This document shows positions 1 to 64,000 of a stretch of DNA of 64,000 nt, one piece after another; positions within the stretch are counted from its first letter, which is position 1, and each line of letters opens with the position of its first letter. The position numbers were made by a program, and so were the translations under genes. Location of the stretch: positions 34,522 to 98,521 of the forward strand of contig CAWHGC010000017.1 in the NCBI GenBank assembly GCA_963828885.1, read 5' to 3'. The notes below the pieces were generated by a model. That model saw only the letters and a program-made list of their open reading frames with translations. It did no database searches and was not told the origin of the DNA. Source of the stretch: an uncultured Actinomycetes bacterium. GTDB taxonomy: Bacteria > Actinomycetota > UBA4738 > HRBIN12.

Positions 1-26
1 CCTCGCACGCCGACGAGGACTGACCC

Positions 27-1141
27 TCAGGCCTCCGGCCGCGCGATGCGGACGTCGTGGCCGGCGCCGGGCGCGGCGAAGGCGAGCAGCCGCTGCGCCT
101 CCTCCAGCAGTGGCGCTGCGCTCGGCTCGCGGGATCGTGCGGAACGGCGTGACGACGAGCACGGCCGCGTCCTTCGAGCGCTCGACACGCCACGTGGCGG
201 CGATCGTGCCGTCGATCAGCACCATCAGGCTGCCGAGGTCGCGAACGATGCGCTGCCGGTGCTCGTCGGGGAAGACGCGGGTGCGGTCATCGTGCGCGAC
301 GAGGACGTTGTCGAACTCGGGCAGGAACCGCGGCGGCGCCGGCGTGTCCGGATCGGGCAGCGCGCCGTCCGGCACGTCGAAGAGCTCGCGGCCGCGCTCG
401 TCGCGGAACGTGCGGAGCTCGGGTCGCAGCCGATCGAGGATCTCCCGGACGCCGGTGAGGCCGGACCACGCCCGCACGTCGGGCGCGGTGGCGGGACCGA
501 ACGCCGCGAGGTAGCGCAGCACGAGGTCGTCGGGCAGCGCGTCGGCCTCGGGATCGCGGCCGAGCCAGTCGCGCACCGTCGCCCACACGACGCCTGCCCG
601 CTCGCGCCCCACACGCCGCGCGGCGGGATCTGGACGATCGGCACGATGAAGCGCACGGCGGTGGCGAGGGCGGCGGCGTCGACCGCGCGGCCATCGTTCC
701 CGGAGCGCCGCGCCGAGTGCGGCGGACGACCGCGGCTCCTCCTCGAGGAGTGCCCGCCCGGCGGCGGCCACGGCCTCGAGGTCGACGCCCGACGAGGAAC
801 CGTGCCCACGTCGCCGCCGCCGGACAGGAACCGCTCGAGGATCGGACGCACCGCCGGCCGCAGCTGCGAGGCAGTCGCTCGCCGTCACGAGGTGCAGCGT
901 CACCCGCATCAGCGACATCCGCACGACCTCGCGCGAGGTGATCATGCCGGCCAGCTCCTGCGGGTCGAAGCCCTCGAGCCGGCTCCACAGGCCGACGTAG
1001 GGAGCGTTCGGCACCTGCGCCTGCATGCCGACGAGCCGTTCGATCATGTCGCCGGCCGAGGCCGTCGTTCGCGCGTGCGAGCGACTGCCGCTCGAGCAGC
1101 GCTCGGTTCAGCTCGCGGGTGCTGAGGACGCGGTCGCTCAT
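27..1141 (-). pseudogene. Winged-helix DNA glycosylase-like protein of the AlkZ/YcaQ family (DUF1006), broken by at least 5 frame changes
   Basis: The N-terminus MSDRVLSTRELNRALLERQ is typical of the family. Conserved blocks (DMIERLVGMQAQVPNAPYVGLWSRLEGF, SREVVRMSLMRVTLHLV, LVLRYLAAFGPATAPDVRAWSGL, RFLPEFDNVLVAHDDR) are recovered only by switching among all three minus-strand frames. Confidence 0.55.
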
Positions 1142-1239
1142 CGCAGGGAGCGGTGATTCTCCCATCCGCCGAGCCGTCTGACAGGATGGATGTCGACGGC
1201 AACGATCGAACGGCCAGAAGAACGGAAGGACCCGACACG

Positions 1240-3953
<2,714 letters not shown>

Positions 3954-3972
<19 letters not shown>

Positions 3973-4543
3973 GCGGGCTCGGGGACCGGCGGGCGCGCCC
4001 GTTCCGGGCGCGGCGCTCGCTCCGGCCGGTGACCGAACGTGAGCCCCCGCACGAGCACCAGGAAGAACACGACCGCGCCCGTCACCAAGTAGGTCGCCCA
4101 CATCCACGGCCTCGTGGCGTCGCTGCCGGCGAAGATGCCGTGCAGCATCGACAGCGTGAACGTCGGGACGGCCAGCATGTGCAGCCGCCGCCACCACGGA
4201 TGCCGATCCGTCGCTTCGTCCACGAGGACGTCATCACGACGACCATCGCGTACATCGCGACCACGCCGATGCCGGTCGCGACCGGCCGGTACTCGGCACG
4301 GAGCGGCACCAGCAGGTCCGGCAGCCCGAACGGCATGAAGCTGTCGATCAGCAGACCGCCGAGGTGCACGCCCAGGAGCGCGAGTCCGACGGTGGCCACG
4401 AACTGGTGGAAGAGGATCGAGGTCGGCTTCGCCACGTGTTTCGTGACGAGCGAGGTGGTGGACACCAGCCCCCAGGCCACCGAGAGGAACAGCATCAGAT
4501 AGGCGCCGACGCCGGCCGCGCGCAGCACGATCCACGTGTTCAT
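3954..4543 (-). CDS. Ferric-reductase-like transmembrane protein (FRD/MsrQ-like), split by one frame change
   Basis: The N-terminal part MNTWIVLRAAGVGAYLMLFLS...HQFVATVGLALLGVH lies in ORF 4082..5425. The C-terminal TM part HMLAVPTFTLSMLHGIFAG...YLVTGAVVFFLVLV lies in ORF 3954..4535. The ATG at 4543 has a GGAGG Shine-Dalgarno sequence and overlaps the apbE stop (ATGA). Confidence 0.6.
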
Positions 4544-5425
4544 GCGGATGCCTCCGCGGCTCGGAGGTTCGTGCGAACGTCGCCGTCGGCGCGCACGAGG
4601 ACGACCGGGCCGGATCGCAGCGCGTCCTCGCCGGTGAGCAGCGCTCGCTTCGCGGCGATCTCGGCGAGCGCGCACGTCGGCGCCCACACGGTCGCCTGCA
4701 CGATGCCGGTGTCCGAGGGCGAGCCCGTCCTCGGGTCGATCAGGTGGTGGCGTCCGTCGCCCCACGCTCGCCGGGTCGTGCTCGAGGTCGCGATCGCACC
4801 GGCAGCCATCGACAGGCGCGCGAGACTCGTGTCGGGATCGTCGGGGTCCTCGACCTCGACGTCCACCGCTGGGGCGTCGCCGGCAAGGCGGAGGTCGCCG
4901 CCGGCGTTCACGAGCGCCCACGGCAGTCCCGCGGCGACGGCCGCGCCGGCCGCGAGGTCCACCGTCCACCCCTTCGCGACGCCGCCGAGGTCCAGGCCGA
5001 CGCCGGGCGGCAGACGCAGCTCGCGGCCCTCGAGGGAGACCTCGCGCCAGCGGCCGCAGGCGACCGGCGGCCGGAGCGCGCCACGCGCGCCGGCGATCAG
5101 CTCGTCGAAGTCCCGGTCGTAGCCGGCGGCCGTGACGGCCGCGAGCACCGTCGGGTCGAACAGGCCGCCGCTGTCGGCCGCGCGCTCGAGGGCGAACGCG
5201 AGCGAGCTCGGCGAACGGCGCCGACACCGTCGTCGACGAACCCGCCGACGCGTTCACCCACGAGAGCTCGCTGTCGGCGCGGAACCGCGAGTACCGGCGC
5301 TCCTCCCGCTCGAAGATCGTCTCCACTTCGCGGATCGCGAGGGACACGGCGACCGCGGGCGCCCGGTCGTCGTCGACGACGAGCGTCACGGAGGTGCCCA
5401 TCGCGCGGAAGGCGTGCCGCAGCAT
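4540..5425 (-). CDS. apbE: FAD:protein FMN transferase ApbE, split by one or two frame changes
   Basis: The N-terminus MLRHAFRAMGTSVTLVV is the ApbE signature start. The C-terminal 200 aa, with LDLGGVAKGWTVD and HHLIDPRTG, lie in ORF 4540..5148. The middle section is read in the wrong frame. Confidence 0.7.
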
Positions 5426-5751
5426 CAGGAGCCGCCCGTCGAGGTCGTGACGGGTGGCGCGGAGGTCGAGCCCCCGCCGCCCGCCGAGGTCGAAGACGAC
5501 GACCCCTGCGAGATCGTGATGGGCGCGGCGGGGGCGTCCGTGATGATCACGCGCCGCACGATCTTCTTCACGATCACCACAGGCCGTTGTCTCGGCCGGC
5601 GCGGTGACGTCTCGATCGAGGATGCCACCTTGGGCGCCGCACCGAAGATGCCGAGGCCGGTCAGGAACGTCGCGCCCCCGGCCACCCAGGCCACCGCACG
5701 GACGCGCCCCTTCGAGAGGCGCGTCCGCTTGCGGGGAGCGGTGTCAGTCAT
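5425..5751 (-). CDS. Small single-TM membrane protein with a Ser/Thr/Gly-rich tail
   Basis: MTDTAPRKRTRLSKGRVRAVAWVAGGATFLTGLGIFGAAPKV... Its start overlaps the stop of the upstream gene and its stop overlaps the apbE start. Confidence 0.4.
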   Translation of the reverse strand: MTDTAPRKRTRLSKGRVRAVAWVAGGATFLTGLGIFGAAPKVASSIETSPRRPRQRPVVIVKKIVRRVIITDAPAAPITISQGSSSSTSAGGGGSTSAPPVTTSTGGS

Positions 5752-6152
5752 CGACGCCGCCGGGGCCCGAGTTCTCCGAGCCGGGTCCGGAGTTGACCGA
5801 GCCGGGGCCCGAGTTGCCGTCGTCACCGTGGTCGTCGTTCGCGTCCTCGACCTCGACCCCGTCGTCACCGTGGTCGTCGAAGGCGTCGTGCAGGGCGCCG
5901 TCGTCGGTTCCGCCACCGGACGTCCCGTTCGACGTGTTCACGACGGCCCCGCCGTTGCCATCGCGCCTGCCGGTGGATCGTCACCGTGCGGGTCCGCGTC
6001 TTCACGATGGGCTTCGCCTTGGCCGCCGGTGCAGTGGTGCCGCTCGAGGCCTGGCCCGATGCCGGGCCGGATCCCGCCGCGACGGCGATGCCGCCCACCA
6101 CGAGTGCCGCCGTGAGTCCGAGCGCCATCAGAACCGCTGATCGCTTGTTCAT
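5744..6152 (-). CDS. Secreted acidic His/Asp-repeat protein, split by one frame change
   Basis: A signal peptide MNKRSAVLMALGLTAALVVGGIAVAAG follows a GGAGGA Shine-Dalgarno sequence. After a shift near 6000 the sequence continues as ...DDGALHDAFDDHGDDGVEVEDANDDHGDDGNSGPGSVNSGPGSENSGPGGVDD. The DNA shows three tandem GPGS-encoding repeats at 5761-5815. Confidence 0.5.
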
Positions 6153-6258
6153 ACCGTTCCTCCTCTGGTCGTGGTTCCCGGTTGACACGACCAAGCTACG
6201 GAGGCGGCGTGCAGCGACGGCACAACCGACGGTTAAGCGGGCGGTAAGCCTCCGAGCG

Positions 6259-6951
6259 CTACGTGATCGAGGCGCTGAGCACGGGATCGGTCGTCGGCGC
6301 GCTCGGGCACGAGGCCGACTCCACCGTCACCAGCATCGTGTCGGTCTGTCCGATGTCGGCCGGGACGTAGGTCAGGACCCGGCCGTCGGTCGGCCGGACG
6401 CAGCCGCCGGAGACGGGGGCCTGCGAGCCCTGCACCATCCAGATCTCGTACGCCCGGCCGGGGCCGGGATCGGGCAGGTCGGAGCCGAAGAACACCGCGC
6501 CGGGCTTCCCCGGCTGGTAGGACATCGCCAGGGTGCCGGCGTCGCCGGAGAAGGTGATCAGCTTCGGCGTCCCGCCGCCCGAGTCGAGGGCGCTGTGCAC
6601 GACCCAGCCGCCGGCGAAGAGCACGAACGCCGCGGCGACGGCGACGACGCGGGTCCACGATCGCCGCTGCCGTCGTTCGGTCAGATCGATCGGCGCGTCC
6701 GGCGCGGCCTCCGCGGTCGCCGTCCGGAGGATGTCGTCGGCCATGCCGGCCCGGACCGGGACCGGCTCCAGCGACAGGCCCAGACGTCCGGCCACCTCCC
6801 GGAACCCGGCCTCGAGGCGCGCGCACTCCTCGCAGTCGGCGCCGTGCGAGGCGCGTTCGCGGTCGAGCAGCGCCCGGTCGGCGTCGTCGAGCCCGCCGAG
6901 CGCGTCCACGCTCAGCAGCTCCTCGATCACCGTGTGGTCGCGCTGCATCAT
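6259..6951 (-). CDS. Anti-sigma factor (RskA-like, zinc-binding)
   Basis: Intact 230 aa with an HGADCEECARLEA Cys motif, a TM segment and an extracytoplasmic C-terminal domain. It has an ATGA overlap with the upstream sigma gene. Confidence 0.75.
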   Translation of the reverse strand: MMQRDHTVIEELLSVDALGGLDDADRALLDRERASHGADCEECARLEAGFREVAGRLGLSLEPVPVRAGMADDILRTATAEAAPDAPIDLTERRQRRSWTRVVAVAAAFVLFAGGWVVHSALDSGGGTPKLITFSGDAGTLAMSYQPGKPGAVFFGSDLPDPGPGRAYEIWMVQGSQAPVSGGCVRPTDGRVLTYVPADIGQTDTMLVTVESASCPSAPTTDPVLSASIT

Positions 6952-7526
6952 CGCTCCATCCCCGTCAGGGCCCCGCGCAGCCGCCGCATCCCCAGCAGGG
7001 TGCGGGACTTCACCGTGCCGAGCGGCAGCCCGAGCTCGGCCGCGATCTGCGACTGCGACCTGCCGCCGAAGTACATGAGCTCGATCACCTGCCGCTGGTC
7101 GGGCGGCAGCTCGCCGAGGGCGGCGCGGACGGCCGCGCGCTCCTCGGGGGCGCCGACCTCCTCGACGACCTGCTCGGCGGGGTCGGGCTCGGTCTCCATG
7201 GCGCCGGGGATCGCCCGCTCCGCGCGCCGGCGGTGCGCCTCCTCCCGCCGCACGAGGTCGACCGCCCGGTGATGGACGGTGCCCATCAGCCAGGACTTCA
7301 CCGACCCGCGCTGCTGGTCGTACCCGTCCGGGTTCTTCCAGAGCGCCATGAACGCCTCCTGCACGATCTCCTCCGCCAGGTTCGACTGCCGGACGACGCG
7401 CAGGGCGAGGGCCTTCGCGGCCGGCGCGTACCGGCCGAACAGGCCGCGGAACGCCTCCTGATCGCCCCTGCCGACGCGCAGGACGAGGTCGCGGTCCCGG
7501 GCCTCGGCGAGGTCAAGCGAGGGCAT
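6948..7526 (-). CDS. ECF-type RNA polymerase sigma factor
   Basis: Sigma-70 regions 2 and 4 are present (DLVLRVGRGDQEAFRGLFGRYAPAAKALALRVV ... DQRQVIELMYFGGRSQSQIAAELGLPLGTVKSR). The start is taken at MPSLDLAE. Confidence 0.8.
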   Translation of the reverse strand: MPSLDLAEARDRDLVLRVGRGDQEAFRGLFGRYAPAAKALALRVVRQSNLAEEIVQEAFMALWKNPDGYDQQRGSVKSWLMGTVHHRAVDLVRREEAHRRRAERAIPGAMETEPDPAEQVVEEVGAPEERAAVRAALGELPPDQRQVIELMYFGGRSQSQIAAELGLPLGTVKSRTLLGMRRLRGALTGMER

Positions 7527-7649
7527 CGACGCGCCCCGGTTCCGCTCGATGTGCCGCCCGGCAGGTGGTGCGAACGCCGTCGCTCCCGTCGTCGTCATGA
7601 CCTGCGTGTGATTCGCATCGTCCGGGCCGTCGGATCGTTGCGGCCACGC

Positions 7650-8453
7650 TCAGGCCCCGGGTCGCTCCGACATGCGGCGGGTCGCCTCGGCGATCATCTC
7701 GTCGAGCGTGACCGGGTCCCCGGGGTCGTACAGGGCGCTGCCGACGTCCAGGGACAGCGGCGCGGAGCGATCCGGACGAGCGTTGGCGACGGCGATCGCC
7801 TCGATCAGGCGAGACAGGACGGCGGCCTCCGATCCCTGCGCGGCGCCGGTCAGCAGGACCGAGAAGGTGTCCTCGGCGACCCGCGCCGGCACGTCGGCGT
7901 CGCGGACCGCCTGCCGGAGGACCGCGGCCGCGTCGGTCACGTCGGCGAGGTCGGCGAGCCGCACGAACAGGAACACGACCGGCTCGCTCGTCCGGTCGGC
8001 CATCCGCAGGTGATGCTCGGCGATCGGCGCGAAGCCGCGCAGGTTCGGCAGACCGGTGGCCTCGTCGACGATCTCGAGGTCGCGCAGCTGCCGGCGCAGG
8101 CGGTGCCGCTCGACGGCGTGACGCAGGAGCCGCGGCACCATGCTGTCGGGGATCTCGCCGCGCGTGATGCGGTCCTCGGCGCCGCCGCGGACGGCCTCCT
8201 CGGCCTCGCGCTGCTCGCCGGGCTCGGCGATCACGACGACCGGGACGTCGGCGCGTCGGTCGCGAACGGAGGCGAACGCGTCGCCGTCGAGGGCGAGCAG
8301 CAGGACGTCGATGCCGCCGGCGTCGAGCCGGGCGAGCGTCGCCTCGAGGTCGTCGGCCCGCTCGACCGTCATGCCCTCGCGCGCGAGCTCCTCGGCGATC
8401 CGGTCGGCGCCCTCGGAGGGGTCGGCCACCAGCACGGTCGGTTGCCTCGTCAT
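7650..8453 (-). CDS. Response regulator with a receiver domain and a degenerate GGDEF-like output domain
   Basis: Receiver motifs (PTVLVADPSEG...DVLLLALDGD) are followed by a GGDEF-like fold in which the catalytic motif is replaced by AEDTF (RVAEDTFSVLL). An SD GAGAGGA precedes the ATG at 8453. Confidence 0.65.
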   Translation of the reverse strand: MTRQPTVLVADPSEGADRIAEELAREGMTVERADDLEATLARLDAGGIDVLLLALDGDAFASVRDRRADVPVVVIAEPGEQREAEEAVRGGAEDRITRGEIPDSMVPRLLRHAVERHRLRRQLRDLEIVDEATGLPNLRGFAPIAEHHLRMADRTSEPVVFLFVRLADLADVTDAAAVLRQAVRDADVPARVAEDTFSVLLTGAAQGSEAAVLSRLIEAIAVANARPDRSAPLSLDVGSALYDPGDPVTLDEMIAEATRRMSERPGA

Positions 8454-8584
8454 GGGTCCTCTCGTCGTCTCGTCGCTCTGGGCGTGCGGATTATGCCACC
8501 CCACGCGGGCGCCACACTTCCGTCACACGAACGCCACCGCCGCATGCTGGTGCCCCCCGGCGGGGCGCCGGTACGCTGGATGTC

Positions 8585-10068
8585 ATGCCGAGTGCGCCGA
8601 ACGAGCCCACCACGTCCGCGCCGAAGGGCCACGGCCGCACCGTCCGGATCTTCCTCGCCATCACCGCGAGCCTGTCGTTGCTCGTGGGTGTCGCCGGCGG
8701 GATCAGCTATCGCGAGCTATAAGGCGGTGGAGGGCGAGGGCGTGAACGACGGAGTTCTACGATCCGGACCCCAGCGCCTCGCCCGGCGCGGATCGACCGA
8801 CCGGACCCTGCGTGAACAACGTCTGCAACTATCTGATCCTCGGCAGTGACTCTCGCCAGGGACTCACGCAAGAAGGAGCAGATCGAGTTCGGCACCAACG
8901 GCGACATCGGAGGCTCGAACCGCTCGGACACGATCATGCTCGTGCACACGCGATCCATCGCAGCAGAAGGCCGCGATCATCTCCTTCCCCCGTGACCTCT
9001 GGGTGAACATCCCGGGCGTCGGTGAGGACAAGATCAACGCCGCGTTCCAGGGAGGCGTCGACGGCGGCGGGCCGGAGCTGGTCGCGAAGACCGTGCACGA
9101 GATCACGGGACTGAGGATCAACCACTACGTCTACGTCGACCTCGCGGGGTTCCAGAACATCGTCGACACGCTCGGCGGCGTCCAGATGTGCATCCCGGCC
9201 GAGAACGTGAACACCCCCGGCTGGGTGCGATGGTCCCGACGGCCCGGTCTTCTACCACCAGCAGGGCTACATCGCCGACCCGTACACCGGGCTGCTCGTG
9301 AAGCCCGGCTGCCAGCTCCTCCACGGAGACCAGGCGCTGGCGTACGTCCGGACCCGGCACCTCAAGTGCGACGCGGTGCCCGACTTCGCCCGCATCAACC
9401 GGCAGCAGGAGTTCCTCCGCGCGGTCATCAACCGGTTGCTGCAGCCATCCGAGCTGATCAAGGCGCCCTCGCTCATCCGGCCGGTGCTCGGAAGCCTCAA
9501 GCGCGACGACAAGCTCACACCCGTCGATCTGGCGTTCCTCGTCAGCCAGCTCCAGGGGATGAGCACCGGCGCGGCGGAGTTCCGATCGGTCCCCGGCACC
9601 GTCGGGACCGAGCAGCCCTCGTGGTCGAGCATCCCGCTGTCGGTCGTGCACATGGATCCGTCGGCCGAGCAGATCTTCGCGGCGCTGCGCGACGGCAAGC
9701 CGCTGCCGAAGGCCGGGACGAGCCTCGAGGGCGTCGAGATGTCGGCGGCCAACATCACCGTGCCGGTCGTCGACCACGACTCCGCCGGCAAGGCGACGGG
9801 CGTCAACACCGTCCTCTCGGACGCCGGCTTCATCGCGCCGGGCATCACGGACTACGCGACCTACGGCGCCGACGTGAAGGGCTCGGTCATCGCGTACGAG
9901 CCCGGGCATGACGCGGAGGCGCAGGTCGTCGCGAAGTACTTCCCCGGCCTCAAGCTCGTGGAGACGCCGAAGGACGCGCTCCCCGGCACCGACGTGGCGG
10001 TCTTCGTGACGGCCGCCTACACCCCGCAGCAGCCCGGGAGCGGGCCCGGCACCACCACCTGCGCGTAG
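8585..10068 (+). CDS. LytR-CpsA-Psr (LCP) family cell-wall glycopolymer ligase, split by about 5 frame changes
   Basis: N-terminal TM segment MPSAPNEP...IFLAITASLSLLVGVAG. LCP core motifs NYLILGSDSRQ, SNRSDTIMLVH, ISFPRDLWVNIPGVGEDKINAAFQGG and LGGV are spread over three frames. The C-terminal LytR_C-like part is intact in ORF 9298..10068. Confidence 0.7.
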
Positions 10069-10088
10069 CGGCCCTGTATCGTGCCCTG

Positions 10089-11150
10089 ATGCGAGCGCTG
10101 GTCCTGTCGGGCGGGGAGGGCTCCCGCCTGCGGCCGATCACCCACACGAACGCCAAGCAGCTGATCCCGGTCGCCGGCACGCCGATCCTGTTCCACGCCC
10201 TCGCGTCGATCAGCGATGCCGGCATCACCGAGGTGGGCCTCGTGGTCGGGCCGCCGAACGAGGACGAGGTCCGCGCCGCCGTCGGCGACGGCTCGCGCTG
10301 GGGGCTCGACCTCGTCTTCATCCATCAGCCGGCGCCGCTGGGCATCGCGCACGCGGTCATGATCGCCGCCGACTTCGTGCGCGGCGCCCCGTTCCTGCTG
10401 TACCTGGGCGACAACGTCCTGCTCGAGGGCGTCGCGCGCTTCGTCGAGGAGTTCGACCGGACGGCGCCCGACGCCCAGATCTTCCTCGCCCGCGTCCCGG
10501 AGCCGGAGCACTTCGGTGTCGCGATCCTCGAGGGGGAGCGGGTCGTTCGGCTGGTCGAGAAGCCGAAGGAGTGGATCTCCGACGTCGCGCTCGTCGGCGT
10601 GTACCTGTTCCGTGATTCGATCCTCGAGGCCTGCGCGACGCTGCAGCCGTCGTGGCGCAACGAGTACGAGATCACCGAGGCGATCCAGTGGCTGATCGAC
10701 AACGGCCGCACGGTCCGCGCCGAGATGGTGAGCGGATGGTGGAAGGACACCGGCAAGCCCGAGGACCTCCTGGAGGCCAACCGCATGATGCTCTCGCTCG
10801 TGCGGCCGCGCGTCGACGGCGAGGTCGACGACGCCTCCACCGTGAACGGCGCCGTCGTCGTCGAGGCCGGCGCGAAGGTGACGAACAGCACCGTCAACGG
10901 CCCGGTCGTGATCGGTCCCGACTGCGTCGTCGACGGTTCCGTCATCGGGCCCGAGGTCTCCCTCGAACGCGGCTGCCGCGTGACGTCGTCGACCGTCACC
11001 GACTCGATCGTGATGGAGGGGTGCTCGATCGACCGCGTGCGCGGGCTCACGGGCTCGATCCTCGGGCGCGGCAGCGACGTGCGGCACTCGGGCGGCGAGG
11101 GAGCGCACCGGCTCATCGTCGGCGACCAGTCCCGGGTCGAGGTCGACTGA
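10089..11150 (+). CDS. rmlA: Glucose-1-phosphate thymidylyltransferase (long form)
   Basis: Intact 353 aa; MRALVLSGGEGSRLRPITHTNAKQLIPVAG is the nucleotidyltransferase signature, followed by a C-terminal beta-helix. Confidence 0.85.
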   Translation: MRALVLSGGEGSRLRPITHTNAKQLIPVAGTPILFHALASISDAGITEVGLVVGPPNEDEVRAAVGDGSRWGLDLVFIHQPAPLGIAHAVMIAADFVRGAPFLLYLGDNVLLEGVARFVEEFDRTAPDAQIFLARVPEPEHFGVAILEGERVVRLVEKPKEWISDVALVGVYLFRDSILEACATLQPSWRNEYEITEAIQWLIDNGRTVRAEMVSGWWKDTGKPEDLLEANRMMLSLVRPRVDGEVDDASTVNGAVVVEAGAKVTNSTVNGPVVIGPDCVVDGSVIGPEVSLERGCRVTSSTVTDSIVMEGCSIDRVRGLTGSILGRGSDVRHSGGEGAHRLIVGDQSRVEVD

Positions 11151-11185
11151 GCGGCAGGGACGAAGTCCGCTAGCCTGAGCCACCC

Positions 11186-12343
11186 ATGAGGGTCGTCGTC
11201 GACGCGAGGCCGGCGCTGGATGCGCGCAAGACGGGGGTGGGGCACTACACCGCCCATCTCCTGCGCGCGCTGCCGGCCGCCGCCCCTGCCGACGAGATCA
11301 CCGCGTGGTACCTGCACGCGAAGGGGCTGCTGCGCCCGCGGACGTTCTTCGGCGACGTGGCCGGGCTGACCGAGAAGGCCTCGAGGTTCCCCGCCCGCGT
11401 GTTCGAGCCGCTGTCGAGCCGGCTCGGCGAGCCGCGCATCGAGCGGTTCGTCGACCTCGACGTGCTGCTGGCCACGAACTTCCTGCCGCCGGCGACCTCG
11501 AGCCCGGGCGTCGTGCTCGTCGTGCACGACCTCGCGTTCCGGAAGTTCCCGGAGACCGCGCCGCACATGGACGCGCGGTGGCTGCGGCGCTTCGAGGACT
11601 GGCTCGCGAGGGCCGCCCGCGTCATCGTGCCGTCGAGGAGCGCGGCGGCCGACCTCACCGACCTCTACGACGTGGACCCGGACCGGATCGACGCGATCCA
11701 CCACGGCGTCGAGGCGCACGCGTTCCGGCCGGCCGCCGAATCCGCCGTCGCCGAGGTCCGCAACCGGTTCGGGATGCCCGGTCCGTACGCGCTGTTCGTC
11801 GGCGGCATCGAGCCCCGGAAGAACCTCGAGCGGCTCGTGCGGGCCTTCGGCCGGCTGCGCGGCCTGAACGACGTGTCGCTCGTCATCGCCGGCGGGCCCG
11901 TCCGATGGTTCCCGCAGGCCTCCGAGCAGCTCGAGGCCGCCGTCGCCGTGCTGCCGGCCGGCGTCCGGTCCCGCGTGATCCGCACCGGCTACGTGAGCCA
12001 GGCCGACAAGGTCGCGCTGATGACCGGCGCGACCCTGATGGCGTACCCCTCGCGCTACGAGGGCTTCGGCTTCCCGGTGATGGAGGCGTTCGCGGCCGGC
12101 CTGCCGGTGCTCACCTCGAACGTCTCGTCGCTGCCCGAGGTCGCCGGCGACGCCGCCGAGCTGGTCGACCCCGACGACACGGAGGCGATCGCGGAGGCGC
12201 TGGAGCGCATGCTCCAGGACCGCGACCTGCTCGACAACCTCGCGGCCGCCGGCGTCGCGCGCGTCTCGGCGTTCACGTGGGAGGCGACGGCGCGCGCGAC
12301 CGTCGCCAGCCTGCACCGGGCCCACGAGACGGCCCGTGGGTAG
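11186..12343 (+). CDS. Glycosyltransferase family 4 (GT-B fold)
   Basis: Intact 385 aa with the GT4 C-terminal motif (EGFGFPVMEAFAAGLPV). Its stop codon TAG is the first three bases of the downstream TAGACT element. Confidence 0.8.
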   Translation: MRVVVDARPALDARKTGVGHYTAHLLRALPAAAPADEITAWYLHAKGLLRPRTFFGDVAGLTEKASRFPARVFEPLSSRLGEPRIERFVDLDVLLATNFLPPATSSPGVVLVVHDLAFRKFPETAPHMDARWLRRFEDWLARAARVIVPSRSAAADLTDLYDVDPDRIDAIHHGVEAHAFRPAAESAVAEVRNRFGMPGPYALFVGGIEPRKNLERLVRAFGRLRGLNDVSLVIAGGPVRWFPQASEQLEAAVAVLPAGVRSRVIRTGYVSQADKVALMTGATLMAYPSRYEGFGFPVMEAFAAGLPVLTSNVSSLPEVAGDAAELVDPDDTEAIAEALERMLQDRDLLDNLAAAGVARVSAFTWEATARATVASLHRAHETARG

Positions 12344-12346
12344 ACT
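12341..12346 (+). promoter_or_regulatory. TAGACT -10-like hexamer 7 nt upstream of the rmlB ATG, giving a candidate leaderless transcript
   Basis: GGTAGACTCGCGCG-ATG. The same GCTAGACTC-type element recurs at 14244 (PLC), 18496 (wzm) and 33498 (GT2-membrane, as TAGTCT). Confidence 0.35.
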
Positions 12347-12352
12347 CGCGCG

Positions 12353-13357
12353 ATGCGGCGGCATGTGCTGGTCACCGGTGGCGCGGGCTTCATCGGGTCC
12401 CACCTCGTGGACGCCCTGCTCGCCGAGCCCGACGCGCGCGTCGTCGTCCTCGACCGCCTGAGCACCGGCGGGAGCCGGGCGAACCTCGAGCAGCACGACG
12501 GCGACGACCGCCTCGAGTTCGTGCTCGGCGACGTCCGGGACGCGGCGACGGTGGAGCCGCTGGTCGCCGCCTCCGACCGCGTGATCCACGCGGCCGCGCA
12601 GTCCCACGTCGACCGCAGCATCGACGACCCGGGGGAGTTCCTCGACACGAACGTCATGGGCACGCGGGTCGTGCTCGACGCCGTCCGCGAGCACGGCACC
12701 CGCATGCTGATGGTGTCGACCGACGAGGTCTACGGGCCCGGCGATCCCGACGGAGGCCTGTTCGACGAGGATCACGCGATGCACCCGCGCAGCCCGTACG
12801 CGGCCAGCAAGGCCGCCGCCGACCTGCTCTGCCAGGCGTACCACGCGACGTACGGCTCGCCGGTGACGGTGGTGCGCGGCACGAACGCGTACGGCCCGCG
12901 GCAGATCGAGCGCGTCGTGCCGACGTACGCGCTGAACGCCCTCGAGGGCCGCCCGGTGCCGGTGTACGGCGACGGCTCGCAGCGGCGCGAGTTCCTGCAC
13001 GTCGAGGACTGGGTGCGCGCGGCGGTCGCGGTGCTGGAGCGCGGCGAGCCCGGCGTGATCTACAACATCGGCGGCGGCACGGAGCTGGCGAACCTCGAGC
13101 TCGCGCGGAGGATCTGCGCGCTGGCCGGCGCCCCGCCCGACCTCGTGACGTTCGTCACCGACCGGCCCGGCCACGACTTCCGCTACGGCGTCGGCGCCGA
13201 CCGCCTGCGCTCGCTCGGATGGGCGCCGGAGATCGGGTTCGACGAGGGGCTCGAGCGCACGGTCGAGTGGTACCGCGACCACCGGGAGTGGATCCGCGCC
13301 GCGCATGACGTGGACGTCGTGACGGCGCCGCGCGAGTCCTCGGAGGCGGGTGCGTGA
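12353..13357 (+). CDS. rmlB: dTDP-glucose 4,6-dehydratase
   Basis: Intact 334 aa with the GGAGFIGS Rossmann motif and the SDR catalytic YxxxK motif (PYAASK). Confidence 0.88.
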
Positions 13358-14202
13358 AGCTGCTCGTCACCGGCGCCGGGGGCGGTCTGGCCCGGGCGTT
13401 CCTCGCGCAGCTGCCGCCGCACCATCGGGTGCACGCCTTCACTCGGGCGGAGCTCGATGTCGGCGACCACGCGGCCGTCATGGTGGCGGTGCCGCTGCTG
13501 GCGCCCGACGCGGTCGTGAACCTCGCCGCCTTCACGAAGGTCGACGCGTGCGAGGCCGATCCGGCGCGCGCGATGCGCGACAACGCGGTGGGCGCGCAGA
13601 ACCTGGCGCTCGCCGCACGCGCCTGTGGCGCCGCTCTGCTGCACGTCTCGACCGACTACGTGTTCGACGGCGCGAAGGGCGCGCCGTACGACGAGACCGA
13701 CCAACCGGCGCCGCTGTCGGTGTACGGGCGCGCGAAGCTCGCCGGCGAGGACCACGTTCGCTCGCTCGTGCACGAGCACATGATCGTGCGCACCGGCTTC
13801 GTGTTCGGGGGCGGCGCCGACTACCTCAGCGGCGCCGTCGACCGGCTGGCGCGCGGCGAGGACGCCGGCGGGCTGCGCGACCGCATCGGCAGCCCCACGT
13901 GGGTGCGCGACCTCGCCGCCCGGCTGCTGCCGATGCTGCTCACCCGCCGGTGGGGGACCTACCACGTCGCCGGCCCCGACCCCGCGTGCTGGTTCGACGT
14001 CCTCACCACCGTCAAGGCGATCGGCTCGCTGCCGGGCGAGGTCCGCGCGCAGACGGCCGCCGAGCTCGGCCTGCCGGCGCCCCGCCCGGTCGATTCCTCG
14101 CTCACGAGCGTGTACGTGCAGCACCTCGGCCTCGCCCCGATGCCGCCGCTCGAGGCCGCCCTCCGAGCCTTCCTCGCCGAACGCCTGGCCGTCTCCGCGT
14201 GA
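13354..14202 (+). CDS. rmlD: dTDP-4-dehydrorhamnose reductase
   Basis: Intact 282 aa RmlD-like SDR. The GTG start overlaps the rmlB stop (GTGA). Confidence 0.8.
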
Positions 14203-14260
14203 GCGGCCACTGCGCCGGACCCGCCCTCGGTTCCGGGTCGGGCTAGACTCCGCGCACTCC

Positions 14261-15608
14261 ATGCGCCGAGCCCTCCTCACCCTGTCGATCGCCGCCCTCG
14301 TCGCGGCCGCGTGCACGGACTCGGGCGCCGGCGGGCCGTCGTCGCCGTCCGTCGTCGGCGAGCCCGTCGGCCTCGCCACCCGCCCGCACCGGCGGCGGTC
14401 CCAAGCCGCAGGCCGTCGACGCCTCCGCCTTCCCGACCCGGTGGCCGATCAAGCACGTCATCTTCCTGATCAAGGAGAACCGAACGTTCGACAACCTCTT
14501 CGGGACGTTCCCCGGAGCGAACGGCGTCAGCACGGGCATGGACCACGGCGTGGAGCGCCCGCTGATCAAGGGCACGGACGGGCGCACGTACGACGACATC
14601 CCGCACTGCTACGAGTGCGCGCTGGCCGCGTGGGACGGCGGTCTGATGGACGGGTTCAACCAGAGCGAGTCCGCGGACCGGTGGGCGTACACCCAGCTGC
14701 ACCACGACCAGCTCCCGAACTACTGGCACTGGGCCAGCCACAACGTGCTGTTCGACAACTTCTTCGCGAGCGCGCAGGGGCCGTCGTTCCCGAACCACCT
14801 GTACGCGATCGCCGCCACGTCGGGCGGCACGCACGACAACCCCCGCCGCAAGCCGAGCCTCACGCACGGCTCGAACACGTTCGGCTGCGACGCGCCGGAC
14901 GAGCAGCTCGTCGAGGTCTACGACAGCGAGGGCAACGTGAAGATGGTGCCGCCCTGCTTCGACTTCGAGACCGAGGGCGACCTGTTGAACGGTGCCAACA
15001 TCCCGTGGTCGTACTACGCCGCCTCCGAACAAGAGAAGGGCTACATCTGGAGCGCGTACTCGGCGATCCGCCGATACCGCCTGCATCCGAAGCGCTGGCA
15101 GGCGCACATCCAGCCGGTCGACCGTGTGGTGAAGGACATCGGGGCCGGCGTCCTGCCGCCGGTCACGTGGATCACGCCCCGCTTCGAGGTCTCCGAGCAC
15201 CCCGAGTACAGCTTCTGCCACGGCGAGAACTTCTCCACGCAGGTGATCGACGCGGTCATGAACAGCGACATGTGGAAGGACACCGCGATCTTCGTGACGT
15301 GGGACGACTACGGCGGGTTCTACGACCACGTCCCGCCGCCGCAGGTGGACGACTTCGGTTTCGGCATCCGCGTGCCGCTGCTCGTGATCAGTCCGTACGC
15401 GGTCGACGGCAAGGTCTCGAGCGAGCTCGGCGAGTTCTCGAGCGTCCTGCGGTTCATCGAGGACAACTGGGGGCTCAACCAGCTCACGAAGCGGGACAAG
15501 GAGGCCACGCCCATGATGTCGGCGTTCAACTTCCACCAGGACCCGCGCCCGCCCGATCCGCTGCCGCTGCGCAAGGACTGCGTGGGCGTGCCGTTCGCGC
15601 AACCCTAG
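14261..15608 (+). CDS. Phosphoesterase family protein (phospholipase C / AcpA-like, PF04185), predicted lipoprotein, split by one frame change near 14395
   Basis: The lipobox signal [18 protein letters not shown] lies in frame A. The conserved core [22 protein letters not shown]... through to the C-terminus lies in ORF 14538..15608. The shift occurs in a cggcggcgg run. Confidence 0.7.
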
Positions 15609-15671
15609 ATCGGGCGTTTCTCCACGGGAACGTCACCGGGCGGCGGGGGAGCGGATGCTACCCTCGGCCTC

Positions 15672-16034
15672 ATGACCAGCGACGATGCACCGGCGGACCA
15701 CCTGGCGCGCGAGCTGTACTGGGCGGAGGAGGCCACACCGCTCGGCCGCATGACGACGGCCGACGTCCGCAACGAGCTGCACGACTTCGCGGCGTTGATG
15801 CGGGCGGACGAGCGGCTGGCGATCCCGCGCGGTGAGGTGAACCTCGCCTCGACGTCCCGGTGGCGCCGCCAGCTCAAGCTCCGGCTGTTCCGCCTGATGC
15901 GGCCGATCAGCTGGCGCTACGACCGGCTGCTCGCCGACGAGGCCGAGCTCACGACGGCGCTCGCCGAGCGGGTGCAGCAGCTCGAGGCCGAGCTCGCCCA
16001 GCTCAAGGCGCGGCTGGAGGACGGGCCGCGGTGA
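15672..16034 (+). CDS. Hypothetical protein with a C-terminal coiled coil
   Basis: A 120-aa ORF with non-repetitive composition. Its stop overlaps the GTG start of the next GT4 gene (GTGA). Confidence 0.4.
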   Translation: MTSDDAPADHLARELYWAEEATPLGRMTTADVRNELHDFAALMRADERLAIPRGEVNLASTSRWRRQLKLRLFRLMRPISWRYDRLLADEAELTTALAERVQQLEAELAQLKARLEDGPR

Positions 16035-17080
16035 GGATCGCGGTCCTGCACCCGCAGACCGCGTTCTCACGCGGCGGAGCCGAGACCCACACCGAGGCGC
16101 TCGTCCGGGCCTTGAAGGTCGCCGGGCACGAGGCCGAGCTCGTCTCGATCGCCGGCAAGTGGTACCCGGCGTGGGAGCTCGCGCACCAGATGGCCGTGTG
16201 GCGCTCCTTCGACATCACCGAGTCCAACGGGCTGAAGGTCGACGCCGTCATCGCGCTGAAGTTCCCGGCGTACCTCGTGCAGCACGAGCGCAAGATCGTC
16301 TGGCTGATCCACCAGCACCGCAGCGCGTACGAGCTGTGGGACCATCCGCGGTTCGCCGACCTGTCGCTGCAGGAGGACGGACCCGCGGTGCGCGACATGG
16401 TCTGGCAGGCCGACCGGGTCGCGCTCGGCGAGGCGAAGCGCATCTTCACGAACTCCCGCAACGTGCAGGACCGGCTCTGGGGCTCGATGCGGCTGTCGAG
16501 CGACGTCCTGTATCACCCATCGCCGCCGACCCTCGCGCTGCTCGGCGAGGAGCCCGGCCCGTACGGCGACTACGTCTTCCTGCCGGGCAGGCTGGAGGCC
16601 CTGAAGCGCCAGCACCTCGTGATCGAGGCGATGCGTCACACGAAGAGCGACGTCCGGCTCGTGCTGGTGGGGTCCGGGCCCGACGAACAGGCCCTGCGTG
16701 ACCAGGTGCGGGCGGCCGGCCTCGGGTCGAAGGTGTCGTTCGAGATCGCCGTCTCCGACGAGCGGCTCCATCAGCTGTACCTGGGCGCGCTCGCCGTCCA
16801 CTACGGGCCGTTCGACGAGGACTACGGGTACGTGACGCTCGAGGGGTTCGCGGCCCATCGCCCCGTCGTGACGACGACCGACGCCGGCGGCCCGCTCGAG
16901 TTCGTCACCGACGGCGAGACGGGCCTCGTGACGCCGCCCGACCCGAAGGCGATCGCGGAGGCGTTCGACCGGCTGTACGCGGACCGGGCGCTGGCGGGGC
17001 GCCTCGGCGCCGCCGGCAACGCCGTCGTGCGCGAGCGCGTGCCGGCCTGGCCCGACGTCGTCGCACGGCTGCTGGACTGA
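16031..17080 (+). CDS. Glycosyltransferase family 4
   Basis: VRIAVLHPQTAFSRGGAETH... GT4 features. The N-terminal 57 aa of the six-frame ORF are Arg-rich overlap and are not taken as coding. Confidence 0.75.
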   Translation: MRIAVLHPQTAFSRGGAETHTEALVRALKVAGHEAELVSIAGKWYPAWELAHQMAVWRSFDITESNGLKVDAVIALKFPAYLVQHERKIVWLIHQHRSAYELWDHPRFADLSLQEDGPAVRDMVWQADRVALGEAKRIFTNSRNVQDRLWGSMRLSSDVLYHPSPPTLALLGEEPGPYGDYVFLPGRLEALKRQHLVIEAMRHTKSDVRLVLVGSGPDEQALRDQVRAAGLGSKVSFEIAVSDERLHQLYLGALAVHYGPFDEDYGYVTLEGFAAHRPVVTTTDAGGPLEFVTDGETGLVTPPDPKAIAEAFDRLYADRALAGRLGAAGNAVVRERVPAWPDVVARLLD

Positions 17081-17085
17081 GCTCG

Positions 17086-18464
17086 ATGGCGGCGCGCGCG
17101 AAGGACCTGGCCCGCCGCGGGGTCGCCGCGCGACGCCGGCGCCGGGCGCAGGAGGCCCAGCGGAACCCGCGCATGGGGTTCTTCGCGCCGCTGCCGCCGG
17201 CGCCGACCGGCGTCGCCACGTACTCGCAGGCGGTGCTGGACGGGCTCCGGCCGGATCGGCTTCTTCGAACGGCACCGCATGGACGTGGAGTGGCCGCCGG
17301 AGCCGCGGCACGAGGGCCTCGTGCCCTGGTACCGGCTCGGCGTCTACTCGCTCGGGAACAACGTGCGCTTCCACCGCGACCTCTACCGCTTCGCGTGCGG
17401 CGCGCCGGGGCTGATCGTGCTGCACGACCTCGCGCTCGACGACTTCGTGCGCGGCATGAAGGTGGAGGGCGACCCGCTCGGGTTCGTCGCCGAGCGCGAG
17501 GCCGAGCGCCTGGCGCCGAACCTCCACTCCGAGGACGTGCTGCGCAACGAGCCGCTGCGCATGCCGTGGGCCGGCCACGTGCTGCGCCGCTCGCGCGGCG
17601 TCATCGTGCACAGCGACTTCGGCCGGCGCTACGTCGAGGAGCTCGGCTCGCGGACGCCGGTGTTCGTCGTGCCGCATCCGGTCGTCGAGTCCGACGCCGA
17701 CATGGAGCGCGCGCGGCGGCACGCGCCGGCGCTGCGGGCACCGCTCGAGGCCCGCGGCGCCCGCACGGTGATCGTCGCGCCCGGCGACCTGAACGAGGCG
17801 AAGCAGCTCGGCGCGCTCCTCGCCGCCGCACGGCTCCTGCCCGAGGACGTGCACGTGGTGATGGTCGGCCGGCGCATCGAGGGCTACGACGCCGACCGCG
17901 AGGTCGCGGCGAGCGGCCTGGGCGGGCGGGTGACGCTCGCGCCGGACGTGAGCGACGACGACTTCCGCGGGTGGCTGTGCGCGGCCGACGTCGCCGTCGA
18001 CCTTCGGTTCCCGCACCGCGGCGAGGTGAGCGGCTCGCTCGCGCGCGCGATGCAGGCCGGGCTGCCGGCCGTCGTCAGCGCCACCGGCACCTACCTCGAC
18101 GTGCCGGACGAGCTGGTGCTGCGGGTGGCGCCGGGTCCGACCGACCCGAGCGAGCTGGCGGCGCAGCTGCGGCTGCTGATCGACGACGAGGGCCTCCGCG
18201 TCCGGATGGGCGCGGCCGCGCGCGACCACGTCGAGGAGCGTGCGCGCCTCGGAGGCCACCGCGCACGGGTACGAGCGGGCGATCGTGGAGACCCTCCGCC
18301 TGGTCCGAGATCCCGTCCGGAAGGCCGAGGCCCGCTGGTCCGGCGCCCTCGCCGACATCGGCGTCGGCGAGCCCGAGGTCCGCGCCGGCTACGGCGTCGG
18401 GTACGCGCGGGCGCTCGAGAGCTTCCGGGGCGGAGCACCCGCGGGGCCGCCCGAATCGCCATAG
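17086..18464 (+). CDS. Glycosyltransferase family 4, split by two frame changes
   Basis: The N-terminus MGFFAPLPPAPTGVATYSQAVLDGL and most of the body lie in ORF 17279..18517. The C-terminal 70 aa lie in ORF 18240..18464. Confidence 0.6.
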
Positions 18465-18603
18465 GAGCTTCACCGGCCGGGCCTGAGCCCGTTGCTAGAC
18501 TCGGCCGAGCGCGCTGACCAGCGCGTTTCCGATCCCGGCAGCAGGGAGCATCGCCATCGCCACGACCGTCGTCACGCGCACGTCGGAGGAGCCGAAGCTC
18601 CGC

Positions 18604-19440
18604 ATGCTCCGGCGCATCCGCGAGCTCGCCGCCCACCGCGAGATCCTGCTGAACCTGGTCCGCAAGGAGCTGAAGGTCAAGTACACGGCCTCGGTGCTGG
18701 GCGCGGTCTGGTCGCTGCTGAACCCGGTCGTCTTCCTCGCCGTGTTCTCGTTCGTCGTCGTCGTCACCGGCAACGCGCTGCCGCACTATCCGGTGTATCT
18801 GCTGTCGGGGCTGCTCGCATGGAACCTGTTCAGCAACTCGCTGCTGCAGGGAGCGCGGTCGGTCGTCGACAACGCGAGCCTCGTGAAGAAGGTCTACTTC
18901 CCCAGGGAGATCCTGCCGCTCGCCTCGATCGGCGTGACCTTGGTGGACTTCGTCCTGCAGTCGGCCGTGCTGCTGTTGTTCATGCTCGTGACCGGCTACG
19001 GCTTCCATCTCCACGTGCTGTGGATGTACCCGCTCGCCGTCGCCACGCTGCTGGTGTTCACGCTCGCCGTGACGCTCTGGGTGGCGGGCCTGAACGTGCG
19101 CTACCGGGATGTGCAGCACCTGCTGAACCTCGGTCTGCTCGTCTGGTTCTGGATGACGCCCATCGTGTACCCGGGCGCCCTGGTCCAGGAGTATCTGACC
19201 GGCAAGGCCGATGTCCTCTGGAACCTCTTCCTGTTGAACCCGCTCGCCACCATCGTGTTCGGCTTCCAGCGGGCGCTGTACGGCGTGGTCAGCCCCAACG
19301 GTGAGGACGTCCTGCCGCAGGTCTCGCTGCGGTGGATGGGCGGCATGCTGCTGCTCGTGCTGACCTGCTCGCTGCTGCTGCTCTCGTACACGTGGCGCCT
19401 CTACTTCCGCCTCTCCGGCGACTTCGCGGAGGAGCTGTGA
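18604..19440 (+). CDS. wzm: ABC-2 type polysaccharide export permease (Wzm/TagG-like)
   Basis: Intact 278 aa, six TM segments, ABC-2 family N-terminus RKELKVKYTASVLGAVWSLLNP. Confidence 0.85.
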   Translation: MLRRIRELAAHREILLNLVRKELKVKYTASVLGAVWSLLNPVVFLAVFSFVVVVTGNALPHYPVYLLSGLLAWNLFSNSLLQGARSVVDNASLVKKVYFPREILPLASIGVTLVDFVLQSAVLLLFMLVTGYGFHLHVLWMYPLAVATLLVFTLAVTLWVAGLNVRYRDVQHLLNLGLLVWFWMTPIVYPGALVQEYLTGKADVLWNLFLLNPLATIVFGFQRALYGVVSPNGEDVLPQVSLRWMGGMLLLVLTCSLLLLSYTWRLYFRLSGDFAEEL

Positions 19441-20599
19441 CGGCCGCCATCGAGATCGAGCACGTCTCCAAGGTCTTCCGCCTGTTCCGCGAGAAGCCCT
19501 CCTCGCTGAAGGCCCGCCTCATCAGCTCGCGCTCGCGCGCGGAGGACTTCTGGGCGCTGCGCGACATCAGCTTCGAGATCCGCGAGGGGGAGTCGCTCGG
19601 CCTGATCGGCCACAACGGCAGCGGCAAGACCACGCTGCTGAAGGTGATCGCCGGCATCATCCGCCCGACCGAGGGGGTCGTTCGCAGCCGCGGCCGCCTG
19701 GCGCCCCTGCTCGAGCTCGGCGCCGGCTTCCACCCGGAGCTGACCGGCCGCGAGAACGTCTACCTCAACGCGTCGTTCCTCGGGCTCACACGCAGGGACA
19801 CCGACCGCGTGTACGAGGACATCGTGGAGTTCGCCGAGATCCCCGACTTCATGGACAACCAGGTGAAGTTCTACAGCTCGGGCATGCTCGTGCGGCTCGG
19901 GTTCGCGGTCGCCGTGCACGTGGATCCCGAGATCCTCCTGGTCGACGAGGTCCTCGCCGTCGGCGACGAGGCCTTCCAGGCCAAGTGCCTGAGCCGGATC
20001 CGCGGCTTCCAGCGCGAGGGCCGCACGATCGTGCTCGTCACGCACGCCCTCGACGTCGTGTCGCAGGTCTGCGACCGGGCCGTGATGCTCGACCACGGCG
20101 AGCTGTACGCGAAGGGCAACCCGACCGACGTCGTGCGCGAGCTCCGGTACGCCCTGCTGAGCAACGACCCCAACTTCGTCGCCGAGGAGGGCACGCGCGA
20201 GGTCGAGCTCGCCGGCGTCGAGCCTGATCCGCGAGGACGGCACCACCGAGCGGCCGGTGCGGCTGGGCGAGGACCTCACGATCCAGATCGACGCCCGCGC
20301 GAACCAGACCGTCGACGACCTCGTGGCGAGCTTCCAGGTCCTGGACTCGGCGAACCTATCCCGTCGTGGACGGCCGGGAGCCGATCGGCCACATCGAGGG
20401 CAAGAAGCGCATCCGCTTCATCCTCCGGCGCCTGTCGCTCGTGCCCGGCCGCTACTTCGTGACGGTCGGCCTCGAGGCCGGCGAGTCCGGCCGCCTGCTG
20501 CACGTGCAGACGCAGCGATACTGGTTCGAGGTCGTCGACGAGGAGCGCCCGCACCACGAGGGGGAGATCCGCGTCGACGCCGCAACGGAGGACCTGTGA
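19437..20599 (+). CDS. wzt: Polysaccharide ABC transporter ATP-binding protein (Wzt-like) with a C-terminal carbohydrate-binding domain, split by two frame changes
   Basis: Walker A GHNGSGKT, signature YSSGMLVRLG and Walker B LLVDEVLAVGD are present. The C-terminal domain (...YWFEVVDEERPHHEGEIRVDAATEDL) lies in ORF 20366..20599, with the linker in a third frame. The GTG start overlaps the wzm stop. Confidence 0.75.
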
Positions 20600-20658
20600 A
20601 CGCGAACCCCCCCGTCACCGACCCCGAAGCCCATCATCCGAAGGAAGGATCCCGCGTC

Positions 20659-21030
20659 ATGCTGATCGGTCTCATCCTGATGTCGGTCGCGCTGGCGGCC
20701 ACCGCGCAGCTCACGCTGAAGCACGGCATGAACCAGGTCACCGAGGCGAGCGGGACGGCCACCCTGTCCGGCAGCTCCCTGCGGGCGGTCCTCACGAACC
20801 TCTCGGTGCTGTGCGGCCTCGCGATCTTCGGGCTGTCGGCGGTGGTCTGGCTCCTCGTGCTGTCGCGGGCGTCGCTCTCGTTCGCGTATCCGTTCGCCTC
20901 GCTCACGTACGTGCTGATCCTGCTGGCCGACCGGTTCGTGCTGCACGAGGAGATCCCGTTCCTGCGGTGGGTCGGCGTGGCCTTCATCGTGACCGGCATC
21001 ATCCTCGTCGCGCAGACCCCGCACCGGTGA
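20659..21030 (+). CDS. Small EamA/DMT-like 4-TM membrane protein (ArnE/ArnF-like glycolipid flippase-type subunit)
   Basis: MLIGLILMSVALAATAQLTLKHG... 124 aa with 4 TM segments and an AAGGAAGGA Shine-Dalgarno sequence. Confidence 0.6.
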   Translation: MLIGLILMSVALAATAQLTLKHGMNQVTEASGTATLSGSSLRAVLTNLSVLCGLAIFGLSAVVWLLVLSRASLSFAYPFASLTYVLILLADRFVLHEEIPFLRWVGVAFIVTGIILVAQTPHR

Positions 21031-21069
21031 GCCGGCCGAGAGCCGGCGGAGGCGGCCGACCTCGCCGTC

Positions 21070-21900
21070 GTGATCGTCAACTACAACACGGGCCACTACC
21101 TCGAGCGGTGCCTGGCGTCGCTGGCCGCGCGCCGGGGCGACGCTCGCGACCGACGTGCTCGTGATCGACAACGCGTCCCACGACGGCTCGCACACCGCCG
21201 CCGTCGCCGCACATCCCGAGGTCCGGCTGATCGAGAACCGGACGAACGTGTACCTGTCGCCGGCGTGGAACCAGGGCGCGCGCGCGACGAGCGCCCCGTA
21301 CCTGCTGTTCCTGAACCCCGACGCCGAGCTGTTCGCCGGCACGCTCGCCGACTACGTCGGCGTGGCGGCCGCGCACCCGGCCGCCGGCATCGTCGGGCCG
21401 ATGATCCGCAACCTCGACGGCACCGTGTACGCGAGCGGCCGGCGGTTCCCGAGCGTCGTCGACGCGACCTTCCACGCGATGCTGTCGCCGTTCACGCGCG
21501 ACAACCCGTTCACCCGCCGCTACGAGATGGAGGGCTGGGACCGGACGACCGAGCGCGAGGTCGACTGGGTGTCCGGCGCCGCCATGCTGATGCCGCGCGA
21601 GGCCTTCGACGCCGTCGGCGGGTTCGACGAGGCGTTCCCGCTGTACGCCGAGGAGCTCGACATCGCGACGCGCCTGCACCAGACCGGTCGCACCGTCCTG
21701 TTCACGCCCGAGGTCGAGTTCCTGCACGCGATCGGCGTGTCGACCGGCCGGTCGCGGAAGATCCTGCTGATGCACTCGCGCAGCGTGTACCGCTACTACG
21801 CGAAGCACCGCGCCGGGGGCTGGCGGCGCCTGACGCTGCCGCTCGCGAGGGTCGCGCTCCGGCTGCGCGCCGAGGTCGCCTGGCTCCGGGGGTCGCAGAT
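21070..21900 (+). CDS. Glycosyltransferase family 2 (WbbL-like rhamnosyltransferase candidate), split by a frame change near 21140
   Basis: GT2 signature (I)VNYNTGHYLERCLASL followed by VLVIDNASHDGS ... DAELFAGTL ... VDWVSGAAMLMPREAF. The position matches Mtb wbbL next to rmlD and manC. The true stop is probably the TGA overlapping the manC ATG. Confidence 0.65.
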
Positions 21901-22918
21901 GAAGGCCGTCGTCCTGGTCGGCGGCGAGGGCACCCGCCTGCGGCCGCTCACGCTCACCACGCCGAAGCCGCTGATCCCCGTGATGGACCGGCGGTTCCTG
22001 GACCTCGTGCTCGACCTGCTGGCGCGCCACGGCGTGCAGGAGGTCGTGCTGTCCTCGCCCTACCTCGAGGAGACGTTCCGGTCGTTCGTCGACGTCGCGC
22101 CGCGACCACCTCCCCGCCGATCCGGTGGATCACCGAGACCGAGCCCCTCGGCACCGGCGGCGCCGTCGTGAACGCCCTCGACCACCTCGGACGACGACGA
22201 CCTCGTGTTCGCGCTGAACGGCGACATCCTCACCGACCTCGACCTGACCGCGATGCTCGAGTTCCACCGGCAGCGCGGCGCCTCCGTCACGATCTCGCTC
22301 ACCCACGTCGAGGACGCCCGGCCCTTCGGCCTCGTCCTCACCGAGGCCGACGGCCGCGTGCGCGAGTTCCTGGAGAAGCCCGCCGACCCGATCCCCGGCG
22401 ACGTGAACGCCGGCACGTACCTGATCGACCCGGCGGTGCTGCACGGCTTCGCGCGCGGGGAGGCGTTGTCGATCGAACGCCAGATCTTCCCGGCGGTGAT
22501 CGCCGACGGCCGGCCCGTGTACGGGTTCGTCTCCGACGCCTACTGGATGGACCTCGGCACGCCGGAGAAGTACCTCCAGGGACACTTCGACATCTTCGAG
22601 GGGCGGGTGCGCGACCTCGAGTACCCGGCGCCGTGGGTGCACCGGGCCGCCGACGTCCACCTGCGCGCGCACCTCGGGCGGTGGGTGGCGGTCGGCGCCG
22701 GCGCGGTGGTCGGGGAGGACGCGACGGTCGAGGACTCGGTCGTGCACCCGGGCGGCCGGATCGGGGCGGGGGCCCGGGTCGTGAGCTCGATCGTCGGTGC
22801 GAACGCACTGGTCGGAGCCGGTGCGACGGTCGTCGACTGCGTCCTCGGGGAGGGCGCGGAGGTCGCGGCGGGTGCGCTCATCGAGGGCGATCGGGTCGCC
22901 GGACCGTCCGCACGCTGA
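21898..22918 (+). CDS. NDP-sugar pyrophosphorylase (mannose-1-phosphate guanylyltransferase-like), split by two frame changes near 22100-22200
   Basis: MKAVVLVGGEGTRLRPLTLTTPKPLIPV, then EPLGTGGAVVNALDHL in a second frame, then the rest including a beta-helix C-terminus in ORF 22205..22918. Confidence 0.7.
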
Positions 22919-22988
22919 GTCCCGGGCGGCCCGGAACGATGTGGTACGGTGCCGGGCCCGGGGCCTCCCGGCCCCTCCCCATCACCTG

Positions 22989-24704
22989 ATGCGAAGAGCC
23001 GCACTCCTCGTCGCCGTCTCCCTCGTCGCTTCCCTGGGCGTCCTCCCGGCCGCGCCGGCCGGTGCCGCCGGGTCGTTCACCTTCTACGGCTCCGGCTTCG
23101 GGCACGGTCTCGGGATGTCGCAATGGGGGGCCTACGGCCTCGCGAAGGACGGCTGGGCGCACAAGAAGATCCTCACCCACTTCTACTCGGGCACCGTCGT
23201 GAAGCAGGCCTCCTCGCCGCCCAAGAACCTCCGGATCGGGCTCACGCAGGGACAGTCGAAGGTGCATCTCACCGCCGAGGCAGGACCCGTCACGATCCGC
23301 GTCGAGGATCCGAAGACCGGCACGGAGGTCGGCACGATCCCGAAGGGGAAGACCTGGACCGTGCGCGAGGCCGGCGACGAAGTACCGCGTGCTGAACTCG
23401 GCGGGCAAGCGCGTCGGCGGCAAGGACTGGGGCGGCACGGCACGGGACCTGTTCGTCACGTACGCCGGCGCCCGGGTGCGCTCGGCCGCTGCCGGCGCCA
23501 CCTACAACCGTGGCTTCATCGAGTTCAACCTGTACTCGTGCGCCGGGAGCTGCGCGATGCGCATGATCCTGGTGGTCGCGCCCGAGGCCTACCTCCTCGG
23601 GCTCGGGGAGGTGCCGAGCAGCTGGCCGATGGCCGCGCTCCGCGCGCAGGCGGTGGCGGGCGCGGTCCTACGCCCTCAACAAGGTGGAGTCCGGGCAGCA
23701 CCGCGCCGGCTGCAACTGCGGCCTGTACGACTCGTCGCTGGACCAGGTCTACATCGGGTGGGCGAAGGAGGGCGGCTCCCAGGGCGACCGCTGGGTGCAC
23801 GCGGTGCACCAGACCGGCGGCCAGATCGTCGCGTTCTCCGGCGACGTGATCCCGGCCTTCTACACCTCCTCCGACGGCGGCCACACGGAGAACAACGAGA
23901 ACGTCTGGGGCGGAACGCCGCTGCCGTATCTCAGGGGCGTCTGCGATCCCGGCGACTACACCTCGGCGAACCCGAGCGCCGTGTGGAAGGTCTCGTACTC
24001 GGCGGGGTCGGTGACGAACCGCCTCGCCGGCTACACCGGCAACATCGGCACCGTGTCGGGGTTCACCGACTTCGACCGCGGCGTGTCCGGGCGCATCATC
24101 ACGGTCCGCGTGGAGGGGAAGAACGGCTCGGACGTGATCAGCGGCGCGCAGTTCCGCGCGGGCCTCGGGCTCAAGGACGACCGCGTGTGGGTGAATCGCG
24201 ACAAGAACGTGACGGGGCGGATCCGCGCGACCTACGACGCCGCCTCGTGCGCGCCCGGCCTGCCCACCTCGCCCGAGGTCGACGTGCCGGGCGGCAGCCG
24301 CCAGCTCTTCGAGACCGGCGCGATCTACCGAAACACGGGCGACGTGACCGTGTGGCTGAAGGGCGCCGTCTTCGACGAGTACACGGCGGTGGGCGGCGCC
24401 GGCGGCCGACTCGGCCTGCCCACGTCGAAGGTGGTGCACGGTCACGGGCGTCACCGGATGCGCGGCGGGGTGCAGCCGGACCTCGTTCGTGCGCGGACGG
24501 ATCTACTGGAAGTCGGGCGTCGGCGCCAACGCCCTGTGGGGCCGCGTGCTGGACACGTTCCTCGCCCACAACGGCGTCGACGGGTCGCTGGGGTTCCCGA
24601 CCTCGCGCGTGCAGGTGGCGGACGACGGCAGCGCGTCGGCCACCTTCGAGCACGGCTCGATCGAGTGCCCGCCGCCCGACGGCGGGGACTGCACGATCAG
24701 CTGA
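22989..24704 (+). CDS. SpoIID/LytB-domain protein with C-terminal LGFP repeats, split by about 3 frame changes
   Basis: A signal peptide is followed by SFTFYGSGFGHGLGMSQWGAYGLA (SpoIID). A large central part lies in ORFs 23389.. and 23684... LGFP repeats (GGRLGLPTSKVV, GSLGFPTSRVQ) are at the end. Confidence 0.65.
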
Positions 24705-25521
24705 CGCTCAGCACTCGCCCGAGGACGTCGGCTCCGGCGCGTTGCTCGGTGCATTCGAAGGCCGTCATGAAGCCCTTCGCGATCGTGGTGGCCTGACTCG
24801 CCGTCACGGTGCCCGGGCAGGTGAGCAGTTTGTTCCACGCCGTCACGGCGAAGCCGACGCCCGTCGGCAGCGACGTGTGCGGCGTGAGGATCACGTGGTG
24901 CTTCGTGTCGTTGTTCGCGACCGTCGTGAGCGCGCTCGATCACGTCCGGTGGCAGCGCGCCGTCGCCGTCCGGCCGGTAGTAGATGTTCACGAACGCGTG
25001 CTCGAGGTTGTGCACGAGCCGCGTCTCGGGCGGCATCTCGGTGTACACGGCCGGGGTGGTCGGCAGTCGGGGACGGATCGTGCGGTCCCGACGTCGCCGG
25101 CTCCTCCGGATACACGTGCGTCGCGCCGGAGGCCAGGTGCATGCCGTCGGGCGCGCTGCCGACCGGCGTCTCCACGCCGGTGCAGCCGGCCGCCTTCGCC
25201 GCGTCGGCCGCGGCCGCCGGGAACGGATTCGGCGCCGCCCACGCGGGTGAACCAGGTGAAGACGCCGATCGCCACCGCCGCCACCACCACCGACAGCACG
25301 AACCGCCGTGCGGTGTCGCGCCGCCGCTGTCTGCGCATCGCGGCCTCGCGCGCGGCGCGCGCCTGCTGCTTGCGCTCCTGCCGGTCGGCGCGCGGCCGGT
25401 TCTGCTGGTGCGGGCGCCCGGCCGCGGTGCCCTGGCCGTCACCGCTCGCGGATCTGCCCGGACCTTGGCTCGCTGCGCCGCTCGGGCGGTGCGGACGACG
25501 GCGCCGCTTCTTGTTCGCCAT
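24697..25521 (-). CDS. DUF3105 family membrane-anchored protein, paralog 2, split by about 3 frame changes
   Basis: MANKKRRRRPHRPSG... basic N-terminus plus a TM segment (FVLSVVVAAVAIGVF). DUF3105 core HNLEHAFVNIYYRP. The start overlaps the stop of paralog 1 (TGATG). Confidence 0.55.
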
Positions 25522-26247
25522 CAGAGCACGGACCCGGCCTCGGGCGCCTCCCCGGCGTAGGTCTGGCCCGCCGCCGGCGGTGCGCTGTACTTCGACGTGA
25601 ACGCGAACGCGACCGGCAGGCTCACCGACGAGCAGGTCTGCATGCGGTGCCAGGCCACGAGCGCCATCTGCACGCCGTCGGGCAGCTGGCCGGCCGTTCC
25701 CTGGTCCGGGTAGCTGTACGGCGCGATGATCACGCGGTCCTGCCCGATGGCGGCCGCCGAGACCTTCCGGTCGTAGAAGGACTTCAGCTCGTCCAGCGCG
25801 GCGCCGCTCGTCGTCGGGTCGTACCAGATGATCGTGGCGCCGTGCTCGAGGCTGTGGATCGCCCGGTAGATGTCGGGCGGCGAGGAGTAGACGCCGGCCG
25901 GCAGGGGGCCGGGTCCATCGGGCGGCAACGCAGCATGCGGCCCGGAGGTCGGCGGCACGGACGGGTAGGTGGAGAGCTTCGGCGGGGTCGGGAACTGGGC
26001 GTGGTTCCGATGTGCGTCTGATCGACGTACTTCGAGTTCGTGACATCGGAGATGTCGTCGTAGGCCGGGATCGTCTGGACGTCGGTGCAGCCCGCGGTCT
26101 TCGCGGCCGCCGGCGCCTGTTTGAGCAGATCGGAGGCCTGCGCCTGGGTGGGCTCCTCGCCGGCGAACGGCTGCAGCACCACGAGGGCCACGATCAGGCC
26201 GGCGGCCACCACGAGCGCGATGCCGCCCAGGAGCCGGCCGCGGCGCT
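25521..26247 (-). CDS. DUF3105 family membrane-anchored protein, paralog 1, split by one frame change
   Basis: MAKQRRGRLLGGIALVVAAGLIVALVV ... then HSLEHGATIIWYDPTTSGAALDELKSFYDRK... in ORF 25521..26447. Confidence 0.6.
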
Positions 26248-26539
26248 GCTTGGCCATCTTCCGCTGGATCTCCTCGCGCTTGAGGCGGGCCTCCTCGCGC
26301 CGTTCCGCCTTCGTGATCCGGCGGTTCGGGTCCTCGCGTTCCGGCACGGATCGCTCCTGGGTCGTCGACGGGTGGGGCGCCTCGATGCGGTGCCCCGACG
26401 GCGACCAAGGATACGGGACGAGGGACCGGAAAGGTCGTTCGGGCCATTGCGGCCGAGGGGAGCGCTTCCTATCCTGTGCCTCGCCTTCCCCGATGGAACG
26501 GCGTGCCGGCGGCATCCCGCCGGCGAGGAGGGGGGGCGT

Positions 26540-27952
26540 ATGACGCAGACCGACAGCGATGTCGTGCGTGTGGACGGCGGCGGGGGCGGCCTCGACCGGT
26601 TCTTCAAGATCTCCGAGCGCGGATCGACCGTGCGAACGGAGGTCCGGGCCGGCGTCACCACGTGGCTGACGATGGCCTACATCCTGTTCCTGAATCCGTT
26701 CATCCTCGGGCTCGTCGCCGACCACAACGGCGTGACGCTGGATGCCGGACAGGTGCTCTCGGTCACGGCACTGGTGGCCGGTGTGGTGACGCTCGCGATG
26801 GGTCTCTACGCGAACTATCCGTTCGCGCTGGCGGCCGGGCTCGGACTCAACGGGTTCGTCGCCTTCACGCTCGTCGGCCAACTCGGCCTGTCCTGGCCCG
26901 AGGCCATGGGCGTGATCGTCCTCGAGGGCGTCATCATCACCGTGCTCGTGCTGACCAACGTGCGCGAGATGATCATGGACGCGATCCCCGTCGATCTGAA
27001 GCGCGCGATCGGCATCGGGATCGGCCTGTTCATCGCCCTGATCGGTCTGGTGAACGGCGGGGTGGTGGTGCTGGGCACCGACCCGGCACCGGTGCAGCTC
27101 AACGCCGATCTCTCCAGCCTCAGGATCCTCGTGTTCGTCGTGGGACTGGCGCTGGCCGCGATCCTGGTGACCCGCCGCGTCAAGGGAGGTCTGCTGATCG
27201 CGATCCTGGCGTCGACGGTGCTCGCCATCGTCATCAACCAGGGCTTCGGACATTCGGCGATCTGGGGTCCGGGCGTCGCCCATATCCCCGACACGTGGGT
27301 GAGCTCGCCGGACTTCAACCTGCTGGGGAACTTCTCGTTCGGGTTCACATCCGTGCTGGGTCTCGGGACGACGATCGCGGCCGTCCTCGCGGTCATGCTG
27401 TCGGACTTCTTCGACACGATGGGGACCGTGACGGGCCTCGGCGCCGAGGCGGGGTTCCTCGACGGCGAGAGCAAGCTCCCGGGGGTCAAGAAGGTCCTGC
27501 TGGTCGACTCCCTGGCCGCTGTCGCGGGCGGCGCCGCATCAGCCTCATCGAACACTACGTACATCGAGAGCGCGTCGGGGATCGCCGAAGGCGGGCGGAC
27601 CGGCCTCACGTCGGTGGTGGTCGGGGCGCTGTTCGTGGTGAGCCTGCTCTTCTCGTCGATCGCCGGCGTGATCCCGCCGGAGGCGACGGCGCCCATCCTG
27701 GTGGTCGTCGGCTTCTTCATGATGCAGGGCATCGGGGAGATCGACTGGCGAGACCCCGCCATCGGCATCCCTGCGTTCCTCACGATCGCGCTGATGCCGT
27801 TCACGTACTCGATCACGAACGGCGTGGGTGCGGGCATCCTGTCCTACGCGGTGATCCGGCTCGCGCAGGGACGGTGGCGCGACGTGCACATCTTCACGTT
27901 CATCGTGGCGGCGATCTTCGCTTGGTACTTCTTCCACGGACTGCTGGCCTAG
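26540..27952 (+). CDS. NCS2 family nucleobase permease (AzgA/PbuG-like guanine/hypoxanthine permease)
   Basis: Intact 470 aa, about 13 TM segments, NCS2 motifs (FFKISERGSTVRTE..., GLNGF). GAGGAGGGGGG lies 4 nt upstream of the ATG at 26540. Confidence 0.85.
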   Translation: MTQTDSDVVRVDGGGGGLDRFFKISERGSTVRTEVRAGVTTWLTMAYILFLNPFILGLVADHNGVTLDAGQVLSVTALVAGVVTLAMGLYANYPFALAAGLGLNGFVAFTLVGQLGLSWPEAMGVIVLEGVIITVLVLTNVREMIMDAIPVDLKRAIGIGIGLFIALIGLVNGGVVVLGTDPAPVQLNADLSSLRILVFVVGLALAAILVTRRVKGGLLIAILASTVLAIVINQGFGHSAIWGPGVAHIPDTWVSSPDFNLLGNFSFGFTSVLGLGTTIAAVLAVMLSDFFDTMGTVTGLGAEAGFLDGESKLPGVKKVLLVDSLAAVAGGAASASSNTTYIESASGIAEGGRTGLTSVVVGALFVVSLLFSSIAGVIPPEATAPILVVVGFFMMQGIGEIDWRDPAIGIPAFLTIALMPFTYSITNGVGAGILSYAVIRLAQGRWRDVHIFTFIVAAIFAWYFFHGLLA

Positions 27953-29103
27953 CGCCAGCGGAGGAATCGGTCGAGCTCGATCTGAGGGCGGGGCGCCGGC
28001 GCCCCGCCCTCGGCCGTCCACCCGGCCGAGATGACACCGACCGGCGTCCAGGCGCCGGCGAGGTCCAGCGCCTCGCGCACGGGCTCGGCGGACTCGACCG
28101 GCAGCAGGGCCCATGTGGACGCGAGGCCCTGGGCGTGCAGGCCGAGCAGCAGCGTCTGGATCGAGCGCCCCACGTCAAGCGGACGGGAGGAGTCCTCGGT
28201 CACGAACGGCAGGATCGCCGTCGGGGCGTCGGGTCGCACGCCGGGCACCGCGGCCAGCCGGCGGTGCGCGGCCGGCGTGTCGATGGCGACGAACAGCATC
28301 GGATCGGTCACCGACCCCAGCGCCGCTCGCACCGCCTCCTCGATCGCCGCGCGCGGCGCCGGGTCCGGACCGAACGCGAGGGCGTCGGCTCGCGACTGGA
28401 GCGCCTGGAGCGGCGATTCGCGGAACAGGTCGTCGAACGGGGAGCGCACCAGGTCCTGCGCGACCCCGTCCGGCGCGCCGCCGCGGTCGACGCCGCGGAC
28501 GATGGCCGCCGGCACCCGTGCGGCCTTCGTCATCACGAGCCCGCTCGCCGCCGCCACCTCGTCGGCGAGGCCGACGACGGTCGTGTCCATGATCCGGCCG
28601 TGATGGTCGGGCGCCCCGCGGAGGTCGAGCAGCGCGGGCAGGCCGGCACAGCCGATCGCCACGTTCACCACGCCCTCGCGCCACGGCCGGCCGAACGTGT
28701 CGGTGATGACGACCGCCAGATCCACGCCCAGGGCCGCCGAGAGGGCCTCGCGCAGCGCCGCCGCCGACGCGTCGGGATCCTCGGGCAGCAGGCTCAGCAC
28801 GCCCGCCTCCACGTTCGAGGCGTCCACGCCGGCGTTCGCACAGATCAGGCCGTGCCGGGTCTCCGCGATCAACAGATCGCCGCGGCGGGCGACGACCCGC
28901 ACCGTCTCCGCCGCCACGATCGCGTCCCGGTCGGCGGCGTCGGCGAGCCGGCCCTCGGCCTTCGACACGACCTTCTGCGTGACGGCGACGACGTCCCCGT
29001 CGCGAGCGCCGGCCGCGCGCAGCGGCGGCTCCAGGAGCGCCGCGAGGTCGTCCCCGGGCCGGATCTCCGGCACGCCGTCGAGGGGGATCAGCTCGATCGT
29101 CAC
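27949..29103 (-). CDS. fbiB: Coenzyme F420:L-glutamate ligase with a nitroreductase-like C-terminal domain (FbiB)
   Basis: Intact 384 aa. A CofE-like N-terminal half (GDDLAALL...GDVVAVTQKVVSKAEGR) and an NTR-like C-terminal half. The GTG start overlaps the fbiA stop (GTGA). Confidence 0.85.
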   Translation of the reverse strand: MTIELIPLDGVPEIRPGDDLAALLEPPLRAAGARDGDVVAVTQKVVSKAEGRLADAADRDAIVAAETVRVVARRGDLLIAETRHGLICANAGVDASNVEAGVLSLLPEDPDASAAALREALSAALGVDLAVVITDTFGRPWREGVVNVAIGCAGLPALLDLRGAPDHHGRIMDTTVVGLADEVAAASGLVMTKAARVPAAIVRGVDRGGAPDGVAQDLVRSPFDDLFRESPLQALQSRADALAFGPDPAPRAAIEEAVRAALGSVTDPMLFVAIDTPAAHRRLAAVPGVRPDAPTAILPFVTEDSSRPLDVGRSIQTLLLGLHAQGLASTWALLPVESAEPVREALDLAGAWTPVGVISAGWTAEGGAPAPRPQIELDRFLRWR

Positions 29104-30047
29104 GAGGTCAGCATCCCCAGCGCGAAGCGGGCCAGGGCCTCCGACGAGTCGTCGTCGCGCATGATCGTGTCGGTGGCGGCCGTCCGCACGCCCAGCGCTC
29201 CCTCGATCGCATCGACGAGCGACGCGTCCTCGTCGTCGACCACCCAGGCCGCCAGCAGGTCCGCGTAGGCGCGCGCGGCGCCGAGCGCCGAGACCTCGAG
29301 GCCGGCCACCGGCATCAGCTTGTCGGCCATCCCGGCCAGCGGCGCGCCGCCCACGATCGGCGACACGCCGACGACGCGGTCGCGCCGGGCAGCGACGGCC
29401 TCCCGCACGCCGGGCACGGCGAGGATCGGTCCGACCGACACCACCGGGTTGGACGGGCAGATCACGAGGACGTCGGCACCGGCGATCGCCGTCAGCACGC
29501 CCGGCGCCGGCCGCGACGCCTCCACGCCCTCGAAGCGGAACGACTTCACCTCGTCACGCGCCCGACGGGCCACCCAGTACTCCTGGAAGTGGAGCTCGGT
29601 CTCGATGCCGCCCTCGACGACCGAGATGCGCGTGGTGACCGGGTCGTCGGTCATGGGCACCAGCGCGGCGCCGATGCCGAACCGCGCCGCCACGCGCGCC
29701 GTCACCTCCGACAGCGGCACGCCGGCGGCGAGCAGCGGCGTGCGGAACAGGTGGGTGGCCAGATCCAGGTCCCCGAGGCCGAACCACGCGTCCGGCGCGC
29801 CGAACGCCCGGAGCTCCTCCGTCGCGCGGAAGGTCTCGTCGCGCCGGCCCCAGCCGCGCTCGCGGTCGAACGCGTCGCCGAGCCAGTACGTGACGGAGTC
29901 GAGGTCGGGCGAGACGTGCAACCCGTGCATGACGACGTCGTCGCCGGTGTTGACGACGGCGGTGATGACGGCCTCGGGTGCCGCGCGGACGAGCCCCCGG
30001 AGGAACTTGCCCGCACCGATCCCGCCTGCCAGCGCGACGATCTCCAT
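29100..30047 (-). CDS. fbiA: 2-phospho-L-lactate transferase (CofD/FbiA)
   Basis: MEIVALAGGIGAGKFLRGL is the CofD signature. An alternative start at 30077 would add 10 aa. Confidence 0.85.
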   Translation of the reverse strand: MEIVALAGGIGAGKFLRGLVRAAPEAVITAVVNTGDDVVMHGLHVSPDLDSVTYWLGDAFDRERGWGRRDETFRATEELRAFGAPDAWFGLGDLDLATHLFRTPLLAAGVPLSEVTARVAARFGIGAALVPMTDDPVTTRISVVEGGIETELHFQEYWVARRARDEVKSFRFEGVEASRPAPGVLTAIAGADVLVICPSNPVVSVGPILAVPGVREAVAARRDRVVGVSPIVGGAPLAGMADKLMPVAGLEVSALGAARAYADLLAAWVVDDEDASLVDAIEGALGVRTAATDTIMRDDDSSEALARFALGMLTS

Positions 30048-30075
30048 AGCGGTACAGCGTAGTAGGCTCGCCCGC

Positions 30076-32560
30076 ATGCCCGAGGCGAACCTCCACCAGC
30101 TCCGCCGGGCGCTCGCCAGGGCCGATCAGGGCAAAGCGTTGTCCCTCGCCGAGGTCGAGGCGCTGATGGACGCGCGCGGCGACGAACTGGAGCGGCTGCT
30201 CGAGGTCGCCGGCCGCCTCCGCGACCTCGGGCACGGCGACGTCGTCACGTACTCGCGCAAGGTGTTCATCCCGCTCACGATGCTCTGCCGGGACCACTGC
30301 CACTACTGCACGTTCGCGAAGGCGCCCGCGCACCTGGAGCAGCCCTTCCTGTCGATCGAGGAGGCCGTCGCCGATCGCCGACGCCGGTCGCGCGATGGGA
30401 TGCAAGGAGGCGCTGTTCACCCTCGGGGACCGGCCCGAGGACCGCTACCCGGTCGCGCGTGAGTGGCTCTCGGCCCGCGGGTTCGCGTCGACGCTCGACT
30501 ACGTGCGCGCCGTCGCGATCCGCGTCATCGAGGAGACGGGCCTCCTGCCGCACCTGAACCCCGGCGTCATGTCGTACGAGGAGATGGCGCGACTGAAGCA
30601 GGCCTCGGCGTCGATGGGCATCATGCTGGAGACCTCGAGCGACCGGCTCGGCGGCCGCGGGATGCCCCACTTCAACTCACCGGACAAGGTGCCGGCGGTG
30701 CGGATGCGCACGATCGCCGACGCCGGCCGCCTCGCGATCCCGTTCACGACCGGCATCCTCGTCGGGATCGGGGAGACCTCGCGCGAGCGCGCCGAGTCGC
30801 TCATCGCGATCCGCGACGTCCATCGCCGCTACCGCCACGTGCAGGAGGTCATCGTGCAGAACTTCCGCGCGAAGCCGCGCACCGCCATGCACGACGCGCC
30901 CGAGCCCGACGCCGACACGTTCCTCGCCGCCGTCGCGGCCGCTCGGGTCGTGATGGGGCCCCGCATGCACGTCCAGGCGCCGCCCAACCTGTCCGACGAG
31001 GCCGAGCGCCTGCGCCTGCTGGACGCCGGCATCGACGACTGGGGCGGTGTCTCCCCGCTCACCCCCGACCACGTGAACCCGGAGAAGCCGTGGCCGGCCA
31101 TCGAGCATCTCGCCGCCACGACCGCCGCGCGAGGCCTGCGCCTGCGGGAGCGCCTCACGATCTACCCGGAGTTCGCCGCCCGCCCCGACCCGTACCTCGC
31201 CGCGAAGATGCGGGCGCCCGTCGAGGCCCTCATCGGCCCCGACGGCCTCGCGGTCGAGGGGCTGGTGCCCACGCCGATCGCCTGGCAGGACCCGGAGGTG
31301 CGGTGGAAGCCGCGCGAGATCGCGCTCACGTTCGCGAAGGCCGCCGGCGCCGGACTGCGCGAGGACGCCGAGCAGGTGTACGGGGACTTCGACGCCCTCG
31401 AGGTCACGCGCGAGTGGGCGGCCCGCGACGTGTCGCCCGAGCGCCTCGACGCCGACATCAGGGGCGCACTCACGAAGGCGGCCGCCCACCGCCCGATCAC
31501 CGACGGGGAGGCCCTGGCGCTGTTCGCCGCCGAGGGACCGGCGCTCGAGGCCCTCACCCGCGTCGCCGACGACCTGCGGGCCGAGGCCGTCGGCGACGAG
31601 ATCACCTACGTGCTCAACCGCAACATCAACTTCACGAACGTCTGCTACGTGGGCTGCCGCTTCTGCGCGTTCGCGCAGCGGGAGCAGGACCGCGAGTCCT
31701 ACACGCTCACGCTCACGGAGGTGGCCGACCGCGCCGAGGAGGCGTGGGAGCGCGGCGCCAGCGAGATCTGCATGCAGGGCGGTATCCACCCCGATCTGCC
31801 CGGTTCCTTCTATCTGGACCTCCTCGACGCCGTGAAGGCCCGCGTGCCGGATATCCACATCCACGCCTTCAGCCCCATGGAGATCCTCAACGGCGCGACG
31901 AAGCTCGGCGTCTCCTTCGCGGAGTTCCTGTCCGAGGCCCGCGCACACGGCCTCGGGTCGATCCCGGGCACGGCCGCCGAGATCCTCGACGACGAGGTCC
32001 GGTGGGTCCTGACGAAGGGGAAGCTCCCGGCGGACACCTGGGAGGAGATCGTCCGGACGGCGCACGGTCTGGGCATCCGGTCGAGCTCGACGATCATGTA
32101 CGGGCACGTCGACGCGCCGCCGCACTGGGTGGCGCACATCCGCCGGCTCGCGCACATCCAGGACGACACGGGCGGGTTCACCGAGTTCGTCCCGCTGTCG
32201 TTCGTCCACCAGAACGCGCCGATCTACCTCGCGGGCAAGGCGCGTCCCGGCGCGACCTTCGAGGAAGATCTGCGCATGCACGCGGTCGCGCGCATCCTGC
32301 TGGACGGAGTTATCCCCAACGTGCAGGTGTCGTGGGTCAAGCTCGGTGTGCATGCGTCGCAGGCGATCCTGCAGGGAGGCGCGAACGACTTCGGCGGCAC
32401 GTTGATGGAGGAGACGATCAGCCGGATGGCCGGCGCTGAGTGGGGGATCAGCATGGAGCCGTCGGCGTTCGACGACGCGATCCGCGCGATCGGTCGCACA
32501 CCCGCCGTCCGCACCACGACGTACGAACGCGCACCCGTTCGCGTCGTCGAGACGGCCTGA
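30076..32560 (+). CDS. fbiC: Bifunctional FO synthase (CofG+CofH fusion, FbiC), split by one frame change near 30390
   Basis: Radical-SAM CxxxCxxC motifs are present twice (LCRDHCHYCTFAK and VCYVGCRFCAFAQ). The N-terminal 105 aa lie in ORF 29320..30462 and the rest in ORF 30395..32560. Confidence 0.8.
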
Positions 32561-32572
32561 CACGCCGATCCG

Positions 32573-32598
32573 TCAAGCATCTTGACCGAATAGGTCAA
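32573..32598 (+). promoter_or_regulatory. Nested TTGAC dyads GTCAAG-cat-CTTGAC and TTGACC-gaata-GGTCAA in the fbiC-whiB intergenic region
   Basis: Two overlapping inverted repeats. Three further CCCCTTG(A/T)C copies follow at 32600-32716. Confidence 0.4.
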
Positions 32599-32734
32599 TC
32601 CCCTTGACGACACGATTTCTGCCCGAATCCCCTTGCACATGGCCGTTCGGCTCGACACCATGGTCGTGATGGTGCACCACGGGGCAGGGAAAACATCGCG
32701 GTTCCCCCTTGTCAACGGGGCTGTTCTTCGTTCA

Positions 32735-32754
32735 GAATCACACGCGTGTGATTC
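32735..32754 (+). promoter_or_regulatory. 20-bp perfect palindrome GAATCACACGCGTGTGATTC, 5 nt upstream of the whiB SD
   Basis: Read directly from the sequence. A candidate operator overlapping the whiB core promoter/5'UTR. Confidence 0.5.
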
Positions 32755-32769
32755 AGGGGGGAGATCGAC

Positions 32770-32997
32770 GTGCACCACTACATCCCTTGGCAAGAGCGGG
32801 CGCGATGTCGCGAATACGACCCTGAGACGTTCTTCCCCGAGAAGGGAGGTTCATCGAGGGAGGCAAAGCGGATCTGCTCCGAGTGCCCCGTTCGGATCGA
32901 GTGCCTCAACTACGCGCTCCGCCGCGATGAGCGGTACGGGGTGTGGGGAGGCATGAGCGAACGGGAACGTCGACGCCTCAAGCGGATGGCGTCCTAG
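32770..32997 (+). CDS. whiB: WhiB-family transcriptional regulator (Fe-S, WhiB2/WhmD-like by context)
   Basis: Four Cys in the WhiB arrangement (ARCREYDPETFF...ICSECPVRIECLNYAL) and a GVWGG turn with a basic tail. GTG start with AGGGGGGAGA Shine-Dalgarno sequence. Confidence 0.9.
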   Translation: MHHYIPWQERARCREYDPETFFPEKGGSSREAKRICSECPVRIECLNYALRRDERYGVWGGMSERERRRLKRMAS

Positions 32998-33020
32998 ATC
33001 GGATCGAAGGGAGGGGAAGC

Positions 33021-33429
33021 ATGGCAGCTGCCAGGAAGACGGCAAGCGAAGAAGACCGCGGCGCGCAAGCGTCCGGCAGCCAAGAGGAGCACGGCCGCGA
33101 AGAAGACCGCAGCAACTCGGAAGCGCACCGCCGCCAAGCGGTCCACGGCCGGGAAGAAGGCGGCCGCGACCCGCAAGCGGAAGACCGTGAAGCGGTCCAC
33201 GGCCGGGAAGAAGGCGGCCGCGACCCGTAAGCGGAAGACGGCGGCGCGCAAGCGCCCGGCCGCCAAGAAGGCGACGGCTCGCAAGAAGACGGCCGCTCGT
33301 CGCAAGCCGGCACGCAAGAAGACGGCCGCGCGCAAGCGCCCGGCCGCCAAGAAGGCGACGGCACGCAAGAAGACCGCGGCGCGCAAGCGTCCGGCCGCTC
33401 GCAAGAAGAGCACGGCGAAGCGTCGCTGA
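33021..33429 (+). CDS. Lys/Ala-rich histone-H1/HU-tail-like basic repeat protein, with a frame discrepancy just after the start
   Basis: ATG 33021 has a strong SD (GGAGGG). From 33043 the +1 frame, which has GC3 near 90%, encodes AKKTAARKRPAAKRSTAAKK...(PAAKKATARKKTAAR)n...STAKRR, ending with TGA at 33427-33429. The frame-0 acidic peptide has poor GC3. Confidence 0.6.
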
Positions 33430-33535
33430 CCCTCGCCGTTTCCGATCGTGAAGGGGGGCGTCATGCCCCCCTTCCGTCGTTCTTCAGGAGGTGCGTGCTA
33501 GTCTCCGCGCCGCGCGGCTGACCCGTGCATCCCTC

Positions 33536-36500
33536 ATGGCTCAAGCCACCCCGACCGACCCCGCTCTCCGCACGCCGACCGTGCTCGCCGTGCTCGTGAC
33601 GCACGACGCCGCGGGCTGGATCCGCGAGTGCCTGCACGCCCTCGCCGCACAGACCTATCCACGGCTGGGTGTCCTGGCCGTCGACAACGCCTCCACCGAC
33701 GAGACGCGCCAGATCCTCGAGGCCTCGCTCGGATCGGGCCGGGTCCTCGCCCTCGACGAGAACCTCGGCGTCGCCGGCGCCGTGCAGGCGGCCCTCGCGT
33801 CGGTGCCGGCCGCCGCCGCCGCCGACTACCTCCTCATCACCCACGACGACACCGCGATGGACCCCGACTGCGTCACGCGGCTCGTCGAGGCGGCGATCGG
33901 CATCGAGGGCCTCGAGGACGTCGGCGTCGTCGGCCCCAAGGTCGTCGACTGGCACGAGCCCCGGCTCCTGCGCGAGGTCGGCCGTTCCACCGACCGCTTC
34001 GGGCATCCGTACACGCCGCTGCAGGACGGCGAGATCGACCAGGGCCAGTTCGATCGCGTCCTCGAGGTCATGTACGTGTCGTCGTGCGCGATGCTCGTCT
34101 CGCGCGAGTGCCTGCAGCGGACCGGCGTACCCGACGAGCGATTCACCTCCCACCACGAGGACCTCGACTTCTGCTGGCGCGCGCGGCTCGCCGGGTTCCG
34201 CGTGCTGATGACGCCGCTCGGACGCGCGCGCCACATGGCGGCGTCCTCGCGCGGCGAGCGTCCCGACGACCCGACCCCTCGGTCGGGGCGGTACTACGGC
34301 GAGCGCGCGGCGCTCGCGTCCATGTTGAAGAACTACGGACTGCTCTCGCTCCTCACGCTGCTGCCGCTGTACGCGCTGCTCGGCCTCGCGCGCCTCCTCG
34401 GGTTGGCGCTCGCGCGGCGGTTCGACGATGCGTGGGACCTGCTCACCGCGTGGGGGTGGAACGTGGCGCATCTGCCGGGCACGGTCCGGCGCCGCGTCCG
34501 CACGCAGTCCGTCCGGCGGGTGAAGGACCGGTCGATCCGCCGCTTCATGGAGTCCTCGGCGTTCCGGTTGCCGAAGTGGCTCGAGGCGGCCGGCGAGATC
34601 CTCGCCGAACAGCGCGGCATCGACGACGACGACGAGGGCGAGGTACCGCGTCCCAAGCTGAGCCGGCAGACCGTGTCGCTGGCCCGTGCCCACCCGGCCG
34701 CCGTCGCGTCGGTCCTCGCGATCGTCGTGTGCGGCATCGCGTTCCGCGACATGTTCGGCCCCGGCGCGATCCGCGGCGCCGTCGTCGCCGCGTTCCCGTC
34801 CGGCCCGTCGGCGTTGTTCGGCGAGTTCGCCTCGGGGTTCCGCACGACCGGACTCGGGGGCGCCGGCGCGGGCAGCCCCGCTCTGGCCGCGCTGGGCGGG
34901 CTCAGCACGCTGCTGCTCGGCAGCACCGAGCTCGCCCAGAAGGTGCTCCTGGGTGGGCTGCCGGTCGTGGCCGGCGTCACCATGTATCGGTCGTTGACGC
35001 GCCAGACGGGCGACGGCCTGGCCGCCGCGGTGGCGGCGGCCAGCTACGCCCTGTCGGGGATCGTGATGTGGGCCTTCTCCGACGGGCGGGTCGACGTCCT
35101 CGTGGCGCTCGCCGCGCTGCCGGCCCTCGCGGACCGGCTCGAGTCCGCCTTCGACGCGGAGGCGCCCGCGCAGCGCCGCCGGTTCGTCGTCGGCCTCGGG
35201 GTGGCGCTCGCCGTCGGCGTCTCCTTCTTCCCGGGGATCGCGCCGGCGTTCCTCGTCCTGGTCGCGGTCCGGGTCCTGGCGGCGCCGGCTCGCATGCGCG
35301 GCATCGGGCTCACGGCCGGCGGCGTCGTCGTCGGCGCGCTGCTCGTCCTGCCGTTCCTGCCCTCCCTCGCCGCCGCCGACGCCGCCGCCCTGGGCTCCAG
35401 CGTCGGCACCCTCGACGTCCACCGCATCGGCCGCCTCGGTCTCGGGCCGGGCCCGGGCACGGGTCCGATCGCCTGGTTCCTGCCGATCGCGGCGGTGTTC
35501 GCACTCAGCCTGGCGTCCGGCGAGGTGCGCGGCCGCGCGTTGCGGGCCACGCTGACGGCGGTGGCCGGCCTCGCGCTCGCGTGGCTGTCGGCGGCCGGGT
35601 ACCTGCCGGAGGCGCTGTCGAACCAGGTGGCGTACGTCTCGCTCGTCGCCGCCTCCGAGGCCCTGCTCGTCGGGTACGGCGTGGCGTCGCTCGCCGGCGG
35701 CGTCGGCAGCGAGTCGTTCGGATGGCGGCAGATCGGTGCGGCGGGACTCATCGCCGTCCTCGCGGCGGGGCTGTCCCTCCAGGCGATCCTCGCGATGGTC
35801 GGCGGATGGTCGTGGGGCGGCTCCGAGGCGATCCCGCCGGCGTGGGCGGTCATCGCCGATCGCACGGAGGGCGAGTTCCGCGTCCTGTGGATCGGCGACG
35901 ACGTCGGGATGGCGTTCCCGCCCCCGGGCGGGGACGCGCAGGGGATCGTCGACGCCGGGGCGGACTCGGTCCGCTTCAACGTCACGGACCGCAACGGCAT
36001 CACGATCCTCGACACCGGCCGCTCGTTGACGGGGCCGGGCACCGGCTACCTCCGAGCGGTCCTCCAGCGGATGCTCGCCGGCGGCACGCGACACGCGGGC
36101 GCTCTGCTCGGGCCGCTCGGCGTCCGGTACGTGGTCGCGCGCGAGGGCGACCTCCCGGCCGGCGCCCGGGCAGTGCTCGGCACGCAGCTCGACCTGGACC
36201 CGATCCCGAGCGAGGGCCTCGTCATCTACCGCAACGCGCACGCGCTGCCCCCCGCCGCGGTCTCCACGGACCCGGTCACGGCGCAGATCGCCGCGAGCTC
36301 CTCGCTCGACCAGATCCAGCGCCTCGCCGACCCCGGCGCCACCGCGGCCGCGCGCGTGCCGGGGGGGTGGGACGCCTCGGGTCCCGACGGCGCATCGGTG
36401 CTGATCGGCTCCGAGCGCGTGAGCGGGTTCCGCGCCCACGACGCGAGCGGATCGTCGGTGCCGGTCGCAACCTCGTTCGGGTGGGCGACCCGCACCGAGA

Positions 36501-36625
36501 TATCCGGCGGCGAGGTCCACGTCCGCGACGCGGATCAGTGGGTTCGAACCCTCTCCGTCTGGGTGCTCGCCCTGCTCTGGGCGGTCGCCCTGTGGATCAC
36601 GCGCAAGCCGGGGTCGTCGCGATGA
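33536..36625 (+). CDS. Large GT2-family glycosyltransferase fused to a polytopic membrane domain (about 1030 aa)
   Basis: Intact. N-terminal GT2 motifs (LAVLVTHDAAGW...AVDNASTDET...ITHDDTAMDPD...DLDFCWRARLAGFRV) are followed by more than 10 TM helices. An alternative GTG start lies at 33491. Confidence 0.8.
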   Translation: MAQATPTDPALRTPTVLAVLVTHDAAGWIRECLHALAAQTYPRLGVLAVDNASTDETRQILEASLGSGRVLALDENLGVAGAVQAALASVPAAAAADYLLITHDDTAMDPDCVTRLVEAAIGIEGLEDVGVVGPKVVDWHEPRLLREVGRSTDRFGHPYTPLQDGEIDQGQFDRVLEVMYVSSCAMLVSRECLQRTGVPDERFTSHHEDLDFCWRARLAGFRVLMTPLGRARHMAASSRGERPDDPTPRSGRYYGERAALASMLKNYGLLSLLTLLPLYALLGLARLLGLALARRFDDAWDLLTAWGWNVAHLPGTVRRRVRTQSVRRVKDRSIRRFMESSAFRLPKWLEAAGEILAEQRGIDDDDEGEVPRPKLSRQTVSLARAHPAAVASVLAIVVCGIAFRDMFGPGAIRGAVVAAFPSGPSALFGEFASGFRTTGLGGAGAGSPALAALGGLSTLLLGSTELAQKVLLGGLPVVAGVTMYRSLTRQTGDGLAAAVAAASYALSGIVMWAFSDGRVDVLVALAALPALADRLESAFDAEAPAQRRRFVVGLGVALAVGVSFFPGIAPAFLVLVAVRVLAAPARMRGIGLTAGGVVVGALLVLPFLPSLAAADAAALGSSVGTLDVHRIGRLGLGPGPGTGPIAWFLPIAAVFALSLASGEVRGRALRATLTAVAGLALAWLSAAGYLPEALSNQVAYVSLVAASEALLVGYGVASLAGGVGSESFGWRQIGAAGLIAVLAAGLSLQAILAMVGGWSWGGSEAIPPAWAVIADRTEGEFRVLWIGDDVGMAFPPPGGDAQGIVDAGADSVRFNVTDRNGITILDTGRSLTGPGTGYLRAVLQRMLAGGTRHAGALLGPLGVRYVVAREGDLPAGARAVLGTQLDLDPIPSEGLVIYRNAHALPPAAVSTDPVTAQIAASSSLDQIQRLADPGATAAARVPGGWDASGPDGASVLIGSERVSGFRAHDASGSSVPVATSFGWATRTEISGGEVHVRDADQWVRTLSVWVLALLWAVALWITRKPGSSR

Positions 36626-38001
36626 GGTCCCGGGGGCGCCTGGGCCTCGCGGTCCTCACGGTCGTCGCGGTCGTGGCGGCCGGCGTCGCCCTGGATCGTG
36701 CGGAGCCGGCGGCCAGGCCCGGGCCGGCCGACGTCGTCGCGACCAGCGGCGCGTGGTTCTGTCCCCACGGAGGCGGCCCCGAGTGGCAGACCGACCTGTA
36801 CGTGGCGAATCCCGGCACGACGGCGTCCGAGATCCGCGTCACGTCGCTCACGGCCAAGCGCAGCGGCGAGGCAGCGACCTTCACGGTCGATCCGGGCACC
36901 GAGATCCGGGTGCCGGCGGCCTCGACCGACCCGGCCTCGTCGTCGTTCGTGGAGTACTTCGGCGGATGGGTGGCCGCGGGGTGGGTCACGCACGCGGGTG
37001 GGTCCGCAACGGGCGTGGCGGCCGAGCCGTGCGCCCCCGAGGCCGGCACGCACTGGTTCGCGGCGGACGGAACCACCGAGCAGGGGCAGGACGCCGACCT
37101 CATCGTGATGAACCCGTTCGACGTCGACGCGGTGATCGACGTCGCGGTGCTCTCGCAGTCGCGCGCGCCGATCCGGAACTCGAATCTCACCGACCTGCGC
37201 ATCGCACCGCATCGCAGCGTGATGCTGCGGCTGAACACGGTCTCCGCCGACGAGCCGGCGGCGGCCGCCGAGGTCCTCGCGCGGACGGGACGCGTCGCCG
37301 TGTCCTCGCTCGGGATCTCCTCGGACGGAGGGATCCGCAGCGCGCTCGCCGTGCGGTCGCCGACCAGTGAGGTGCTCCTCGCCGGCACGCAGGACGTCGG
37401 CCAGTCCACGCTCGCCGTGATGGTGCCGGTCGAACAGGAGGTGCGCTTCGGCGCCGTGCTGCTCTCGGGGGAGCGGCCGGACGCGTCGGCGGGCATCACC
37501 GAGACCGCTCTCAGCGGACCCTCGGCACGCGCGTATCCCATCATCACCAAGGGACCCTCGCTCGTGGACGTCCGCGCTCAGGCCGGCGCGACGGTCGTCG
37601 TGGTCCGCCGCACCGAGGGGCAGAGCGGCGATCCCGGCGCCACGAGCGGCGCGGCCGAGCCCGCGGCGGCGTGGGTCGTGCTCCCGACCGTCGCCGGCGA
37701 GCCCAACACGCCGGGCATGGTGCTCGGCAACCCGGGCTCCGCACCCGTCGAGGTCTCGCTCTCCCTCCTCGGCGAGACGGGTGTGCTCGACCGTATCGCC
37801 GTCACCGTCCCGGCGACGTCGGCCATCGACGTACCTGCGGCCTTCCTCGAGCGGGATCCGACCGCGGCCGTCGTCGCCGTCAGCGCCGGCGCGCCCTTCG
37901 TCACCACCGGCGCGTCGTCCTCGCTCGGCCAGGAGGGGGTGGCCGACTACGCCGTGTCGGCGGGCGTGATGGTCCCCGCCGAGATGCATCTGCGACCCTG
38001 A
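36622..38001 (+). CDS. Secreted or membrane-anchored protein of unknown function, translationally coupled to the upstream GT2-membrane fusion
   Basis: Intact 459 aa, N-terminal signal/anchor MRSRGRLGLAVLTVVAVVAAGVAL, ATGA overlap with the upstream stop. Beta-rich, no recognisable catalytic motif. Confidence 0.6.
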   Translation: MRSRGRLGLAVLTVVAVVAAGVALDRAEPAARPGPADVVATSGAWFCPHGGGPEWQTDLYVANPGTTASEIRVTSLTAKRSGEAATFTVDPGTEIRVPAASTDPASSSFVEYFGGWVAAGWVTHAGGSATGVAAEPCAPEAGTHWFAADGTTEQGQDADLIVMNPFDVDAVIDVAVLSQSRAPIRNSNLTDLRIAPHRSVMLRLNTVSADEPAAAAEVLARTGRVAVSSLGISSDGGIRSALAVRSPTSEVLLAGTQDVGQSTLAVMVPVEQEVRFGAVLLSGERPDASAGITETALSGPSARAYPIITKGPSLVDVRAQAGATVVVVRRTEGQSGDPGATSGAAEPAAAWVVLPTVAGEPNTPGMVLGNPGSAPVEVSLSLLGETGVLDRIAVTVPATSAIDVPAAFLERDPTAAVVAVSAGAPFVTTGASSSLGQEGVADYAVSAGVMVPAEMHLRP

Positions 38002-38124
38002 GGCGAGGAACCGGCCAAGGAACCGGCGGAAGAGGGGGTGCTCCGTCGGAGAACCCGGGTATCATCTGCGAGCCGGGGCCGATGGTCCCGGCTCGACCTT
38101 CACCACCACGTTCGGAGCGTTCGG

Positions 38125-39189
38125 ATGCCACGAGGACGACACGCGAAGCGCATCGCCGGCGGACTGATCCCCGTCCTGGTGATCGTCCTCGCCGTGACCG
38201 TCGTCCTGGGCGGCGGCGCCACCTTCGCGGCGTACCGCTACGACCGCAGCGGCACGGACCGCATCCTGCCCGGCGTCACGATCGCCGGGGTCGACGTCGG
38301 CAAGATGACGCGGGACGAGGCCGTCGCCGCGGTCGGCGCCGCCACCTCCACGCGACTGGACGCGGAGCTGACGGTGGAGTCGGCCGGTCATTCGTGGTCG
38401 GCGACACCGGAACAGCTCGGTGTGCGCGCCGACGTCTCCGGGGCCGTGGACGAGGCCCTCGCGCTGTCGGGCTCGATGGGGATGTTCTCCCGCGTGTACC
38501 ACCGGCTCGCCGACGAGCCCGTGCATCGCTCGATCGACGTGGGCTGGCGCTACAGCGAGGGCAAGGTCAACGCGTTCGTGAAGGGCATCGCCCAGGACGT
38601 GGCGCAGGCCCCGCACGACGCCACCGTGTCGCTGCAGGGCTCCGAGGTCGTGTTCACCCACGCGAAGCCGGGCCGCGCGCTCAAGACCGAGCAGGCCTCG
38701 GCGAAGATCCTCACGGCGTTGCAGCACGGCTCGAGCGCGCCGGTGCAGCTCGGCGTGAAGGCGGTGGCGCCGAAGGTCACCGACGCCAAGGTCGGCACGA
38801 CCATCGTGATCGACAAGACGCTGAACAAGCTCTACCTCTATCAGGGCTTCAAGCTCGACCGCACCTACTCGGTCGCGACGGCGATGGCGCCGTACGAGAC
38901 ACCCAGCGGCACCTGGACGATCGTGAACAAGGCGATGAACCCCACCTGGACGAATCCGGCCCCCGACACCTGGGGCGCCGGGCTCCCGCTCACGATCCCG
39001 CCGGGTCCCGGCAACCCGCTGGGCACGCGGGCCCTCTACCTGAACGCCCCGGGGATCCGCATCCACGGCACGTATGACTCGGCGTCGATCGGCACGCACG
39101 CCTCGCACGGCTGCGTCCGCATGAACATCGACGACGTCGAGGAGATGTACCCCCTCGTCCCGATCGGTGCCACCGTCCTCATCTTCTGA
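38125..39189 (+). CDS. L,D-transpeptidase (YkuD domain) with an N-terminal TM anchor
   Basis: Catalytic motif HGTYDSASIGTHASHGCVRM. The start at MPRGRHAKR is followed by a TM segment. Confidence 0.8.
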   Translation: MPRGRHAKRIAGGLIPVLVIVLAVTVVLGGGATFAAYRYDRSGTDRILPGVTIAGVDVGKMTRDEAVAAVGAATSTRLDAELTVESAGHSWSATPEQLGVRADVSGAVDEALALSGSMGMFSRVYHRLADEPVHRSIDVGWRYSEGKVNAFVKGIAQDVAQAPHDATVSLQGSEVVFTHAKPGRALKTEQASAKILTALQHGSSAPVQLGVKAVAPKVTDAKVGTTIVIDKTLNKLYLYQGFKLDRTYSVATAMAPYETPSGTWTIVNKAMNPTWTNPAPDTWGAGLPLTIPPGPGNPLGTRALYLNAPGIRIHGTYDSASIGTHASHGCVRMNIDDVEEMYPLVPIGATVLIF

Positions 39190-39270
39190 GGGATCGGCTG
39201 GCCGGTTCTTGTCACTCCGATCCGCCCCGACCCCTTGCGCGCGGTCCGCGTTCGGTCGTATGTTCGTGGG

Positions 39271-39330
39271 GTACTCCGCGGCGACGAAGAAGGGGCAACC
39301 CGGAAGCGCCACCGCGGAGTACGCTTTTGT
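39271..39330 (+). terminator. Stem-loop (11-bp perfect stem GTACTCCGCGG/CCGCGGAGTAC, 30-nt loop) followed by GCUUUUGU
   Basis: Inverted repeat seen directly downstream of the ldt gene. The U-rich tail is rare in this GC-rich DNA. Confidence 0.45.
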
Positions 39331-39387
39331 GCGGCGGTTCGCGCCCGATGCTTGTGAATGACATCCGTGTGATCTAGCCTCTGCCGG

Positions 39388-39609
39388 ATGCGAAGCTGCG
39401 CGAAGATGCGATGCGGCGCCGAACCCGTCGCCACCGTCGCCCTCCACTACGCCGCCCGGGAGGTCGTCGTCACCGACCTGCAGCCGGACCGCGATCCGAA
39501 CCTCCTGGATCTGTGCCGCGAGCACGTCGATCGCATGACGCCGCCGCTCGGCTGGTCCGTGTCGGACCGGCGGTCGCTCGCCGCCTCCGGTTCGGTCTCG
39601 GGCTCCTGA
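39388..39609 (+). CDS. DUF3499-family protein
   Basis: MRSCAKMRCGAEPVATVALHY...DLCREHVDRMTPPLGWSV matches the DUF3499 pattern (RxC-x4-C-G...PAVATLTY...DLC.H...PRGW). It has the same position as Rv3258c next to pmmA. Confidence 0.7.
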   Translation: MRSCAKMRCGAEPVATVALHYAAREVVVTDLQPDRDPNLLDLCREHVDRMTPPLGWSVSDRRSLAASGSVSGS

Positions 39610-39814
39610 TCGGCCGGATCCAGGCACGGGCGCACCGAACGGCCTGGGTCACGGGAGCGGAGGAGACGGGCGCCGGGGGATGGGTCGTGTCGGCCCGTTC
39701 GGGGACCTTCGGTCACCCCCGCGGCCCAGAAGCATGACCCTTCGACGGGCAGAGATAGATGAGCGTGTCGTGCTATGGTCGCGAGCGGGACGAGGACGCA
39801 TCATCTCAAGAGTC

Positions 39815-39997
39815 ATGTCGCATACCCCCAACTGCCCAACCTGTGGCTCCGACGACCTCATCACGATCTCGATGTCGGTCAGCGGCCGCGACCTCGCGTT
39901 CACGACGTGCCACGTCTGCGAGACGAAGTGGTGGCACCGTGACGGCGAGAGCGTCCCGCTGCAGTCCGTGATCGGCATGGTCGTCCAGAAGGCCTGA
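39815..39997 (+). CDS. Small 4-Cys zinc-ribbon protein
   Basis: NCPTCGSDDL...TTCHVCETKWWH. The start is uncertain; an alternative is ATG 39734. Confidence 0.45.
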   Translation: MSHTPNCPTCGSDDLITISMSVSGRDLAFTTCHVCETKWWHRDGESVPLQSVIGMVVQKA

Positions 39998-40027
39998 CGC
40001 CGAGCCGGTTCAGTACCATGCGGTGAC

Positions 40028-41382
40028 GTGTCACCGGACCTGGACCGCATCTTCAAGGCGTACGACGTCCGTGGCGTCGTGCCCGACGAGCTCGATGTCG
40101 ACACCGCCCGCCGGATCGGCGGCGCCTTCGCGTCGTGGACCGGCGCCCCGCGGATCCTGATCGGACGGGACTGCCGGCTCTCGTCGCCCGACCTCGCGGC
40201 CGCGCTCGCCGAGGGCGCGACCGCCGTCGGCGCGGACGTGACCGACATCGGTCTGGCCTCCACCGATCTGCTGTACTTCGCGTCCGGTTCGCTCGACCTC
40301 CCCGGCATCATGCTGACGGCCAGCCACAACCCGCCGAACTACAACGGCATGAAGTTCTGCCTCGCCGGCGCGAGGCCCGTCGGGCAGGACACGGGGCTCG
40401 CCGACCTCCGCGAGCTGGCGGCCGGCCCCGAGCCGGCTCGTGCCGACGACGGTCGGCTCGGTCGAGCACCGGGACCTCCTCGACGACTACGTCGAGCACG
40501 TGCTGACGTTCGTCGACGTGGACGCGATGCGTCCGCTCACCGTCGTCATCGACACCGCGAACGGCATGGGCGGGCTCGTGGCGCCCGCCGTCCTCGCCCG
40601 CCTGCCCGTGAAGCTGCACCACCTGTTCCCCGAGCTCGACGGCACGTTCCCGAACCACCCTGCCGATCCGATCGACCCCGAGAACCAGCGCGATCTGAAG
40701 GCGGCCGTCCTCGAGTTCGACGCCGACATCGGCCTCGCGTTCGACGGCGACGCCGACCGGGTCTTCCTGGTCGACGAGCGCGCCGAGGGCGTCTCCGGGT
40801 CGATCGTGACGGCGCTGGTCGCGAAGGCGCTGCTGAAGCGCAACCCGGGCGCGCCGGTCGTCTACAACCTGATCTGCTCGTGGACGGTGCCGGAGGTGAT
40901 CCGCGAGGAGGGCGGGCAGCCGGTCCGGACCCGCGTCGGCCACTCGTTCATCAAGCAGGTCATGGCGGAGACCGGCGCCGTGTTCGGCGGCGAGCACTCG
41001 GGCCACTACTACTTCCGCGACAACTACTTCGCCGACTCGGGACTGATCGCGGCCGTCGTCGCGCTCGGCGAGCTGTCGTCGGCCGGCGTGCCGCTGTCCG
41101 AGCTGCTGGCCCCGTTCCGGCGGTACGCGGACTCGGGCGAGATCAACTCCGTCGTCGAGGACCCGGCGGGCCGGATCGAGGCGATCGCCGCTCGATACGC
41201 GGACGGCACGACAGGACCGCACGGACGGGCTGACGGTAGAGTTCCCGGACTGGTGGGCCAACGTGCGGGCGTCGAACACCGAGCCACTGCTCCGGCTGAA
41301 CGTGGAGGCCCGGACGCAGGAGCTGTTGGACGAGCGGACCGCCGAGTTGCTCACACTGATCCGCGGCGAAGGAGGCACCTGA
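40028..41382 (+). CDS. pmm: Phosphomannomutase/phosphoglucomutase, split by two frame changes near 40440 and 41215
   Basis: KAYDVRGVVPDELD..., active-site TASHNPPNYNGMKF, then GGEHSGHYYFRDNYFADSG, then the C-terminus ...WWANVRASNTEPLLRLNVEA in a third frame. Confidence 0.75.
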
Positions 41383-41557
41383 TGACGATCGACGCCGAGC
41401 TGCTGGAGATCCTGGTGTGCCCGAACGACCGGGGGGAGGTGGAGTACCTCGAGGCCGAGCAGGTCATCGTGTGCTCCACGTGCGGCTACCGCTATCCGGT
41501 GCGCGACGGTATCCCCGTCATGCTGATCGACGAGGCAGAGAAGCCGGGCGCGGCGAA

Positions 41558-41561
<4 letters not shown>
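41382..41561 (+). CDS. Trm112-family small zinc-ribbon protein
   Basis: LEILVCPNDRGEVEY...VIVCSTCGYRYPVRDGIPVML. Its ATG overlaps the pmm stop. Confidence 0.7.
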
Positions 41562-44742
<3,181 letters not shown>

Positions 44743-44743
44743 T

Positions 44744-45389
44744 GGAGGGGTCGGCGCTCGTCGCGATCCGCGCGCACTTCGAGAAGTTCCCCGCCACCGT
44801 GAAGGGGGCGTTCGTCCTGCGCAGCGCCGATCGCGATCCGCACCAGGTGGTGCTGCGGAGCGCCCGAGTGACGGAGCTGGCCGGGGCCGGCTCGCAGCCG
44901 ATCGACCTCCAGGAGACCACCCTCGACGTGGCGCCGAAGCTCGACTTCTTCGTGCCGTTCGAGTTCCCCGTCACGGAGCTCGCCGCCGGGTGGTACTGCC
45001 TCGAGACCGAGTGCGACGTCGACGGCGTCGCCACGGTCGTGCGTCCCGAGCGACGGTTCGCCATGGCGTGGCCGCGCGCGACCGTGCGGCGGGGGTCGGT
45101 GCCGGTGGGGGAGAAGATGGAGCTCGAGGGCGGTTCCACGGTGCTCGTCGACCACCTGGACTGCACGGGCGACTCCATGACGGTGCACTTCGCCGCCGAT
45201 CCGCCCGAGCCGGTCGAGTGGAAGCTGCGCGCCGACGGCGACCGGCTCGTCGTCCTCGACGCGCAGCTCGACGAGACGACCGGCAAGGGCCGCACGACGG
45301 CGTACCCGCTGATGAAGACGCAGCGCGCGCTGACGATCGAGCTCGCGCAGCACCGCGCGAAGGCCGTCGTCGAGGTCGTCCTGCCGTAG
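44744..45389 (+). CDS. Conserved hypothetical protein (beta-rich, 215 aa)
   Basis: Intact ORF with normal composition. GTG start 1 nt after the ahcY stop. Confidence 0.45.
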
Positions 45390-45433
45390 CGAGCGGCGTC
45401 TCCGGTGTCGGTGGCGGGCGCTACGGTGCGGCC

Positions 45434-46171
45434 GTGTGGTCGGAGGCCCTCGAGGTCGTCTTCCCCCGTTCGTGCGCCGGGTGCGGCACCGGCCCGTGGC
45501 CGTTCTGCGGGGCGTGCACGGCCTCGCTGGTGGCGCTGGAGCCGCCCTGGTGCGAGCGGTGCGGCCGCCCCTCCGATCGCCCGGTGGCGTCCTGCCGCGA
45601 CTGCCCGCCGGGATCCATCGACGTCGCGCGCGCAGCGTTCCTGTTCCACGGTCCGGCGCGCCGCGCGATCCACCGGCTGAAGTTCTCGGGCTGGCGGTCC
45701 GTGGCCGATGCGCTGGCGGCCGCCGTCGTCGCCACCGGTCCGCCGTCCGCCGACGTCGTCACGTGGGTGCCGCTCGCGCGGTCGCGGCTGGCCTCGCGCG
45801 GGTACGACCAGGCGAAGGTGCTGGCGCGGGCGCTCGCCGCCCGGACGGGCACGCCGGCGATCGCGCTGCTCGCGCGGGCCGCCGACACAGGACCGCAGGC
45901 GCGTCGCTCAGGCGCCGAGCGGCGGCTCGCCCTCGAGGGCGCCTTCCGGGCGTCGGGTCGGCCCGTGCCGGCGAGCGTGCTGCTCGTCGACGACGTCCTC
46001 ACGACGGGCGCCACCGCCGGCGTCTGCGCCCGCATCCTGCGTGAGGCCGGTGCCCGCCGGGTGTCGCTCGCCACCGCGGCACGCGCGTTCTCGGGCCCGC
46101 TGCCCCCTCGCTATACTCGCCCGCAGGGCCCTCGCCTGGGTCTGTGGTTGCCCGAGGACGTCCCTCGGTAG
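45434..46171 (+). CDS. ComF-family phosphoribosyltransferase (double zinc ribbon plus PRTase domain)
   Basis: CAGCG...CGACT...CERCG...CRDC zinc ribbons, and the PRTase motif VLLVDDVLTTGATAG. Same position as Rv3242c upstream of hpf. Confidence 0.75.
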   Translation: MWSEALEVVFPRSCAGCGTGPWPFCGACTASLVALEPPWCERCGRPSDRPVASCRDCPPGSIDVARAAFLFHGPARRAIHRLKFSGWRSVADALAAAVVATGPPSADVVTWVPLARSRLASRGYDQAKVLARALAARTGTPAIALLARAADTGPQARRSGAERRLALEGAFRASGRPVPASVLLVDDVLTTGATAGVCARILREAGARRVSLATAARAFSGPLPPRYTRPQGPRLGLWLPEDVPR

Positions 46172-46421
46172 TCGACGCCAGTCGCAGGCGAAACGACCCA
46201 CGTAAGGCGGCAGTTGGCCGCTGAGCATGGTGCGGTTTAGAGGTAAGTCCTGCCTCGGGCCTCCGGGTCCGGGAGAGGGCGGGAGTCGTCCCCCTCGGGG
46301 ATCGCGGCGAACGCCCCCGCAGGCGGGTGTGGGGTCAAAGACCAGGTCAGCCAGGCGAGGGCCCACCTTCGGCGAGGGGACCGATCAGGGAGCGACCGAC
46401 ACGACGGCGAGGAGCCCGCAC

Positions 46422-46760
46422 ATGGAGTTCACCTTCAAGGGCCGTGGCCTGCGCATCACCGACGAGGTCCGGGAGGTGGCTCGACACAAGCTCTCGCGCC
46501 TGGCCCGCATGGAGCCGCGTGCCACCCTCCTCGAGGTCGAGGTCATCGCCCAGCGCAACCCGCGCCTGGATCCGTTCCGGGTCGACGGCGCGCTGATGCG
46601 CCCGCGCAAGACGTTCCGTGCCCACGGCGAGGGCCCCGACGTGCCCACGGCGGTCGATCAGCTGGCCGAACGGTTGGAGCGGCAGGTCCGTGACGACCAC
46701 AGCCGGCGCCGAACGCGGCCTCCGGGCAGGGGGAATGGTCTAGAATCCGCTCACGCCTAG
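46422..46760 (+). CDS. hpf: Ribosome hibernation promoting factor (short HPF/RaiA)
   Basis: MEFTFKGRGLRITDEVREVARHKLSRLAR... S30AE fold. GAGGAG Shine-Dalgarno sequence. Confidence 0.8.
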   Translation: MEFTFKGRGLRITDEVREVARHKLSRLARMEPRATLLEVEVIAQRNPRLDPFRVDGALMRPRKTFRAHGEGPDVPTAVDQLAERLERQVRDDHSRRRTRPPGRGNGLESAHA

Positions 46761-46821
46761 CCCGTTCGGGGCCGATACATCGGAGGGGGTCCGAACGGAC
46801 CGGCCCGTAGGGGGGAGACAC

Positions 46822-47514
46822 GTGACGGACAAGGACAAGGCGCAGGGCGGTTCCGAGCGACTGCGCGTGATGGTCGTCGATGACCATGCGTTGTTCCGCC
46901 GCGGGCTGGAGATGGTTCTGCAGCAGGAGGCCGACATCGAGCTCGTGGGCGAGGCCTCCGACGGCGCCGAGGCCGTGGAGCGCGCGACGGAGCTCATGCC
47001 CGATGTCGTCCTGATGGACGTGCGGATGCCCCGGCGCTCCGGCATCGAGGCGGCGGGCCAGATCAAGGAGGCACTGCCGCACTGCAAGATCCTCATGCTG
47101 ACGATCAGCGACGAGGAGGCCGACCTCTACGACGCGATCAAGGCCGGAGCCTCCGGGTACCTGCTGAAGGAGATCCCGATCGAGGAGGTCGCCGACGCGA
47201 TCCGCTCGGTGTGGGCCGGCCAGTCCCGCATCTCGCCCTCGATGGCGTCGAAGCTGCTGACCGAGTTCGCCGCGATGTCGAAGGCCACGGACGAACGCCC
47301 GCAGATGCCGGCGCCCAAGCTCACCGACCGCGAGATGGAGGTCCTCAAGCTCGTCGCGCAGGGGTTGAACAACCGCGACATCGCGAAGGAGCTGTTCATC
47401 TCCGAGAACACGGTGAAGAACCACATCCGCAACATCCTCGAGAAGCTGCACCTGCACTCCCGCATGGAGGCGGTCGTCTACGCCGTGCGGGAGAAGCTGC
47501 TCGAGATCACGTAG
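46822..47514 (+). CDS. NarL/LuxR-family two-component response regulator
   Basis: Receiver domain (VMVVDDHALFRRGLE...DVVLMDVRMP) and LuxR HTH (LTDREMEVLKLVAQGLNNRDIAKELFISENTVKNHIRNIL). Confidence 0.88.
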   Translation: MTDKDKAQGGSERLRVMVVDDHALFRRGLEMVLQQEADIELVGEASDGAEAVERATELMPDVVLMDVRMPRRSGIEAAGQIKEALPHCKILMLTISDEEADLYDAIKAGASGYLLKEIPIEEVADAIRSVWAGQSRISPSMASKLLTEFAAMSKATDERPQMPAPKLTDREMEVLKLVAQGLNNRDIAKELFISENTVKNHIRNILEKLHLHSRMEAVVYAVREKLLEIT

Positions 47515-47557
47515 GCGTCGCCGTCGACCGCTCGCACGCACGGGTAGGCTGGCTGCC

Positions 47558-49216
47558 ATGGCCCCGGAACGTCACCGCCGCAACGTCGCGCGGATGATCG
47601 TGGAGTGCCTGGAGAACGAGGGCGTCCGCTACGTCTTCGGGCTCCCGGGCGAGGAGAACCTCCTGACGATCGACGCGCTCGCCGACTCGTCGATCCGGTT
47701 CATCACCACGCGCGACGAGCGCGGCGCCGCGTTCATGGCCGACACGTACGGCGCCCTCACCGGCCGGGCCGGGGTCTGCCTGGCCACGCTCGGACCCGGC
47801 GCCATCAACCTCATGCTCGGCATCGCGAACGCGCAGCTCGACTCGCACCCGCTCGTCGCGATCGCGGCGCAGGCCGGCCTCGACCGGATCTACAAGGAGT
47901 CGCACCAGTTCGTCGACCTCGTGTCGGTGTTCCGGCCGATCACGAAGTGGGGCGACATGGTGACGGTGCCGGACGCGGCACCGGAGATGGTCCGCAAGGC
48001 GTTCAAGCAGGCCGAGACCGAGCGGCCCGGCGCCACCTTCCTGATCCTGCCCGAGGATGTGGCCGAGCGGGACTGCGAGGGCGAGCCGTTGCCGGTGAAC
48101 GTGCCGGTCGACCCGGCGCCCGCCGACGCGCAGGTGACCCGCGCCGTGGAGGTCCTGGCGCACGCGAAGAACCCGGTGGTCCTGGCGGGACCCGGCGTGG
48201 CGCGCGACGGCGCCACCGACGCCCTGATCCGCTTCAGCGAACGGCTGTCGCTGCCGGTCGCCACGACGTTCCTCGGCAAGGGCGTCTTCCCCGACGACCA
48301 CCCGAACGCGCTCGGCACGATCGGGTTCATGGTCAAGGACTACGCGAACTTCGGGTTCGACCGCGCCGACGTGGTCGTCGCGGTGGGGTACGACCTCGTG
48401 GAGTACTCGCCGAGCCGCTGGAACCCGCTCGGCGACAAGCGGATCGTGCACGTCCACCGCACCGTCGCCGAGGTCGACTCCTGCTACACGCTCGCCGTCG
48501 GCCTCCAGGGCGACATCTCCGACTCGCTCGACGCGATCGGCGCGGCCGCCACGGCCCGGCCGGTCGACGAGCGGCGTCCCCCCGCGATGGCCCTGGTGCG
48601 GGAGGAGCTCGAGCGGGGCGCCGCCGACGGCGCGTTCCCACTGAAGCCGCAGCGGATCGTGGCCGACATCCGCGCGGCGCTGGGGCACGACGACATCGTG
48701 CTGGCCGACACCGGCGCCGTGAAGATGTGGATGGCGCGCCTGTACCCCACGTACCGGCCCAACACCTGCATCGTCTCGAACGGGCTGGCCACGATGGCGT
48801 TCTCGCTGCCGGGCGCGTTCGCGGCCAAGCTCGTGCACCCCGATCGGCGGGTGCTGGCGGCGATGGGCGACGGGGCGTTCCTCATGAGCGCGGCCGAGAT
48901 CGAGACGGCCGTTCGCGAGGGCGTGCACATCACGATCCTCGTGTGGGTCGACGGCGGGTACGGGCTGATCCGCTGGAAGGAGGAGCTCACCCTCGGTCGG
49001 ACGGCGGCCGTCAGCTTCGGCAACCCGGACTTCGTCCGGTTCGCGGAGAGCTTCGGCGCGAAGGGCTACGCGATCGGCGCCGCCGACGAGCTGCTGCCCA
49101 CGCTGCGGCGGGCCCTCGACGACGAGGCCGTGAGCGTGATCGCGTGCCCGGTCGACTACGCCGAGAACCGCAAGCTCGTCGAGACCCTCGGCGCCCTCAC
49201 CGACTCGATCGGCTGA
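47558..49216 (+). CDS. Thiamine-pyrophosphate enzyme of the acetolactate synthase large-subunit family
   Basis: Intact 552 aa with the TPP-binding motif GDGAFLMSAAEIETAV... and an AlsS/IlvB-like N-terminal Pyr domain. Confidence 0.8.
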   Translation: MAPERHRRNVARMIVECLENEGVRYVFGLPGEENLLTIDALADSSIRFITTRDERGAAFMADTYGALTGRAGVCLATLGPGAINLMLGIANAQLDSHPLVAIAAQAGLDRIYKESHQFVDLVSVFRPITKWGDMVTVPDAAPEMVRKAFKQAETERPGATFLILPEDVAERDCEGEPLPVNVPVDPAPADAQVTRAVEVLAHAKNPVVLAGPGVARDGATDALIRFSERLSLPVATTFLGKGVFPDDHPNALGTIGFMVKDYANFGFDRADVVVAVGYDLVEYSPSRWNPLGDKRIVHVHRTVAEVDSCYTLAVGLQGDISDSLDAIGAAATARPVDERRPPAMALVREELERGAADGAFPLKPQRIVADIRAALGHDDIVLADTGAVKMWMARLYPTYRPNTCIVSNGLATMAFSLPGAFAAKLVHPDRRVLAAMGDGAFLMSAAEIETAVREGVHITILVWVDGGYGLIRWKEELTLGRTAAVSFGNPDFVRFAESFGAKGYAIGAADELLPTLRRALDDEAVSVIACPVDYAENRKLVETLGALTDSIG

Positions 49217-49333
49217 GGCGGCGGCCAGGACCCGGCAGAACCCGGGCAGAACCGGAGCAGCCGATAGAATCGAAGGCTGAGGAGAGATCCGACCCGCCGG
49301 CACGCGGCCGGCCGATCCACGAGAGGAACCCCG

Positions 49334-52040
<2,707 letters not shown>

Positions 52041-52045
52041 GGCCC

Positions 52046-52858
52046 GTCGCACTGTCGCCGTCCGACGTCGTCGCTGCGCTCCGGGCCGCCGGATGCGTGT
52101 TCGCCGAGGACGAGGCGCGGCTGCTGATGGCGGCGGCCGGGTCGCCGGCCGAGCTGGCCGCGATGGTCGACCGGCGGGTCGGCGGGCTTCCTCTCGAGCA
52201 CGTCCTCGGGTGGGCGGAGTTCTGCGGCGTGCGGATCGAGCTGGAGCCCGGAGTGTTCGTGCCGCGTCGCCGCTCGGAGTTCCTCGTCGCGGAGGCCGCG
52301 GCGATCGGGCCGGAGCGACGCGGTCGTCGTCGACCTGTGCTGCGGCTCCGGCGCGGTGGGTGCTGGCGCTGGCTGCGGCGCTGAACGGCGTCGAGCTCTA
52401 CGCCGTCGACGTCGACCCCGTGGCGGTGCGATGCGCGCGCCGCAACCTTCCGGGTGGTCGTGTGTTCGAGGGCGACCTGTACGAGCCGCTGCCGGCGTCG
52501 CTGCGGGGCCGTGTCGACGTGCTGGTCGCCAACGCGCCCTACGTGCCCACCGAGGCGGTCGGGCTGCTGCCTCCGGAGGCGCGCACGTACGAGCCGCGGG
52601 TGGCCCTCGACGGCGGCGCGGACGGGCTCGAGGTCGTGCGCCGGGTGGCGGCCGGCGCGGCGAGCTGGCTGACGCCGGGCGGTCACCTGCTGGTGGAGAC
52701 GAGCGCGGATCAGGCGCCGGCGGCAGCTGAGGCCTTCGTTCGTCGGCGGGCTCGTACCGCGGGTGGCGCGCTCGGAGGAGTTGGACGCCACCGTCGTCAT
52801 CGGGTCGAGGCCCGCCGAGCGGATCGGACCGTCGGGTCGGGTAGGCTTCCCGTCGTGA
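52046..52858 (+). CDS. PrmC/HemK-like protein N5-glutamine methyltransferase, split by about 3 frame changes; start uncertain
   Basis: DLCCGSGAVG (SAM motif I), LVANAPYVPTE (the NPPY-type motif) and LTPGGHLLVE. The C-terminus ...SEELDATVVIGSRPAERIGPSGRVGFPS ends at a TGA overlapping the prfB ATG. Confidence 0.55.
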
Positions 52859-53971
52859 TGAGCGACTTCACGGATCGGATCAAGGAGCTGGCGACGCGCA
52901 TCTCGGCCTCGAAGGAGTTCCTTTGACGTCGAGGGCAAGCGCGCGCAGCTGGGCGACCTCGAGCGGCAGGCCTCCGATCCGAACCTGTGGGACGACCCCG
53001 CCCGGGGCCAGCAGGTCACCAGCAAGCTCGCTCGGCTGAACCAGGACATCGACCGCTACGAGGCGTTCGAGCGCCGCGTCGGCGACGTGCAGGCGCTCGA
53101 CGAGATGCTGGCCGAGGAGTCCGACGCCGACCTCTCGAAGGAGCTGGCGAGCAGCGTGAAGTCCCTCGAGGCCGACGTCGAGAAGCTCGAGCTCGCGGCC
53201 CTGCTGTCGGGCGAGCACGATGCCGCCGACGCCGTCCTCACCGTCAACGCCGGTGCCGGCGGCACGGAGAGTCAGGACTGGGCCGAGATGCTGCTGCGCA
53301 TGTACCTGCGCTGGGCGGAGCGGGAGGGCATGAGCGCCGAGATCGACGAGGTCCATCCGGGCGAGGAGGCCGGCATCAAGTCGGCCACGATGACGGTGAA
53401 GGGCACGAACGCGTACGGGCTGCTGAGCGCCGAGCGCGGCGTCCACCGCCTCGTGCGCATCAGCCCGTTCGACTCGCAGAAGCGACGGCACACGTCGTTC
53501 GCCTCCCTCGACGTGATCCCGCTCCTGGAGGAGGCCGACGAGGAGGACTTCGAGATCCCGCCCGACGAGCTGCGGATCGACGTGTACCGATCCAGCGGTC
53601 CGGGCGGGCAGTCCGTCAACACGACCGACTCCGCCGTTCGGATCACGCACCTGCCGACCGGCCTCGTGGCCGCGTGCCAGAACGAGCGCAGCCAGCTGCA
53701 GAACAAGGCCGTCGCGATGCGGATCCTGAAGGCGCGGCTGGCCGAGCTCGAACGCCACAAGCGCGAGGACGAGATGGCCGCGATCCGGGGCGAGCGCAAG
53801 TCCGTCGACTTCGGCTCGCAGATCCGCTCGTACGTGCTGGCGCCGTATCAGATGGTGAAGGATCACCGCACCGACCACGAGGTCGGCGACCCCGCCCGGG
53901 TGCTGGACGGCGACATCGACGGCTTCATCGAGGCGGAGCTGCGGCGGCGCGCCTCCGCGCACGCCCAGTAA
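52858..53971 (+). CDS. prfB: Peptide chain release factor 2, with a programmed +1 ribosomal frameshift at 52921-52927
   Basis: Frame 0 gives [22 protein letters not shown] and then an in-frame TGA. The +1 frame continues [15 protein letters not shown]... through the SPF and GGQ motifs ([21 protein letters not shown]). The CTT TGA C slippery site is preceded by the SD-like GAAGGAG. Confidence 0.88.
52911..52927 (+). other. RF2 autoregulatory recoding site: SD-like GAAGGAG - TTC - CTT TGA C
   Basis: Canonical prfB frameshift cassette, read directly from the sequence. Confidence 0.85.
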
Positions 53972-54020
53972 GAACCGGCCTCCCACCGGCGCCGAGCCGC
54001 CGCGCCTCTATGATGCGTCG

Positions 54021-56075
54021 ATGCCATCCACCGAGGAGGCGGTCCCCGAGGGGCCGCGGAGGCTGCACCTGCTCGTCGCCAGCTTCCTGATGCTCTTCGT
54101 GGAGCTGGCGCTGATCCGCGGCACGGCCGCCAACGTCGTCTACCTCACGTTCTTCACCAACTTCATCCTGCTCGCGAGCTTCCTGGGTATCGGTATCGGG
54201 TTCCTGCGGGCGCGCTCGCGCGACCGGTTCGAGTGGATGCCCGTGCTGCTGATCGCGGTCCTCGCGTTCGTCACGCTCGTGCCGGCCACGATCGGGTTCA
54301 CCGGCGGCGTGCCGCGGTTCGCGGGATTCGGCGGGGGATGGGCGGTGCCGGCCCAGGTCTCGTTGCCGGTGATCTTCCTGCTGACGACCGCCGTCATGGC
54401 CTGCATCGGTCAGCGCGTCGGGCCGGCTCTTCTCGTCGTTCGCACCGCTCGATGCGTACCGGCTCGACGTGCTCGGCAGCATCGCCGGCATCGTGACGTT
54501 CTCCGTGCTCTCGTTCCTGCACGCGGGCCCGGTCGTGTGGGGCGTCGTCGTCGTCGTGTGCTGCGCGTACCTGCTGGGGCGGCGGATGCCCCGGTGGACG
54601 CTCGCGAGCCTGGCGCTGCTCGGCGTGCTGCTGGCGCTCGTCTCGGCCGCACCGCGCGACGTCTGGTCGCCCTACTACCGCGTGACCGTCGCGCCGCCCA
54701 ACGCCGAGGGCCAGATCGCGATCCGCGTCAACGGCCGCCCGCACCAGACGATGGTGCCGGTCGAGGACCTGCTGACCGTGCGGCCGTTCTACGGCGCCCT
54801 GTACGGGCATCTGACGACGACGGCCGACGGCCTCGGCAACGTGGCCATCATCGGCGCGGGCAGCGGCAACGACGTGGCGCTCGCGCTCTCGAAGGGCGCC
54901 ACGCACGTGGACGCCGTGGAGATCGACCCGGTCATCCAGCAGCTCGGCGCGGAGATGCATCCGAGCCACCCGTACGACGACCCTCGGGTGACCGTGCACA
55001 TCGACGACGGCCGGGCGTTCCTGGAGCAGTCCGACGACGCGTACGACCTCGTGCTGTTCGCGCTGCCGGACTCGCTCACGCTCGTGTCGAGCACCGGCGC
55101 ACTGCGTCTGGAGAGCTACCTGTTCACCACCGAGTCGATCGAGGCGGTGAAGGCCCGTCTGCGACCGGACGGTGTGTTCGCCATGTACAACTTCTACCGG
55201 CCCGACGTCTTCGACCGGTACGCGGCCACGCTCGCGCAGGTGTTCGGCCATCCGCCGTGCCTCGATCTCGGGGAACCGGGAGCGGGCACCCGGCGCCAGG
55301 GCGTGCTCACGATCGGGCTGCAGGCCGATTCGGTCTCCTGCTCGACGCTGTGGCAGCCGTCCGCGACGACCCAGGAGCCCGCGACCGACGACCACCCGTT
55401 CCCGTACCTGCGCGGGCGGTCGATCCCCAACTACTACCTGATCGCGCTCGCGCGATCGTGCTGACCTCGCTCGTGCTGGTGCGCGTCGCCGGCGGTCCCC
55501 TCCGCGGTATGCGCAGCTACGTCGACCTGTTCTTCATGGGCGCGGCGTTCCTGCTGCTGGAGACGAAGAACGTCGTGCAGTTCGCGCTGCTCTTCGGCAC
55601 GACGTGGTTCGTGAACTCGCTGGTCTTCGCCGCGATCCTGCTGTCGGTGTACGCGGCCGTCGAGCTCGCGCGACACGTGCGCCTGCCGCGGCCGGGCGTC
55701 CTGTACCTGCTGCTGGCGGCGAGCCTCGTCGCTGGCGTACCTCGTGCAGCCCGACCAGCTGCTGGCGCTCGATCCGGTCGCGAGGTTCGCGGCGGCCGGG
55801 CTGGTCTCGTTCACGCCGGTGCTGCTGGCGAACCTCATCTTCGCGCAGCGGTTCAAGGACGTCGGCACCTCCACGGTGGCGTTCGCCGCCAACCTGCTGG
55901 GCGCGATGGTCGGGGGCGTCCTCGAGTACGGGGCCATCATCGTCGGGTACCGCGACCTGCTCCTCGTCGTGGCCGTGCTCTACGGGCTCGCGTTCGTGAC
56001 GGGCCGCCGGCACCTGCACCGGCCGCAGGACGCGGAGCCGATCCGCGCCTCGGAGCCGGCGACGGTCGCCAGTAG
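54021..56075 (+). CDS. Membrane-embedded spermidine-synthase-family protein (polyamine aminopropyltransferase-like core flanked by TM domains), split by several frame changes; 3' end approximate
   Basis: The N-terminal TM region lies in ORF 54021... The SpdS core VAIIGAGSGNDVALA...VEIDPVIQQL...DLVLFALPDS lies in ORF 54469..55464. The C-terminal TM region lies in ORFs 54021..56075 (tail) and 55744..56241. Confidence 0.55.
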   Translation: MPSTEEAVPEGPRRLHLLVASFLMLFVELALIRGTAANVVYLTFFTNFILLASFLGIGIGFLRARSRDRFEWMPVLLIAVLAFVTLVPATIGFTGGVPRFAGFGGGWAVPAQVSLPVIFLLTTAVMACIGQRVGPALLVVRTARCVPARRARQHRRHRDVLRALVPARGPGRVGRRRRRVLRVPAGAADAPVDAREPGAARRAAGARLGRTARRLVALLPRDRRAAQRRGPDRDPRQRPPAPDDGAGRGPADRAAVLRRPVRASDDDGRRPRQRGHHRRGQRQRRGARALEGRHARGRRGDRPGHPAARRGDASEPPVRRPSGDRAHRRRPGVPGAVRRRVRPRAVRAAGLAHARVEHRRTASGELPVHHRVDRGGEGPSATGRCVRHVQLLPARRLRPVRGHARAGVRPSAVPRSRGTGSGHPAPGRAHDRAAGRFGLLLDAVAAVRDDPGARDRRPPVPVPARAVDPQLLPDRARAIVLTSLVLVRVAGGPLRGMRSYVDLFFMGAAFLLLETKNVVQFALLFGTTWFVNSLVFAAILLSVYAAVELARHVRLPRPGVLYLLLAASLVAGVPRAARPAAGARSGREVRGGRAGLVHAGAAGEPHLRAAVQGRRHLHGGVRRQPAGRDGRGRPRVRGHHRRVPRPAPRRGRALRARVRDGPPAPAPAAGRGADPRLGAGDGRQ

Positions 56076-58557
56076 CCGCCCCCGAGCCCGGCTCCCGAGC
56101 AACGGCTCGCGATCTAGCGCAGAGCCCGTCCGCGACGCCGCCGGCGTTCGACGAACGCGCATCCGGCGAACGCCGCCCCCAAGCGCGAGCCAGACGACGG
56201 CGCTGACGGCGAGACCCCGCCCGATCGCGGGGTCGCGGTAGGTGAGCGCGACCTCGTGGTGGCCGGCGCCGACGGCGACGCCCTGCAGGAAGCCGTCGGC
56301 GGGGAGGACCTCGGCCGGCGCTCCGTCCACCGTCGCGCTCCAGCCCTCGTCGTAGCTGTTGCGGATCACGACGAGCGACGGCGCCGTCGCGTCGACGGCC
56401 ACGCGGACGTGCTCGGGGTCGGTCTCGGAGTACACGGCGTCGCCGGGCACCGCACCCGGCGACCTGGCGCGAGTCCCCGGGTCGCGTTCGACGACCGCGG
56501 TGCGGGCGGGGTCGAACCCGGGCTCCAGCACCTGCCGGAAGGCCTCGGCCTCCGAGTCCACCACCGTCCACGCGGGCACGGCCGAGGCGCGCGGCTCCCA
56601 GCCGTACACCTCCACGAGGTCGTAGCCCTGCGTGCTGACGACGACGCGACCGGCCACCGGCGGGTCGACGCCCTGCGGCACGATCAGGTAGCGGACGCCC
56701 ATCAGGCGGACGTCCTCGAGTGTCGGCTCGTTGATCACGCTCGCGTTGTAGAAGACCGACTGGTCGTCGGTGGCGCGTACGTAGGTCCAGTACCGGACGA
56801 GCTGCACGGGGTTGTAGCCCAGCACGTCGGGGATCGAGAACAGCGTGCCGCGGTTCATCATGAGCGCGGGCCAGTCGCGCGGCTGCTGCGCGTACAGGTA
56901 CCCCTTCTCGTAGAACGCGGCCGGCGGCACCCACGTCAGGTAGCGGCCCTGCTCGGCGGACTGGGCGCGGATCGTCTGCACGAACGCGTTCGGCCGCAGG
57001 AACTCGTCCTGCGGGACGTCGGGCCAGCGCAGCACCGGCGGCACGAGGTTCGCGTGGTCGCCGGTCTCCAGGCCGGTGAAGATCGTGCCGCCCTGCCACA
57101 CGTTCGCGTACACGGCGCTCGCCAGCAGTTCGACGGTGAGCACGCCGACCACGAGGGCCGGCGCCCAGCGCCACCTGCGCGCGAGCAGGACCAGCGCCGC
57201 CGCCGCCGCCGGTATGGCGATCGCCAGCAGCACGAATCGCATCGCGATGCCGCCGGCCGCCATCGGCAGCACGAGCAGGACGGCGGCGCCCACCGCCAGC
57301 CATCGCACCACCTGCCGCAGCTCCATCGGCCGGTCGCGCAGCCCCTGGATCCCGATCGCGCCGAGCGCCGGCAGCGCGATGAACGACAGGTACCGCAACC
57401 GCCCGGGGTTGTGCAGGTAGACGTCGCCGAACGGCAGCTTCAGCACGACGGCGCGGAACCACTCGGCCGTCACGAGCAGGTTCGTCATCAGCAGGTACGT
57501 GAGGGCGAACGACACGCCGAGCGCCCACACCGTCGCGCGCCGTGCCCGGTCGCGCCACGCGAAGGGGAGCGCCAGCAGCGTCACGGCGCCGAGGTACGCG
57601 CCCGGCGCCGTCCCGAACGCGAGCGGCCATCCCGCCCACATCCCGTTCGTCACGATCGGCCGCTCGCCGATGCCCGGCGTCTGCTTCAACGAGTCGACGG
57701 CGCTGTAGCCCGACTGCAGGCTCGACGTGCTGATGAAACCGAGCCGCGGGATCAGGATCGCGGCGGAGGCGAGCGGCAGGAACCCCAGGAACAGCGCGGC
57801 GGCGCCCAGCGCGCCGGGCCACGAGGTCTCGCCCAGCCGCACCGACTGGATCGCGTGCGACACGACGTACGCCGCAACCAGCAGCGTGCACATCATGAGG
57901 CCGTGGCTCATGTGCGCGTTCGCGACCTGCCACCAGGCGAACGCTGCGAGCGCCAGCCACGCGAGCTTGCGCGACCACAGGAGCGACTGCCGGTAGCCCG
58001 ACGCGCCGACGAGGACGATCGTCGTCCACGCCAGGAACCCGGCGAACGGCATCGAGATCGCCATCTCGCTCGTCGACATCGACATGCCGAGCGCCAGTCC
58101 GCCGACGGTCGCGGCCGCGCGCGACAGCGACTCCTTGCGCAGGAACCAATAGAGCCCGAGTCCGGCCACGCAGCGGGTTGAGGACGATGAGCGCCCGCAT
58201 CGCCGCGCCGGGGGACAGGAGCGTGAAGAGCAGCATGGCCGGCACGTAGAGCCAGCCGCTCTGCGGGTCGGCCGCGAACCGGTATCCCATCATCTCGTAG
58301 GGGTTCCACAGCGGGACGTGGCCGGCGACGAGGCTCCGCGCCAGGAACGTGAACCGCGGCAGCCAGAACGACAGGATGTCGAAGTGGTCGTTCGTCAGGT
58401 GCGGCGTGAACGCGAAGCCGCGGAGCGCGAACAGCACGCAGGCGACGATCAGCGCGGGGCCCGCGACGGCGGCGAGGATCCGGCGCGCGCGAGGCCGCTG
58501 ACCTGCGGGTTCCGGGTCGCGAGCGGTGGCCTCGGCCGCCTCGACGGCTGTGCTCAC
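55980..58557 (-). CDS. YfhO-family polytopic membrane protein (putative glycosyl- or lipid-transferase), split by one frame change near 58165
   Basis: The N-terminal 130 aa ([10 protein letters not shown]...[34 protein letters not shown]) lie in ORF 55534..58557. The remaining 729 aa lie in ORF 55980..58169. Confidence 0.65.
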
Positions 58558-58655
58558 GGCGCTCAGCCTACGGCAACCTCCGAGCTTCCGCGGAGGTGGC
58601 TGTTAGCATGAGCCATCCCGAAGGTTCCTTCCCCAACCTCTCTAAGGTCTGTCGG

Positions 58656-59333
58656 ATGATCAGTCTTCAGCACGTCACGAAGGTCTACAAGAACAGCGTC
58701 GTCGCCCTCGAGGACGTCTCGGTCGACGTCGAGAAGGGCGAGTTCGTCTTCGTGGTCGGTCCGTCCGGGTCCGGCAAGTCGACCATGATCCGTCTCCTGA
58801 TGAAGGAGGAGGAGGCCACGAAGGGCGAGGTCTACGTGGCCGGGAAGAACCTCGAGAAGCTCACGAGCTGGAAGGTCCCGTACCTGCGCCGCAACATCGG
58901 CACCGTGTTCCAGGACTACAAGCTGCTGACCGACAAGACCGTGTTCGAGAACGTGGGGTTCGCCCTCGAGGTGATCGGCAAGCCGAAGCATGTGATCGAC
59001 CAGCGCGTGCCGGAGATCCTCGAGTACGTGGGCCTCGGCGACAAGCTGAACAGCTATCCGGACGAGCTGTCCGGCGGCGAGCAGCAGCGCGTGTCGATCG
59101 CGCGCGCCTGCGTGAACCGCCCGCTCGTGCTGCTGGCCGACGAACCCACGGGCAACCTCGACCCCAACACCAGCGTCGACATCATGCGGCTGCTCGACAA
59201 GGTGAACCGCATCGGCACCACGGTGGTGATGGCCACCCACGACCAGGCGATCGTCGACGCCATGCGCAAGCGCGTGGTGGAGCTCGACAAGGGCCGCGTG
59301 ATCCGCGACCAGGCCCGGGGCGTCTACAGCTGA
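58656..59333 (+). CDS. ftsE: Cell division ATP-binding protein FtsE
   Basis: Intact, with Walker [10 protein letters not shown], signature [14 protein letters not shown] and Walker [12 protein letters not shown]. Confidence 0.9.
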
Positions 59334-60237
59334 TGGCGCGTCTGGAGTACTTCCTCCGGGAGACCGCATCCGGTCTGCGCCGCAACGGCATCGTCGCCTT
59401 CGCCGCGATGTCGACGGCGTTCATCGCGCTGTTCCTGTTCGGCCTGTCGCTGCTGATCTACCGCGAGTTCAACCTGGTCATCGAGAACCTCACCGGCAAC
59501 GTCGAGGTGGCGGTGTACCTGACGGATCCGGTGAACGACAGACGGTCGTCCATCTCACCGACACGCTGCAGAAGCTGTCGGCGGTCGGCGACGTCGACGT
59601 ACGAGACGAAGGAGGAGGCGTGTGACAACTTCCATCGCCTCTTCCGGGCCAGCCGGGGTACGACCAGGTCGATTGCGACGTGATCCCGGCCTCGCTGCGC
59701 GTGAAGCTCGACGACACGGCGCAGTTCAGCCAGGTGACGGCGGCGCTCGGGTGCAGCGAGGACGCGAACGGCAAGCTCTCGTGCACCGAACCCGGCGTCG
59801 CGAACGTCGCCGACTACCGGGACCTCCTCGGCCGGCTGACGTCCATCACCCGCCTGCTCTCGTTGGGGGTGCTGGCGCTCGCCGCCGTCATGCTGATCTC
59901 GGCCGTGCTGCTGATCGCGAACACGCTGCGCATGGGGATGTTCAGCCGGCGCAAGGAGATCGGCATCATGCGCCTGGTCGGCGCCACGAACTGGCGGATC
60001 CGTGTCCCGTTCATGATCGAGGGCCTGGTGGAGAGCCTCGTCGGCGCGGCGCTCGCGATCCTCGCGCTGTTCGTCGTGAAGGTGACGGTGATCGACCCGC
60101 TGCGCGGCAAGGTGAAGTTCTTCCCGTTCGTGCAGAACACGGACCTGCTCGCCATCACGCCGTGGATCGTCATCGCGTCCGTCGCCATCGCGCTCGTCGC
60201 CGGCACGATCGGCATGCGCCGCTTCCTCGACGTCTAG
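59333..60237 (+). CDS. ftsX: Cell division permease FtsX, split by two frame changes near 59535 and 59650
   Basis: The N-terminal TM segment lies in ORF 59333... The C-terminal three TM segments (MRLVGATNWRIRVPFMIEG) lie in ORF 59680..60237. The ATG overlaps the ftsE stop. Confidence 0.75.
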
Positions 60238-60266
60238 GGCCGAGACGGATCCGGCATGAGGCGCGC

Positions 60267-60734
60267 GTGAGCCCCAAGGACCCCGCCGAGAAGGTCGCCG
60301 CGTCCAACCGGCGCGCGAGCCACGACTACGAGATCCTCGAACGCATCGAGGCCGGCATCCGGCTCACCGGCTCCGAGGTGAAGTCGCTGCGCGGCGGGCG
60401 CGCCTCGCTCGCCGAGGCCTTCGCGCGGATCCGCGACGGCGAGGCCTGGCTCGAGGGCATGCACATCCCGCCGTACGAGCAGGGGCAGACGAAGGGCTAC
60501 GACCCGATCCGCCCGCGCAAGCTGCTCCTGCACCGGCGCGAGATCGAGCGGCTGCTCGGCAAGACGAAGGAGCAGGGGCTGGCGCTGATCCCGATGCGCG
60601 TGTACTTCACGCACGGCCTCGCGAAGGTGGAGATCGGGCTCGGCAAGGGCCGGCGCGAGCACGAGAAGCGCCAGTCGATCGCGAAGCGCGAGGCCGAGCG
60701 CGAGATGGAGCGGGCCGCCGGCCGCCGGCGCTGA
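60267..60734 (+). CDS. smpB: SsrA-binding protein SmpB
   Basis: NRRASHDYEILERIEAGIRLTGSEVKSLR...; GTG start. Confidence 0.88.
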   Translation: MSPKDPAEKVAASNRRASHDYEILERIEAGIRLTGSEVKSLRGGRASLAEAFARIRDGEAWLEGMHIPPYEQGQTKGYDPIRPRKLLLHRREIERLLGKTKEQGLALIPMRVYFTHGLAKVEIGLGKGRREHEKRQSIAKREAEREMERAAGRRR

Positions 60735-60746
60735 CGCCGCAGTAGC

Positions 60747-62175
60747 ATGCGGGCCATGCCGGATCCCCATCCCGACGAGCTGCCCGAGGTGCTGGACCTG
60801 GCCGCCCGCGAGGCGGCCGCGTACCTCAAGGGGATCGCCGACCGGCCGGTGCGCGACCCTCGTGCGGACGAGGCCGCCGCCGCGTTCGGCGGATCGCTGC
60901 CCGAGCAGGGCGTCGGCGCCGTCGCCGCGCTCGAGGAGCTCGTCGCCGGGTTCGGCGCGGCCGTGCACTCGGCCGGGCCCAAGTTCTTCCACTTCGTGAA
61001 CGGCGGCACGACGCCGGCGGCCCTCGGCGCGGACTGGCTGACCTCGACGCTGGACCAGAACTCGGGCGCGTGGGTGGCGACGCCGCTCGCCGGGCGGCTG
61101 GAGCAGGTGGCCGTCGGGTGGCTGAAGGAGCTGTTCGGGCTCCCGCCGGCGTGGGGCGGCGTGCTGACGACGGGCGCCACGATGGCGAACTTCGTCGCGC
61201 TCGGGTGCGCCCGGCGCTGGGCGGGGCAGCGCCACGGCGTGGACGTCGACGATGCCGGGCTGTCGGGCCTGCCGCCGCTGCCGGTGTTCGGCAGCGGGTA
61301 CGTGCACCCGAGCGACGTGAAGGCGCTCGGCATGCTCGGCGTCGGGCGCGGGAACGTGCGGACCTTCACCCGCGACGACGTGGGCCGGCTGGACGCCGAC
61401 GGCCTCGAGGCGGCGCTGCGCGACCTCGACGGCGCGCCCTCGATCGTCATCGGGAGCGCCGGCGAGGTGAACGCGGGCGACTTCGACGACCTCGAGGTCA
61501 TGGCCGACCTCGCGGAGCGCTACGGCGCGTGGCTGCACGTGGACGGGGCCTTCGGCCTGTTCGCGGCCCTGTCGCCGCGCACGAGCCATCTGGTCGCCGG
61601 CGTCGACCGGGCCGACTCCGTCATCGCCGACGGCCACAAGTGGCTGAACGTCCCGTACGAGTCCGGCTTCGCGTTCGTGAAGGACGCCTCGCTGCTGCCG
61701 CAGGTGTTCGGCTCCGGCGCCGCGTACCTGCCCGACATCGACGACCCGATGCCGAACTGGGGCTACCTGGGTCCGGAGATGTCGCGGCGGGCGCGGTCGA
61801 TCCCGGTCTGGGCGACGCTGCGGGCGTACGGCCGCGAGGGCCACCGCGCCGTCGTGGAGCGCGACCTGGACCTCGCGCAGCACCTGGCCGGGGTGGTGGA
61901 CGCCGCGCCGGACCTCGAGCGGCTGGCGGAGGTGCCGCTCAACATCGTGTGCTTCCGGTACCGGCCCGAGGGCTCCCAGGACGGTCCCGAGCTCGACGAC
62001 CTGAACCGCCGGATCGGGGAGGAGGCCCTGAAGGACGGGCGCGTCTTCTTCGGCGCCACCCGGTACGGCGGCACGGACGGCCTTCCGCCCGGCGATGGTG
62101 AACTGGCGCACGAGGCCCGCCGACGTCGAGCTCGTGCCGCAGGTCGTGCGCGAGATCGGCGCGCGCCTGCGCTGA
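60747..62175 (+). CDS. Pyridoxal-phosphate-dependent decarboxylase (group II, DABA/glutamate decarboxylase-like), with a frame change near the C-terminus (about 62095)
   Basis: TTGATMANFVALGCARR, DGHKWLNVPYESGFAFV (PLP-lysine region). The last roughly 25 aa continue in another frame, ending ...VVREIGARLR with TGA at 62173-62175. Confidence 0.7.
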
Positions 62176-62195
62176 GCGTCGATCGGCGTTCGAGC

Positions 62196-62225
62196 TTCAG
62201 GTGTGTCCGTGCCCGGCCGTATACT
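62196..62225 (+). promoter_or_regulatory. Candidate sigma-A promoter for ssrA (TTCAGG-18nt-TATACT)
   Basis: The hexamers are read from the sequence, about 20 nt upstream of the mature tmRNA 5' end. Their function is inferred, not shown. Confidence 0.3.
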
Positions 62226-62245
62226 CGTCGAGGACAACTGCATAT

Positions 62246-62596
62246 GGGGGTGTACTGGCTTCGACTTGGACGTTCACCGTCCGGGGGAAGCGGGCCGTGA
62301 TCCCGGATGTCACGTTAAACGCCGGATCAATACAAGCGCCGATAACTACGCGCTCGCTGCCTAATTAGTTAGGTAGCCGTCCCCTCCGGGGCGCCTGCGC
62401 CTGGAGGATGGACGTCGTCAGCAGGCTCACGGACGTGGTTCCGCTCGGGGGCCGCGACCGGACATCGAACCCGAGCTGGCCGAGAGGTGCTCCGCCGGTG
62501 GGAGCCTCGAGGCGAGACTTCACCCACCTGGCTGCGCCCGGAGAAGACCCGGTCGGTCGCCCGAGCACGGGGGTTCGAATCCCCCCACCTCCACCA
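62246..62596 (+). ncRNA. ssrA: Transfer-messenger RNA (tmRNA, ssrA)
   Basis: 5' GGGGGUGUACUGGCUUCGAC pairs with 3' ...CACCUCCACCA to form a 7-bp acceptor stem. T-arm GGGGGUUCGAAUCCCCCC. Internal tag ORF ...AAUACAAGC GCC GAU AAC UAC GCG CUC GCU GCC UAA (ADNYALAA, with an actinobacterial-type YALAA ending). Lies downstream of smpB as in Mtb. Confidence 0.88.
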
Positions 62597-62603
62597 TGTC
62601 GCG

Positions 62604-62626
62604 GAGCCCGCCCCACCGGCGGGCTC
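62604..62626 (+). terminator. GC-rich hairpin (GAGCCCGCC-CCACC-GGCGGGCTC) directly after the tmRNA 3' end
   Basis: A perfect 9-bp inverted repeat with no U tract, as is typical of actinobacterial terminators. Confidence 0.45.
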
Positions 62627-62707
62627 CTCGCGTGTAACGGTTCGACGGCCGGCGCGACCGTGTGGCAAGGTTCGCCGCGTCCGTTCGACCACAGGGGGTT
62701 CCAGACC

Positions 62708-63367
62708 ATGGCGGAGTTCAGGGCCGTGATGCTCAACTGCACGCTGAAGTACTCGCCCGAGGTCTCCAACACCGAGGCGCTGATGCTGAAGGTGAAGGAC
62801 TGGTGGGACACCATGGACGTGGACACCGAGATCGTGCGGATCACCGACTACAACGTCCGCTTCGGCATCAGCTCCGACGAGGGCAACGGCGACGAGTGGC
62901 CGACGATCCTCGAGAAGATCAAGGCGGCCGACATCATCTGCATCGGCACGCCGATCTGGTTCGGCGTCCGGGGCTCGGTCGCGCAGCTCGTGATCGAGCG
63001 CCTGGACGGCACGTACAACGAGCGGAACGCGGCCGGGCAGTACCCGCTGTACAACAAGGTCGGCTGCGTCGTCGTGACCGGCAACGAGGACGGGGCGCAC
63101 GCGGCGGCCGAGACCACCCTGTTCAACCTCACGCACCTGGGCTGCGTGATCCCGCCGAACGCCGACACGTACTGGGTCGGCGACGCCGGCCCCGGTCCGA
63201 GCTACATCGAGGCCGGCGGCGACCAGCACCCCTACACGCAGCGCACGACCAGGTGGATGGCGCACAACGCCGTGCACATGGCGCGGATCCTGCGCGCGAC
63301 GCCGATCCCGGCCGAGGGCAACACGTTCGACGACGAGACCGACCACGGCCCCATGCACAACGGCTGA
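62708..63367 (+). CDS. NADPH-dependent FMN reductase / flavodoxin-like fold protein
   Basis: MAEFRAVMLNCTLKYSP...ADIICIGTPIWFGVRGS... flavodoxin-like motifs. Confidence 0.75.
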   Translation: MAEFRAVMLNCTLKYSPEVSNTEALMLKVKDWWDTMDVDTEIVRITDYNVRFGISSDEGNGDEWPTILEKIKAADIICIGTPIWFGVRGSVAQLVIERLDGTYNERNAAGQYPLYNKVGCVVVTGNEDGAHAAAETTLFNLTHLGCVIPPNADTYWVGDAGPGPSYIEAGGDQHPYTQRTTRWMAHNAVHMARILRATPIPAEGNTFDDETDHGPMHNG

Positions 63368-63373
63368 TCGGGC

Positions 63374-64000
63374 TCAGTCGACCGTGGAGATGCCCGGGTC
63401 CGCGCCCGGGTAGCGCGTGTCGCCGAACACCGAGAGGTCGGTGTCGGCGAGCGTCGCCAGGAACTCGGTCGCGAACACGGCGGCGAACTCGGCGTTGTCC
63501 AGGAGGTCGTGCTCGATCGCGTCGTCGTGGATGTACGGCCCGATGTTCTCGCCGTAGCGGTAGTCGCGCAGGAACGCGGCCACGTCGCCGCGCGTGATGC
63601 CCAGGTCGTCGAGCGCCTGTGCGTTCAGGTAGATCTCCGACGGCACCACGCTCTCGATCAGGCGGTAGCGGCCGCCGTGGAACCTCGCCTCGATGTCCTT
63701 GCCGAGCTCCGTCGGGTCCACGCGCGTGCCGTTCACGTCGTCGGGCAGCGGGCACTGGCCGTGGTCGGCCGCCACGATGAGGGCGTAGCCGCCCGGGCCG
63801 AACCGGTCCTCGAGCAGCGCGGCGACGCGCCCGAGCTGGGCGTCGACCTCGGCGAGGATCGTCTCCTCGCGCGGGTCGGCCATGTTGTAGATGTGCCCGG
63901 CGTAGTCGGGCGCCTTGAAGTTGATGAACAGCAGGCTGGGGTCCTCGCCGGTGCCGATCGGCTCGGAGTCGAACGCGGCCTCGATCAGATCGCCCTGGAA
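63374..64000 (-). CDS. Alkaline-phosphatase-superfamily (nucleotide pyrophosphatase/phosphodiesterase-like) protein; the C-terminal part only, since the gene runs off the window edge
   Basis: The frame continues upstream of the listed M (…INFKAPDYAGHIYNMADPREE…) to position 64000 without a stop. AP-superfamily motifs IVAADHGQCP. Confidence 0.55.
   Translation of the reverse strand, partial: FQGDLIEAAFDSEPIGTGEDPSLLFINFKAPDYAGHIYNMADPREETILAEVDAQLGRVAALLEDRFGPGGYALIVAADHGQCPLPDDVNGTRVDPTELGKDIEARFHGGRYRLIESVVPSEIYLNAQALDDLGITRGDVAAFLRDYRYGENIGPYIHDDAIEHDLLDNAEFAAVFATEFLATLADTDLSVFGDTRYPGADPGISTVD

Follow-up and report, generated by a model that had tools for sequence, protein, structure and literature searches.

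The window analysed here, a stretch of 64,000 nt from an uncultured Actinomycetes bacterium, has a G+C content of 72%, as a consequence of which spurious ORFs abound in it. Frameshift-aware alignment against same-species contigs and 80 related loci located ~56 frame-changing indels in 22 ORFs (Table 1), set among ~30 neighbouring genes that are intact, including acnA, ahcY, the ALS-like gene and a GT2 fusion that measures 1029 aa from its real start. An earlier note on the same DNA had described conserved genes that could be read only by hopping frames, as well as the intactness of these four neighbours. All 22 items on its list of broken genes were verified by homology (tblastn, DNA and frameshift-aware alignment, and Pfam), and its estimates of the number of shifts held or proved conservative, with seven in the alkZ-like gene (given as at least five), five in LCP (about five) and three each in secA and spoIID (about three).

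For tblastn of the window, 978 ORF products from the 80 related loci served as queries, and the frame discontinuities drew support from up to 61 independent references. DNA alignment used same-species contigs at 93–96% nucleotide identity, against which single-base indels could be pinpointed, and the indel positions were concordant between gene-by-gene tblastn, frameshift-aware protein-to-DNA alignment and Pfam. Under lenient gap penalties, diverged stretches acquired false insertion/deletion pairs that compensated each other, and indels were called from stricter penalties together with protein-level frameshift-aware alignment. A GC3 frame plot with a six-state Viterbi coding path was retained as a guide only; as sole evidence the path was rejected, the phase changes that it flagged being mostly ordinary gene boundaries, and its placement of 51895–52349 on the minus strand was a mis-assignment.

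Table 1. Genes of the window interrupted by frame-changing indels. Positions are those of the window; L-numbers denote related loci used as references; +1 and −1 are shifts by insertion and deletion, and a letter after the plus sign is the inserted base.
Gene	Position	Strand	Frame-changing indels	Evidence
alkZ-like	30..1141	−	7 insertion-type shifts: ~114-118, 589-590 (+2), 685, 791, 809-812, 865, 1075-1077	DNA alignment to L081, L085
ApbE / ferric-reductase-like fusion ORF	3972..5425	−	5197 (+1), 4749 (−1), 4198 (−1)	tblastn and frameshift-aware alignment; reference L083 ApbE, 508 aa
Small hypothetical gene (homologous to L083 hyp144, L085 hyp137)	5747..6152	−	one +1 at ~5960	tblastn and frameshift-aware alignment
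LytR_cpsA_psr (LCP)	8597..9489	+	five +1: 8711, 8760, 8869, 8951, 9228	frameshift-aware alignment to L083 LCP, tblastn, Pfam
Phosphoesterase (PLC-family) lipoprotein gene	14261..15608	+	one +1 at ~14351	three-frame reading; frameshift-aware alignment to L085 PLC, 92% identity
Third GT4 glycosyltransferase	17086..18464	+	two +1: ~17250, ~18240 (phases 0 to 1 to 2)	
wzt (ABC transporter ATPase with Wzt_C)	19437..20599	+	20221 (+A), 20358 (+A)	DNA alignment to L088
wbbL-like GT2	21025..21901	+	up to 4: 21038 (−1), 21047 (−1), 21141 (+C), 21896 (+C)	DNA alignment, tblastn, frameshift-aware alignment
Second NTP-transferase (manC-like, manC2)	21899..22918	+	insertions 22093, 22123, 22188	DNA and frameshift-aware alignment
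spoIID-domain gene	22989..24704	+	23381 (+A), 23660 (+G), 24437 (+C)	DNA alignment, tblastn
DUF3105 gene a	24711..25338	−	insertions 24749, 24937, 25067, 25232	DNA and frameshift-aware alignment
DUF3105 gene b	25524..26347	−	one deletion, 26003	DNA alignment, tblastn, frameshift-aware alignment
fbiC (FO synthase)	30076..32560	+	one insertion, 30373 (+G); 827 aa once deleted	DNA alignment
Small Lys/Ala-repeat (KA-repeat) gene	33020..33429	+	one +1 at 33047-33048	same position against L086 and L088
pmm (phosphomannomutase)	40028..41382	+	40448 (+G), 41211 (+A); 450 aa once deleted	DNA alignment, tblastn
SIS / bact-PGI_C (pgi/manA-like)	41558..42623	+	one insertion, 41779 (+C); 354 aa once deleted	DNA alignment, tblastn
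secA	49334..52040	+	51409 (+G), 51532 (+A), net +2 at ~51917-51927	tblastn, DNA and frameshift-aware alignment
MTS methyltransferase (prmC-like)	52049..52813	+	insertions 52319, 52366, 52742	DNA alignment, tblastn, frameshift-aware alignment
Spermine_synth-domain membrane protein (SpdS-like)	54021..56075	+	54424 (+1), 55452 (−1), 55732 (+1)	tblastn, DNA and frameshift-aware alignment
yfhO-like	56129..58557	−	58169 (+C), ~56189	tblastn (44 references), DNA and frameshift-aware alignment
ftsX	59333..60237	+	59534 (−1), 59595 (+1), 59646 (−1)	tblastn, DNA and frameshift-aware alignment; 94% identity once corrected
PLP-dependent decarboxylase	60747..62175	+	one insertion, 62073 (+A)	tblastn, DNA alignment

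Reading frames and indel context

The alkZ-like gene is an intact 368 aa in both L081 and L085, and the window copy, once corrected, aligns at 88% identity in frameshift-aware alignment. apbE and a ferric-reductase-like gene had been listed as two broken genes; both are indeed broken, but they belong to a single fusion ORF, which has three shifts, in which positions 1–57 and 61–205 of the Pfam ApbE profile are matched in different frames and for which Pfam also returns a weak Ferric_reduct match. The small hypothetical gene at 5747–6152, with its one shift, brings the number of ORFs to 22. Three-frame reading and frameshift-aware alignment to L085 confirmed that the PLC-family gene is broken, by a shift that separates the signal peptide from the mature domain and that lies upstream of the interval first proposed for it (14390–14400). 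An intact reading of this gene, from a single-frame tblastn match with a net indel of +60, was abandoned, the signal peptide having been found in another frame. In phase 0, the N-terminal 51 residues of the third GT4 correspond to the beginning of the gene in L085, and the Glycos_transf_1 domain lies in phase 1, the second shift in this gene being placed from frame reading and the GC3 coding path only. Matches to wzt were returned by tblastn in three frames at 96–100% identity; the insertions in manC2 total +3 and leave ~30 aa scrambled; that in the KA-repeat gene falls nine codons past the start; and the zinc-finger tail of SecA [14 protein letters not shown] is encoded in a third frame. The insertion in the PLP-dependent decarboxylase lengthens the ORF, to 514 aa against 475 aa in relatives. 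As read, the N-terminal segment of LCP contains stops, for which frameshift-aware alignment accounts. An indel suspected in the tmRNA from its short tag, ADNYALAA, was dismissed, the tags of relatives being equally short.

Insertions far outnumber deletions, a direction bias that fits an artefact: well-localised events comprise 33 insertions against 5 deletions (p = 4 × 10−6), and 48 of all 56 events are insertions (86%), the other 8 being deletions. The composition of the inserted bases mirrors that of the window, the inserted base differs from both of its neighbours at 23 of 29 well-localised sites, and the longest run that holds an inserted base is 3 nt. The shifts had been thought to sit in short G/C or cggcgg runs, and a tabulation against homopolymer context had been proposed; this expectation failed, as the insertions avoid homopolymers and none of 84 runs of at least 5 bases is affected.

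One further shift, absent from the earlier list, is of another kind. prfB carries a genuine programmed +1 frameshift at 52921 (CTT TGA C), the basis of RF2 autoregulation; no indel separates the window from the close relative L087 across this gene, and the gene call in L087 is split in the same way. This conserved site stands alone and has a defined slippery/stop motif, whereas the other ~56 shifts are motif-less and unconserved. Its presence gives some purchase to the idea of biological recoding, under which programmed ribosomal frameshifting, transcriptional slippage or RNA editing would allow the cell to tolerate the extra bases. Insect endosymbionts offer a precedent, in that transcriptional slippage at poly(A) tracts rescues their frameshifted genes and, as in the window, a living bacterium has essential genes that appear frameshifted. 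Slippage of that type needs long homopolymer tracts, however, and no site in the window lies in a run of at least 4 bases. The sites have neither slippery or homopolymer context nor a common motif, their positions are conserved in no relative among the 80 loci, same-species genomes do not have the extra bases and up to seven events fall in one gene, all of which leaves recoding with a negligible chance of explaining them.

Relatives, selection and the public deposit

In DNA alignments the window is the odd one out: the genes are intact in L081, L082, L084–L086 and L088 (93–96% nucleotide identity) and in L087 (89%), and the lesions appear as single extra bases between flanks that are 95–96% identical. 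Five other assemblies, from the same species or a sister population (GCA_047520425.1, GCA_047520465.1, GCA_047520485.1, JGI 3300046674 and JGI 3300066662), have all of these genes called at full length. Deleting the extra bases restores exactly the reference lengths of PMM (450 aa), the PGI-like protein (354 aa, as in 5 cluster mates) and FbiC (827 aa, as in 6 cluster mates from 6 contigs). For SecA and FtsX the reference lengths are about 900 aa and 301 aa.

Across 22.4 kb of broken genes, no internal stops were found after frame correction and no larger deletions, the only indels being of 1–2 nt. Differences from the references fall at codon position 3 in 68% of cases in broken genes vs 74% in intact genes, and the corrected proteins are 87–96% identical to their references, with the exception of ApbE, hyp144 and LCP (64–73%), for which the only reference is L083, an 86%-level relative. 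Judged by this pattern of divergence, the affected genes are otherwise under purifying selection.

These data bear on whether the genome itself is degrading, an alternative that the earlier note had left standing and that would entail genuine, very recent mass pseudogenisation, either in a decaying or dead lineage or in an insertion-biased hypermutator clone. Reductive decay of the Mycobacterium leprae type produces pseudogenes en masse and, as in the window, interrupts many conserved actinobacterial genes. The indels are present in the deposited sequence, and they cluster in some accessory or strain-variable genes (alkZ-like, apbE, LCP and the polysaccharide genes at 20–26 kb), two of these segments being missing from sister strains. 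Unlike such decay, the window combines an absence of nonsense codons and larger deletions with a third-position bias that is intact and a codon-position pattern that is not relaxed, and essential or near-essential genes are affected repeatedly (three lesions in secA, three in ftsX and two in pmm) while sister strains, and five of five independent assemblies, are intact. The excess of insertions is also the opposite of the deletional bias that bacterial mutation reportedly shows, in work of Mira, Ochman and Moran, and, within the lineage, it is Nanopore bins alone that carry identical lesion types, at idiosyncratic positions (see below). Neither mixed lesion types, nor deletion bias, nor relaxed constraint, nor sparing of essential genes was found here, and we regard a degrading genome as very unlikely. 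At a finer scale, apbE and LCP, two of the genes densest in lesions, sit in segments missing from some same-species contigs, and part of the lesions in the alkZ-like gene, apbE and LCP may be genuine strain-specific pseudogenes.

Five products specific to the frameshifts are exact public gene calls from one 171,399-bp NCBI+ENA contig, namely the truncated SecA (758 aa) and FbiC (721 aa), the PGI-like fragment (275 aa), the 3′ ORF of pmm (373 aa) and the lengthened PLP-dependent decarboxylase (514 aa), while neither PMM nor the PGI-like protein occurs in repaired form in the public protein collection. Because the truncated products are exact gene calls of the deposited contig, the window was not perturbed after deposit. 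Synthetic random insertion into real sequence, which the earlier note had also entertained, would be in keeping with insertions that look random, with background-like composition, avoided homopolymers and clean flanks; it is refuted outright at the five sites by the matching gene calls, and the occurrence of the same lesion type in other public long-read bins leaves deliberate perturbation with next to no credence elsewhere in the window.

Association with long-read assembly

Across 33 Nanopore 'MFD contig_N' loci (728 kb), 28 frameshifts are strongly supported, vs none across 47 short-read loci (660 kb); the window has 6 such events in 23.5 kb, a density greatly in excess of the short-read background. 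Those in the MFD loci have the same +1 bias as the window (22:6) and, at base level, the lesions of MFD bins are likewise non-homopolymer single-base insertions. secA is also broken in L014, L043, L055 and L060, at other positions, and the density of events in the window, ~0.9 per kb, is similar to that of L041, the worst of the related long-read bins, where 22 kb contain 9 events. Only Nanopore reads went into the MFD long-read catalogue, for which Flye was the assembler and Medaka polishing was run once; Nanopore-associated errors in MAGs of lower coverage are a caveat raised by the authors (PMC12313526). Frameshift errors are also commoner in ONT soil assemblies than in HiFi assemblies (PMC13087279). 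We found no description of this non-homopolymer insertion mode in the literature. The errors of Nanopore-only MAGs (truncated proteins of the IDEEL type, MFD pipeline) nonetheless resemble those of the window, in that single-base indels break conserved genes at idiosyncratic positions and are without counterpart in short-read assemblies of the lineage. Classic Nanopore error consists of deletions in long homopolymers, whereas insertions dominate in the window and avoid homopolymers; concentration in homopolymers is absent from the window and the related Nanopore bins alike, and is not a defining feature of the artefact in this lineage and pipeline.

The lesions are thus present in the deposit, unique to this contig, insertion-biased and outside homopolymers, and of a type restricted, within the lineage, to long-read bins. 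We conclude, with a probability of roughly 0.88, that the discontinuities in frame stem from consensus errors left uncorrected in a long-read metagenome assembly, most probably a Nanopore-only Flye assembly with a single Medaka polish. Assembly indel error had been named as the likeliest cause from the outset, and that judgement is upheld by lesions unique to the contig, by the lack of other decay and by the confinement of the same lesion type to Nanopore-only bins. The long-read origin of the contig itself is inferred from its 171-kb size, from an NCBI+ENA provenance shared with the MFD bins and from the error signature. An uncultured 72% G+C soil actinobacterium would have been assembled from long reads, probably Nanopore, at modest or locally fluctuating coverage, and the deposited consensus would have gained ~48 spurious bases and lost ~8, or ~0.9 per kb of coding sequence, with errors falling in kilobase-scale patches, perhaps where coverage dipped over the length of a read or where segments vary between strains. 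In the true genome, secA, ftsX, pmm and the other genes are almost certainly intact.

Against this reading stand a signature unlike the textbook homopolymer deletion of Nanopore data and a strong clustering of events, which is not expected of a uniform error process. Indels in the window are overdispersed (variance/mean 2.6 per 2 kb, P about 5 × 10−5), with one clean gap of 9.6 kb, and are patchy at the kilobase scale, including the polysaccharide cluster at 20–26 kb; local divergence from the references does not explain where the hot-spots lie. Patchiness of this kind might betray an artefact with a biological trigger, in which DNA base modification or co-assembled strain mixtures derail basecalling or consensus in kilobase patches, and the recurrence of the artefact in many bins of a high-GC lineage points the same way, as does a weak enrichment of TCG directly upstream of insertions (6 of 29 vs 1.2 expected, uncorrected p = 0.001). 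The TCG signal, however, fails correction for ~128 tests; TCGA, GATC, CGCG and GTCG are not significant at insertion sites, and CGAC is nominal only (p = 0.03, uncorrected). Pooled insertion contexts from the MFD bins likewise have no common motif, and none shared with the window sites, and mismatches are no denser around the insertions than away from them. We consider such a trigger very unlikely, and equally so the more specific proposal that the insertions are non-random because patchy base modification or co-existing micro-diverse strains systematically cause an extra base to be added in Nanopore basecalling or consensus. If true, either modification or strain heterogeneity would account for the kilobase patchiness and the weak TCG context, and its distribution would be mapped indirectly by the 'errors'.

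For the biology of the organism the residual consensus errors matter little, as secA, ftsX, pmm and the others are almost certainly normal in the living cell. For users of the data, the public contig encodes ~22 falsely split or truncated proteins, and the same defect is found in related long-read bins. Homopolymer-aware polishing or filtering would miss these errors, because the insertions lie outside homopolymers, and such bins must first be corrected with the help of a reference or by a frameshift-aware method, or be polished with short reads, if they are to serve for counting pseudogenes, building pangenomes, reconstructing metabolism or training sequence models. Some of the false products already stand in protein databases as singleton clusters, among them SecA at 758 aa and a PMM fragment of 373 aa.

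Frame breaks in conserved genes

At a G+C content of 72%, the 64-kb window contains long ORFs in every frame (227 reach 100 aa or more), so apparent frame hops have to be backed by homology; a GC3 frame plot with a six-state Viterbi coding path served as a guide only. The source is an uncultured soil actinobacterium: all 80 of the closest loci in a species-representative genome collection came from MAGs labelled Actinomycetota or Actinomycetes, and cluster mates of window proteins are named Gaiellales or Solirubrobacterales. Using tblastn, 978 ORF products of 80 related loci (L-numbers) were searched against the window and colinear HSP pairs in different frames were scored, a frameshift being termed strongly supported when at least 12 independent references agreed. 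Base-level mapping used same-species contigs from other assemblies (L081, L082, L084/L086, L085 and L088; 93–96% nucleotide identity) and L087 (89%).

Apart from the sequence context of the shifts, the earlier note's claim of pervasive frame discontinuities in about 25 conserved genes is confirmed by tblastn, DNA alignment, frameshift-aware alignment and Pfam. The gene-by-gene tblastn table, combined with a purpose-written frameshift-aware protein-to-DNA alignment, gave ~56 frame-changing events in 22 ORFs, with per-gene counts (seven in the alkZ-like gene, five in LCP, three each in secA and spoIID) close to those first proposed. Frame breaks were supported by 61 independent references at ~51.92 kb in secA, 44 at 58.17 kb in yfhO, and 28–35 in pmm and the PGI-like (SIS/bact-PGI_C) gene. 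By frame reading, secA spans three successive frames, with its 14-letter zinc-finger tail in yet another, while Pfam placed ApbE profile positions 1–57 and 61–205 in different frames and showed the 'FRD-like' piece to be the C-terminal, ferric-reductase-like portion of the same ApbE fusion ORF. Against the same-species contigs, nearly all frame-changing coding differences were single extra window bases with clean flanks, and removing them restored PMM (450 aa), PGI-like (354 aa) and FbiC (827 aa) proteins to exact reference lengths. About 30 genes were full length in a single frame in the tblastn table, including the four that the note had called intact: acnA, ahcY, the ALS-like gene and the GT2 glycosyltransferase fusion.

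The fbiC insertion is the sole lesion in an F420 biosynthesis cluster of F420 ligase (cofE-like), cofD and fbiC. In a small Lys/Ala-rich repeat gene, a +1 insertion is accompanied by in-frame differences in repeat number from L088 (+12, +42 and +3 nt).

Coordinates of lesions and other features (window positions unless an L-numbered locus is named)
Feature	Position	Detail
fbiC insertion	30373	+G; DNA alignment to same-species contigs
pmm insertions	40448, 41211	+G, +A; DNA alignment to same-species contigs
PGI-like insertion	41779	+C; DNA alignment to same-species contigs
secA insertions	51409, 51532	+G, +A; DNA alignment
wzt insertions	20221, 20358	DNA alignment
manC2 (second manC-like gene) insertions		three; DNA alignment
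spoIID insertions		three; DNA alignment
DUF3105_a (first DUF3105 gene) insertions		four; DNA alignment
yfhO insertion	58169	DNA alignment
PLP-decarboxylase insertion	62073	DNA alignment
TCG sites (examples)	20221, 21896, 24749, 25232, 51532, 55732	
Hot patches	0–1.2, 4–6, 8.6–9.3, 20–26.5, 51.4–59.7 kb	
Cold stretches (among others)	acnA; 9.3–14.3, 26.5–30.3, 33.1–40.4 kb	
Intergenic single-base indels	1219, 26501, 33439, 46782, 47532	vs same-species contigs
Intergenic single-base deletions	22920, 39190–39629, 45388, 45400	vs same-species contigs
ApbE/ferric-reductase segment	~4026–5700	
LCP segment	~8464–10073	
F420 cluster	27950–32560	
Lys/Ala-rich repeats	33188–33300	+1 insertion at 33047
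prfB (RF2)	52857–53971	recoding site 52921
raiA RNA motif	46131–46359 (+)	
HPF/RaiA gene	46422–46757	Ribosomal_S30AE
tmRNA	62246–62596 (+)	
MFD frameshift sites (incl. in secA)	L014 13302; L043 12081; L055 12072; L060 12376, 13869	
MFD insertion examples	L035 18763, L041 21263, L060 12376	+A, +A, +C; base-level alignment

Probable assembly error and its rivals

We consider the frame-changing indels to be assembly indel error, the note's leading interpretation, rather than a real biological feature, with a probability of roughly 0.9, as supported by intact relatives, clean lesions, insertion bias, lesions in essential genes and a link to sequencing platform. All independent assemblies of the same or sister population carry these genes intact, and cluster mates include six FbiC proteins of 827 aa and five PGI-like proteins of 354 aa. 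Isolated indels are the sole lesions in the broken genes: across 22.4 kb of frame-corrected sequence there are no internal stop codons, and 68% of differences fall at codon position 3 (vs 74% in intact genes), with shares of 0.89 in Wzt, 0.83 in PMM and 0.82 in FbiC. Corrected proteins are 87–96% identical to same-species or sister references, and 64–73% for ApbE, LCP and hyp144 (a hypothetical protein with its homologue at 5747–6152), for which the sole reference is the more distant L083. Well-localised events comprise 33 insertions against 5 deletions (p = 4e-6), and the full set 48 against 8, with inserted-base composition close to background, and essential genes were struck repeatedly (secA and ftsX three times each, pmm twice). 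The pattern is not one of genome decay, which the note had offered as an alternative, as it shows no mixture of lesion types, deletion bias or relaxed constraint; a genuine pseudogene component is conceivable in the alkZ-like gene, apbE or LCP.

Deliberate perturbation of the sequence was also suggested. By exact-sequence look-up, five frameshift-specific products (SecA, 758 aa; FbiC 3' ORF, 721 aa; PGI-like fragment, 275 aa; PMM 3' ORF, 373 aa; extended PLP-decarboxylase, 514 aa) are public gene calls of a single 171,399-bp contig at NCBI and ENA, and therefore alteration after deposition is refuted for the sites tested; the same look-up did not find the repaired PMM and PGI-like proteins in the protein collection. 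Nor are the window sites cases of programmed frameshifting or transcriptional slippage: motif, conservation and homopolymer tract are all lacking. Only one frame change in the window is genuine recoding; missing from the note's list, it is in prfB, where a canonical programmed +1 site (CTT TGA C) separates an N-terminus in phase 0 from the remainder in phase 1, with no indel relative to close relative L087, whose gene call is equally split.

Single-base indels also occur in intergenic DNA. Intergenic errors are inseparable from natural variation, and thus the true error count is probably above the 56 coding events.

Context, clustering and sequencing platform

The lesions are of the same familiar kind as the gene-fragmenting indel artefacts of noisy long-read MAGs, and we infer a long-read origin for this contig. 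They differ from the textbook form in that non-homopolymer insertions dominate: 23 of 29 well-localised inserted bases are unlike both neighbours, against a background of 59%, and all 84 window runs of at least five bases are untouched, contradicting the proposal that shifts sit in G/C or homopolymer runs. No shared sequence motif was found at insertion sites in the window or in MFD loci (from Nanopore-only long-read bins); TCG lies directly upstream of the inserted base at 6 of 29 sites (1.2 expected, uncorrected p = 0.001), an enrichment that was not significant after multiple-test correction and not evident in MFD loci.

Events are clustered (variance-to-mean ratio per 2 kb of 2.6, P ~5e-5), the longest event-free stretch being 9.6 kb (41779–51409, P ~0.01). 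Such kilobase-scale patches would fit low-coverage fluctuation on the scale of read length, or strain-variable segments; local divergence from the references did not account for hot-patch locations. The ApbE/ferric-reductase segment is missing in same-species L081, L082 and L085 and present in 86%-level L083, and the LCP segment is missing in L085; both are strain-variable islands and rank with the patches richest in errors.

Strongly supported frameshifts numbered 28 in 33 'MFD...contig_N' loci (728 kb) vs none in 47 short-read loci (660 kb), and share the +1 bias (22:6). Nine events fall within 22 kb of L041, and in L014, L043, L055 and L060 frameshifts disrupt secA at positions other than those in the window. 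At base level these are, as in the window, non-homopolymer single-base insertions with flanks 95–97% identical; classic homopolymer deletions are occasional. Built from Nanopore reads alone, the MFD long-read catalogue was assembled with Flye and given one round of Medaka polishing; its authors report that lower-coverage MAGs carry Nanopore-associated errors (PMC12313526). The frameshifts in the MFD loci look like a quality problem of the whole catalogue, affecting high-GC bins of low coverage. Their value is as a practical warning: through the window contig and related long-read bins, truncated artefacts have entered protein databases, and polishing aimed at homopolymers would not catch them.

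RNA elements

Directly 5' of the HPF/RaiA gene is a raiA RNA motif at full length (Rfam RF03072, 151 bits). The tmRNA encodes an unusually short tag peptide, ADNYALAA, but relatives' tags are also of 8–9 residues (ANDNYALAA, AEDNYALAA, ANEEYALAA, and ADNYALAA itself in related locus L007), which rules out an indel artefact and identifies the short tag as a lineage trait.

Follow-up and report, generated by a model that had tools for sequence, protein, structure and literature searches.

A conserved four-gene actinobacterial operon joins a leaderless ApbE to a membrane cytochrome and carries a candidate flavinylation site at the C-terminus of a small transmembrane protein

The window analysed here is a 64,000-nucleotide stretch of a contig from an uncultured Actinomycetes bacterium, and the genes of interest lie on its minus strand. 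In the direction of transcription, the features are as follows.

7650–8504, minus strand: response-regulator-like protein (RR), REC plus degenerate GGDEF (Pfam)
7610–7635, minus strand: SigK-type promoter-like motif, presumed autoregulatory (motif common to sigK-bearing loci)
6948–7598, minus strand: SigK-like ECF sigma factor, start at 7598 or 7526 (Pfam, NCBIfam)
6259–6951, minus strand: RskA-type single-pass anti-sigma factor (Pfam, NCBIfam)
6193–6237, minus strand: upstream element of SEC, candidate promoter/operator (kept in about 40 related loci)
5744–6152, minus strand: SEC, an N-terminally anchored protein (frame change; orthologue set)
5759–5816, minus strand: 21-nt tandem repeat, 2.8 copies, within SEC (TRF)
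5425–5751, minus strand: small TM protein, 108 aa, intact (ORF; AF2; topology rule)
5428–5439, minus strand: codons of the C-terminal T-G-G-S, proposed FMN acceptor motif (motif counts)
4540–5425, minus strand: leaderless ApbE of the FAD:protein FMN transferase family (Pfam; PDB matches)
3954–4543, minus strand: FRD/MsrQ-like membrane cytochrome (invariant His; AF2; Foldseek)

All seven minus-strand genes claimed by the initial annotation (RR, sigma, anti-sigma, SEC, small TM protein, ApbE and FRD) were found, together with the four start/stop overlaps which it had named: 4 nt at 6951, where the anti-sigma ATG overlaps the sigma stop codon, 8 nt at 5751/5744, 1 nt at 5425 and 4 nt at 4543. The chain is not the unbroken one that had been described, since at least 51 nt separate the RR and sigma genes and 106 nt separate the anti-sigma gene from SEC (median in relatives, 143 nt). 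The conserved unit consists of four translationally coupled genes, which encode SEC, the small TM protein, ApbE and FRD. When co-conservation was checked, these four proved to be strongly co-conserved in about 60 species-level genomes, and all four are intact in the Illumina-assembled relatives. The 8-, 1- and 4-nt overlaps within this unit are conserved in relatives: SEC and TM overlap by −8 nt in 35 of 40 related loci and ApbE and FRD by −4 in 59 of 61. The sigma/anti-sigma overlap is −4 in 21 of 23. The 3' end of the FRD gene overlaps a convergent aconitase gene by 19 nt. The relatives of the module belong to uncultured soil actinobacteria.

The earlier assignment of the last gene to the FRD type is borne out. 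The window protein scores 26.5 bits against Pfam Ferric_reduct, for which the gathering score is 28, and PF01794 is recorded on most of its homologues; there are five predicted TM helices, and four invariant histidines (46, 60, 122 and 135) lie in two of them as the pairs H46/H60 and H122/H135, spaced by 14 and 13 residues respectively. The AF2 model (pLDDT 85) has as its top Foldseek matches in the PDB, ranked by probability, STEAP2, DUOX1, STEAP1 and SpNOX (the S. pneumoniae NOX), with weak E-values of 0.15–0.6. The ApbE assignment also holds: once its frameshift is repaired the protein matches Pfam PF02424 with E = 6.5e-49 and ApbE/Ftp entries of the PDB down to 1e-17, in alignments that include the catalytic HH motif, and an intact 294-aa relative (P0017) is 95 % identical to it. 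The motifs HH, GG[IV]AKG, AGGD and ATS are conserved; where characterised ApbEs have a metal-binding Asp, all 62 sequences compared have Glu, and the Thr position is occupied by Lys in half of them, the window included. A signal peptide is absent from all 62, which argues against the extracytoplasmic ApbE that had been proposed. The survey of Méheust et al. discarded ApbE and FMN-bind genes without signal peptides, and in it some ApbE substrates were still unidentified (PMC8238504).

Neither SEC nor the small TM protein belongs to a Pfam or NCBIfam family. The small TM protein, which in the window is identical to P0001, begins with a basic N-terminus, followed by a single TM helix, a further basic segment (RPVVIVKKIVRRVII) and finally a disordered tail of Ser, Gly, Pro and Ala; the AF2 prediction contains only a helix at residues 14–35, the remainder being of low confidence, and holds no flavin-binding fold. 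In SEC, an N-terminal anchor is followed by a basic strand that is conserved (KPIVKTRTRTVTIHRQA) and by a strongly acidic, variable tail rich in His, Ser and Gly, which has a net charge of about −13 and ends in GDD. By the positive-inside rule, the topology is N-in/C-out in 53 of 53 sequences of the small TM protein and in 39 of 42 of SEC. The repeat units reported earlier in SEC are present, as two DDHGDDG and three NSGPG(S/G), and become readable only once the SEC frameshift is repaired; the NSGPG(S/G) units are encoded by the 21-nt tandem repeat, the length of which differs by 21 nt, at 5815–5817, between the window and a 95 %-identical contig (L081). A functional role for these units is not upheld, because they are not conserved in orthologues; the acidic, His-rich composition, which had also been pointed out, is the only tail feature that is.

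The small TM protein ends in T-x-[G/A]-[S/T], mostly as TGGS and in some relatives as the canonical TGAS. Among the 75 ORFs that end just upstream of ApbE, the motif lies no more than 10 residues from the end in 67 and at the exact C-terminus in 51. In the 126 family members obtained by an independent profile search of 1.84 billion representatives, [ST]x[GA][ST] forms the exact C-terminus in 82 (expected 3.7) and lies within the last 8 residues in 115 (expected 17); the maximum number of exact C-terminal motifs in 2000 shuffles was 11, compared to the 82 observed. Unalignable proteins ending in SGGS, SGVS or SGQS are found upstream of distant leaderless ApbE and FRD clusters, the ApbEs of which are 38–44 % identical to that of the window, and in one of these clusters (L069) the upstream protein carries a LAGC lipobox. 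Relative to the canonical target motif D-x-x-[ST]-G-A-[ST], the tail has no Asp at −6 and usually has Gly in place of Ala at −1. An Ala-to-Val change in the target motif halved flavinylation in published work. Replacement of the Asp by Ala has only a minor effect, and ApbE requires nothing beyond the 7-residue motif and is most effective when this motif is terminal (PMC12052999). In FMN_red proteins, flavinylation takes place on unstructured extensions of the C-terminus (PMC11334425). The initial annotation had observed, correctly according to Pfam, that no FMN_bind domain is present, and had left the flavinylation target unknown. A specific candidate can now be named: judged from its sequence, the C-terminal TGGS is probably the missing flavin attachment site, with Ser108 as the candidate acceptor, and the motif is interpreted here as a naturally occurring flavin tag at the C-terminal end of a disordered tether.

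These features suggest, with moderate confidence, that the four-gene coupled operon builds a small transmembrane electron-transfer device, the tail of which is flavinylated by ApbE. FRD would be a bis-His cytochrome b that holds two hemes and is of the NOX/STEAP/MsrQ kind; it would receive electrons, probably from menaquinol or a cytosolic partner, and pass them from the inner to the outer heme. The small TM protein would be anchored N-in/C-out beside it and bear a disordered tether of 50–80 residues of Pro, Ala, Ser and Gly ending in T-x-[G/A]-[S/T], to the terminal Ser/Thr of which ApbE would join FMN by a phosphoester bond. The flavin, thus tethered to the membrane, could bind to the outer face of FRD, which is conserved, and take electrons outward. 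SEC would be a second anchor, whose highly acidic, His-rich tail probably holds cations, or else a cationic acceptor, close to the flavin. The predicted compartments differ, ApbE being cytosolic and the tail extracytoplasmic, so that the model needs either flavinylation before export or an export route for ApbE; to our knowledge, neither has been documented. Because ApbE is leaderless, it would be most economical for the tag to be flavinylated in the cytoplasm and the C-terminus then to be threaded across the membrane, an order of events which would explain the placement of the motif at the extreme C-terminus. The Ser/Thr/Pro-rich tails could equally be substrates for O-glycosylation.

It is possible, if rather unlikely, that the tail motif is not an ApbE site and that the leaderless ApbE flavinylates a cytoplasmic target, for instance one of the cytoplasmic loops or tails of FRD or the product of a gene located elsewhere, the T-x-G-S end serving instead for O-mannosylation, for recognition by a protease or sorting enzyme, or for contact with FRD. 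Known leaderless, cytosolic ApbEs act on cytosolic proteins (PMC12052999), and the lack of a signal peptide in 62 of 62 sequences fits such a target, as do the departures of the tail from the canonical motif, without the Asp and mostly without the Ala, and a Ser/Thr/Pro-rich composition like that of actinobacterial O-glycosylation regions. No [ST]GA[ST]-like motif is conserved in FRD, however, and the canonical motif occurs in no real ORF of the window, its single match, at 25531, lying in a spurious frame. The tail motif tracks ApbE across lineages in which the carrier proteins are non-homologous, it takes the canonical TGAS form in some members, and the interchange of Ser and Thr at its last position suits a hydroxyl acceptor.

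A different organization had been proposed initially, in which all seven genes form one SigK-controlled transcript running from RR to FRD and responding to envelope stress or metals, with SEC binding metal through its DDHGDDG and NSGPGS units and an unknown flavinylation target. The identification of the regulatory pair as a SigK-like ECF sigma factor and an RskA_C anti-sigma factor is confirmed: the former matches Pfam Sigma70_r2 and r4_2 and has SigK PRK09646 as its top NCBIfam match (155 bits, cut-off 226 bits), while the latter matches Pfam RskA_C at 43.7 bits (gathering score 29.4) and an NCBIfam anti-sigma family at 88 bits, and has an N-terminal HxxxCxxC motif (H-GAD-C-EE-C). RR matches Pfam GGDEF (1.9e-11) and, at 24 bits and thus under the gathering score, Response_reg; across 33 orthologues, [AGST]x-D-[TA]-F stands where the GGDEF signature would be, no DNA-binding domain is found in it, and it lies upstream of the module in most related loci. 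This model would be consistent with sigK-rskA immediately preceding SEC, as it does in the window and 26 related loci, with the lack of terminator-like sites between the genes, with the acidic, His-rich tail of SEC, and with the HxxxCxxC motif of RskA, mycobacterial SigK-RskA being redox-sensitive (PMC7509140). We nevertheless consider it improbable. Only 26 of the approximately 57 loci having enough upstream sequence contain sigK-rskA next to the module, and about 31 do not; in one locus (L001) a divergent Usp gene parts RR from SEC. The SigK-type motif (ATCCGA-N14-GCGAATC ahead of the sigma gene in the window, ATCCGA-N14-GCGAATA upstream of sigK in every sigK-bearing locus) was found only in front of sigK, and never near SEC in related loci. 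The module has a conserved upstream element of its own, CTTAAC-N6-TTG-N21-TAnnnT, which precedes the SEC start codon by about 85 nt and occurs a single time in the window; about 40 related loci each contain one copy 70–100 nt ahead of SEC, whether sigK is adjacent or not. This element has no Rfam match and is a candidate promoter/operator of the four-gene operon. Given that sigK-rskA is found upstream in so limited a share of loci and that a SigK-type promoter of its own precedes it, one transcript of seven genes is unsupported, and the conserved element likewise speaks against control of the module by SigK; the REC-GGDEF-like gene and sigK-rskA often lie next to the unit without belonging to it. 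Nor do the SEC repeats favour the proposal, since even the 95 % relative differs by one 21-nt unit.

The cytochrome could also simply be of the MsrQ type, a quinol-linked protein that supplies electrons to an MsrP-like extracytoplasmic molybdoenzyme or to some other reductase whose gene lies elsewhere, with the two small proteins acting as assembly or anchoring factors. The JGI annotation of the FRD homologues as YedZ/MsrQ and the lack of a Pfam NAD(P)H-binding domain in FRD agree with this, but an MsrP-like gene is present in none of the approximately 60 loci, and no role is left for the tightly coupled ApbE or the conserved tail motif, which makes the explanation distinctly improbable.

In the window SEC, ApbE and FRD are each broken by one 1-nt indel, a point absent from the initial annotation, with frame changes at about 5963, 5202 and 4198; compared to L081, the window contains one surplus C at each of 5963 and 5202 and lacks an A near 4198. 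L081 is intact at all three sites, with ApbE and FRD whole, and has other indels of its own, including in aconitase. Because at least 15 further frameshifts occur elsewhere in the window (in genes for LCP, phosphomannomutase, an ABC ATPase, and SpoIID-like and spermidine-synthase-like proteins, among others) and ApbE and FRD are intact in this relative, the three in the operon are most likely assembly errors and not signs of operon decay. That the operon is a decaying pseudogene cluster with genuine mutations, as might be suggested by the occurrence, within 1.8 kb, of a single-base indel in each of three neighbouring genes, always outside long homopolymers, is very unlikely given the comparable frameshifts in unrelated genes, the relative's intact sites alongside indels of its own, and the GC3 and sequence conservation that run on undisturbed past each shift.

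The proposed device can be compared with several known systems. The regulatory pair resembles mycobacterial SigK-RskA (ECF19-type) in its 4-nt sigma/anti-sigma overlap, its RskA_C domain and the conserved motif upstream of sigK; the mycobacterial pair has the known regulon mpt70/mpt83/dipZ, whereas the pair described here accompanies an ApbE module only facultatively, and that module has no SigK motif before it. The module also resembles the actinobacterial MsrQ-like gene clusters associated with flavinylation (Méheust et al. 2021, eLife, PMC8238504), which share the lineage, an apbE adjoining a PF01794 six-TM-type di-heme protein, and a proposed transmembrane electron transfer to a flavinylated extracytosolic carrier; the NuoF-like gene mentioned there is also present in some distant relatives here. 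The present module differs in that it has no FMN_bind, DUF2271 or DUF3570 substrate, its cytochrome has no C-terminal NAD-binding domain, its ApbE belongs to the class without signal peptides which that survey filtered out, and its candidate substrate is a domain-less disordered tail accompanied by a second anchored, acidic protein. In the flavin-based extracellular electron transfer of Listeria monocytogenes (FmnB/PplA/EetAB/Ndh2), a Gram-positive membrane-anchored protein likewise carries ApbE-attached FMN outside the membrane, but the FMN_bind domains that PplA uses are folded, FmnB, a secreted lipoprotein, depends on an FAD exporter for its supply, and the membrane step uses EetA/B and demethylmenaquinone and no FRD cytochrome. 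The ApbE of Klebsiella pneumoniae is similarly leaderless and acts in the cytoplasm, on a soluble cytoplasmic fumarate reductase (PMC12052999), whereas the candidate substrate here is membrane-anchored with its tail predicted outside. The FMN_red proteins (Huang et al. 2024, mSystems, PMC11334425) also have an adjacent apbE and a flavinylation motif on an unstructured C-terminal extension; they are from Firmicutes, not Actinomycetota, their motif is SGAT-like instead of TGGS, and in them the tail inserts into the flavin-binding site of the protein that bears it, while the carrier here has no flavin-binding domain. Finally, in the synthetic Flavin-tag (Tong et al. 2021, reviewed in PMC12052999) a short terminal peptide is enough for ApbE and functions best at the terminus, and the tail described here would be a natural counterpart of its engineered DxxSGAT, without the Asp and with Gly in place of Ala.

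The region examined here carries seven genes on the minus strand between 8504 and 3954, and all seven of those described in the initial annotation were recovered from the ORF listing.

Genes of the region, in their order on the minus strand
8504-7650, minus strand, response regulator gene (RR) with REC and GGDEF-like domains
7598/7526-6259, minus strand, ECF sigma factor and anti-sigma factor genes (sigK-rskA)
6152-5744, minus strand, N-terminally anchored protein with an acidic, His-rich tail (SEC)
5751-5425, minus strand, 108-aa small membrane protein (TM protein)
5425-4540, minus strand, leaderless FMN transferase family gene (ApbE)
4543-3954, minus strand, FRD/MsrQ-like membrane cytochrome (FRD)

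The assignment of the regulatory genes is based on Pfam and NCBIfam. RR is a REC plus GGDEF-like protein with no DNA-binding output domain, and in 33/33 orthologues both its GGDEF signature ([AGST]x-D-[TA]-F) and its acidic pocket are degenerate; judged by these residues, it is unlikely to be active as a diguanylate cyclase. The sigma factor contains regions 2 and 4, and is called “SigK-like” rather than an equivalog because its score with the SigK-specific NCBIfam model (155 bits) lies below the cut-off of 226. The anti-sigma factor had been assigned to the RskA type, which is borne out by a match to RskA_C in Pfam (43.7 bits against a gathering score of 29.4), so that the two genes have the domains expected of a SigK-RskA (ECF) pair. 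At about residues 35-42 (window 6800-6850, minus strand) the anti-sigma factor also carries an H-x3-C-x2-C motif (HGADCEEC), which we take to be the zinc-binding, redox-sensing signature of ZAS anti-sigma factors. Neither SEC nor the TM protein matched any family in Pfam or NCBIfam; the identification of SEC as a DUF7096 protein or a pilin was rejected, since the matches were weak, with scores far under the cut-offs. The proposal that the genes are chained by overlapping start and stop codons is correct for the four overlaps that it named, but a gap of at least 51 nt separates RR from the sigma factor and another of 106 nt separates the anti-sigma factor from SEC, and the genes therefore do not form one unbroken chain. 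At the other end of the region, the 3' end of the FRD gene overlaps that of the convergent aconitase gene (1153-3972, plus strand) by 19 nt (3954-3972).

The ORF listing shows a change of frame in mid-gene for SEC, ApbE and FRD. Alignment with L081, a 95 % identical contig from ENA, shows that the window has one C too many at both 5963 and 5202 and lacks an A near 4198; L081 encodes an intact 294-aa ApbE (P0017) and a 196-aa FRD, and has single-base indels of its own in SEC and the TM protein as well as a broken aconitase gene. When the whole window was scanned for GC phase and the translations were then inspected, at least 15 further frame switches within single genes, without stop codons, came to light in genes unrelated to the module. 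The frame-switched regions lie at 8812-10068, 16702-18464, 19305-20599, 22785-24704, 39998-41382, 41360-42623 and 53859-56241, and the genes concerned are those for an LCP protein, a glycosyltransferase, an ABC ATPase, a SpoIID-like protein, a phosphomannomutase, a SIS/PGI protein and a spermidine-synthase-like membrane protein. In Illumina-assembled relatives all four module genes (SEC, TM protein, ApbE and FRD) are unbroken. Because the indels of L081 fall elsewhere, the window contains so many other shifts, and the Illumina relatives are intact, the three module indels are very probably errors of assembly and not signs of operon decay. It follows that ORF calls anywhere in this indel-rich window require frame repair, and, as a practical warning, that a reading of the window at the ORF level understates its coding content. 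In one related locus (L036, 7165-7959), SEC and the small TM protein form a single 265-aa ORF, which is either a natural fusion or the product of another assembly indel.

A scan of species-representative genomes yielded 80 related loci, all from uncultured Actinomycetota-type MAGs, among which the best aligned segment is at most 67 % identical. The co-conservation that the initial annotation anticipated is found for SEC-TM-ApbE-FRD, which are syntenic in about 60 of the 80 loci with their overlaps largely preserved: SEC and the TM gene overlap by 8 nt in 35/40, the TM gene and ApbE mostly by 1 or 4 nt, and ApbE and FRD by 4 nt in 59/61. The system appears to be widespread in uncultured soil Actinomycetota, and some MAGs assigned to Chloroflexota have it as well. 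The accompanying idea of a single transcript that includes sigK-rskA is not supported by the comparison, as the pair lies between RR and SEC in 26 loci and is absent from about 31, counting only loci with enough upstream sequence; in L001, a divergent Usp gene stands between RR and SEC. About 40 loci share a 45-nt element, CTTAAC-N6-TTG-N21-TAnnnT, which is located 70-100 nt upstream of SEC, is present with or without an adjacent sigK, and occurs once in the window (6237-6193). A different sequence, ATCCGA-N14-GCGAATA, stands before each sigK (window 7635-7610) and in no case before SEC, and control of the module by SigK was rejected on the absence upstream of SEC of this motif, which was derived from the sigK upstream regions of these loci. 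Since the module has an upstream element of its own and the SigK-type motif is confined to sigK, the four genes form a unit in themselves, to which the sigma pair is only a facultative neighbour.

A search of Rfam gave no match to a riboswitch or other known RNA in 3954-8504, the SEC leader included, and a search for sigma-70 promoters and intrinsic terminators in 3700-8800 found none and is uninformative at 72 % GC. Elsewhere in the window, a sequence resembling the SigK-type promoter motif, which may be a chance match, precedes a WhiB-like gene (32770-32997) by about 200 nt, and three further features were recorded.

Other features of the window
32568-32592, plus strand, ATCCGT-N13-CCGAATA, the sequence resembling the SigK-type motif
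33187-33429, plus strand, candidate 80-aa ORF made up almost wholly of Lys/Arg/Ala/Thr repeats (KKTAARKRPAAKKATAR...), presumably akin to the basic tails of actinobacterial nucleoid proteins, with long ORFs on the opposite strand too
46131-46359, plus strand, raiA RNA motif (Rfam RF03072, 151 bits, full length)
62246-62596, plus strand, tmRNA gene (Rfam RF00023, 123.6 bits, full length)

The identification of ApbE is secure once the extra base is removed: the protein matches Pfam PF02424 over profile positions 1-250 of 266 with 167 bits (E = 6.5e-49, gathering score 25.6), and ApbE/Ftp proteins in the PDB are matched down to 1e-17. Across 62 ApbE sequences, the motifs HH (equivalent to V. cholerae His257), GG[IV]AKG, AGGD and ATS are invariant or nearly so. 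The Mg2+-binding Asp (T. pallidum Ftp D284) is replaced by Glu in 62/62, which keeps the acidic character, and the position of the Mg2+-binding Thr (T. pallidum Ftp T288) is occupied by Lys in 32 sequences, that of the window among them, and by Thr in 30. No signal peptide or lipobox was found in any of the 62 orthologues, each of which starts at most 15 residues before FRAMGT, and of the 120 best homologues in the database all but two (384 and 388 aa) have 283-316 aa. Leaderless members of the family with a cytoplasmic site of action have been described (PMC12052999). Two routes by which ApbE might be exported were considered and rejected. Programmed frameshifting or fusion of the TM protein to ApbE is at odds with the distance between the TM stop and the ApbE start, which ranges between -8 and +4 nt or beyond with no conserved shift signal, and carriage of ApbE by a Tat signal on the TM protein is at odds with the poor conservation of the twin arginine, several orthologues having KKPRWS or KRPRWS. 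Leaderless homologues with 39 % identity also occur in two Streptosporangiaceae MAGs (L065 and L070, about 7990-8920), after an MshA-like glycosyltransferase gene and a gene for a small conserved protein and with no adjacent FRD or tail-tag gene; these may represent another type of orphan ApbE.

The window FRD scores 26.5 bits with Ferric_reduct (PF01794), just under the gathering score of 28; PF01794 is on record for most of the 120 listed homologues, and the products of L081 and of a further related locus, L082, are flagged “weak”. Four His residues, H46/H60 and H122/H135, are invariant in sets of 52 and 64 sequences, and the two pairs fall in predicted helices 39-66 and 115-140, which are non-adjacent transmembrane helices, with a spacing of 14/13 that is also the spacing of NOX-type bis-His heme sites. 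On these residues, FRD is a putative two-heme b-type cytochrome with bis-His ligation. Its AF2 model contains five transmembrane helices (pLDDT 85), and the PDB matches of the model with the best probabilities, at weak E-values, are STEAP2, DUOX1, STEAP1 and S. pneumoniae NOX. On our own reading of the loop charges, as opposed to the output of a tool, the K/R-rich loops and the C-terminus would face the cytoplasm. FRD has no NAD-binding domain. A NuoF-like gene (NADH-binding, complex I 51-kDa type) is present in distant ApbE+FRD clusters (L068, 2086-3396, alongside a small ferredoxin; L071, 9538-10764; L079, about 9600-10887), which suggests that NADH is the donor on the cytosolic side in those lineages; none is found nearby in the window's clade.

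The two small proteins share an organization in which an anchor is followed by a short basic segment rich in beta-branched residues and then by a low-complexity tail. Both are predicted to be single-pass anchors with the N-terminus inside and the C-terminus outside. The net charge of the N-terminal flank in the TM family is +5.4, against +0.85 over the first 15 residues past the helix (53/53 sequences), and for SEC the corresponding values are +2.3 and +0.1 (39/42). The SEC tail, acidic and rich in His, carries a net charge of about -13; its final GDD results from the overlap between the stop codon of SEC and the start of the TM gene (GATGACTGA). Of the units that had been singled out as features of SEC, neither DDHGDDG nor NSGPGS is conserved in its orthologues; the NSGPGS units arise from a 21-nt repeat, and the region differs in length by 21 nt in the 95 % identical relative. 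The tail of the TM protein is rich in Ser, Gly, Pro and Ala and is predicted to be disordered, and the structure prediction for this protein (pLDDT 57) is informative for the transmembrane helix alone.

The end of that tail is conserved. In 67/75 loci, TGGS, SGGS, TSGS or a close variant occurs among the last 10 residues of the ORF that terminates directly before ApbE, and in 51 of those 67 the motif is the exact C-terminus. A profile search of 1.84 billion representatives with the TM family returned 140 members, of which the 126 of plausible length were analysed using a null model in which the last 40 residues were shuffled. An exact C-terminal [ST]x[GA][ST] was present in 82/126, where 3.7 were expected and the maximum in 2000 shuffles was 11, and the pattern occurred within the last 8 residues in 115/126, as against 17 expected. 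The acceptor pattern fits at T105 (-3) and S108 (0) of the window protein, with S/T interchange at both positions across the family. The canonical Gly -2/Ala -1/Asp -6 set is not matched, the window having G, G and P/V; most members have Gly at -1 and a minority have Ala, no Asp is conserved, and the canonical TGAS is found in a few members (P0319, P0363, P0375 and P0388). The same ending recurs in distant clusters with FRD and a leaderless ApbE (L069, L071, L075, L077, L078 and L079/80), on small anchored proteins that are encoded upstream and are not homologous to the TM protein; the ApbEs of these clusters are 38-44 % identical to that of the window, and in L069 the carrier is a lipoprotein with an LAGC lipobox. 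As the initial annotation had stated, no FMN_bind substrate is present: the seven proteins gave no Pfam match to FMN_bind, DUF2271 or DUF3570 at E up to 1. The search that it had recommended for the ApbE target motif D-x-x-[ST]-G-A-[ST], run on the window, produced one match, at 25531 (plus strand), in a frame judged spurious, with DUF3105-like genes running opposite it on the minus strand. Those two adjacent genes (24503-26447, minus strand) are frameshifted and have HSLEHG/HNLEHA motifs, and the spurious ORF opposite them ends by chance in DPASGASPA.

ApbE transfers FMN to the last residue of [S/T]GA[S/T], a terminal tag of 7 residues suffices for the reaction, and the Asp of the motif is largely dispensable (PMC12052999); in FMN_red proteins, unstructured C-terminal extensions are flavinylated (PMC11334425). 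Judged by its terminal motif, the simplest reading of the small TM protein is that it is a candidate ApbE substrate, whose terminal Ser would bear an FMN held on a flexible tether beside the two-heme FRD cytochrome. The main difficulty of the model is that ApbE is predicted to be cytosolic and the tail extracytoplasmic. Flavinylation before export would resolve this mismatch of compartments, and would also account for the motif being so strictly C-terminal. In a further-reaching form of the model, cytosolic ApbE would flavinylate a small secretory or anchored polypeptide at its extreme C-terminus before this end crosses the membrane, the Pro/Ala-rich stretch of the tether would be long enough to span the cell wall, the minimal two-heme FRD cytochrome would load the tethered flavin, and electrons would pass to acceptors, extracellular or bound to the wall, that SEC, the acidic partner protein, holds. 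This picture of a membrane-tethered, domain-less flavin “fishing line”, flavinylated before export, loaded by FRD and delivering electrons to such acceptors, is offered as a tentative proposal that we consider possible and rather unlikely.

If it is true, this form of the model would define a new class of ApbE substrate, the intrinsically disordered C-terminal tag, and would give a new answer to the question of how Gram-positive bacteria flavinylate exported proteins without exporting FAD. The survey of Méheust et al. left out genes without signal peptides, and notes that some ApbE substrates are still unidentified (PMC8238504); surveys of ApbE-dependent flavinylation have left “orphan” apbE genes and have deliberately dropped leaderless ApbEs. 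The operon is a concrete and cheaply testable candidate for one missing substrate class, consisting of a 4-residue C-terminal tag on a disordered tether. Confirmation would extend substrate prediction beyond folded flavin-binding domains, make flavinylation before export a possible mechanism, endow abundant uncultured soil actinobacteria with a minimal device for transmembrane or extracellular electron transfer, and provide a natural, shorter variant of the Flavin-tag for protein labelling.

A search of the literature found no paper describing this operon, which we class as a variant of the MsrQ-like flavinylation clusters known from Actinobacteria. Like the MsrQ-like systems of Méheust et al. 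(2021), it places a PF01794 gene beside apbE, the two genes here overlapping by 4 nt. The inclusion filter used by those authors, a signal peptide on ApbE or on the FMN-binding protein, does not admit it, and unlike the MsrQ-like clusters it has no FMN_bind substrate, no NAD-binding domain and no secreted ApbE; what it adds to them is a tag carrier that has no domain, together with an acidic partner protein.

Follow-up and report, generated by a model that had tools for sequence, protein, structure and literature searches.

Within the window, as we call the whole 64,000-nucleotide stretch of DNA analyzed here, positions 8585-24704 hold 15 tightly coupled genes on a single (+) strand, from the ATG of an LCP gene at 8585 to the stop codon of a SpoIID-LGFP gene at 24702-24704. 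Gene identities were backed by Pfam and NCBIfam profile matches to the window genes and their intact orthologues, with Pfam as the basis for the Wzm, Wzt, GT4, GT2, PF04185, SpoIID and LGFP assignments. The genes are as follows (scores and cut-offs in bits).

8585-10068, + strand, LCP (LytR-CpsA-Psr) glycopolymer-to-peptidoglycan ligase; PF03816 and PF13399, both on the C-terminal piece; five single-base insertions
10089-11150, + strand, RmlA, long-form glucose-1-phosphate thymidylyltransferase; TIGR01208 (rmlA_long) 442.3, cut-off 320; PF00483; intact
11186-12343, + strand, GT4a glycosyltransferase; PF00534, PF13692, PF13439; intact
12353-13357, + strand, RmlB, dTDP-glucose 4,6-dehydratase-like; TIGR01181 359.5, 6 bits under the cut-off of 365.1; intact
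13354-14202, + strand, RmlD, dTDP-4-dehydrorhamnose reductase; TIGR01214 231.4, cut-off 224.05; GTGA overlap with RmlB; intact
14261-15608, + strand, PLC/AcpA-family lipoprotein phosphoesterase; PF04185, 188; one insertion near 14348
15672-16034, + strand, 120-aa all-helical protein; no Pfam family; directly upstream of GT4b and translationally coupled to it
16031-17080, + strand, GT4b glycosyltransferase; PF00534, PF13692; intact
17086-18464, + strand, GT4c glycosyltransferase; fragments in three frames, two insertions, stop at 18462-18464
18523-19440, + strand, Wzm ABC-2 permease; PF01061 (ABC2_membrane) 51.4
19437-20599, + strand, Wzt ATPase, with a nucleotide-binding domain (PF00005, ABC_tran) and a C-terminal carbohydrate-binding domain (about 20170-20599)
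20596-21030, + strand, ArnE/ArnF-like small membrane protein with 4 TM helices; GTGA overlaps at both ends; intact
21027-21902, + strand, GT2, positional orthologue of the WbbL rhamnosyltransferase; PF00535; at least one insertion, at 21142, and more indels at both ends
21899-22918, + strand, ManC-type mannose-1-phosphate guanylyltransferase; PF00483 and LbH
22939-24704, + strand, SpoIID/LytB-domain protein with LGFP repeats (LGFP matched in the window); three to four frame breaks

The gene content and boundaries in a preliminary description of this DNA agree with the profile matches and the located start and stop codons. The GTGA overlaps that it listed at 13354, 16031 and 19437 are present in the sequence, as are two more at 20596 and 21027, and 4-nt overlaps chain Wzt, ArnE/F, WbbL and ManC. 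All of the listed genes are there, but the description overlooked frame breaks in seven of the 15 window genes, namely LCP, the phosphoesterase, GT4c, Wzt, WbbL, ManC and SpoIID-LGFP.

Frame breaks were counted by aligning the window genes, with frameshifts allowed, to their intact orthologues in a related locus, L070, which is identical in gene content and flanks. About 18 skips were needed, 16 of them over single extra bases, and no skip corresponded to a missing base. With the extra bases skipped, every broken gene aligned over its full length at 76-90% identity. The LCP fragments, spread over three frames, matched the orthologue at 381 of 488 residues (skips at 8711, 8754, 8869, 8951 and 9228); GT4c matched at 374 of 451 (skips at 17251 and 18239); and Wzt, which reads frames 0, 1 and 2 in turn, matched at 346 of 386 after frame repair. 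ManC runs into a stop codon at 22169-22171 as the result of a two-base and a one-base event, and its alignment needed skips at 22106, 22189 and 22904. The WbbL-like gene carries an extra base at about 21142 that is absent from contig L082, and its first in-frame stop does not come before 22169. SpoIID-LGFP required skips at 22987, 23379, 23659 and 24437.

The interruption of 7 genes out of 15 could mean that the locus is truly decaying, with the frameshifts as real mutations and the pathway dead, but the nature and distribution of the events make this very improbable. Nearly every one is a single-base insertion, and none is a single-base deletion relative to the L070 orthologues, a pattern qualified by a DNA alignment to contig L087 in which the window shows two one-base gaps at the ArnE/F-WbbL junction. 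Coding signal and amino acid identity remain high across the breaks. Short frame switches occur all along the window, and the essential SecA gene and the phosphomannomutase gene elsewhere in it are likewise split across frames. Contigs L074 and L087 (96% identical) and L082 (91.5%) are without precisely those bases that are in excess near 20221, 20357 and 21141. Because independent contigs of 96% identity do not have them, we read the extra bases as assembly errors. Similar fragmentation was seen in 16 of 30 loci from "MFD" MAGs and in no other locus examined, so that it is confined to one MAG assembly series. These observations make a strong, though indirect, case that the frame breaks are assembly errors and not gene decay, and the genes were therefore treated as intact.

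The LCP protein carries a TM helix at its N terminus and a LytR_C tail, and its orthologue scores 119.7 bits on TIGR00350 (cut-off, 62.3). A search of the window for rmlC gave no match, though as a search it was weak, and no priming GlcNAc-1-P transferase came to light there. Together with the ArnE/F-like protein, Wzm and Wzt, the WbbL-like and ManC proteins score under the NCBIfam equivalog cut-offs; the best NCBIfam match of the ManC orthologue was man1P_GTase_Rv (299 bits; cut-off, 440). The WbbL-like protein shares 37% identity over 267 aa with what we take to be the Mtb WbbL1 sequence, which serves as a lead only. The sequences do not reveal which donor sugars the GT4 enzymes use; GT4b is 92.6% identical to its L070 orthologue, and the PDB relatives of the GT4 enzymes (for GT4a, MshA, GlgM and PimA) are all distant. 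The phosphoesterase, with a lipobox at 14261 (18 residues) and PDB matches to the PLC 8yk5 and to AcpA (2d1g), is part of a cassette that varies among relatives, with zero to two copies in each. The orthologue of the ArnE/F-like protein scored 60 bits on the NCBIfam ArnF model and 50 bits on ArnE, both under cut-off, with a weak EamA match, making it a candidate polyprenyl-phosphate-sugar flippase. The SpoIID-LGFP protein, whose orthologues show both SpoIID and LGFP domains, is predicted to be a wall-associated peptidoglycan-remodelling protein.

The open frame of Wzm has its first start codon at 18604, and its alignment to L070 Wzm begins at 18529; on the galactan Wzm model of NCBIfam the protein scores under cut-off. 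In Wzt, both insertions (at about 20220 and 20356) fall inside the C-terminal domain, which is thus readable only after repair; the open reading frame at 19437-20462 is out of frame beyond about 20220. Pfam Wzt_C (PF14524) scored 36.9 bits in the intact orthologue (cut-off, 30.4) and is precomputed in nearly all of 120 listed Wzt homologues. An AF2 model of the repaired window domain is a beta-sandwich with pLDDT above 90, and its best 17 Foldseek matches in the PDB belong without exception to carbohydrate-binding domains of Wzt proteins, among them 8dky/6o14 (TM 0.73-0.75), 5hno/5hnp and the E. coli O9a domain 2r5o (rmsd 2.3). The carbohydrate-binding-module fold proposed earlier for this extension is thus present. 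The best match in both sequence and fold is WzmWzt of Aquifex aeolicus (7k2t, 8dku; binding domain, 6o14, 8dky); a phmmer comparison with full-length A. aeolicus Wzt gave an E value of 3.5e-72 over residues 6-363, binding domain included, although the binding domains are only 22-24% identical. The Trp in the lid of the A. aeolicus cap pocket aligns with the W of QTQRYWF in the window protein (PMC9445017), a position that other subclades fill with L, M, P, S or G.

Wzt binding domains accompany capped polymers (PMC9445017); in A. aeolicus, the O antigen that is transported is a D-rhamnan/mannan with a 3-O-methyl cap. Despite the Wzt binding domain, no capping enzyme (methyltransferase, kinase or Kdo transferase) was found among the genes of the window locus. 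The 120-aa protein encoded upstream of GT4b, for which a Pfam search gave no match, has 420 homologues, every one from MAGs or metagenomes, and its AF2 model consists of three helices, the last spanning residues 63-117. Its longer relatives carry a C-terminal SAM methyltransferase. In L072, L073 and 20 related loci, a coiled-coil methyltransferase of this kind immediately precedes GT4b or the small protein. The 120-aa protein is homologous to the N-terminal, noncatalytic module of these enzymes. The methyltransferase at this site in about one third of related loci resembles the WbdD terminator logic; the order of coiled coil and then methyltransferase suggests an analogue of WbdD, with no claim of homology to it. 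To call the polymer of this genome chain-length-capped was therefore an overstatement, with the enzyme at the expected site only in 20 relatives.

The full order LCP-RmlA-GT4a-RmlB-RmlD-[cassette]-small-GT4b-GT4c-Wzm-Wzt-ArnEF-WbbL-ManC-SpoIID recurs in 31 loci, representing at least 31 related species-level MAGs, and about 25 more hold partial copies. The flanks are an ordinary sahH-pmm-fbiAB neighbourhood that also holds the DUF3499 gene. The locus is thus typical of its lineage, and not the unusual insertion that it had been taken for.

We consider it likely that the products of this locus, whose frame breaks are assembly errors, form an ABC-transporter-dependent route to a wall-linked polysaccharide. 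RmlA, RmlB and RmlD, together with an RmlC whose gene lies elsewhere, would supply dTDP-L-rhamnose, and ManC with the phosphomannomutase at 39998-41561 would supply GDP-mannose, so that the polymer may contain rhamnose and mannose. A GlcNAc-1-P transferase encoded elsewhere would prime polyprenyl phosphate, and the WbbL-like GT2 would then add rhamnose, giving a mycobacterial-type linker. Within the cytoplasm, the three GT4 enzymes would lengthen the chain, whose nonreducing end, possibly capped, would be recognized by the fused carbohydrate-binding domain of Wzt, and Wzm/Wzt would export the lipid-linked polymer. The LCP enzyme would move it onto peptidoglycan, and outside the membrane the ArnE/F-like protein, the phosphoesterase and SpoIID-LGFP may serve decoration, trimming or wall remodelling.

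The LCP/RmlD/WbbL/ManC core could instead serve a major wall polymer other than the GT4/Wzm/Wzt product. These four would then be housekeeping linker genes, with the polymerases elsewhere (for example, the 1044-aa GT2 at 33491-36625), and the GT4, small-protein and Wzm/Wzt genes would be responsible for a separate surface glycan. In Mtb, this core of four genes serves arabinogalactan, with polymerases and exporter elsewhere (PMC4981717, PMC13018209), and the large GT2 lies about 9 kb downstream of our locus with DUF5719 and an L,D-transpeptidase. Moreover, a subclade of seven loci keeps small-GT4b-GT4c-Wzm-Wzt-ArnEF-ManC-SpoIID without RmlA/B/D and WbbL at the site and with LCP inverted. However, all genes are co-directional in the 31 loci, and the 4-nt overlaps join Wzt, ArnE/F, WbbL and ManC, which argues for co-expression and a single pathway; we therefore regard two separate pathways as unlikely.

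It is rather improbable that the exported glycan ends up elsewhere than on peptidoglycan, whether protein linked, as an S-layer-type O-glycan like that of Geobacillus stearothermophilus, or lipid anchored, as a lipoglycan. The best Gram-positive precedent for a capped Wzm/Wzt substrate is indeed a 2-O-methyl-capped S-layer glycoprotein rhamnan with rml genes in its cluster (PMC2943079), but Pfam found no O-oligosaccharyltransferase or O-antigen-ligase-like gene among the 15 genes, and in nearly all relatives the locus opens with an LCP ligase gene. Teichoic acid export, raised at the outset as the case that would contradict a glycan locus, is hardly credible here. On TagH models the Wzt nucleotide-binding domain does reach 179-197 bits, and it aligns well with TarH/TagH structures, which would fit a polyol-phosphate system with a TagG/TagH-like exporter, but these scores are far under the cut-offs of 320 and 538. 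Profile searches detected no teichoic acid polymerase, CDP-glycerol/ribitol transferase or cytidylyltransferase in the locus, and the solved TarGH transporters are without a Wzt_C domain (PMC13018209). Together with the Wzt_C fold, this supports the original reading of an ABC-transporter-dependent glycan locus around LCP-rmlD-wbbL-manC.

The proposed wall-polysaccharide pathway combines features of several systems. E. coli O8/O9a polymannose depends on ManC/ManB, the GT4 mannosyltransferases WbdA/B/C, the terminator WbdD, and Wzm/Wzt with a C-terminal carbohydrate-binding domain (see also PMC9445017, PMC2943079). The window locus likewise has ManC, a nearby phosphomannomutase, three GT4 enzymes and a Wzt domain that superposes on 2r5o, and the 20 relatives have the coiled-coil methyltransferase adjoining the GT4 genes. 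In contrast to E. coli, the host is of Gram-positive type with LCP in place of WaaL, rhamnose genes and a WbbL-like GT2 lie within the locus, and the coiled-coil protein of this genome lacks a catalytic domain. Streptococcal rhamnose polysaccharides are exported by an ABC transporter and ligated by LCP enzymes, and we know of no Wzt binding domain or cap in that system. Its first rhamnosyltransferase is GacB, whereas a WbbL-type GT2 is found here. Those peptidoglycan-anchored polymers (Lancefield group A carbohydrate) start from lipid-linked GlcNAc, which receives a first rhamnose (PMC6802508), as may the polymer of the window. In Mtb, the lcp1-rmlD-wbbL1 synteny and ManB share the neighbourhood of fbiA/B, pmm, the DUF3499 gene and sahH (PMC4981717). 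Mtb galactan also leaves as a lipid-linked polymer through a Wzm/Wzt-type pump (Rv3781/Rv3783), as is predicted from the genes here, but the Mtb exporter and polymerases are encoded at other sites and the Mtb Wzt is without a carbohydrate-binding domain (PMC13018209), whereas here RmlA, RmlB, three GT4 enzymes, the exporter and accessory genes lie between LCP and WbbL. The slg locus of G. stearothermophilus NRS 2004/3a is a Gram-positive ABC-transporter-dependent pathway with rml genes, overlapping wzm/wzt and a methyl-capped chain end proposed to be read by Wzt (PMC2943079). Unlike the window locus, it uses WsaB to put the glycan on protein, employs rhamnosyltransferases of other families, and has its capping methyltransferase as a domain of WsaE.

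Judged from the gene order in these MAGs, the locus is common to an uncultured soil lineage of Actinomycetota. The new point is that a so far unannotated protein of 120 aa is tied by homology to coiled-coil methyltransferases.

Genes in the locus were called from third-position GC content (the window has a GC content of 72%) and then checked against Pfam and NCBIfam. This analysis gave 15 genes between 8585 and 24704, all on the + strand.

Genes of the locus, with coordinates, strand and supporting profile match.
8585-10068 (+), LCP protein (Pfam/NCBIfam)
10089-11150 (+), long-form RmlA (TIGR01208, 442 bits, cut-off 320)
11186-12343 (+), GT4a glycosyltransferase (Pfam)
12353-13357 (+), RmlB (TIGR01181, 359.5, just under the cut-off of 365.1)
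13354-14202 (+), RmlD (231.4 bits, cut-off 224)
14261-15608 (+), PF04185 phosphoesterase with a lipoprotein signal (Pfam)
15672-16034 (+), small protein of 120 amino acids without a Pfam family
16031-17080 (+), GT4b glycosyltransferase
17086-18464 (+), GT4c glycosyltransferase
to 19440 (+), Wzm ABC-2 permease (PF01061, 51.4 bits, cut-off 26.9)
19437-20599 (+), Wzt ATPase (PF00005, 76.7 bits)
20596-21030 (+), ArnE/F-like protein with four transmembrane segments
21027-21902 (+), WbbL-like GT2 (PF00535, 61.5 bits)
21899-22918 (+), ManC
to 24704 (+), SpoIID-LGFP protein

Every gene named in the preliminary description was present in Pfam and NCBIfam comparisons, its boundaries for the locus were right, and the GTGA overlaps that it cited proved real, with two more found at 20596 and 21027; the overlap at 19437 joins Wzm to Wzt. 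The window fragment of LCP scored 39.9 bits against PF03816, the orthologue from the intact locus L014 scored 123 bits, and that from L070, the closest intact locus (NCBI MAG GCA_038322385.1), scored 119.7 against TIGR00350 (cut-off 62.3). The WbbL-like GT2 reached 29.5 with the NCBIfam rhamnosyltransferase subfamily model (cut-off 200), no relative of it was found in the PDB, and it was 37% identical to what we take to be the sequence of Mycobacterium tuberculosis WbbL1. For the three GT4 enzymes, only distant retaining GT4 relatives were found among solved structures, and the donor sugars therefore could not be read from their sequences. A weak search of the window and of the flanks of related loci, with a query that we take to represent RmlC, did not detect this enzyme.

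Seven of the 15 genes are broken in the window, namely, those for LCP, the phosphoesterase, GT4c, Wzt, WbbL, ManC and SpoIID-LGFP. When intact orthologues were used as tblastn queries, the parts of the broken genes fell in two or three frames, and frameshift-aware alignment to the proteins of L070 restored each to full length at 76-90% identity. This alignment required about 18 skips, 16 of which passed over single extra bases and none of which compensated for a missing base. Short frame switches occur throughout the whole window at about one per 1-1.5 kb, as at 1-1051, 3962-5906, 51410-52922 and the two DUF3105 genes at 24748-26393. SecA (49334-51957) is split, with SecA_SW profile positions 1-75 and 106-200 in different frames, and domains I, II-III and IV of a phosphomannomutase (39998-41561) lie in three frames. 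A metagenome pattern scan yielded independent contigs at 96% (L074 and L087) and 91.5% (L082) nucleotide identity, and their gaps relative to the window within Wzt and WbbL corresponded only to the predicted extra bases, at approximately 20221, 20357 and 21141. At the ArnE/F-WbbL junction (21027-21060), comparison with L087 revealed two further small indels. At the other end of WbbL (21890-21902), the stop codon in the ATGA at 21899 does not match the reading frame and WbbL runs on into ManC until 22169, so that its 3' end must hold one additional error or more. Three contigs at 99% identity (L067-L069) span only 14.8-17.1 kb, a stretch free of frame breaks. Among the related loci, multifragment genes were found in 16 of the 30 from the "MFD" MAG series and in none of the others.

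Given the pattern of extra bases, the restriction to the MFD series and the clean contigs at 96% identity, we conclude from sequence comparison that the breaks are apparent assembly errors and that the locus genes should be read as intact. That the locus has truly decayed is very improbable: the skipped events are insertions only, the contigs at 96% identity lack the extra bases, the housekeeping genes for SecA and phosphomannomutase are likewise split, and the multifragment genes are confined to one MAG series. Two apparent features of the window were also rejected. The open reading frame at 19437-20462 is not the true Wzt, as its final approximately 80 codons are out of frame, and an N-terminal extension of WbbL in frame 3 (20814-21029) was identified by GC3 analysis as an off-frame echo of the ArnE/F gene, over-long open reading frames being usual in a high-GC genome. 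The window carries about one spurious single-base insertion in every kilobase, and gene integrity, fusions and "extra domains" in it should therefore be compared with intact relatives before they are trusted.

The Wzt C terminus illustrates the effect of these breaks. The open reading frame at 19437-20462 is out of frame from approximately 20220, and Pfam consequently detected only its ATPase domain and no Wzt_C. The carbohydrate-binding domain is present in the window and becomes readable after removal of two extra bases. Intact Wzt orthologues are 386-390 amino acids long and carry Wzt_C (PF14524; 36.9 bits against a cut-off of 30.4 in L014), which was also found in L070 and in nearly all of the 120 homologues listed in precomputed results. 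In a phmmer search of the PDB, residues 6-363 of L070 Wzt aligned to full-length Aquifex aeolicus Wzt, binding domain included. An AF2 model built from the three reading-frame pieces of the window stitched together, plus 18 homologues, had a mean pLDDT of 82, with values of >90 across a beta-sandwich (jelly-roll). The Foldseek matches ranked 1-17 in the PDB were all Wzt carbohydrate-binding domains, including those of A. aeolicus (8dky and 6o14; TM 0.73-0.75), the Kdo-cap-binding O12 domain (5hno/5hnp) and that of E. coli O9a (2r5o; rmsd 2.3). The orthologue matches, together with the modeled structure and its resemblance to O9a, therefore bear out the earlier proposal that the Wzt C terminus carries a genuine extra domain, with a predicted carbohydrate-binding fold.

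Within this domain, the window encodes the motif HVQTQRYWFE at about 20530-20560. At the position that aligns with Trp362, the cap-lid residue of A. aeolicus Wzt, the window and loci L002, L056, L058 and L070 have W; the other related loci have L, M, P, S, G, A, R or V there. Across the loci sampled, a methyltransferase was found only with Q/T-type motifs and never with motifs ending in E/D, a pattern that shared ancestry could explain. Wzt binding domains are known to go together with caps (PMC9445017, PMC2943079).

One genome per species was scanned with GT4b as the query. All 61 related loci recovered came from uncultured Actinomycetota/Actinomycetes MAGs. The full order from LCP to SpoIID was found in 31 loci, most of the others end at contig edges, and in a variant of seven loci RmlA, RmlB, RmlD and WbbL are absent at the site. 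L070 has the same 15 genes as the window and the same flanks, with genes for aconitase, RskA, an ECF sigma factor and RR-GGDEF upstream and two DUF3105 genes downstream. The retention of this order across relatives indicates that the locus is a stable property of the lineage rather than an insertion confined to a single genome. Its surroundings are an ordinary actinobacterial neighborhood of fbiB/fbiA/fbiC, a DUF3499 gene, pmm, a SIS protein gene and sahH, with CofD, F420 ligase, PGM/PMM domains, the SIS protein and AdoHcyase identified downstream. The M. tuberculosis genes lcp1, rmlD and wbbL1 are direct neighbors, and the Lcp1-RmlD-WbbL1-ManB block to which they belong (PMC4981717) shares the neighborhood of the window (fbiA/B, pmm and sahH); the position of the WbbL-like GT2 next to ManC matches as well. 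The preliminary description, although largely right in its interpretation, thus overstated how unusual the locus is.

Divergent from LCP, the minus strand at 6259-8504 encodes an RR-GGDEF protein, an ECF sigma factor and an RskA-type anti-sigma factor. L070 and L071 share this divergent arrangement, and the related locus L073 has an ECF/RskA pair close by; the arrangement may point to envelope stress control of the locus. A second cell envelope module is encoded at 33491-39189 (+), comprising a 1,044-amino-acid GT2 with weak similarity to GlfT1, MftF and rhamnosyltransferases, a DUF5719 protein (36550-37998) and a YkuD L,D-transpeptidase with PG_binding_4 (38038-39189). Elsewhere in the window are a raiA RNA motif at 46131-46359 (+) (Rfam RF03072; 151 bits, gathering score 101), with a LuxR-type response regulator downstream (46822-47514), and a tmRNA gene at 62246-62596 (+) with the tag peptide ADNYALAA. 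The 5' end of the open reading frame at 62408-63367 (FMN_red match) overlaps the tmRNA gene, which makes its start doubtful.

Taken together, the system is one of ABC-transporter-dependent glycan assembly with a binding-domain Wzt, set in an actinobacterial LCP/WbbL context. Apart from the presence and predicted fold of the binding domain and the family membership of LCP, we infer the steps of its mechanism, the most likely course being as follows. RmlA, RmlB and RmlD, together with an RmlC encoded elsewhere, would supply dTDP-L-rhamnose, and ManC with the nearby PMM would supply GDP-mannose. The WbbL-like GT2 would place rhamnose on polyprenyl-PP-GlcNAc, the latter produced by an enzyme encoded elsewhere, and GT4a, GT4b and GT4c would lengthen the chain. 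The binding domain of Wzt would then read the chain end and Wzm/Wzt would export the polymer, which the LCP protein, judged by its family, may ligate to peptidoglycan. The ArnE/F-like protein, the lipoprotein phosphoesterase and SpoIID-LGFP would work outside the membrane. A 729-amino-acid membrane protein encoded at 55980-58169 (-) gives a marginal YfhO match (28.6 against 28.5 bits). Proteins of the YfhO family, which are glycosyltransferases of the GT-C type, use polyprenyl-phosphate sugars to decorate wall polymers; the membrane protein could thus act together with the ArnE/F-like flippase, though it is encoded 35 kb away.

Other assignments of the polymer were considered. The core genes and the GT4/exporter module might serve two different polymers, which we consider unlikely, or the glycan might pass to protein or lipid instead of peptidoglycan, for which we see only a small chance. 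Teichoic acid export, the alternative for the GT4 and transporter genes raised at the outset, has an almost negligible probability, since Pfam found no TagB/TagF-type polyol-phosphate polymerase among the locus genes and the NCBIfam TagH models scored far below their cut-offs (197 against 538 and 179 against 320).

The one part of the locus that merits follow-up is a coiled-coil module together with a variable cassette. The 420 homologues of the small protein are all unnamed and come without exception from metagenomes or MAGs; only 112 representatives appear among 1.84 billion clusters. Its AF2 model predicts three helices, the last spanning residues 63-117, and Pfam and AF2 indicate that 15672-16034 encodes this helical module alone, without a catalytic domain. 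In nine of the ten longer relatives tested (297-403 amino acids; P0287 to P0347), the module is N-terminal to a class I SAM methyltransferase. In L073 (2831-3880), such a coiled-coil methyltransferase immediately precedes GT4b- and GT4c-like genes, with an LCP gene nearby, and in L072 (1244-2299) one immediately precedes a stand-alone small protein. The sole variable part of the locus is the cassette that separates RmlD from the small protein, which holds zero to two phosphoesterases, a GNAT protein and, in 20 loci, a methyltransferase. In these 20 loci (L013, L015, L016, L018, L021, L027, L030-L036, L038, L039, L041, L043, L047, L054 and L057), the methyltransferase gene immediately precedes the small protein or GT4b, at locus coordinates of about 8900-9550. 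A methyltransferase domain was detected neither in the window by tblastn nor among the locus genes by Pfam, and the window, L070, L001 and L002 combine the scaffold-like module and the binding domain without a methyltransferase. The description of the polymer as "chain-length-capped" therefore went too far for this window, though the putative capping enzyme is present in those 20 relatives.

The functional layout resembles that of WbdD, the E. coli O8/O9a chain terminator, in that a coiled coil and a methyltransferase stand beside GT4 polymerases, ManC and a binding-domain Wzt. The domain order differs, however, and comparison of the relatives' methyltransferase with WbdD structures gave no detectable sequence relation, the best PDB matches being 3dli and TcaB9-type sugar C-methyltransferases; the resemblance is one of analogy only. 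We tentatively propose, as a possibility rather than a probability, that this uncultured actinobacterial lineage uses O8/O9a logic to control how long a peptidoglycan-linked wall polysaccharide becomes and how it is exported. The coiled-coil protein beside the polymerizing GT4 enzymes would act as a ruler or terminator scaffold, a swappable cassette of coiled-coil methyltransferase, GNAT protein and phosphoesterases would provide the chain-end chemistry, and the Wzt binding-domain pocket would vary in step with the cassette. If so, the clade of the window, which keeps the scaffold and the binding domain but lacks the capping enzyme, would imply either a novel mode of recognizing the chain end or a ruler that acts alone.

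Work on the cap-dependent mechanism has so far concerned the O antigens of Gram-negative bacteria, apart from a proposal that it also applies to one S-layer glycan. If the model presented here is true, cap-dependent export through the Wzt domain would extend to a wall polymer of Actinomycetota built on the mycobacterial linker/LCP scaffold, and this compact and conserved set of genes, which is unbroken in L070 and L014, could be expressed to reveal the wall glycans of abundant uncultured soil bacteria.

Follow-up and report, generated by a model that had tools for sequence, protein, structure and literature searches.

The whiB locus and its proximal promoter

We analysed a stretch of 64,000 nt from an uncultured Actinomycetes bacterium (hereafter, the window). 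It carries an orthologue of whiB/whiB2, whose product controls cell division across the Actinomycetota and is essential in Mycobacterium tuberculosis. The gene is syntenic with cofD/fbiA and DUF3499, as in M. tuberculosis and Streptomyces, and is separated from fbiC by an intergenic spacer. Among the ~48 GC3-supported ORFs of the window scanned with Pfam, only two regulator families, WhiB and ECF sigma, were assigned. At the gathering score, Rfam matches in the whole window were limited to raiA and tmRNA, both located elsewhere. The features at the start of whiB are as follows.

32709–32714, + strand: −35 element TTGTCA of the proximal promoter P2, at an invariant 18-nt distance from CAGAAT in 58 relatives
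32733–32738, + strand: −10 element CAGAAT of P2; AGAAT is invariant in relatives
32736–32753, no strand: McdR/ResR-type operator, AATCACA-cgcg-TGTGATT, with zero mismatches to AATnACAnnnnTGTnATT; the core of a 20-bp palindrome
32756–32763, + strand: Shine–Dalgarno (SD) sequence GGGGGGAG of whiB, identified from sequence; the G-rich block is conserved in relatives
32770–32997, + strand: whiB (WhiB2/WhiB orthologue, 75 aa), start codon GTG at 32770, Pfam Whib 2.4e-28

The P2 promoter is deeply conserved, with homologous whiB promoters in Streptomyces, Gordonia, M. tuberculosis and M. leprae. Its TTGTCA aligns with TTGAC(T/G/C) of the Streptomyces, Gordonia and M. tuberculosis promoters, and its CAGAAT with TGTAAT of Streptomyces whiBp2 and TCTAAT of M. 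tuberculosis. The −10 element and start site of Streptomyces whiBp2 have been mapped experimentally (PMC5485038).

A perfect palindrome over the −10 element

The first-pass annotation had placed a perfect 20-bp palindrome next to the whiB SD. We found it, as GAATCACACG|CGTGTGATTC, at 32735–32754 in the fbiC–whiB spacer, where its 3′ end lies one base before the SD. The palindrome overlaps the −10 element and the predicted start of P2, and its 18-bp core covers about −9 to +9 relative to that predicted start. All 14 specified bases of the published McdR box, AATnACAnnnnTGTnATT, were matched. The dyad occupies the place homologous to the M. tuberculosis box and overlaps the conserved −10 element, with the whiB start being a prediction here. 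In M. tuberculosis, the box surrounds the mapped whiB2 start site (PMC9040748).

When the window was scanned for the full dyad (AATNACANNNNTGTNATT, at most two mismatches), three matches were found against 0.02 expected: the whiB site (no mismatches), a site upstream of DUF3499 at 39357–39374 (one) and a site upstream of the ECF sigma gene at 7596–7613 (two). The half-site behaved differently. Its exact 10-mer did recur at 7605–7614, as first noted, but the chance expectation was 0.14 per window rather than about 0.04. With one mismatch, half-sites occurred in the window at background level (four found, 3.3 expected), and with two they fell below it (35 found, 55 expected). The unit is the 18-bp dyad rather than the half-site. 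In 462 kb of whiB loci, AATCACA-N4-TGTGATT with at most two mismatches was found at whiB promoters only, bar one stray match.

Conservation of the dyad

The palindrome was conserved in orthologous whiB upstream regions, whose loss of it would have spoken against an operator. All 58 close relatives retained the AATCACA-N4-TGTGATT core, with nearly invariant arms, a free centre and fixed spacing. Five of the eight arm pairs were invariant among the 59 sequences and the length of the 4-nt spacer never changed, while its sequence varied (CGCG, TGGA, CCGA, AAAA and others). A symmetric double change to AATTACA..TGTAATT was present in three relatives (L026, L046 and L058). The N4 spacer is also found in M. 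tuberculosis, M. leprae and Gordonia. In electrophoretic mobility shift assays of McdR, binding was abolished by arm mutations or an altered spacer length but not by an altered spacer sequence (PMC9040748). The variation among the 59 sequences mirrors these rules and so counts, as evolutionary rather than binding evidence, in favour of an McdR-type operator.

The arrangement extends well beyond the close relatives. In M. tuberculosis and M. leprae, the −35 element, spacer and −10 element are followed at a fixed distance by NACA-N4-TGTNATT, with no mismatches to the consensus. The Gordonia whiB promoter has the same layout, with no mismatches to AATCACA-N4-TGTGATT, and the layout recurs in Streptosporangiaceae, Nanopelagicales and Streptomyces.

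Further boxes in the window

The match upstream of DUF3499, initially described as a near-copy of the half-site, proved to be a second full box that is conserved in relatives. The features of this promoter are as follows.

39352–39357, + strand: −35-like TTGTGA of the putative DUF3499 promoter; GCTTG(G/T)(G/A)A is conserved in relatives
39357–39374, no strand: second McdR-type box, AATGACA-tccg-TGTGATC, a 13/14 match to AATnACAnnnnTGTnATT, within the 17-nt −35/−10 spacer
39375–39380, + strand: −10 element TAGCCT, 7 nt ahead of the ATG; the conserved TANNNT hexamer predicts a leaderless DUF3499 mRNA
39388–39609, + strand: DUF3499 gene (Pfam PF12005), the first of the DUF3499–pmm group

In relatives, pmm lies downstream of DUF3499. 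The box was conserved at the same position, with a free centre, in 12 of 12 relative loci representing seven lineages (65–90% protein identity). Most close relatives had a TANNNT hexamer 6–7 nt before the start codon, as did four of the five distant taxa without the box; the exception among the close relatives is the L171–L173 lineage, in which the hexamer overlaps the annotated ATG. The box was absent upstream of DUF3499 in Gordonia, Nocardioidaceae, M. tuberculosis and M. leprae, which indicates that DUF3499 is a lineage-specific target.

The third match is weak and lies at the ECF sigma operon.

7596–7613, − strand: weak third box, AATCACA-cgca-GGTCATG on the gene strand, with two mismatches (12/14 match to AATnACAnnnnTGTnATT)
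7611–7636, − strand: ECF-type promoter, GATCCGA (7636–7630)-N13-GCGAAT (7616–7611), conserved in ~70 metagenome relatives

This promoter precedes an operon of an ECF sigma factor and an RskA-type anti-sigma factor (sigma and RskA_C domains found). The third box begins within the −10-like GCGAAT, and some of its matching bases come from the AAT of this conserved hexamer. In a set of 80 relatives' loci (137 kb), only the 97%-identical L085 had the box in common with this genome, and we rejected it as a conserved operator. A common regulator had been suggested for whiB, the sigma operon and the pmmA-side genes: the conserved dyad at DUF3499 fits a single regulator, but the copy at the ECF sigma operon is not conserved, and a regulatory link to that operon is at best species-specific.

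Distal elements of the fbiC–whiB spacer

The first-pass annotation had described the spacer as densely operator-like. The region is indeed dense and conserved, but the proposed dyad layout needs correcting. The distal features are as follows.

32572–32586, no strand: palindrome A, GTCAA-N5-TTGAC, GTCAAGCATCTTGAC, conserved in relatives
32594–32608, no strand: palindrome B, GTCAA-N5-TTGAC, GTCAATCCCCTTGAC, conserved in relatives
32633–32638, + strand: −35-like TTGCAC of a candidate upstream promoter P1; cTTGCAc is kept in an alignment of 61 upstream regions
32652–32661, + strand: block CGACAC(C/G)AT, 17 nt past TTGCAC, conserved in the same alignment

The sequences reported as two nested TTGAC dyads are present, but they form a tandem pair of 15-bp palindromes at a 22-bp offset, and the supposed second dyad, TTGACCgaataGGTCAA, is merely their junction. 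The offset between A and B was fixed in 46 of the 47 sequences with both sites, and A and B were the sole matches to GTCAA-N5-TTGAC in the window (0.44 expected). Likewise, three CCCCTTG repeats do exist, at 32600, 32629 and 32705, but only CTTG is conserved in relatives, and they fall in three separate elements: palindrome B, the distal TTGCAC and the proximal TTGTCA.

The BldD box has the consensus TNAC-N5-GTNA. The palindrome pair reads TCAA-N5-TTGA, deviating at the fourth base and its partner, and a BldD assignment was rejected. No motif of FtsR, BldD, BldM, CRP or Rex fitted either the dyad or the distal palindromes. The tandem sites mark an additional, uncharacterised input.

The block at 32652–32661 includes GACAC (32654–32658) and a −10-like CACCAT (32656–32661). 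GACAC is the WhiA motif (PMC10243135), and WhiA is reported at the M. tuberculosis whiB2 promoter by ChIP-seq (PMC13473873). The GACAC here is a putative WhiA site.

A predicted McdR/ResR-type operator at whiB

In mycobacteria, the MerR-family protein McdR/ResR (Rv1830) represses whiB2 around its transcription start (PMC9040748, PMC10336103). The palindrome probably (roughly 80%) serves a dimeric MerR-family repressor of this type as its operator, placed over the −10 element and start of the main whiB promoter. Our analysis shows the match, its conservation, its placement with respect to conserved promoter elements and its recurrence; the identity of the binder and the repression come from the literature, and we infer both an McdR orthologue in this organism and the actual transcription start. 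The main promoter would be of the sigma-A type (TTGTCA-N18-CAGAAT), with a predicted start near 32744–32746. By blocking RNA polymerase, the bound repressor would keep down the expression of whiB, which encodes an Fe-S regulator driving cell division, in a circuit that would follow the mycobacterial McdR–WhiB2 feedback loop. The same box also lies within the −35/−10 spacer of the predicted leaderless DUF3499–pmm promoter in this lineage, and a weaker copy lies at the ECF sigma promoter in this genome.

Against this reading, the Pfam scan of ~48 GC3-supported ORFs of the window found no MerR-family gene. The M. tuberculosis McdR gene is unlinked to whiB2, and ResR/McdR is reportedly found throughout the actinobacteria and nowhere else (PMC10336103).

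This gene content is what might be expected if a different dimeric regulator, not orthologous to McdR or BldO, had converged on the same sequence. In addition, the mycobacterial study named three direct targets of McdR, and DUF3499 is not one of them (PMC9040748); its box is absent in M. tuberculosis and M. leprae. However, common descent connects the whiB promoter and its box across the sampled classes, the reported ubiquity of ResR/McdR favours the known protein, and convergence on an identical 14-base specification at a homologous promoter position would be unparsimonious. We consider such a regulator very improbable, and to the same degree a direct autoregulatory operator bound by WhiB, on its own or together with WhiA, with no separate MerR repressor. 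Binding of the whiB2 promoter has been reported for apo-WhiB2 and phage WhiBTM4 (review, PMC6282962); WhiA is found there in M. tuberculosis by ChIP-seq (PMC13473873), and GACAC is conserved upstream in the window. Yet the determinant known for WhiA/WhiB, GACAC (cGACACGc), is asymmetric and not an 18-bp dyad (PMC9040748, PMC10243135), and GACAC does not occur in the dyad arms. WhiB contacts upstream of the −35 element are non-specific (PMC10243135), a symmetric site with a fixed-length spacer suits a dimeric helix-turn-helix protein, and McdR has been demonstrated to bind exactly the AATnACAnnnnTGTnATT-type motif (PMC9040748, PMC10336103).

The palindrome might instead act as RNA: in a whiB 5′ leader whose transcription begins at an upstream promoter, it would form a hairpin beside or reaching into the SD and control translation or mRNA stability. 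The conserved −35-like element could yield such transcripts, and the 8-bp stem can pair in every one of the 59 sequences when G-U pairs are included. One pair changes on both sides (CG in 51 sequences, UA in six, UG in two) and others have G-U variants; the window sequence folds at −18.4 kcal/mol (z = −2.2), with a pyrimidine tract able to pair with the SD. RNAalifold and the pair counts retained the 8-bp hairpin, but nothing more, and almost no covariation was seen; an RNA element was rejected. The five invariant pairs persist while the flanks diverge, arguing for sequence-specific recognition over structural constraint. Covariation was not convincing for the −35 palindrome (57% paired) or the anti-SD extension (only 74% paired), and the whole tested structure was 77.6% paired, barely more than the 75.7% of the shuffled control. 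Rfam gave no match in 32480–32850 even at E ≤ 1. With the P2 start predicted within the loop, the left arm would fall outside the main transcript, and in mycobacteria a protein has been demonstrated to bind the DNA site. At DUF3499, the same dyad sits between the −35 and −10 elements of a predicted leaderless promoter, in a spacer predicted to escape transcription, which argues for a DNA operator and against an RNA hairpin. The hairpin is thus improbable, if slightly less so than the two other binders. Least probable of all is that the site has no dedicated binder, its symmetry being a by-product of promoter constraints (an AAT-terminated −10 element together with conservation of the initially transcribed sequence), with chance accounting for the other two copies. 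The left arm does overlap the −10 hexamer, the AAT at the ECF sigma promoter does come from GCGAAT, and half-sites with one or two mismatches are at or under background. Such a by-product fits the data poorly, given the excess of full dyads, the symmetric double changes in three relatives, and the conserved, free-centred dyad at a different promoter position at DUF3499.

Comparison with known systems

The earlier suggestion of a CRP/FNR-like or WhiB–sigma binder did not hold: the arms are everted relative to TGTGA-N6-TCACA, and the site matches the operator of the MerR-family McdR/ResR. CRP/GlxR operators read TGTGA-N6-TCACA and Rex operators TTGTGAA-N4-TTCACAA. The pentamers TGTGA and TCACA are common to both and to the dyad, but here the half-sites face the other way (TCACA-N4-TGTGA), and the dyad does not form TGTGA-N6-TCACA with its flanking bases either; CRP/FNR and Rex sites were rejected.

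The closest known system is the mycobacterial McdR/ResR operator (Zhou et al., mBio 2022, PMC9040748; Pal et al., Commun Biol 2023, PMC10336103). It shares the motif AATnACAnnnnTGTnATT, a whiB2 orthologue as target, the placement around the −10 element and transcription start (predicted here), fixed arms and spacer length with a free spacer sequence, and a homologous promoter (M. tuberculosis, M. leprae). Judged by its sequence, the whiB palindrome is a further instance of this known operator and not a new element type, and there is no new kind of mechanism here. The differences lie in the host, an uncultured and distantly related Actinomycetota lineage, in the predicted 5′ leader of ~25 nt (>100 nt for mycobacterial whiB2), and in the putative second conserved box inside the DUF3499–pmm promoter spacer, which the DUF3499 promoters of mycobacteria and Gordonia lack. 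Both the McdR box and the entire whiB core promoter are nearly unchanged in this distant, uncultured soil lineage, which supports an ancient, phylum-wide repressor–WhiB circuit. For this lineage, the second conserved box suggests a coupling of envelope-sugar supply (DUF3499–pmm) to the division switch.

In Streptomyces, the dedicated MerR-family repressor BldO gives a ~40-nt footprint over the −10 element and start of whiBp2 (Bush et al., Mol Microbiol 2017, PMC5485038), and whiB is its sole ChIP-seq target (PMC5485038). Activation of bldO by WhiA/WhiB follows the same feedback logic as McdR–WhiB2, and whiBp2 and the window promoter align base by base. The BldO repeat TGxAATTxCA (TGTAATTTCA at Streptomyces loci) is centred ~9 bp upstream of the position of the dyad centre here, and the McdR-type dyad in Streptomyces is degenerate (AATTTCA-N4/5-TGTCGTT). 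At the homologous window position we found CAGAATCACA, which matches five of the eight specified bases and is not palindromic. By sequence comparison, the promoter is homologous to whiBp2 but does not retain the BldO repeat. BldO and McdR may be orthologous. The present results join two literatures, on BldO in Streptomyces and on McdR in mycobacteria: the McdR paper (PMC9040748) contains no reference to BldO, and that on BldO (PMC5485038) is older than McdR.

A wider, rewired McdR-type regulon can be proposed tentatively, at slightly less than even odds for all its parts jointly. It would comprise whiB, direct control of the leaderless DUF3499–pmm genes (mannose-phosphate/cell-envelope precursor) from a box in a normal 17-bp spacer, perhaps a SigK-like ECF sigma operon in this species, and a second regulator on the GTCAA-N5-TTGAC pair, with BldO and McdR as one orthologous phylum-wide whiB repressor on one ancestral promoter.

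Classical MerR-family operators (MerR, CueR, BmrR) resemble these boxes in being dyads for a dimeric MerR-type helix-turn-helix protein, and the DUF3499 box shares their position between the −35 and −10 elements. They differ in having overlong 19–20-bp spacers and in activating through DNA distortion. The normal 17-bp spacer at DUF3499 and the placement of the whiB site across the start both predict repression, and such non-classical MerR behaviour has already been noted for McdR (PMC9040748).

Conservation of the Palindrome at the whiB Promoter

The window comes from an uncultured Actinomycetota lineage and has a GC content of 72%. The product of its whiB gene (75 aa; Pfam Whib, 2.4e-28) is identified by its sequence and neighbour genes as the WhiB/WhiB2 orthologue. 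The neighbours (cofD/fbiA, F420 ligase, GT2 glycosyltransferase, DUF5719, YkuD, DUF3499, and pmm) are the set found around Rv3257c–Rv3262 in M. tuberculosis. The following features were delineated between fbiC and whiB:

32560, 3' end of fbiC
32572–86 and 32594–608, two 15-bp palindromes GTCAA-N5-TTGAC
32633–38, TTGCAC of a conserved -35-like cTTGCAC
32652–61, conserved block CGACAC(C/G)AT, 17 nt after TTGCAC, containing the WhiA motif GACAC
32681–91, conserved GGGGCAGGGAA block
32709–32738, sigma-70-type promoter match TTGTCA-N18-CAGAAT, overlapping the left arm of the whiB palindrome
32735–32754, whiB palindrome
32770–32997, whiB

The perfect 20-bp palindrome reported in the first-pass annotation (halves GAATCACACG and CGTGTGATTC) was indeed present, ending 1 base before the Shine–Dalgarno sequence GGGGGGAG. 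We assessed its conservation in 80 whiB loci retrieved by scanning species-representative genomes. Among close relatives, the 58 whose upstream DNA was intact all shared one fixed promoter–box layout: cTTG(T/C)CA, 18 nt, CAGAAT(C/T)ACA, four free bases, and TGT(G/A)(A/G)TT, followed by a G-rich Shine–Dalgarno sequence and, 13–25 nt later, the start codon. The palindrome, which was to be doubted if orthologous whiB upstream regions lacked it, was thus conserved in 58/58. Pair counting in a 59-sequence alignment showed that the 8-bp arms were complementary throughout. Five pairs were invariant, one varied on both sides (CG 51, UA 6, UG 2), and the outer pair was GC or GU. The centre was unconstrained, and the flanks diverged (mean column identity 63%).

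The core promoter was recognisable well outside the lineage, including in Nocardioidaceae and Egibacteraceae. Distant whiB promoters read as follows:

Gordonia, TTGACG..TGTAAT-CACA-GCAG-TGTGATTC
Streptosporangiaceae and Nanopelagicales, TGTAAT-TTCA-N4-TGTGATTC
Streptomyces, TTGACT-N18-TGTAAT-TTCA-CTGC-GTGTCGTTC
M. tuberculosis complex and M. leprae (whiB2), TTGACC-N17-TCTAAT-CACA-TCAG/GTAG-TGTCATT

In two Brevibacterium loci (L078, L079), the dyad AATGACA-cgcg-TGTAATT was displaced by one arm. There, the right arm forms the -10 hexamer, which puts the box within the -35/-10 spacer of the whiB promoter and not over the start.

Identification as a Probable McdR/ResR Operator

McdR (Rv1830) is an essential MerR-family regulator that represses whiB2 and binds AATnACAnnnnTGTnATT around the mapped whiB2 start site; binding and repression are lost on mutation of either arm or with altered spacer length and retained with altered spacer sequence (Zhou et al., mBio 2022, PMC9040748). 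Binding of ResR/McdR to the M. tuberculosis whiB2 promoter was confirmed with a Kd of about 0.33 uM, and the protein was reported to be ubiquitous in and exclusive to actinobacteria (Pal et al., PMC10336103). The window core AATCACA-cgcg-TGTGATT (32736–32753) matched the McdR motif at 14 of 14 specified positions. The binding rules from the McdR EMSAs and the evolutionary pattern observed here agree: the arms and the N4 length are fixed, and the N4 sequence is free. On these sequence grounds, the functional-looking whiB palindrome is most probably a further case of the McdR/ResR box, an operator already known from whiB2. The -10 at 32733–38 predicts a whiB start near 32744–46, at the centre of the dyad, and a dimer bound there would therefore occlude RNA polymerase. 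No MerR gene was detected among the window ORFs scanned with Pfam. The new points are modest: deep conservation of the box, a putative lineage-specific second target, and a candidate tandem operator pair.

The palindrome might instead act as an RNA hairpin, which could form in every aligned sequence; the predicted fold of the window leader itself is moderately stable (-18.4 kcal/mol, z = -2.2). However, the stem is kept by sequence and not by covariation, neither an extended anti-SD pairing nor a palindrome around the -35 had convincing covariation support, and no Rfam model matches the whiB upstream region. The dyad also recurs upstream of DUF3499, at a place predicted to be untranscribed. 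These four points favour a DNA site.

Further Boxes in the Window

A full-dyad search of the window returned three matches against 0.17 expected, and the published McdR consensus with ≤2 mismatches returned three against 0.02. The second full-dyad match was the near-copy that had been noted 5' of the DUF3499 gene:

39357–39374, DUF3499 box AATGACA-tccg-TGTGATC
39375–39390, -10 to ATG of the DUF3499 gene; the whole predicted promoter region comprises TTGTGA (-35), a 17-nt spacer with the box, TAGCCT (-10), 7 nt, and ATG

The box occurred at the same place in 12/12 fetched relative loci (seven lineages, 65–90% protein identity), with conserved arms and a free centre. In one of these (L165), it was AATCACACGCGTGTGAT, with the arms and centre of the whiB box and a terminal C instead of T. 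Most close relatives and four distant actinobacteria had a TANNNT hexamer 6–7 nt 5' of the start codon (loci L064, L066, L074, L077, and L165–L176); the DUF3499 mRNA is therefore very probably leaderless, with the box upstream of its start. Gordonia, Nocardioidaceae, and other distant taxa kept the hexamer and had no box; this putative target is lineage-specific. One study places the uncharacterised DUF3499 first in a mannose-6-phosphate operon (PMC7775120). An invariant Cys4/Cys9/Cys43/His46 pattern marks the protein, whose confident beta-rich model gave no PDB fold match.

The exact 10-mer recurrence at 7605–7614 was also real. On the gene strand, this site upstream of an operon of ECF sigma and RskA-type anti-sigma genes reads GCGAAT-CACA-cgca-GGTCATG, a box with two mismatches that starts in a -10-like hexamer with the geometry of the whiB box. 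In a set of 80 sigma-factor relatives from metagenomes, what was conserved was an ECF-type promoter (GATCCGA-N13-GCGAAT, 7611–7636, minus strand), kept across about 70 metagenome relatives; this promoter resembles SigK promoters, and the operon is probably autoregulated and SigK-like. The bases 3' of GCGAAT were variable, and among the 80 only a 97%-identical relative kept the box. For the common regulator proposed for whiB and the sigma operon, the site there is statistically unexpected but not conserved, so any regulation through it is species-specific at most.

Relation to BldO

Streptomyces whiBp2, homologous to the window whiB promoter, is repressed by MerR-family BldO, whose footprint of about 40 nt spans the -10 and the start site (PMC5485038). 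The reported BldO repeat TGxAATTxCA corresponds to TGTAATTTCA at the aligned -10 of whiBp2 and was not kept at the window whiB promoter. From the shared protein family, target position, and WhiA/WhiB feedback, we infer that BldO and McdR may be orthologous. Streptomyces and Embleya-like loci (L081–L084) carried a degenerate McdR-type dyad, AATTTCA-N4/5-TGTCGTT, just 3' of TGTAATTTCA; its place beside the BldO repeat hints that the two proteins recognise related sites.

Remainder of the Spacer and Minor Observations

The TTGAC dyads described in the first-pass annotation were present, but as the two separate GTCAA-N5-TTGAC palindromes and not as nested dyads. Both occurred in 47/61 distinct upstream sequences (offset 22 bp in 46/47), with a free centre and some symmetric arm variants (GTCAG..CTGAC); the window held no further copy beyond this pair. 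The motifs of McdR, BldD, FtsR, and BldM were compared with the pair, and none fitted. As for the reported CCCCTTG repeats, their CCCC prefix was peculiar to this genome.

WhiB2 works through cGACACGc (PMC9040748), and WhiA was reported at the M. tuberculosis whiB2 promoter (PMC13473873). The CGACAC(C/G)AT block reads TCGACACG in many relatives, similar to the WhiB2 motif. Together with TTGCAC and GGGGCAGGGAA, it may serve as an upstream promoter, as a site for WhiA/WhiB autoregulation, or as both.

Directly 3' of whiB (33022–33430) lies a Lys/Arg/Ala-rich repetitive, histone-H1-like ORF of the AKKA/TAARKR type, with ambiguous frame and start codon. Apparent reading-frame splits were seen at ~30400, ~40450, ~51550, and ~20400 (the fbiC N-terminal part, pmm, secA, and wzt with its C-terminal domain), which suggests assembly indels or pseudogenes. 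A Trm112 domain lies on the same ORF as the split-looking pmm. The window also contains a raiA RNA motif (151 bits), 5' of a LuxR-type response regulator gene (46822–47514), and a tmRNA gene (124 bits); motif and tmRNA are listed at 46131–46359 and 62246–62596.

Follow-up and report, generated by a model that had tools for sequence, protein, structure and literature searches.

A surplus C near the start of a whiB-linked basic repeat gene, probably an assembly error, in an uncultured soil actinobacterium

Which reading frame follows whiB in the window, i.e. in the whole stretch of 64,000 nucleotides analysed here, and why do its start signal and its coding pattern disagree? A Shine-Dalgarno site and an ATG at 33021 open one frame (frame 0), and the lysine- and alanine-rich repeats that come after them lie in another (+1). 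The features of the locus are as follows.

32770..32997, plus strand: whiB, 75 aa, regulator of the developmental WhiB (WhiB2) type (Pfam Whib, 98.9 bits)
33010..33016, plus strand: Shine-Dalgarno site GGAGGGG, read from the sequence, its last base 4 nt short of the ATG
33021..33429, plus strand: gene for a basic Lys/Ala/Arg/Thr-repeat protein (135 aa once one C is removed), called from its orthologues
33021..33230, plus strand: acidic 69-aa ORF of frame 0, a frameshift artefact, present only through an insertion
33056..33239, plus strand: repeat array A, period 54 nt (18 aa, about KRSTAGKKAAATRKRKTA), about 3.3 copies (Tandem Repeats Finder scores 202-203)
33244..33422, plus strand: repeat array B, periods of 84, 51, 33 and 18 nt, units of the ARKRPAAKKATARKKTA type (Tandem Repeats Finder scores 75-224)
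33450..33474, plus strand: GC-rich hairpin with an 11 bp stem, likely a terminator (terminator scan)
32994..33464, minus strand: antisense ORF of 156 aa, a compositional shadow, its wobble position common with that of the true frame

The ATG at 33021 lies 23 nt past the end of whiB, in a spacer that otherwise holds only the Shine-Dalgarno site. Read from this ATG, frame 0 gives MAAARKTASEEDRG..., an acidic peptide of 69 aa whose stop ends at 33230; on the start signal, its frame and the acidic product, the preliminary description of this DNA was right. The +1 frame, which encodes the K/A/R/T repeats, is open from 32998 to 33429 (stop TGA at 33427-33429), with no ATG, GTG or TTG upstream of the GTG at 33187. 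Its GC3 of 0.876 (33043-33429) is coding-like, as had been noted, although it is not the only frame with this property, since the antisense ORF has an equal GC3. At the protein level, the two arrays together hold roughly seven to nine irregular units of 13 to 25 aa, and not the nine to ten copies of a single 15-aa unit that had been counted initially. The first eight residues of frame 0 (MAAARKTA) already resemble the repeat protein, which suggested that the frame is broken around codon 9.

As for the neighbouring regulator, the best PDB match of WhiB is 8dy9_H, 'Transcriptional regulator WhiB' (112.8 bits), followed by WhiB1 (69.7 bits); other paralogues are lower, with WhiB3, WhiB4 and WhiB7 all below the score of WhiB1. 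On these matches, the regulator is of the developmental WhiB/WhiB2 type rather than WhiB1, WhiB3, WhiB4 or WhiB7. The hairpin at 33450-33474 begins 20 nt past the stop of the repeat gene, and the fold of 33425-33495 reaches -33.3 kcal/mol (z = -3.4); it is likely the terminator of the unit formed by whiB and the repeat gene. Given the 23-nt gap after whiB and this hairpin downstream, the two genes are probably transcribed together as a two-gene unit.

The true frame was sought in orthologues. An exact look-up of WhiB in an assembly index found the identical protein in 121 blocks, and ten contigs (L001-L010), from metagenomes and metagenome-assembled genomes (MAGs), were compared. In all ten, whiB is followed by an ORF in the basic frame, beginning at the homologous ATG and reading MAAARKTARKKTAARKRPAAKRS...KKSTAKRR, with a length of 41 to 135 aa, some copies ending at the contig edge. 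The ATG is found 23-24 nt past the whiB stop in nine of the ten, the other one (L006) having a 40-nt spacer and a different Shine-Dalgarno site. This site is kept as GAAGGGAGGGGAAGCATG in nine of the ten, as well as in L016 and in four further contigs (L091-L094, see below); among those nine it is identical letter for letter in eight, and L009 has one G more.

A scan of species-representative genomes with WhiB provided 80 loci; a WhiB with 100% identity was not found in the genome contigs scanned in this way. Over L001-L090, an intact basic repeat ORF (MAAARKTARKKTAARKRPAAK...KKSTAKRR) of 43 to 154 aa is present in 53 loci, where it starts 19 to 80 nt past whiB and always in frame with the repeats, with N-termini including MAAAK, MSPAK and MAMAK. 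The basic repeat gene directly past whiB, reported earlier for the window, is thus found at 53 orthologous loci. Almost all the loci carrying it come from MAGs of soil, sediment or groundwater that bear no label beyond 'Actinomycetota' or 'Actinomycetes bacterium'. Where WhiB is only 67-76% identical, no such repeat gene was found within whiB plus 2.5 kb; loci without it include Streptosporangiaceae, Nocardioidaceae, Brevibacterium and Gordonia. On this distribution, the whiB-repeat gene pair is kept across one uncultured soil Actinomycetota clade. Among the closest relatives, the protein has 114 (L003), 130 (L091), 134 (L092) and 135 aa (L094), a range which suggests that the number of repeats changes quickly.

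Most of the six frames of the 53 orthologous genes are stop-free by composition alone, so that neither an open frame nor a high GC3 counts as evidence and the comparison of orthologues has to decide. The preliminary description had advised checking the start codons of orthologues, and had held that a conserved acidic frame-0 protein would speak against the repeat gene. Intact orthologues use the same ATG, in frame with the repeats, and in every orthologue examined this ATG runs into the basic frame, the acidic peptide being conserved in none. The frame-0 ORF has no Pfam hit, and its 69-aa product has no record in the assembly index; nor do the 80-aa product read from GTG 33187 and that of the 721-aa fbiC ORF. 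From these orthologues, the Lys/Ala/Arg frame entered from ATG 33021 is the true product, and the 69-aa ORF, which exists because of a C insertion, is a frameshift artefact and no gene.

The insertion itself was located by comparison with close relatives.

33047..33047, plus strand: extra C in Arg codon 9, AGG appearing as AG[C]G (alignment to L094)

When metagenomes were scanned with the opening 25 nt of the repeat gene, four JGI contigs (L091-L094) were returned, and the gene is intact in all four contigs having those 25 nt. One of them, L094, a short-read soil contig from a JGI metagenome, matches the window over 32243-33579 at 98.1% identity. In a base-by-base alignment, the window differs from L094 by 23 substitutions and by two single-C insertions, at 33047 and 33522, the former being the sole indel within the repeat gene. 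L091 reads ACGGCAAG-GAAGAAG (in longer form, ACGGCAAG-GAAGAAGACC), which is the window sequence minus C 33047. Removal of this C yields a protein of 135 aa, the length of the L094 protein and nearly identical to it, and the base is absent from all the close relatives compared. Judged from these alignments, the start/frame conflict comes down to a single extra base, the C at 33047 within Arg codon 9. Of the two explanations offered beforehand, a 1-nt indel or an unusual initiation, L094 bears out the first, and the 53 orthologues in frame speak against the second; the indel is indeed close to the start, although at nucleotide 27 of the gene and not within its first 20 nt or within 33021-33045, as had been proposed.

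The second extra C relative to L094, at 33522, falls in a CCC run 5' of ATG 33536, the start of a 1029-aa family-2 glycosyltransferase (GT2); it would change any N-terminal extension of this enzyme from GTG 33491.

Whether C 33047 stands alone was assessed by two screens over the whole window, namely a start-less-leader screen and a codon-usage Viterbi segmentation for frame changes without a start codon, which replaced a crude sliding-window GC-phase frame plot that was too noisy. The junctions were then tested with Pfam and counted only if split domains confirmed them. Besides 33047, homology verifies at least eight frameshifts in the 64 kb (about one per 7 kb): secA and manB have two apiece, and fbiC, lytR, apbE and an LGFP-repeat gene have a single one each. 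Almost all of them fit a 1-nt insertion. The genes concerned are listed below, together with one natural case.

4085-5743, minus strand: apbE, profile positions 1-58 and 58-250 in two frames, break at ~5203
8850-10065, plus strand: lytR_cpsA_psr, profile positions 11-93 and 98-148 in two frames, break at ~9236
23567-24793, plus strand: LGFP-repeat protein, consecutive repeats in two frames, break at ~24437
30076-32560, plus strand: fbiC (FO synthase, fused CofG/CofH), break at ~30352-30364
39998-41379, plus strand: manB (PGM_PMM; phosphomannomutase/phosphoglucomutase), three frames holding domain I, domains II and III, and domain IV
49268-52037, plus strand: secA, three frames with at least two shifts, at ~51410-51530 and ~51893
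52858-53971, plus strand: prfB (release factor 2), natural programmed +1 frameshift, CTT TGA C at 52921

In secA, which is normally an essential gene, one frame (49268-51607) holds the DEAD, PP_bind and P-loop matches and positions 1-75 of SW; positions 106-200 of SW are found in a second (51493-51957), and the SEC-C motif is found in a third (51318-52037). The two shifts of manB are situated at ~40435 and ~41210; past this gene, a small separate Trm112p-like ORF was observed at ~41391-41510. In fbiC, the radical-SAM N-terminus (...LCRDHCHYCTFA...SIEEAVA, with the stretch ...CRDHCHYCTFA...SIEEAVA) is in one frame and IADAGRAMGCKEALFTLGD... in the next, the break site reads GTCGCCGATCGCC, and the gene is contiguous across the junction in more than 30 orthologues. 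The prfB gene, with ATG 52858 and an AAGGAG stimulator followed by CTT TGA C, was recovered by the screen and served as a positive control. A junction in Wzt was dropped because Wzt_C is under its cut-off, and several further Viterbi frame switches, lacking Pfam support, were left uncounted. Two RNA genes or motifs were also observed on the plus strand of the window: a raiA RNA motif at 46131-46359 (Rfam RF03072, 151 bits vs. a gathering score of 101.3) and a full-length tmRNA gene at 62246-62596 (Rfam RF00023, 123.6 bits).

As an external control, frame changes were counted in fbiC and GT2, which flank the gene pair at the related loci. In the 17 loci from 'MFD'-labelled MAGs, 13 frame changes were found in 64.5 kb of these flanking genes (at L012, L017, L022, L024, L039, L044 and L060), 12 of them being +1, vs. 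a single one in 142.5 kb for all the non-MFD loci. The frameshifts of the window match the MFD MAG loci in both density and insertion bias. For the long-read samples of Microflora Danica, assembly from Nanopore data only, with one round of Medaka polishing, has been described (PMC12313526). The MFD MAG set looks like one with a systematic, insertion-type consensus error.

The repeat gene itself is frameshifted in six other loci (L016, L022, L024, L026, L044 and L045), five of which are Nanopore MFD MAGs, the remaining one being L045. At the MFD loci, it is frameshifted in 5 out of 17 cases, i.e. about 0.7 per kb vs. 0.2 per kb in the flanks, and no frameshift in this gene was found in the 14 metagenome-derived contigs (L001-L010 and L091-L094). 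L016 (CAWHTI010000007.1, 2728-2800), a Nanopore MAG of a different species with 82.5% nucleotide identity to the window, carries a surplus C in its codon 9 as well (GCG A[C]GG AAG), its close relative L004 being intact; in L024, one nucleotide is missing at codon 5. These cases and the MFD excess are explained by a context-dependent error in the purine run AGGAAGAAGAC. Because the same 64 kb holds at least eight more frameshifts in housekeeping genes, secA included, C 33047 most probably arose as a consensus error in an assembly of the long-read type, a reading to which we give a probability of roughly 0.85. On the screens of the window, the indel is one of many frameshifts in the assembly, which the preliminary description had not foreseen.

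A real mutation of the strain, by which the gene would have become a pseudogene only recently, or could at best still yield 80 C-terminal residues from GTG 33187, appears improbable. Such repeat genes are mutable, as the 114-135 aa of the closest relatives illustrate, and the frame downstream of the C is still open; yet this openness has no weight when most frames are open by composition. Moreover, L094, as close as it is, and all the other close relatives are intact, and the window has its other frameshifts, the two of secA among them, at a rate which alone predicts an event such as C 33047.

Still less credit is given to codon 9 as a mutational hot spot, where phase variation would switch the protein on and off. 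In its favour, an extra C occurs in the same AGG/CGG codon in the assemblies of two species (the window and L016), the deletion of L024 is only four codons upstream, and at the MFD loci frameshifts are about 3.7 times as frequent in the repeat gene as in the flanks. Phase variation is driven by homopolymer or simple-repeat tracts, and the site, GCAAGGAAGAAG, contains neither. The origin of the other frameshifted copies, five in six from MFD MAGs as against none in the 14 metagenome-derived contigs, also argues against it, and the same facts follow from a consensus error that depends on the purine-rich, low-complexity context. Were the C real and codon 9 a recurrent indel site, a WhiB-coupled, histone-tail-like nucleoid protein would be turned on and off within populations of this soil clade.

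A reading of the Lys/Ala frame as the mirror image of a real gene on the minus strand (33464..32994, 156 aa, ATG) has a negligible probability. The antisense ORF is complete and intact, it starts with an ATG, its high-GC wobble position is common to both strands, its GC1 > GC2 pattern looks the more typical, and the codon-usage Viterbi segmentation called 33048-33467 on the minus strand. However, as the sense strand contains almost no T, antisense frames are stop-free by composition in 43-50 of the 53 orthologues, with any start codon in just 28-43. The ATG of the antisense ORF falls within the terminator hairpin, in its loop, and L016 does not share it; the 156-aa product has no record in the assembly index. 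Concerning substitutions between close pairs, counts by codon position 1/2/3 of the sense frame are 499/325/1197, and the synonymous/non-synonymous counts are 1229/792 for the sense frame vs. 1076/945 for the antisense one, a test that favours the sense strand only weakly, as the pairs are not independent and the repeats align imperfectly. The sense call therefore rests on the conserved Shine-Dalgarno site, the ATG at a set distance, the N- and C-termini and the co-orientation with the neighbouring genes, all of which point to the plus strand.

Equally negligible is a frameshift that is decoded, either by a programmed +1 shift after codon 8/9 or by a non-canonical start (CTG 33028 or ATC 32998): an AGGAAG 3 nt 5' of the GCA codon does loosely recall the Shine-Dalgarno-like stimulator of prfB, but such a device should be conserved and the 53 orthologues and L094 are in frame, with no conserved unusual start or programmed frameshift among the orthologues, the site ACG GCA AGC GAA has no slippery, stop or rare codon and allows no +1 re-pairing, and an alternative start is unneeded, as the orthologue N-termini (MAAARKTARKK) correspond to frame 0 joined to frame +1 minus one base. 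In the raw sequence, prfB and the repeat gene do look alike, each with a short ATG ORF followed by the real frame at +1. The release factor gene, however, possesses CTT TGA C and an upstream AAGGAG, both of which are lacking in the repeat gene, whose orthologues are in frame.

With a consensus error at 33047 as the preferred reading, the frame conflict at 33021 would be no biological feature, only one of many single-base frameshifts in this assembly, and gene calls across the window (secA, manB, fbiC, lytR and apbE) need frameshift-aware handling.

The repaired protein of 135 aa consists of 31% A, 26% K, 20% R and 13% T, with a computed pI of 12, neither acidic nor aromatic residues, and repeats from residue 2 on. 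Its only Pfam hit is HC2 (PF07382), with 21.9 bits (E = 2.1e-4) vs. a gathering score of 40, and NCBIfam NF038053 (hist_H1_lk_Burk) gives 17.3 bits vs. a cut-off of 80, so that membership is reached in neither family. No Pfam match was obtained in the repaired protein for the HU/IHF fold (Bac_DNA_binding) or for the winged-helix globular domain of H1 (Linker_histone). It does share with the HU/HupB family a Lys/Ala-rich, degenerate repeat tail, which is a likeness of composition only. The description of the product as histone-like or HU-tail-like is therefore apt for its composition and does not extend to an HU fold, an H1 globular domain or an above-threshold score.

A PDB sequence search of the repeat protein gave no match at E ≤ 1, and a large protein search gave seven weak matches only, called 'hypothetical protein' wherever they were named; low-complexity correction is the reason for their small number. 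A whiB paired with an H1-like or lysine-rich neighbour is not described in the titles and abstracts of the papers listed by a literature search (15 of 80). By composition and orthology, the gene is a new member, unannotated, stand-alone and fast-evolving, of the bacterial histone-H1-tail-like basic repeat proteins, and makes a modest addition to their catalogue.

From its composition and from bacterial proteins resembling H1 tails, the product may be pictured as a disordered polycation, co-expressed with WhiB, which would bind polyanions non-specifically through its Lys and Arg residues. By analogy, its ligand may be DNA, a call with even odds, the main functional alternative being polyphosphate or RNA, as for AlgP. 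If DNA, the protein would assist in nucleoid compaction or organisation at times of WhiB expression, much as the Lys/Ala-rich tails of HupB and HupS do. Should it be a nucleoid protein produced together with WhiB, it would connect cell-division control with the compaction of the chromosome in this clade.

Among known systems, the Pseudomonas AlgP (KPAA repeats) and the Streptomyces DdbA (an H1-like and a DksA-like domain) have H1-like Lys/Ala repeats as the window protein does, and act, according to PMC9239181 and PMC3643593, on the nucleoid or on polyphosphate granules. Going by their descriptions, they are set apart by extra domains, by other repeat units and by the absence of a link to whiB. 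The Burkholderia-type H1-like proteins (NF038053) are, like the window protein, small, stand-alone, basic and Ala/Lys-rich, although the latter is not a member of that family. The chlamydial Hc2 is also a stand-alone Lys/Ala/Arg repeat protein with a variable number of repeats; it belongs to another phylum, and with a sub-threshold score the resemblance is compositional, homology not being demonstrable. Finally, the tails of HupB/MDP1 and HupS are, like the window protein, actinobacterial, basic, low-complexity and Ala/Lys-rich sequences with degenerate repeats, and PMC5676037 and PMC11229371 link the Lys/Ala tails of HU proteins to nucleoid compaction tied to development or dormancy. Compared with HupB and HupS, the window protein does without the HU/IHF fold, stands alone, is richer in Arg and Thr, and adjoins whiB.
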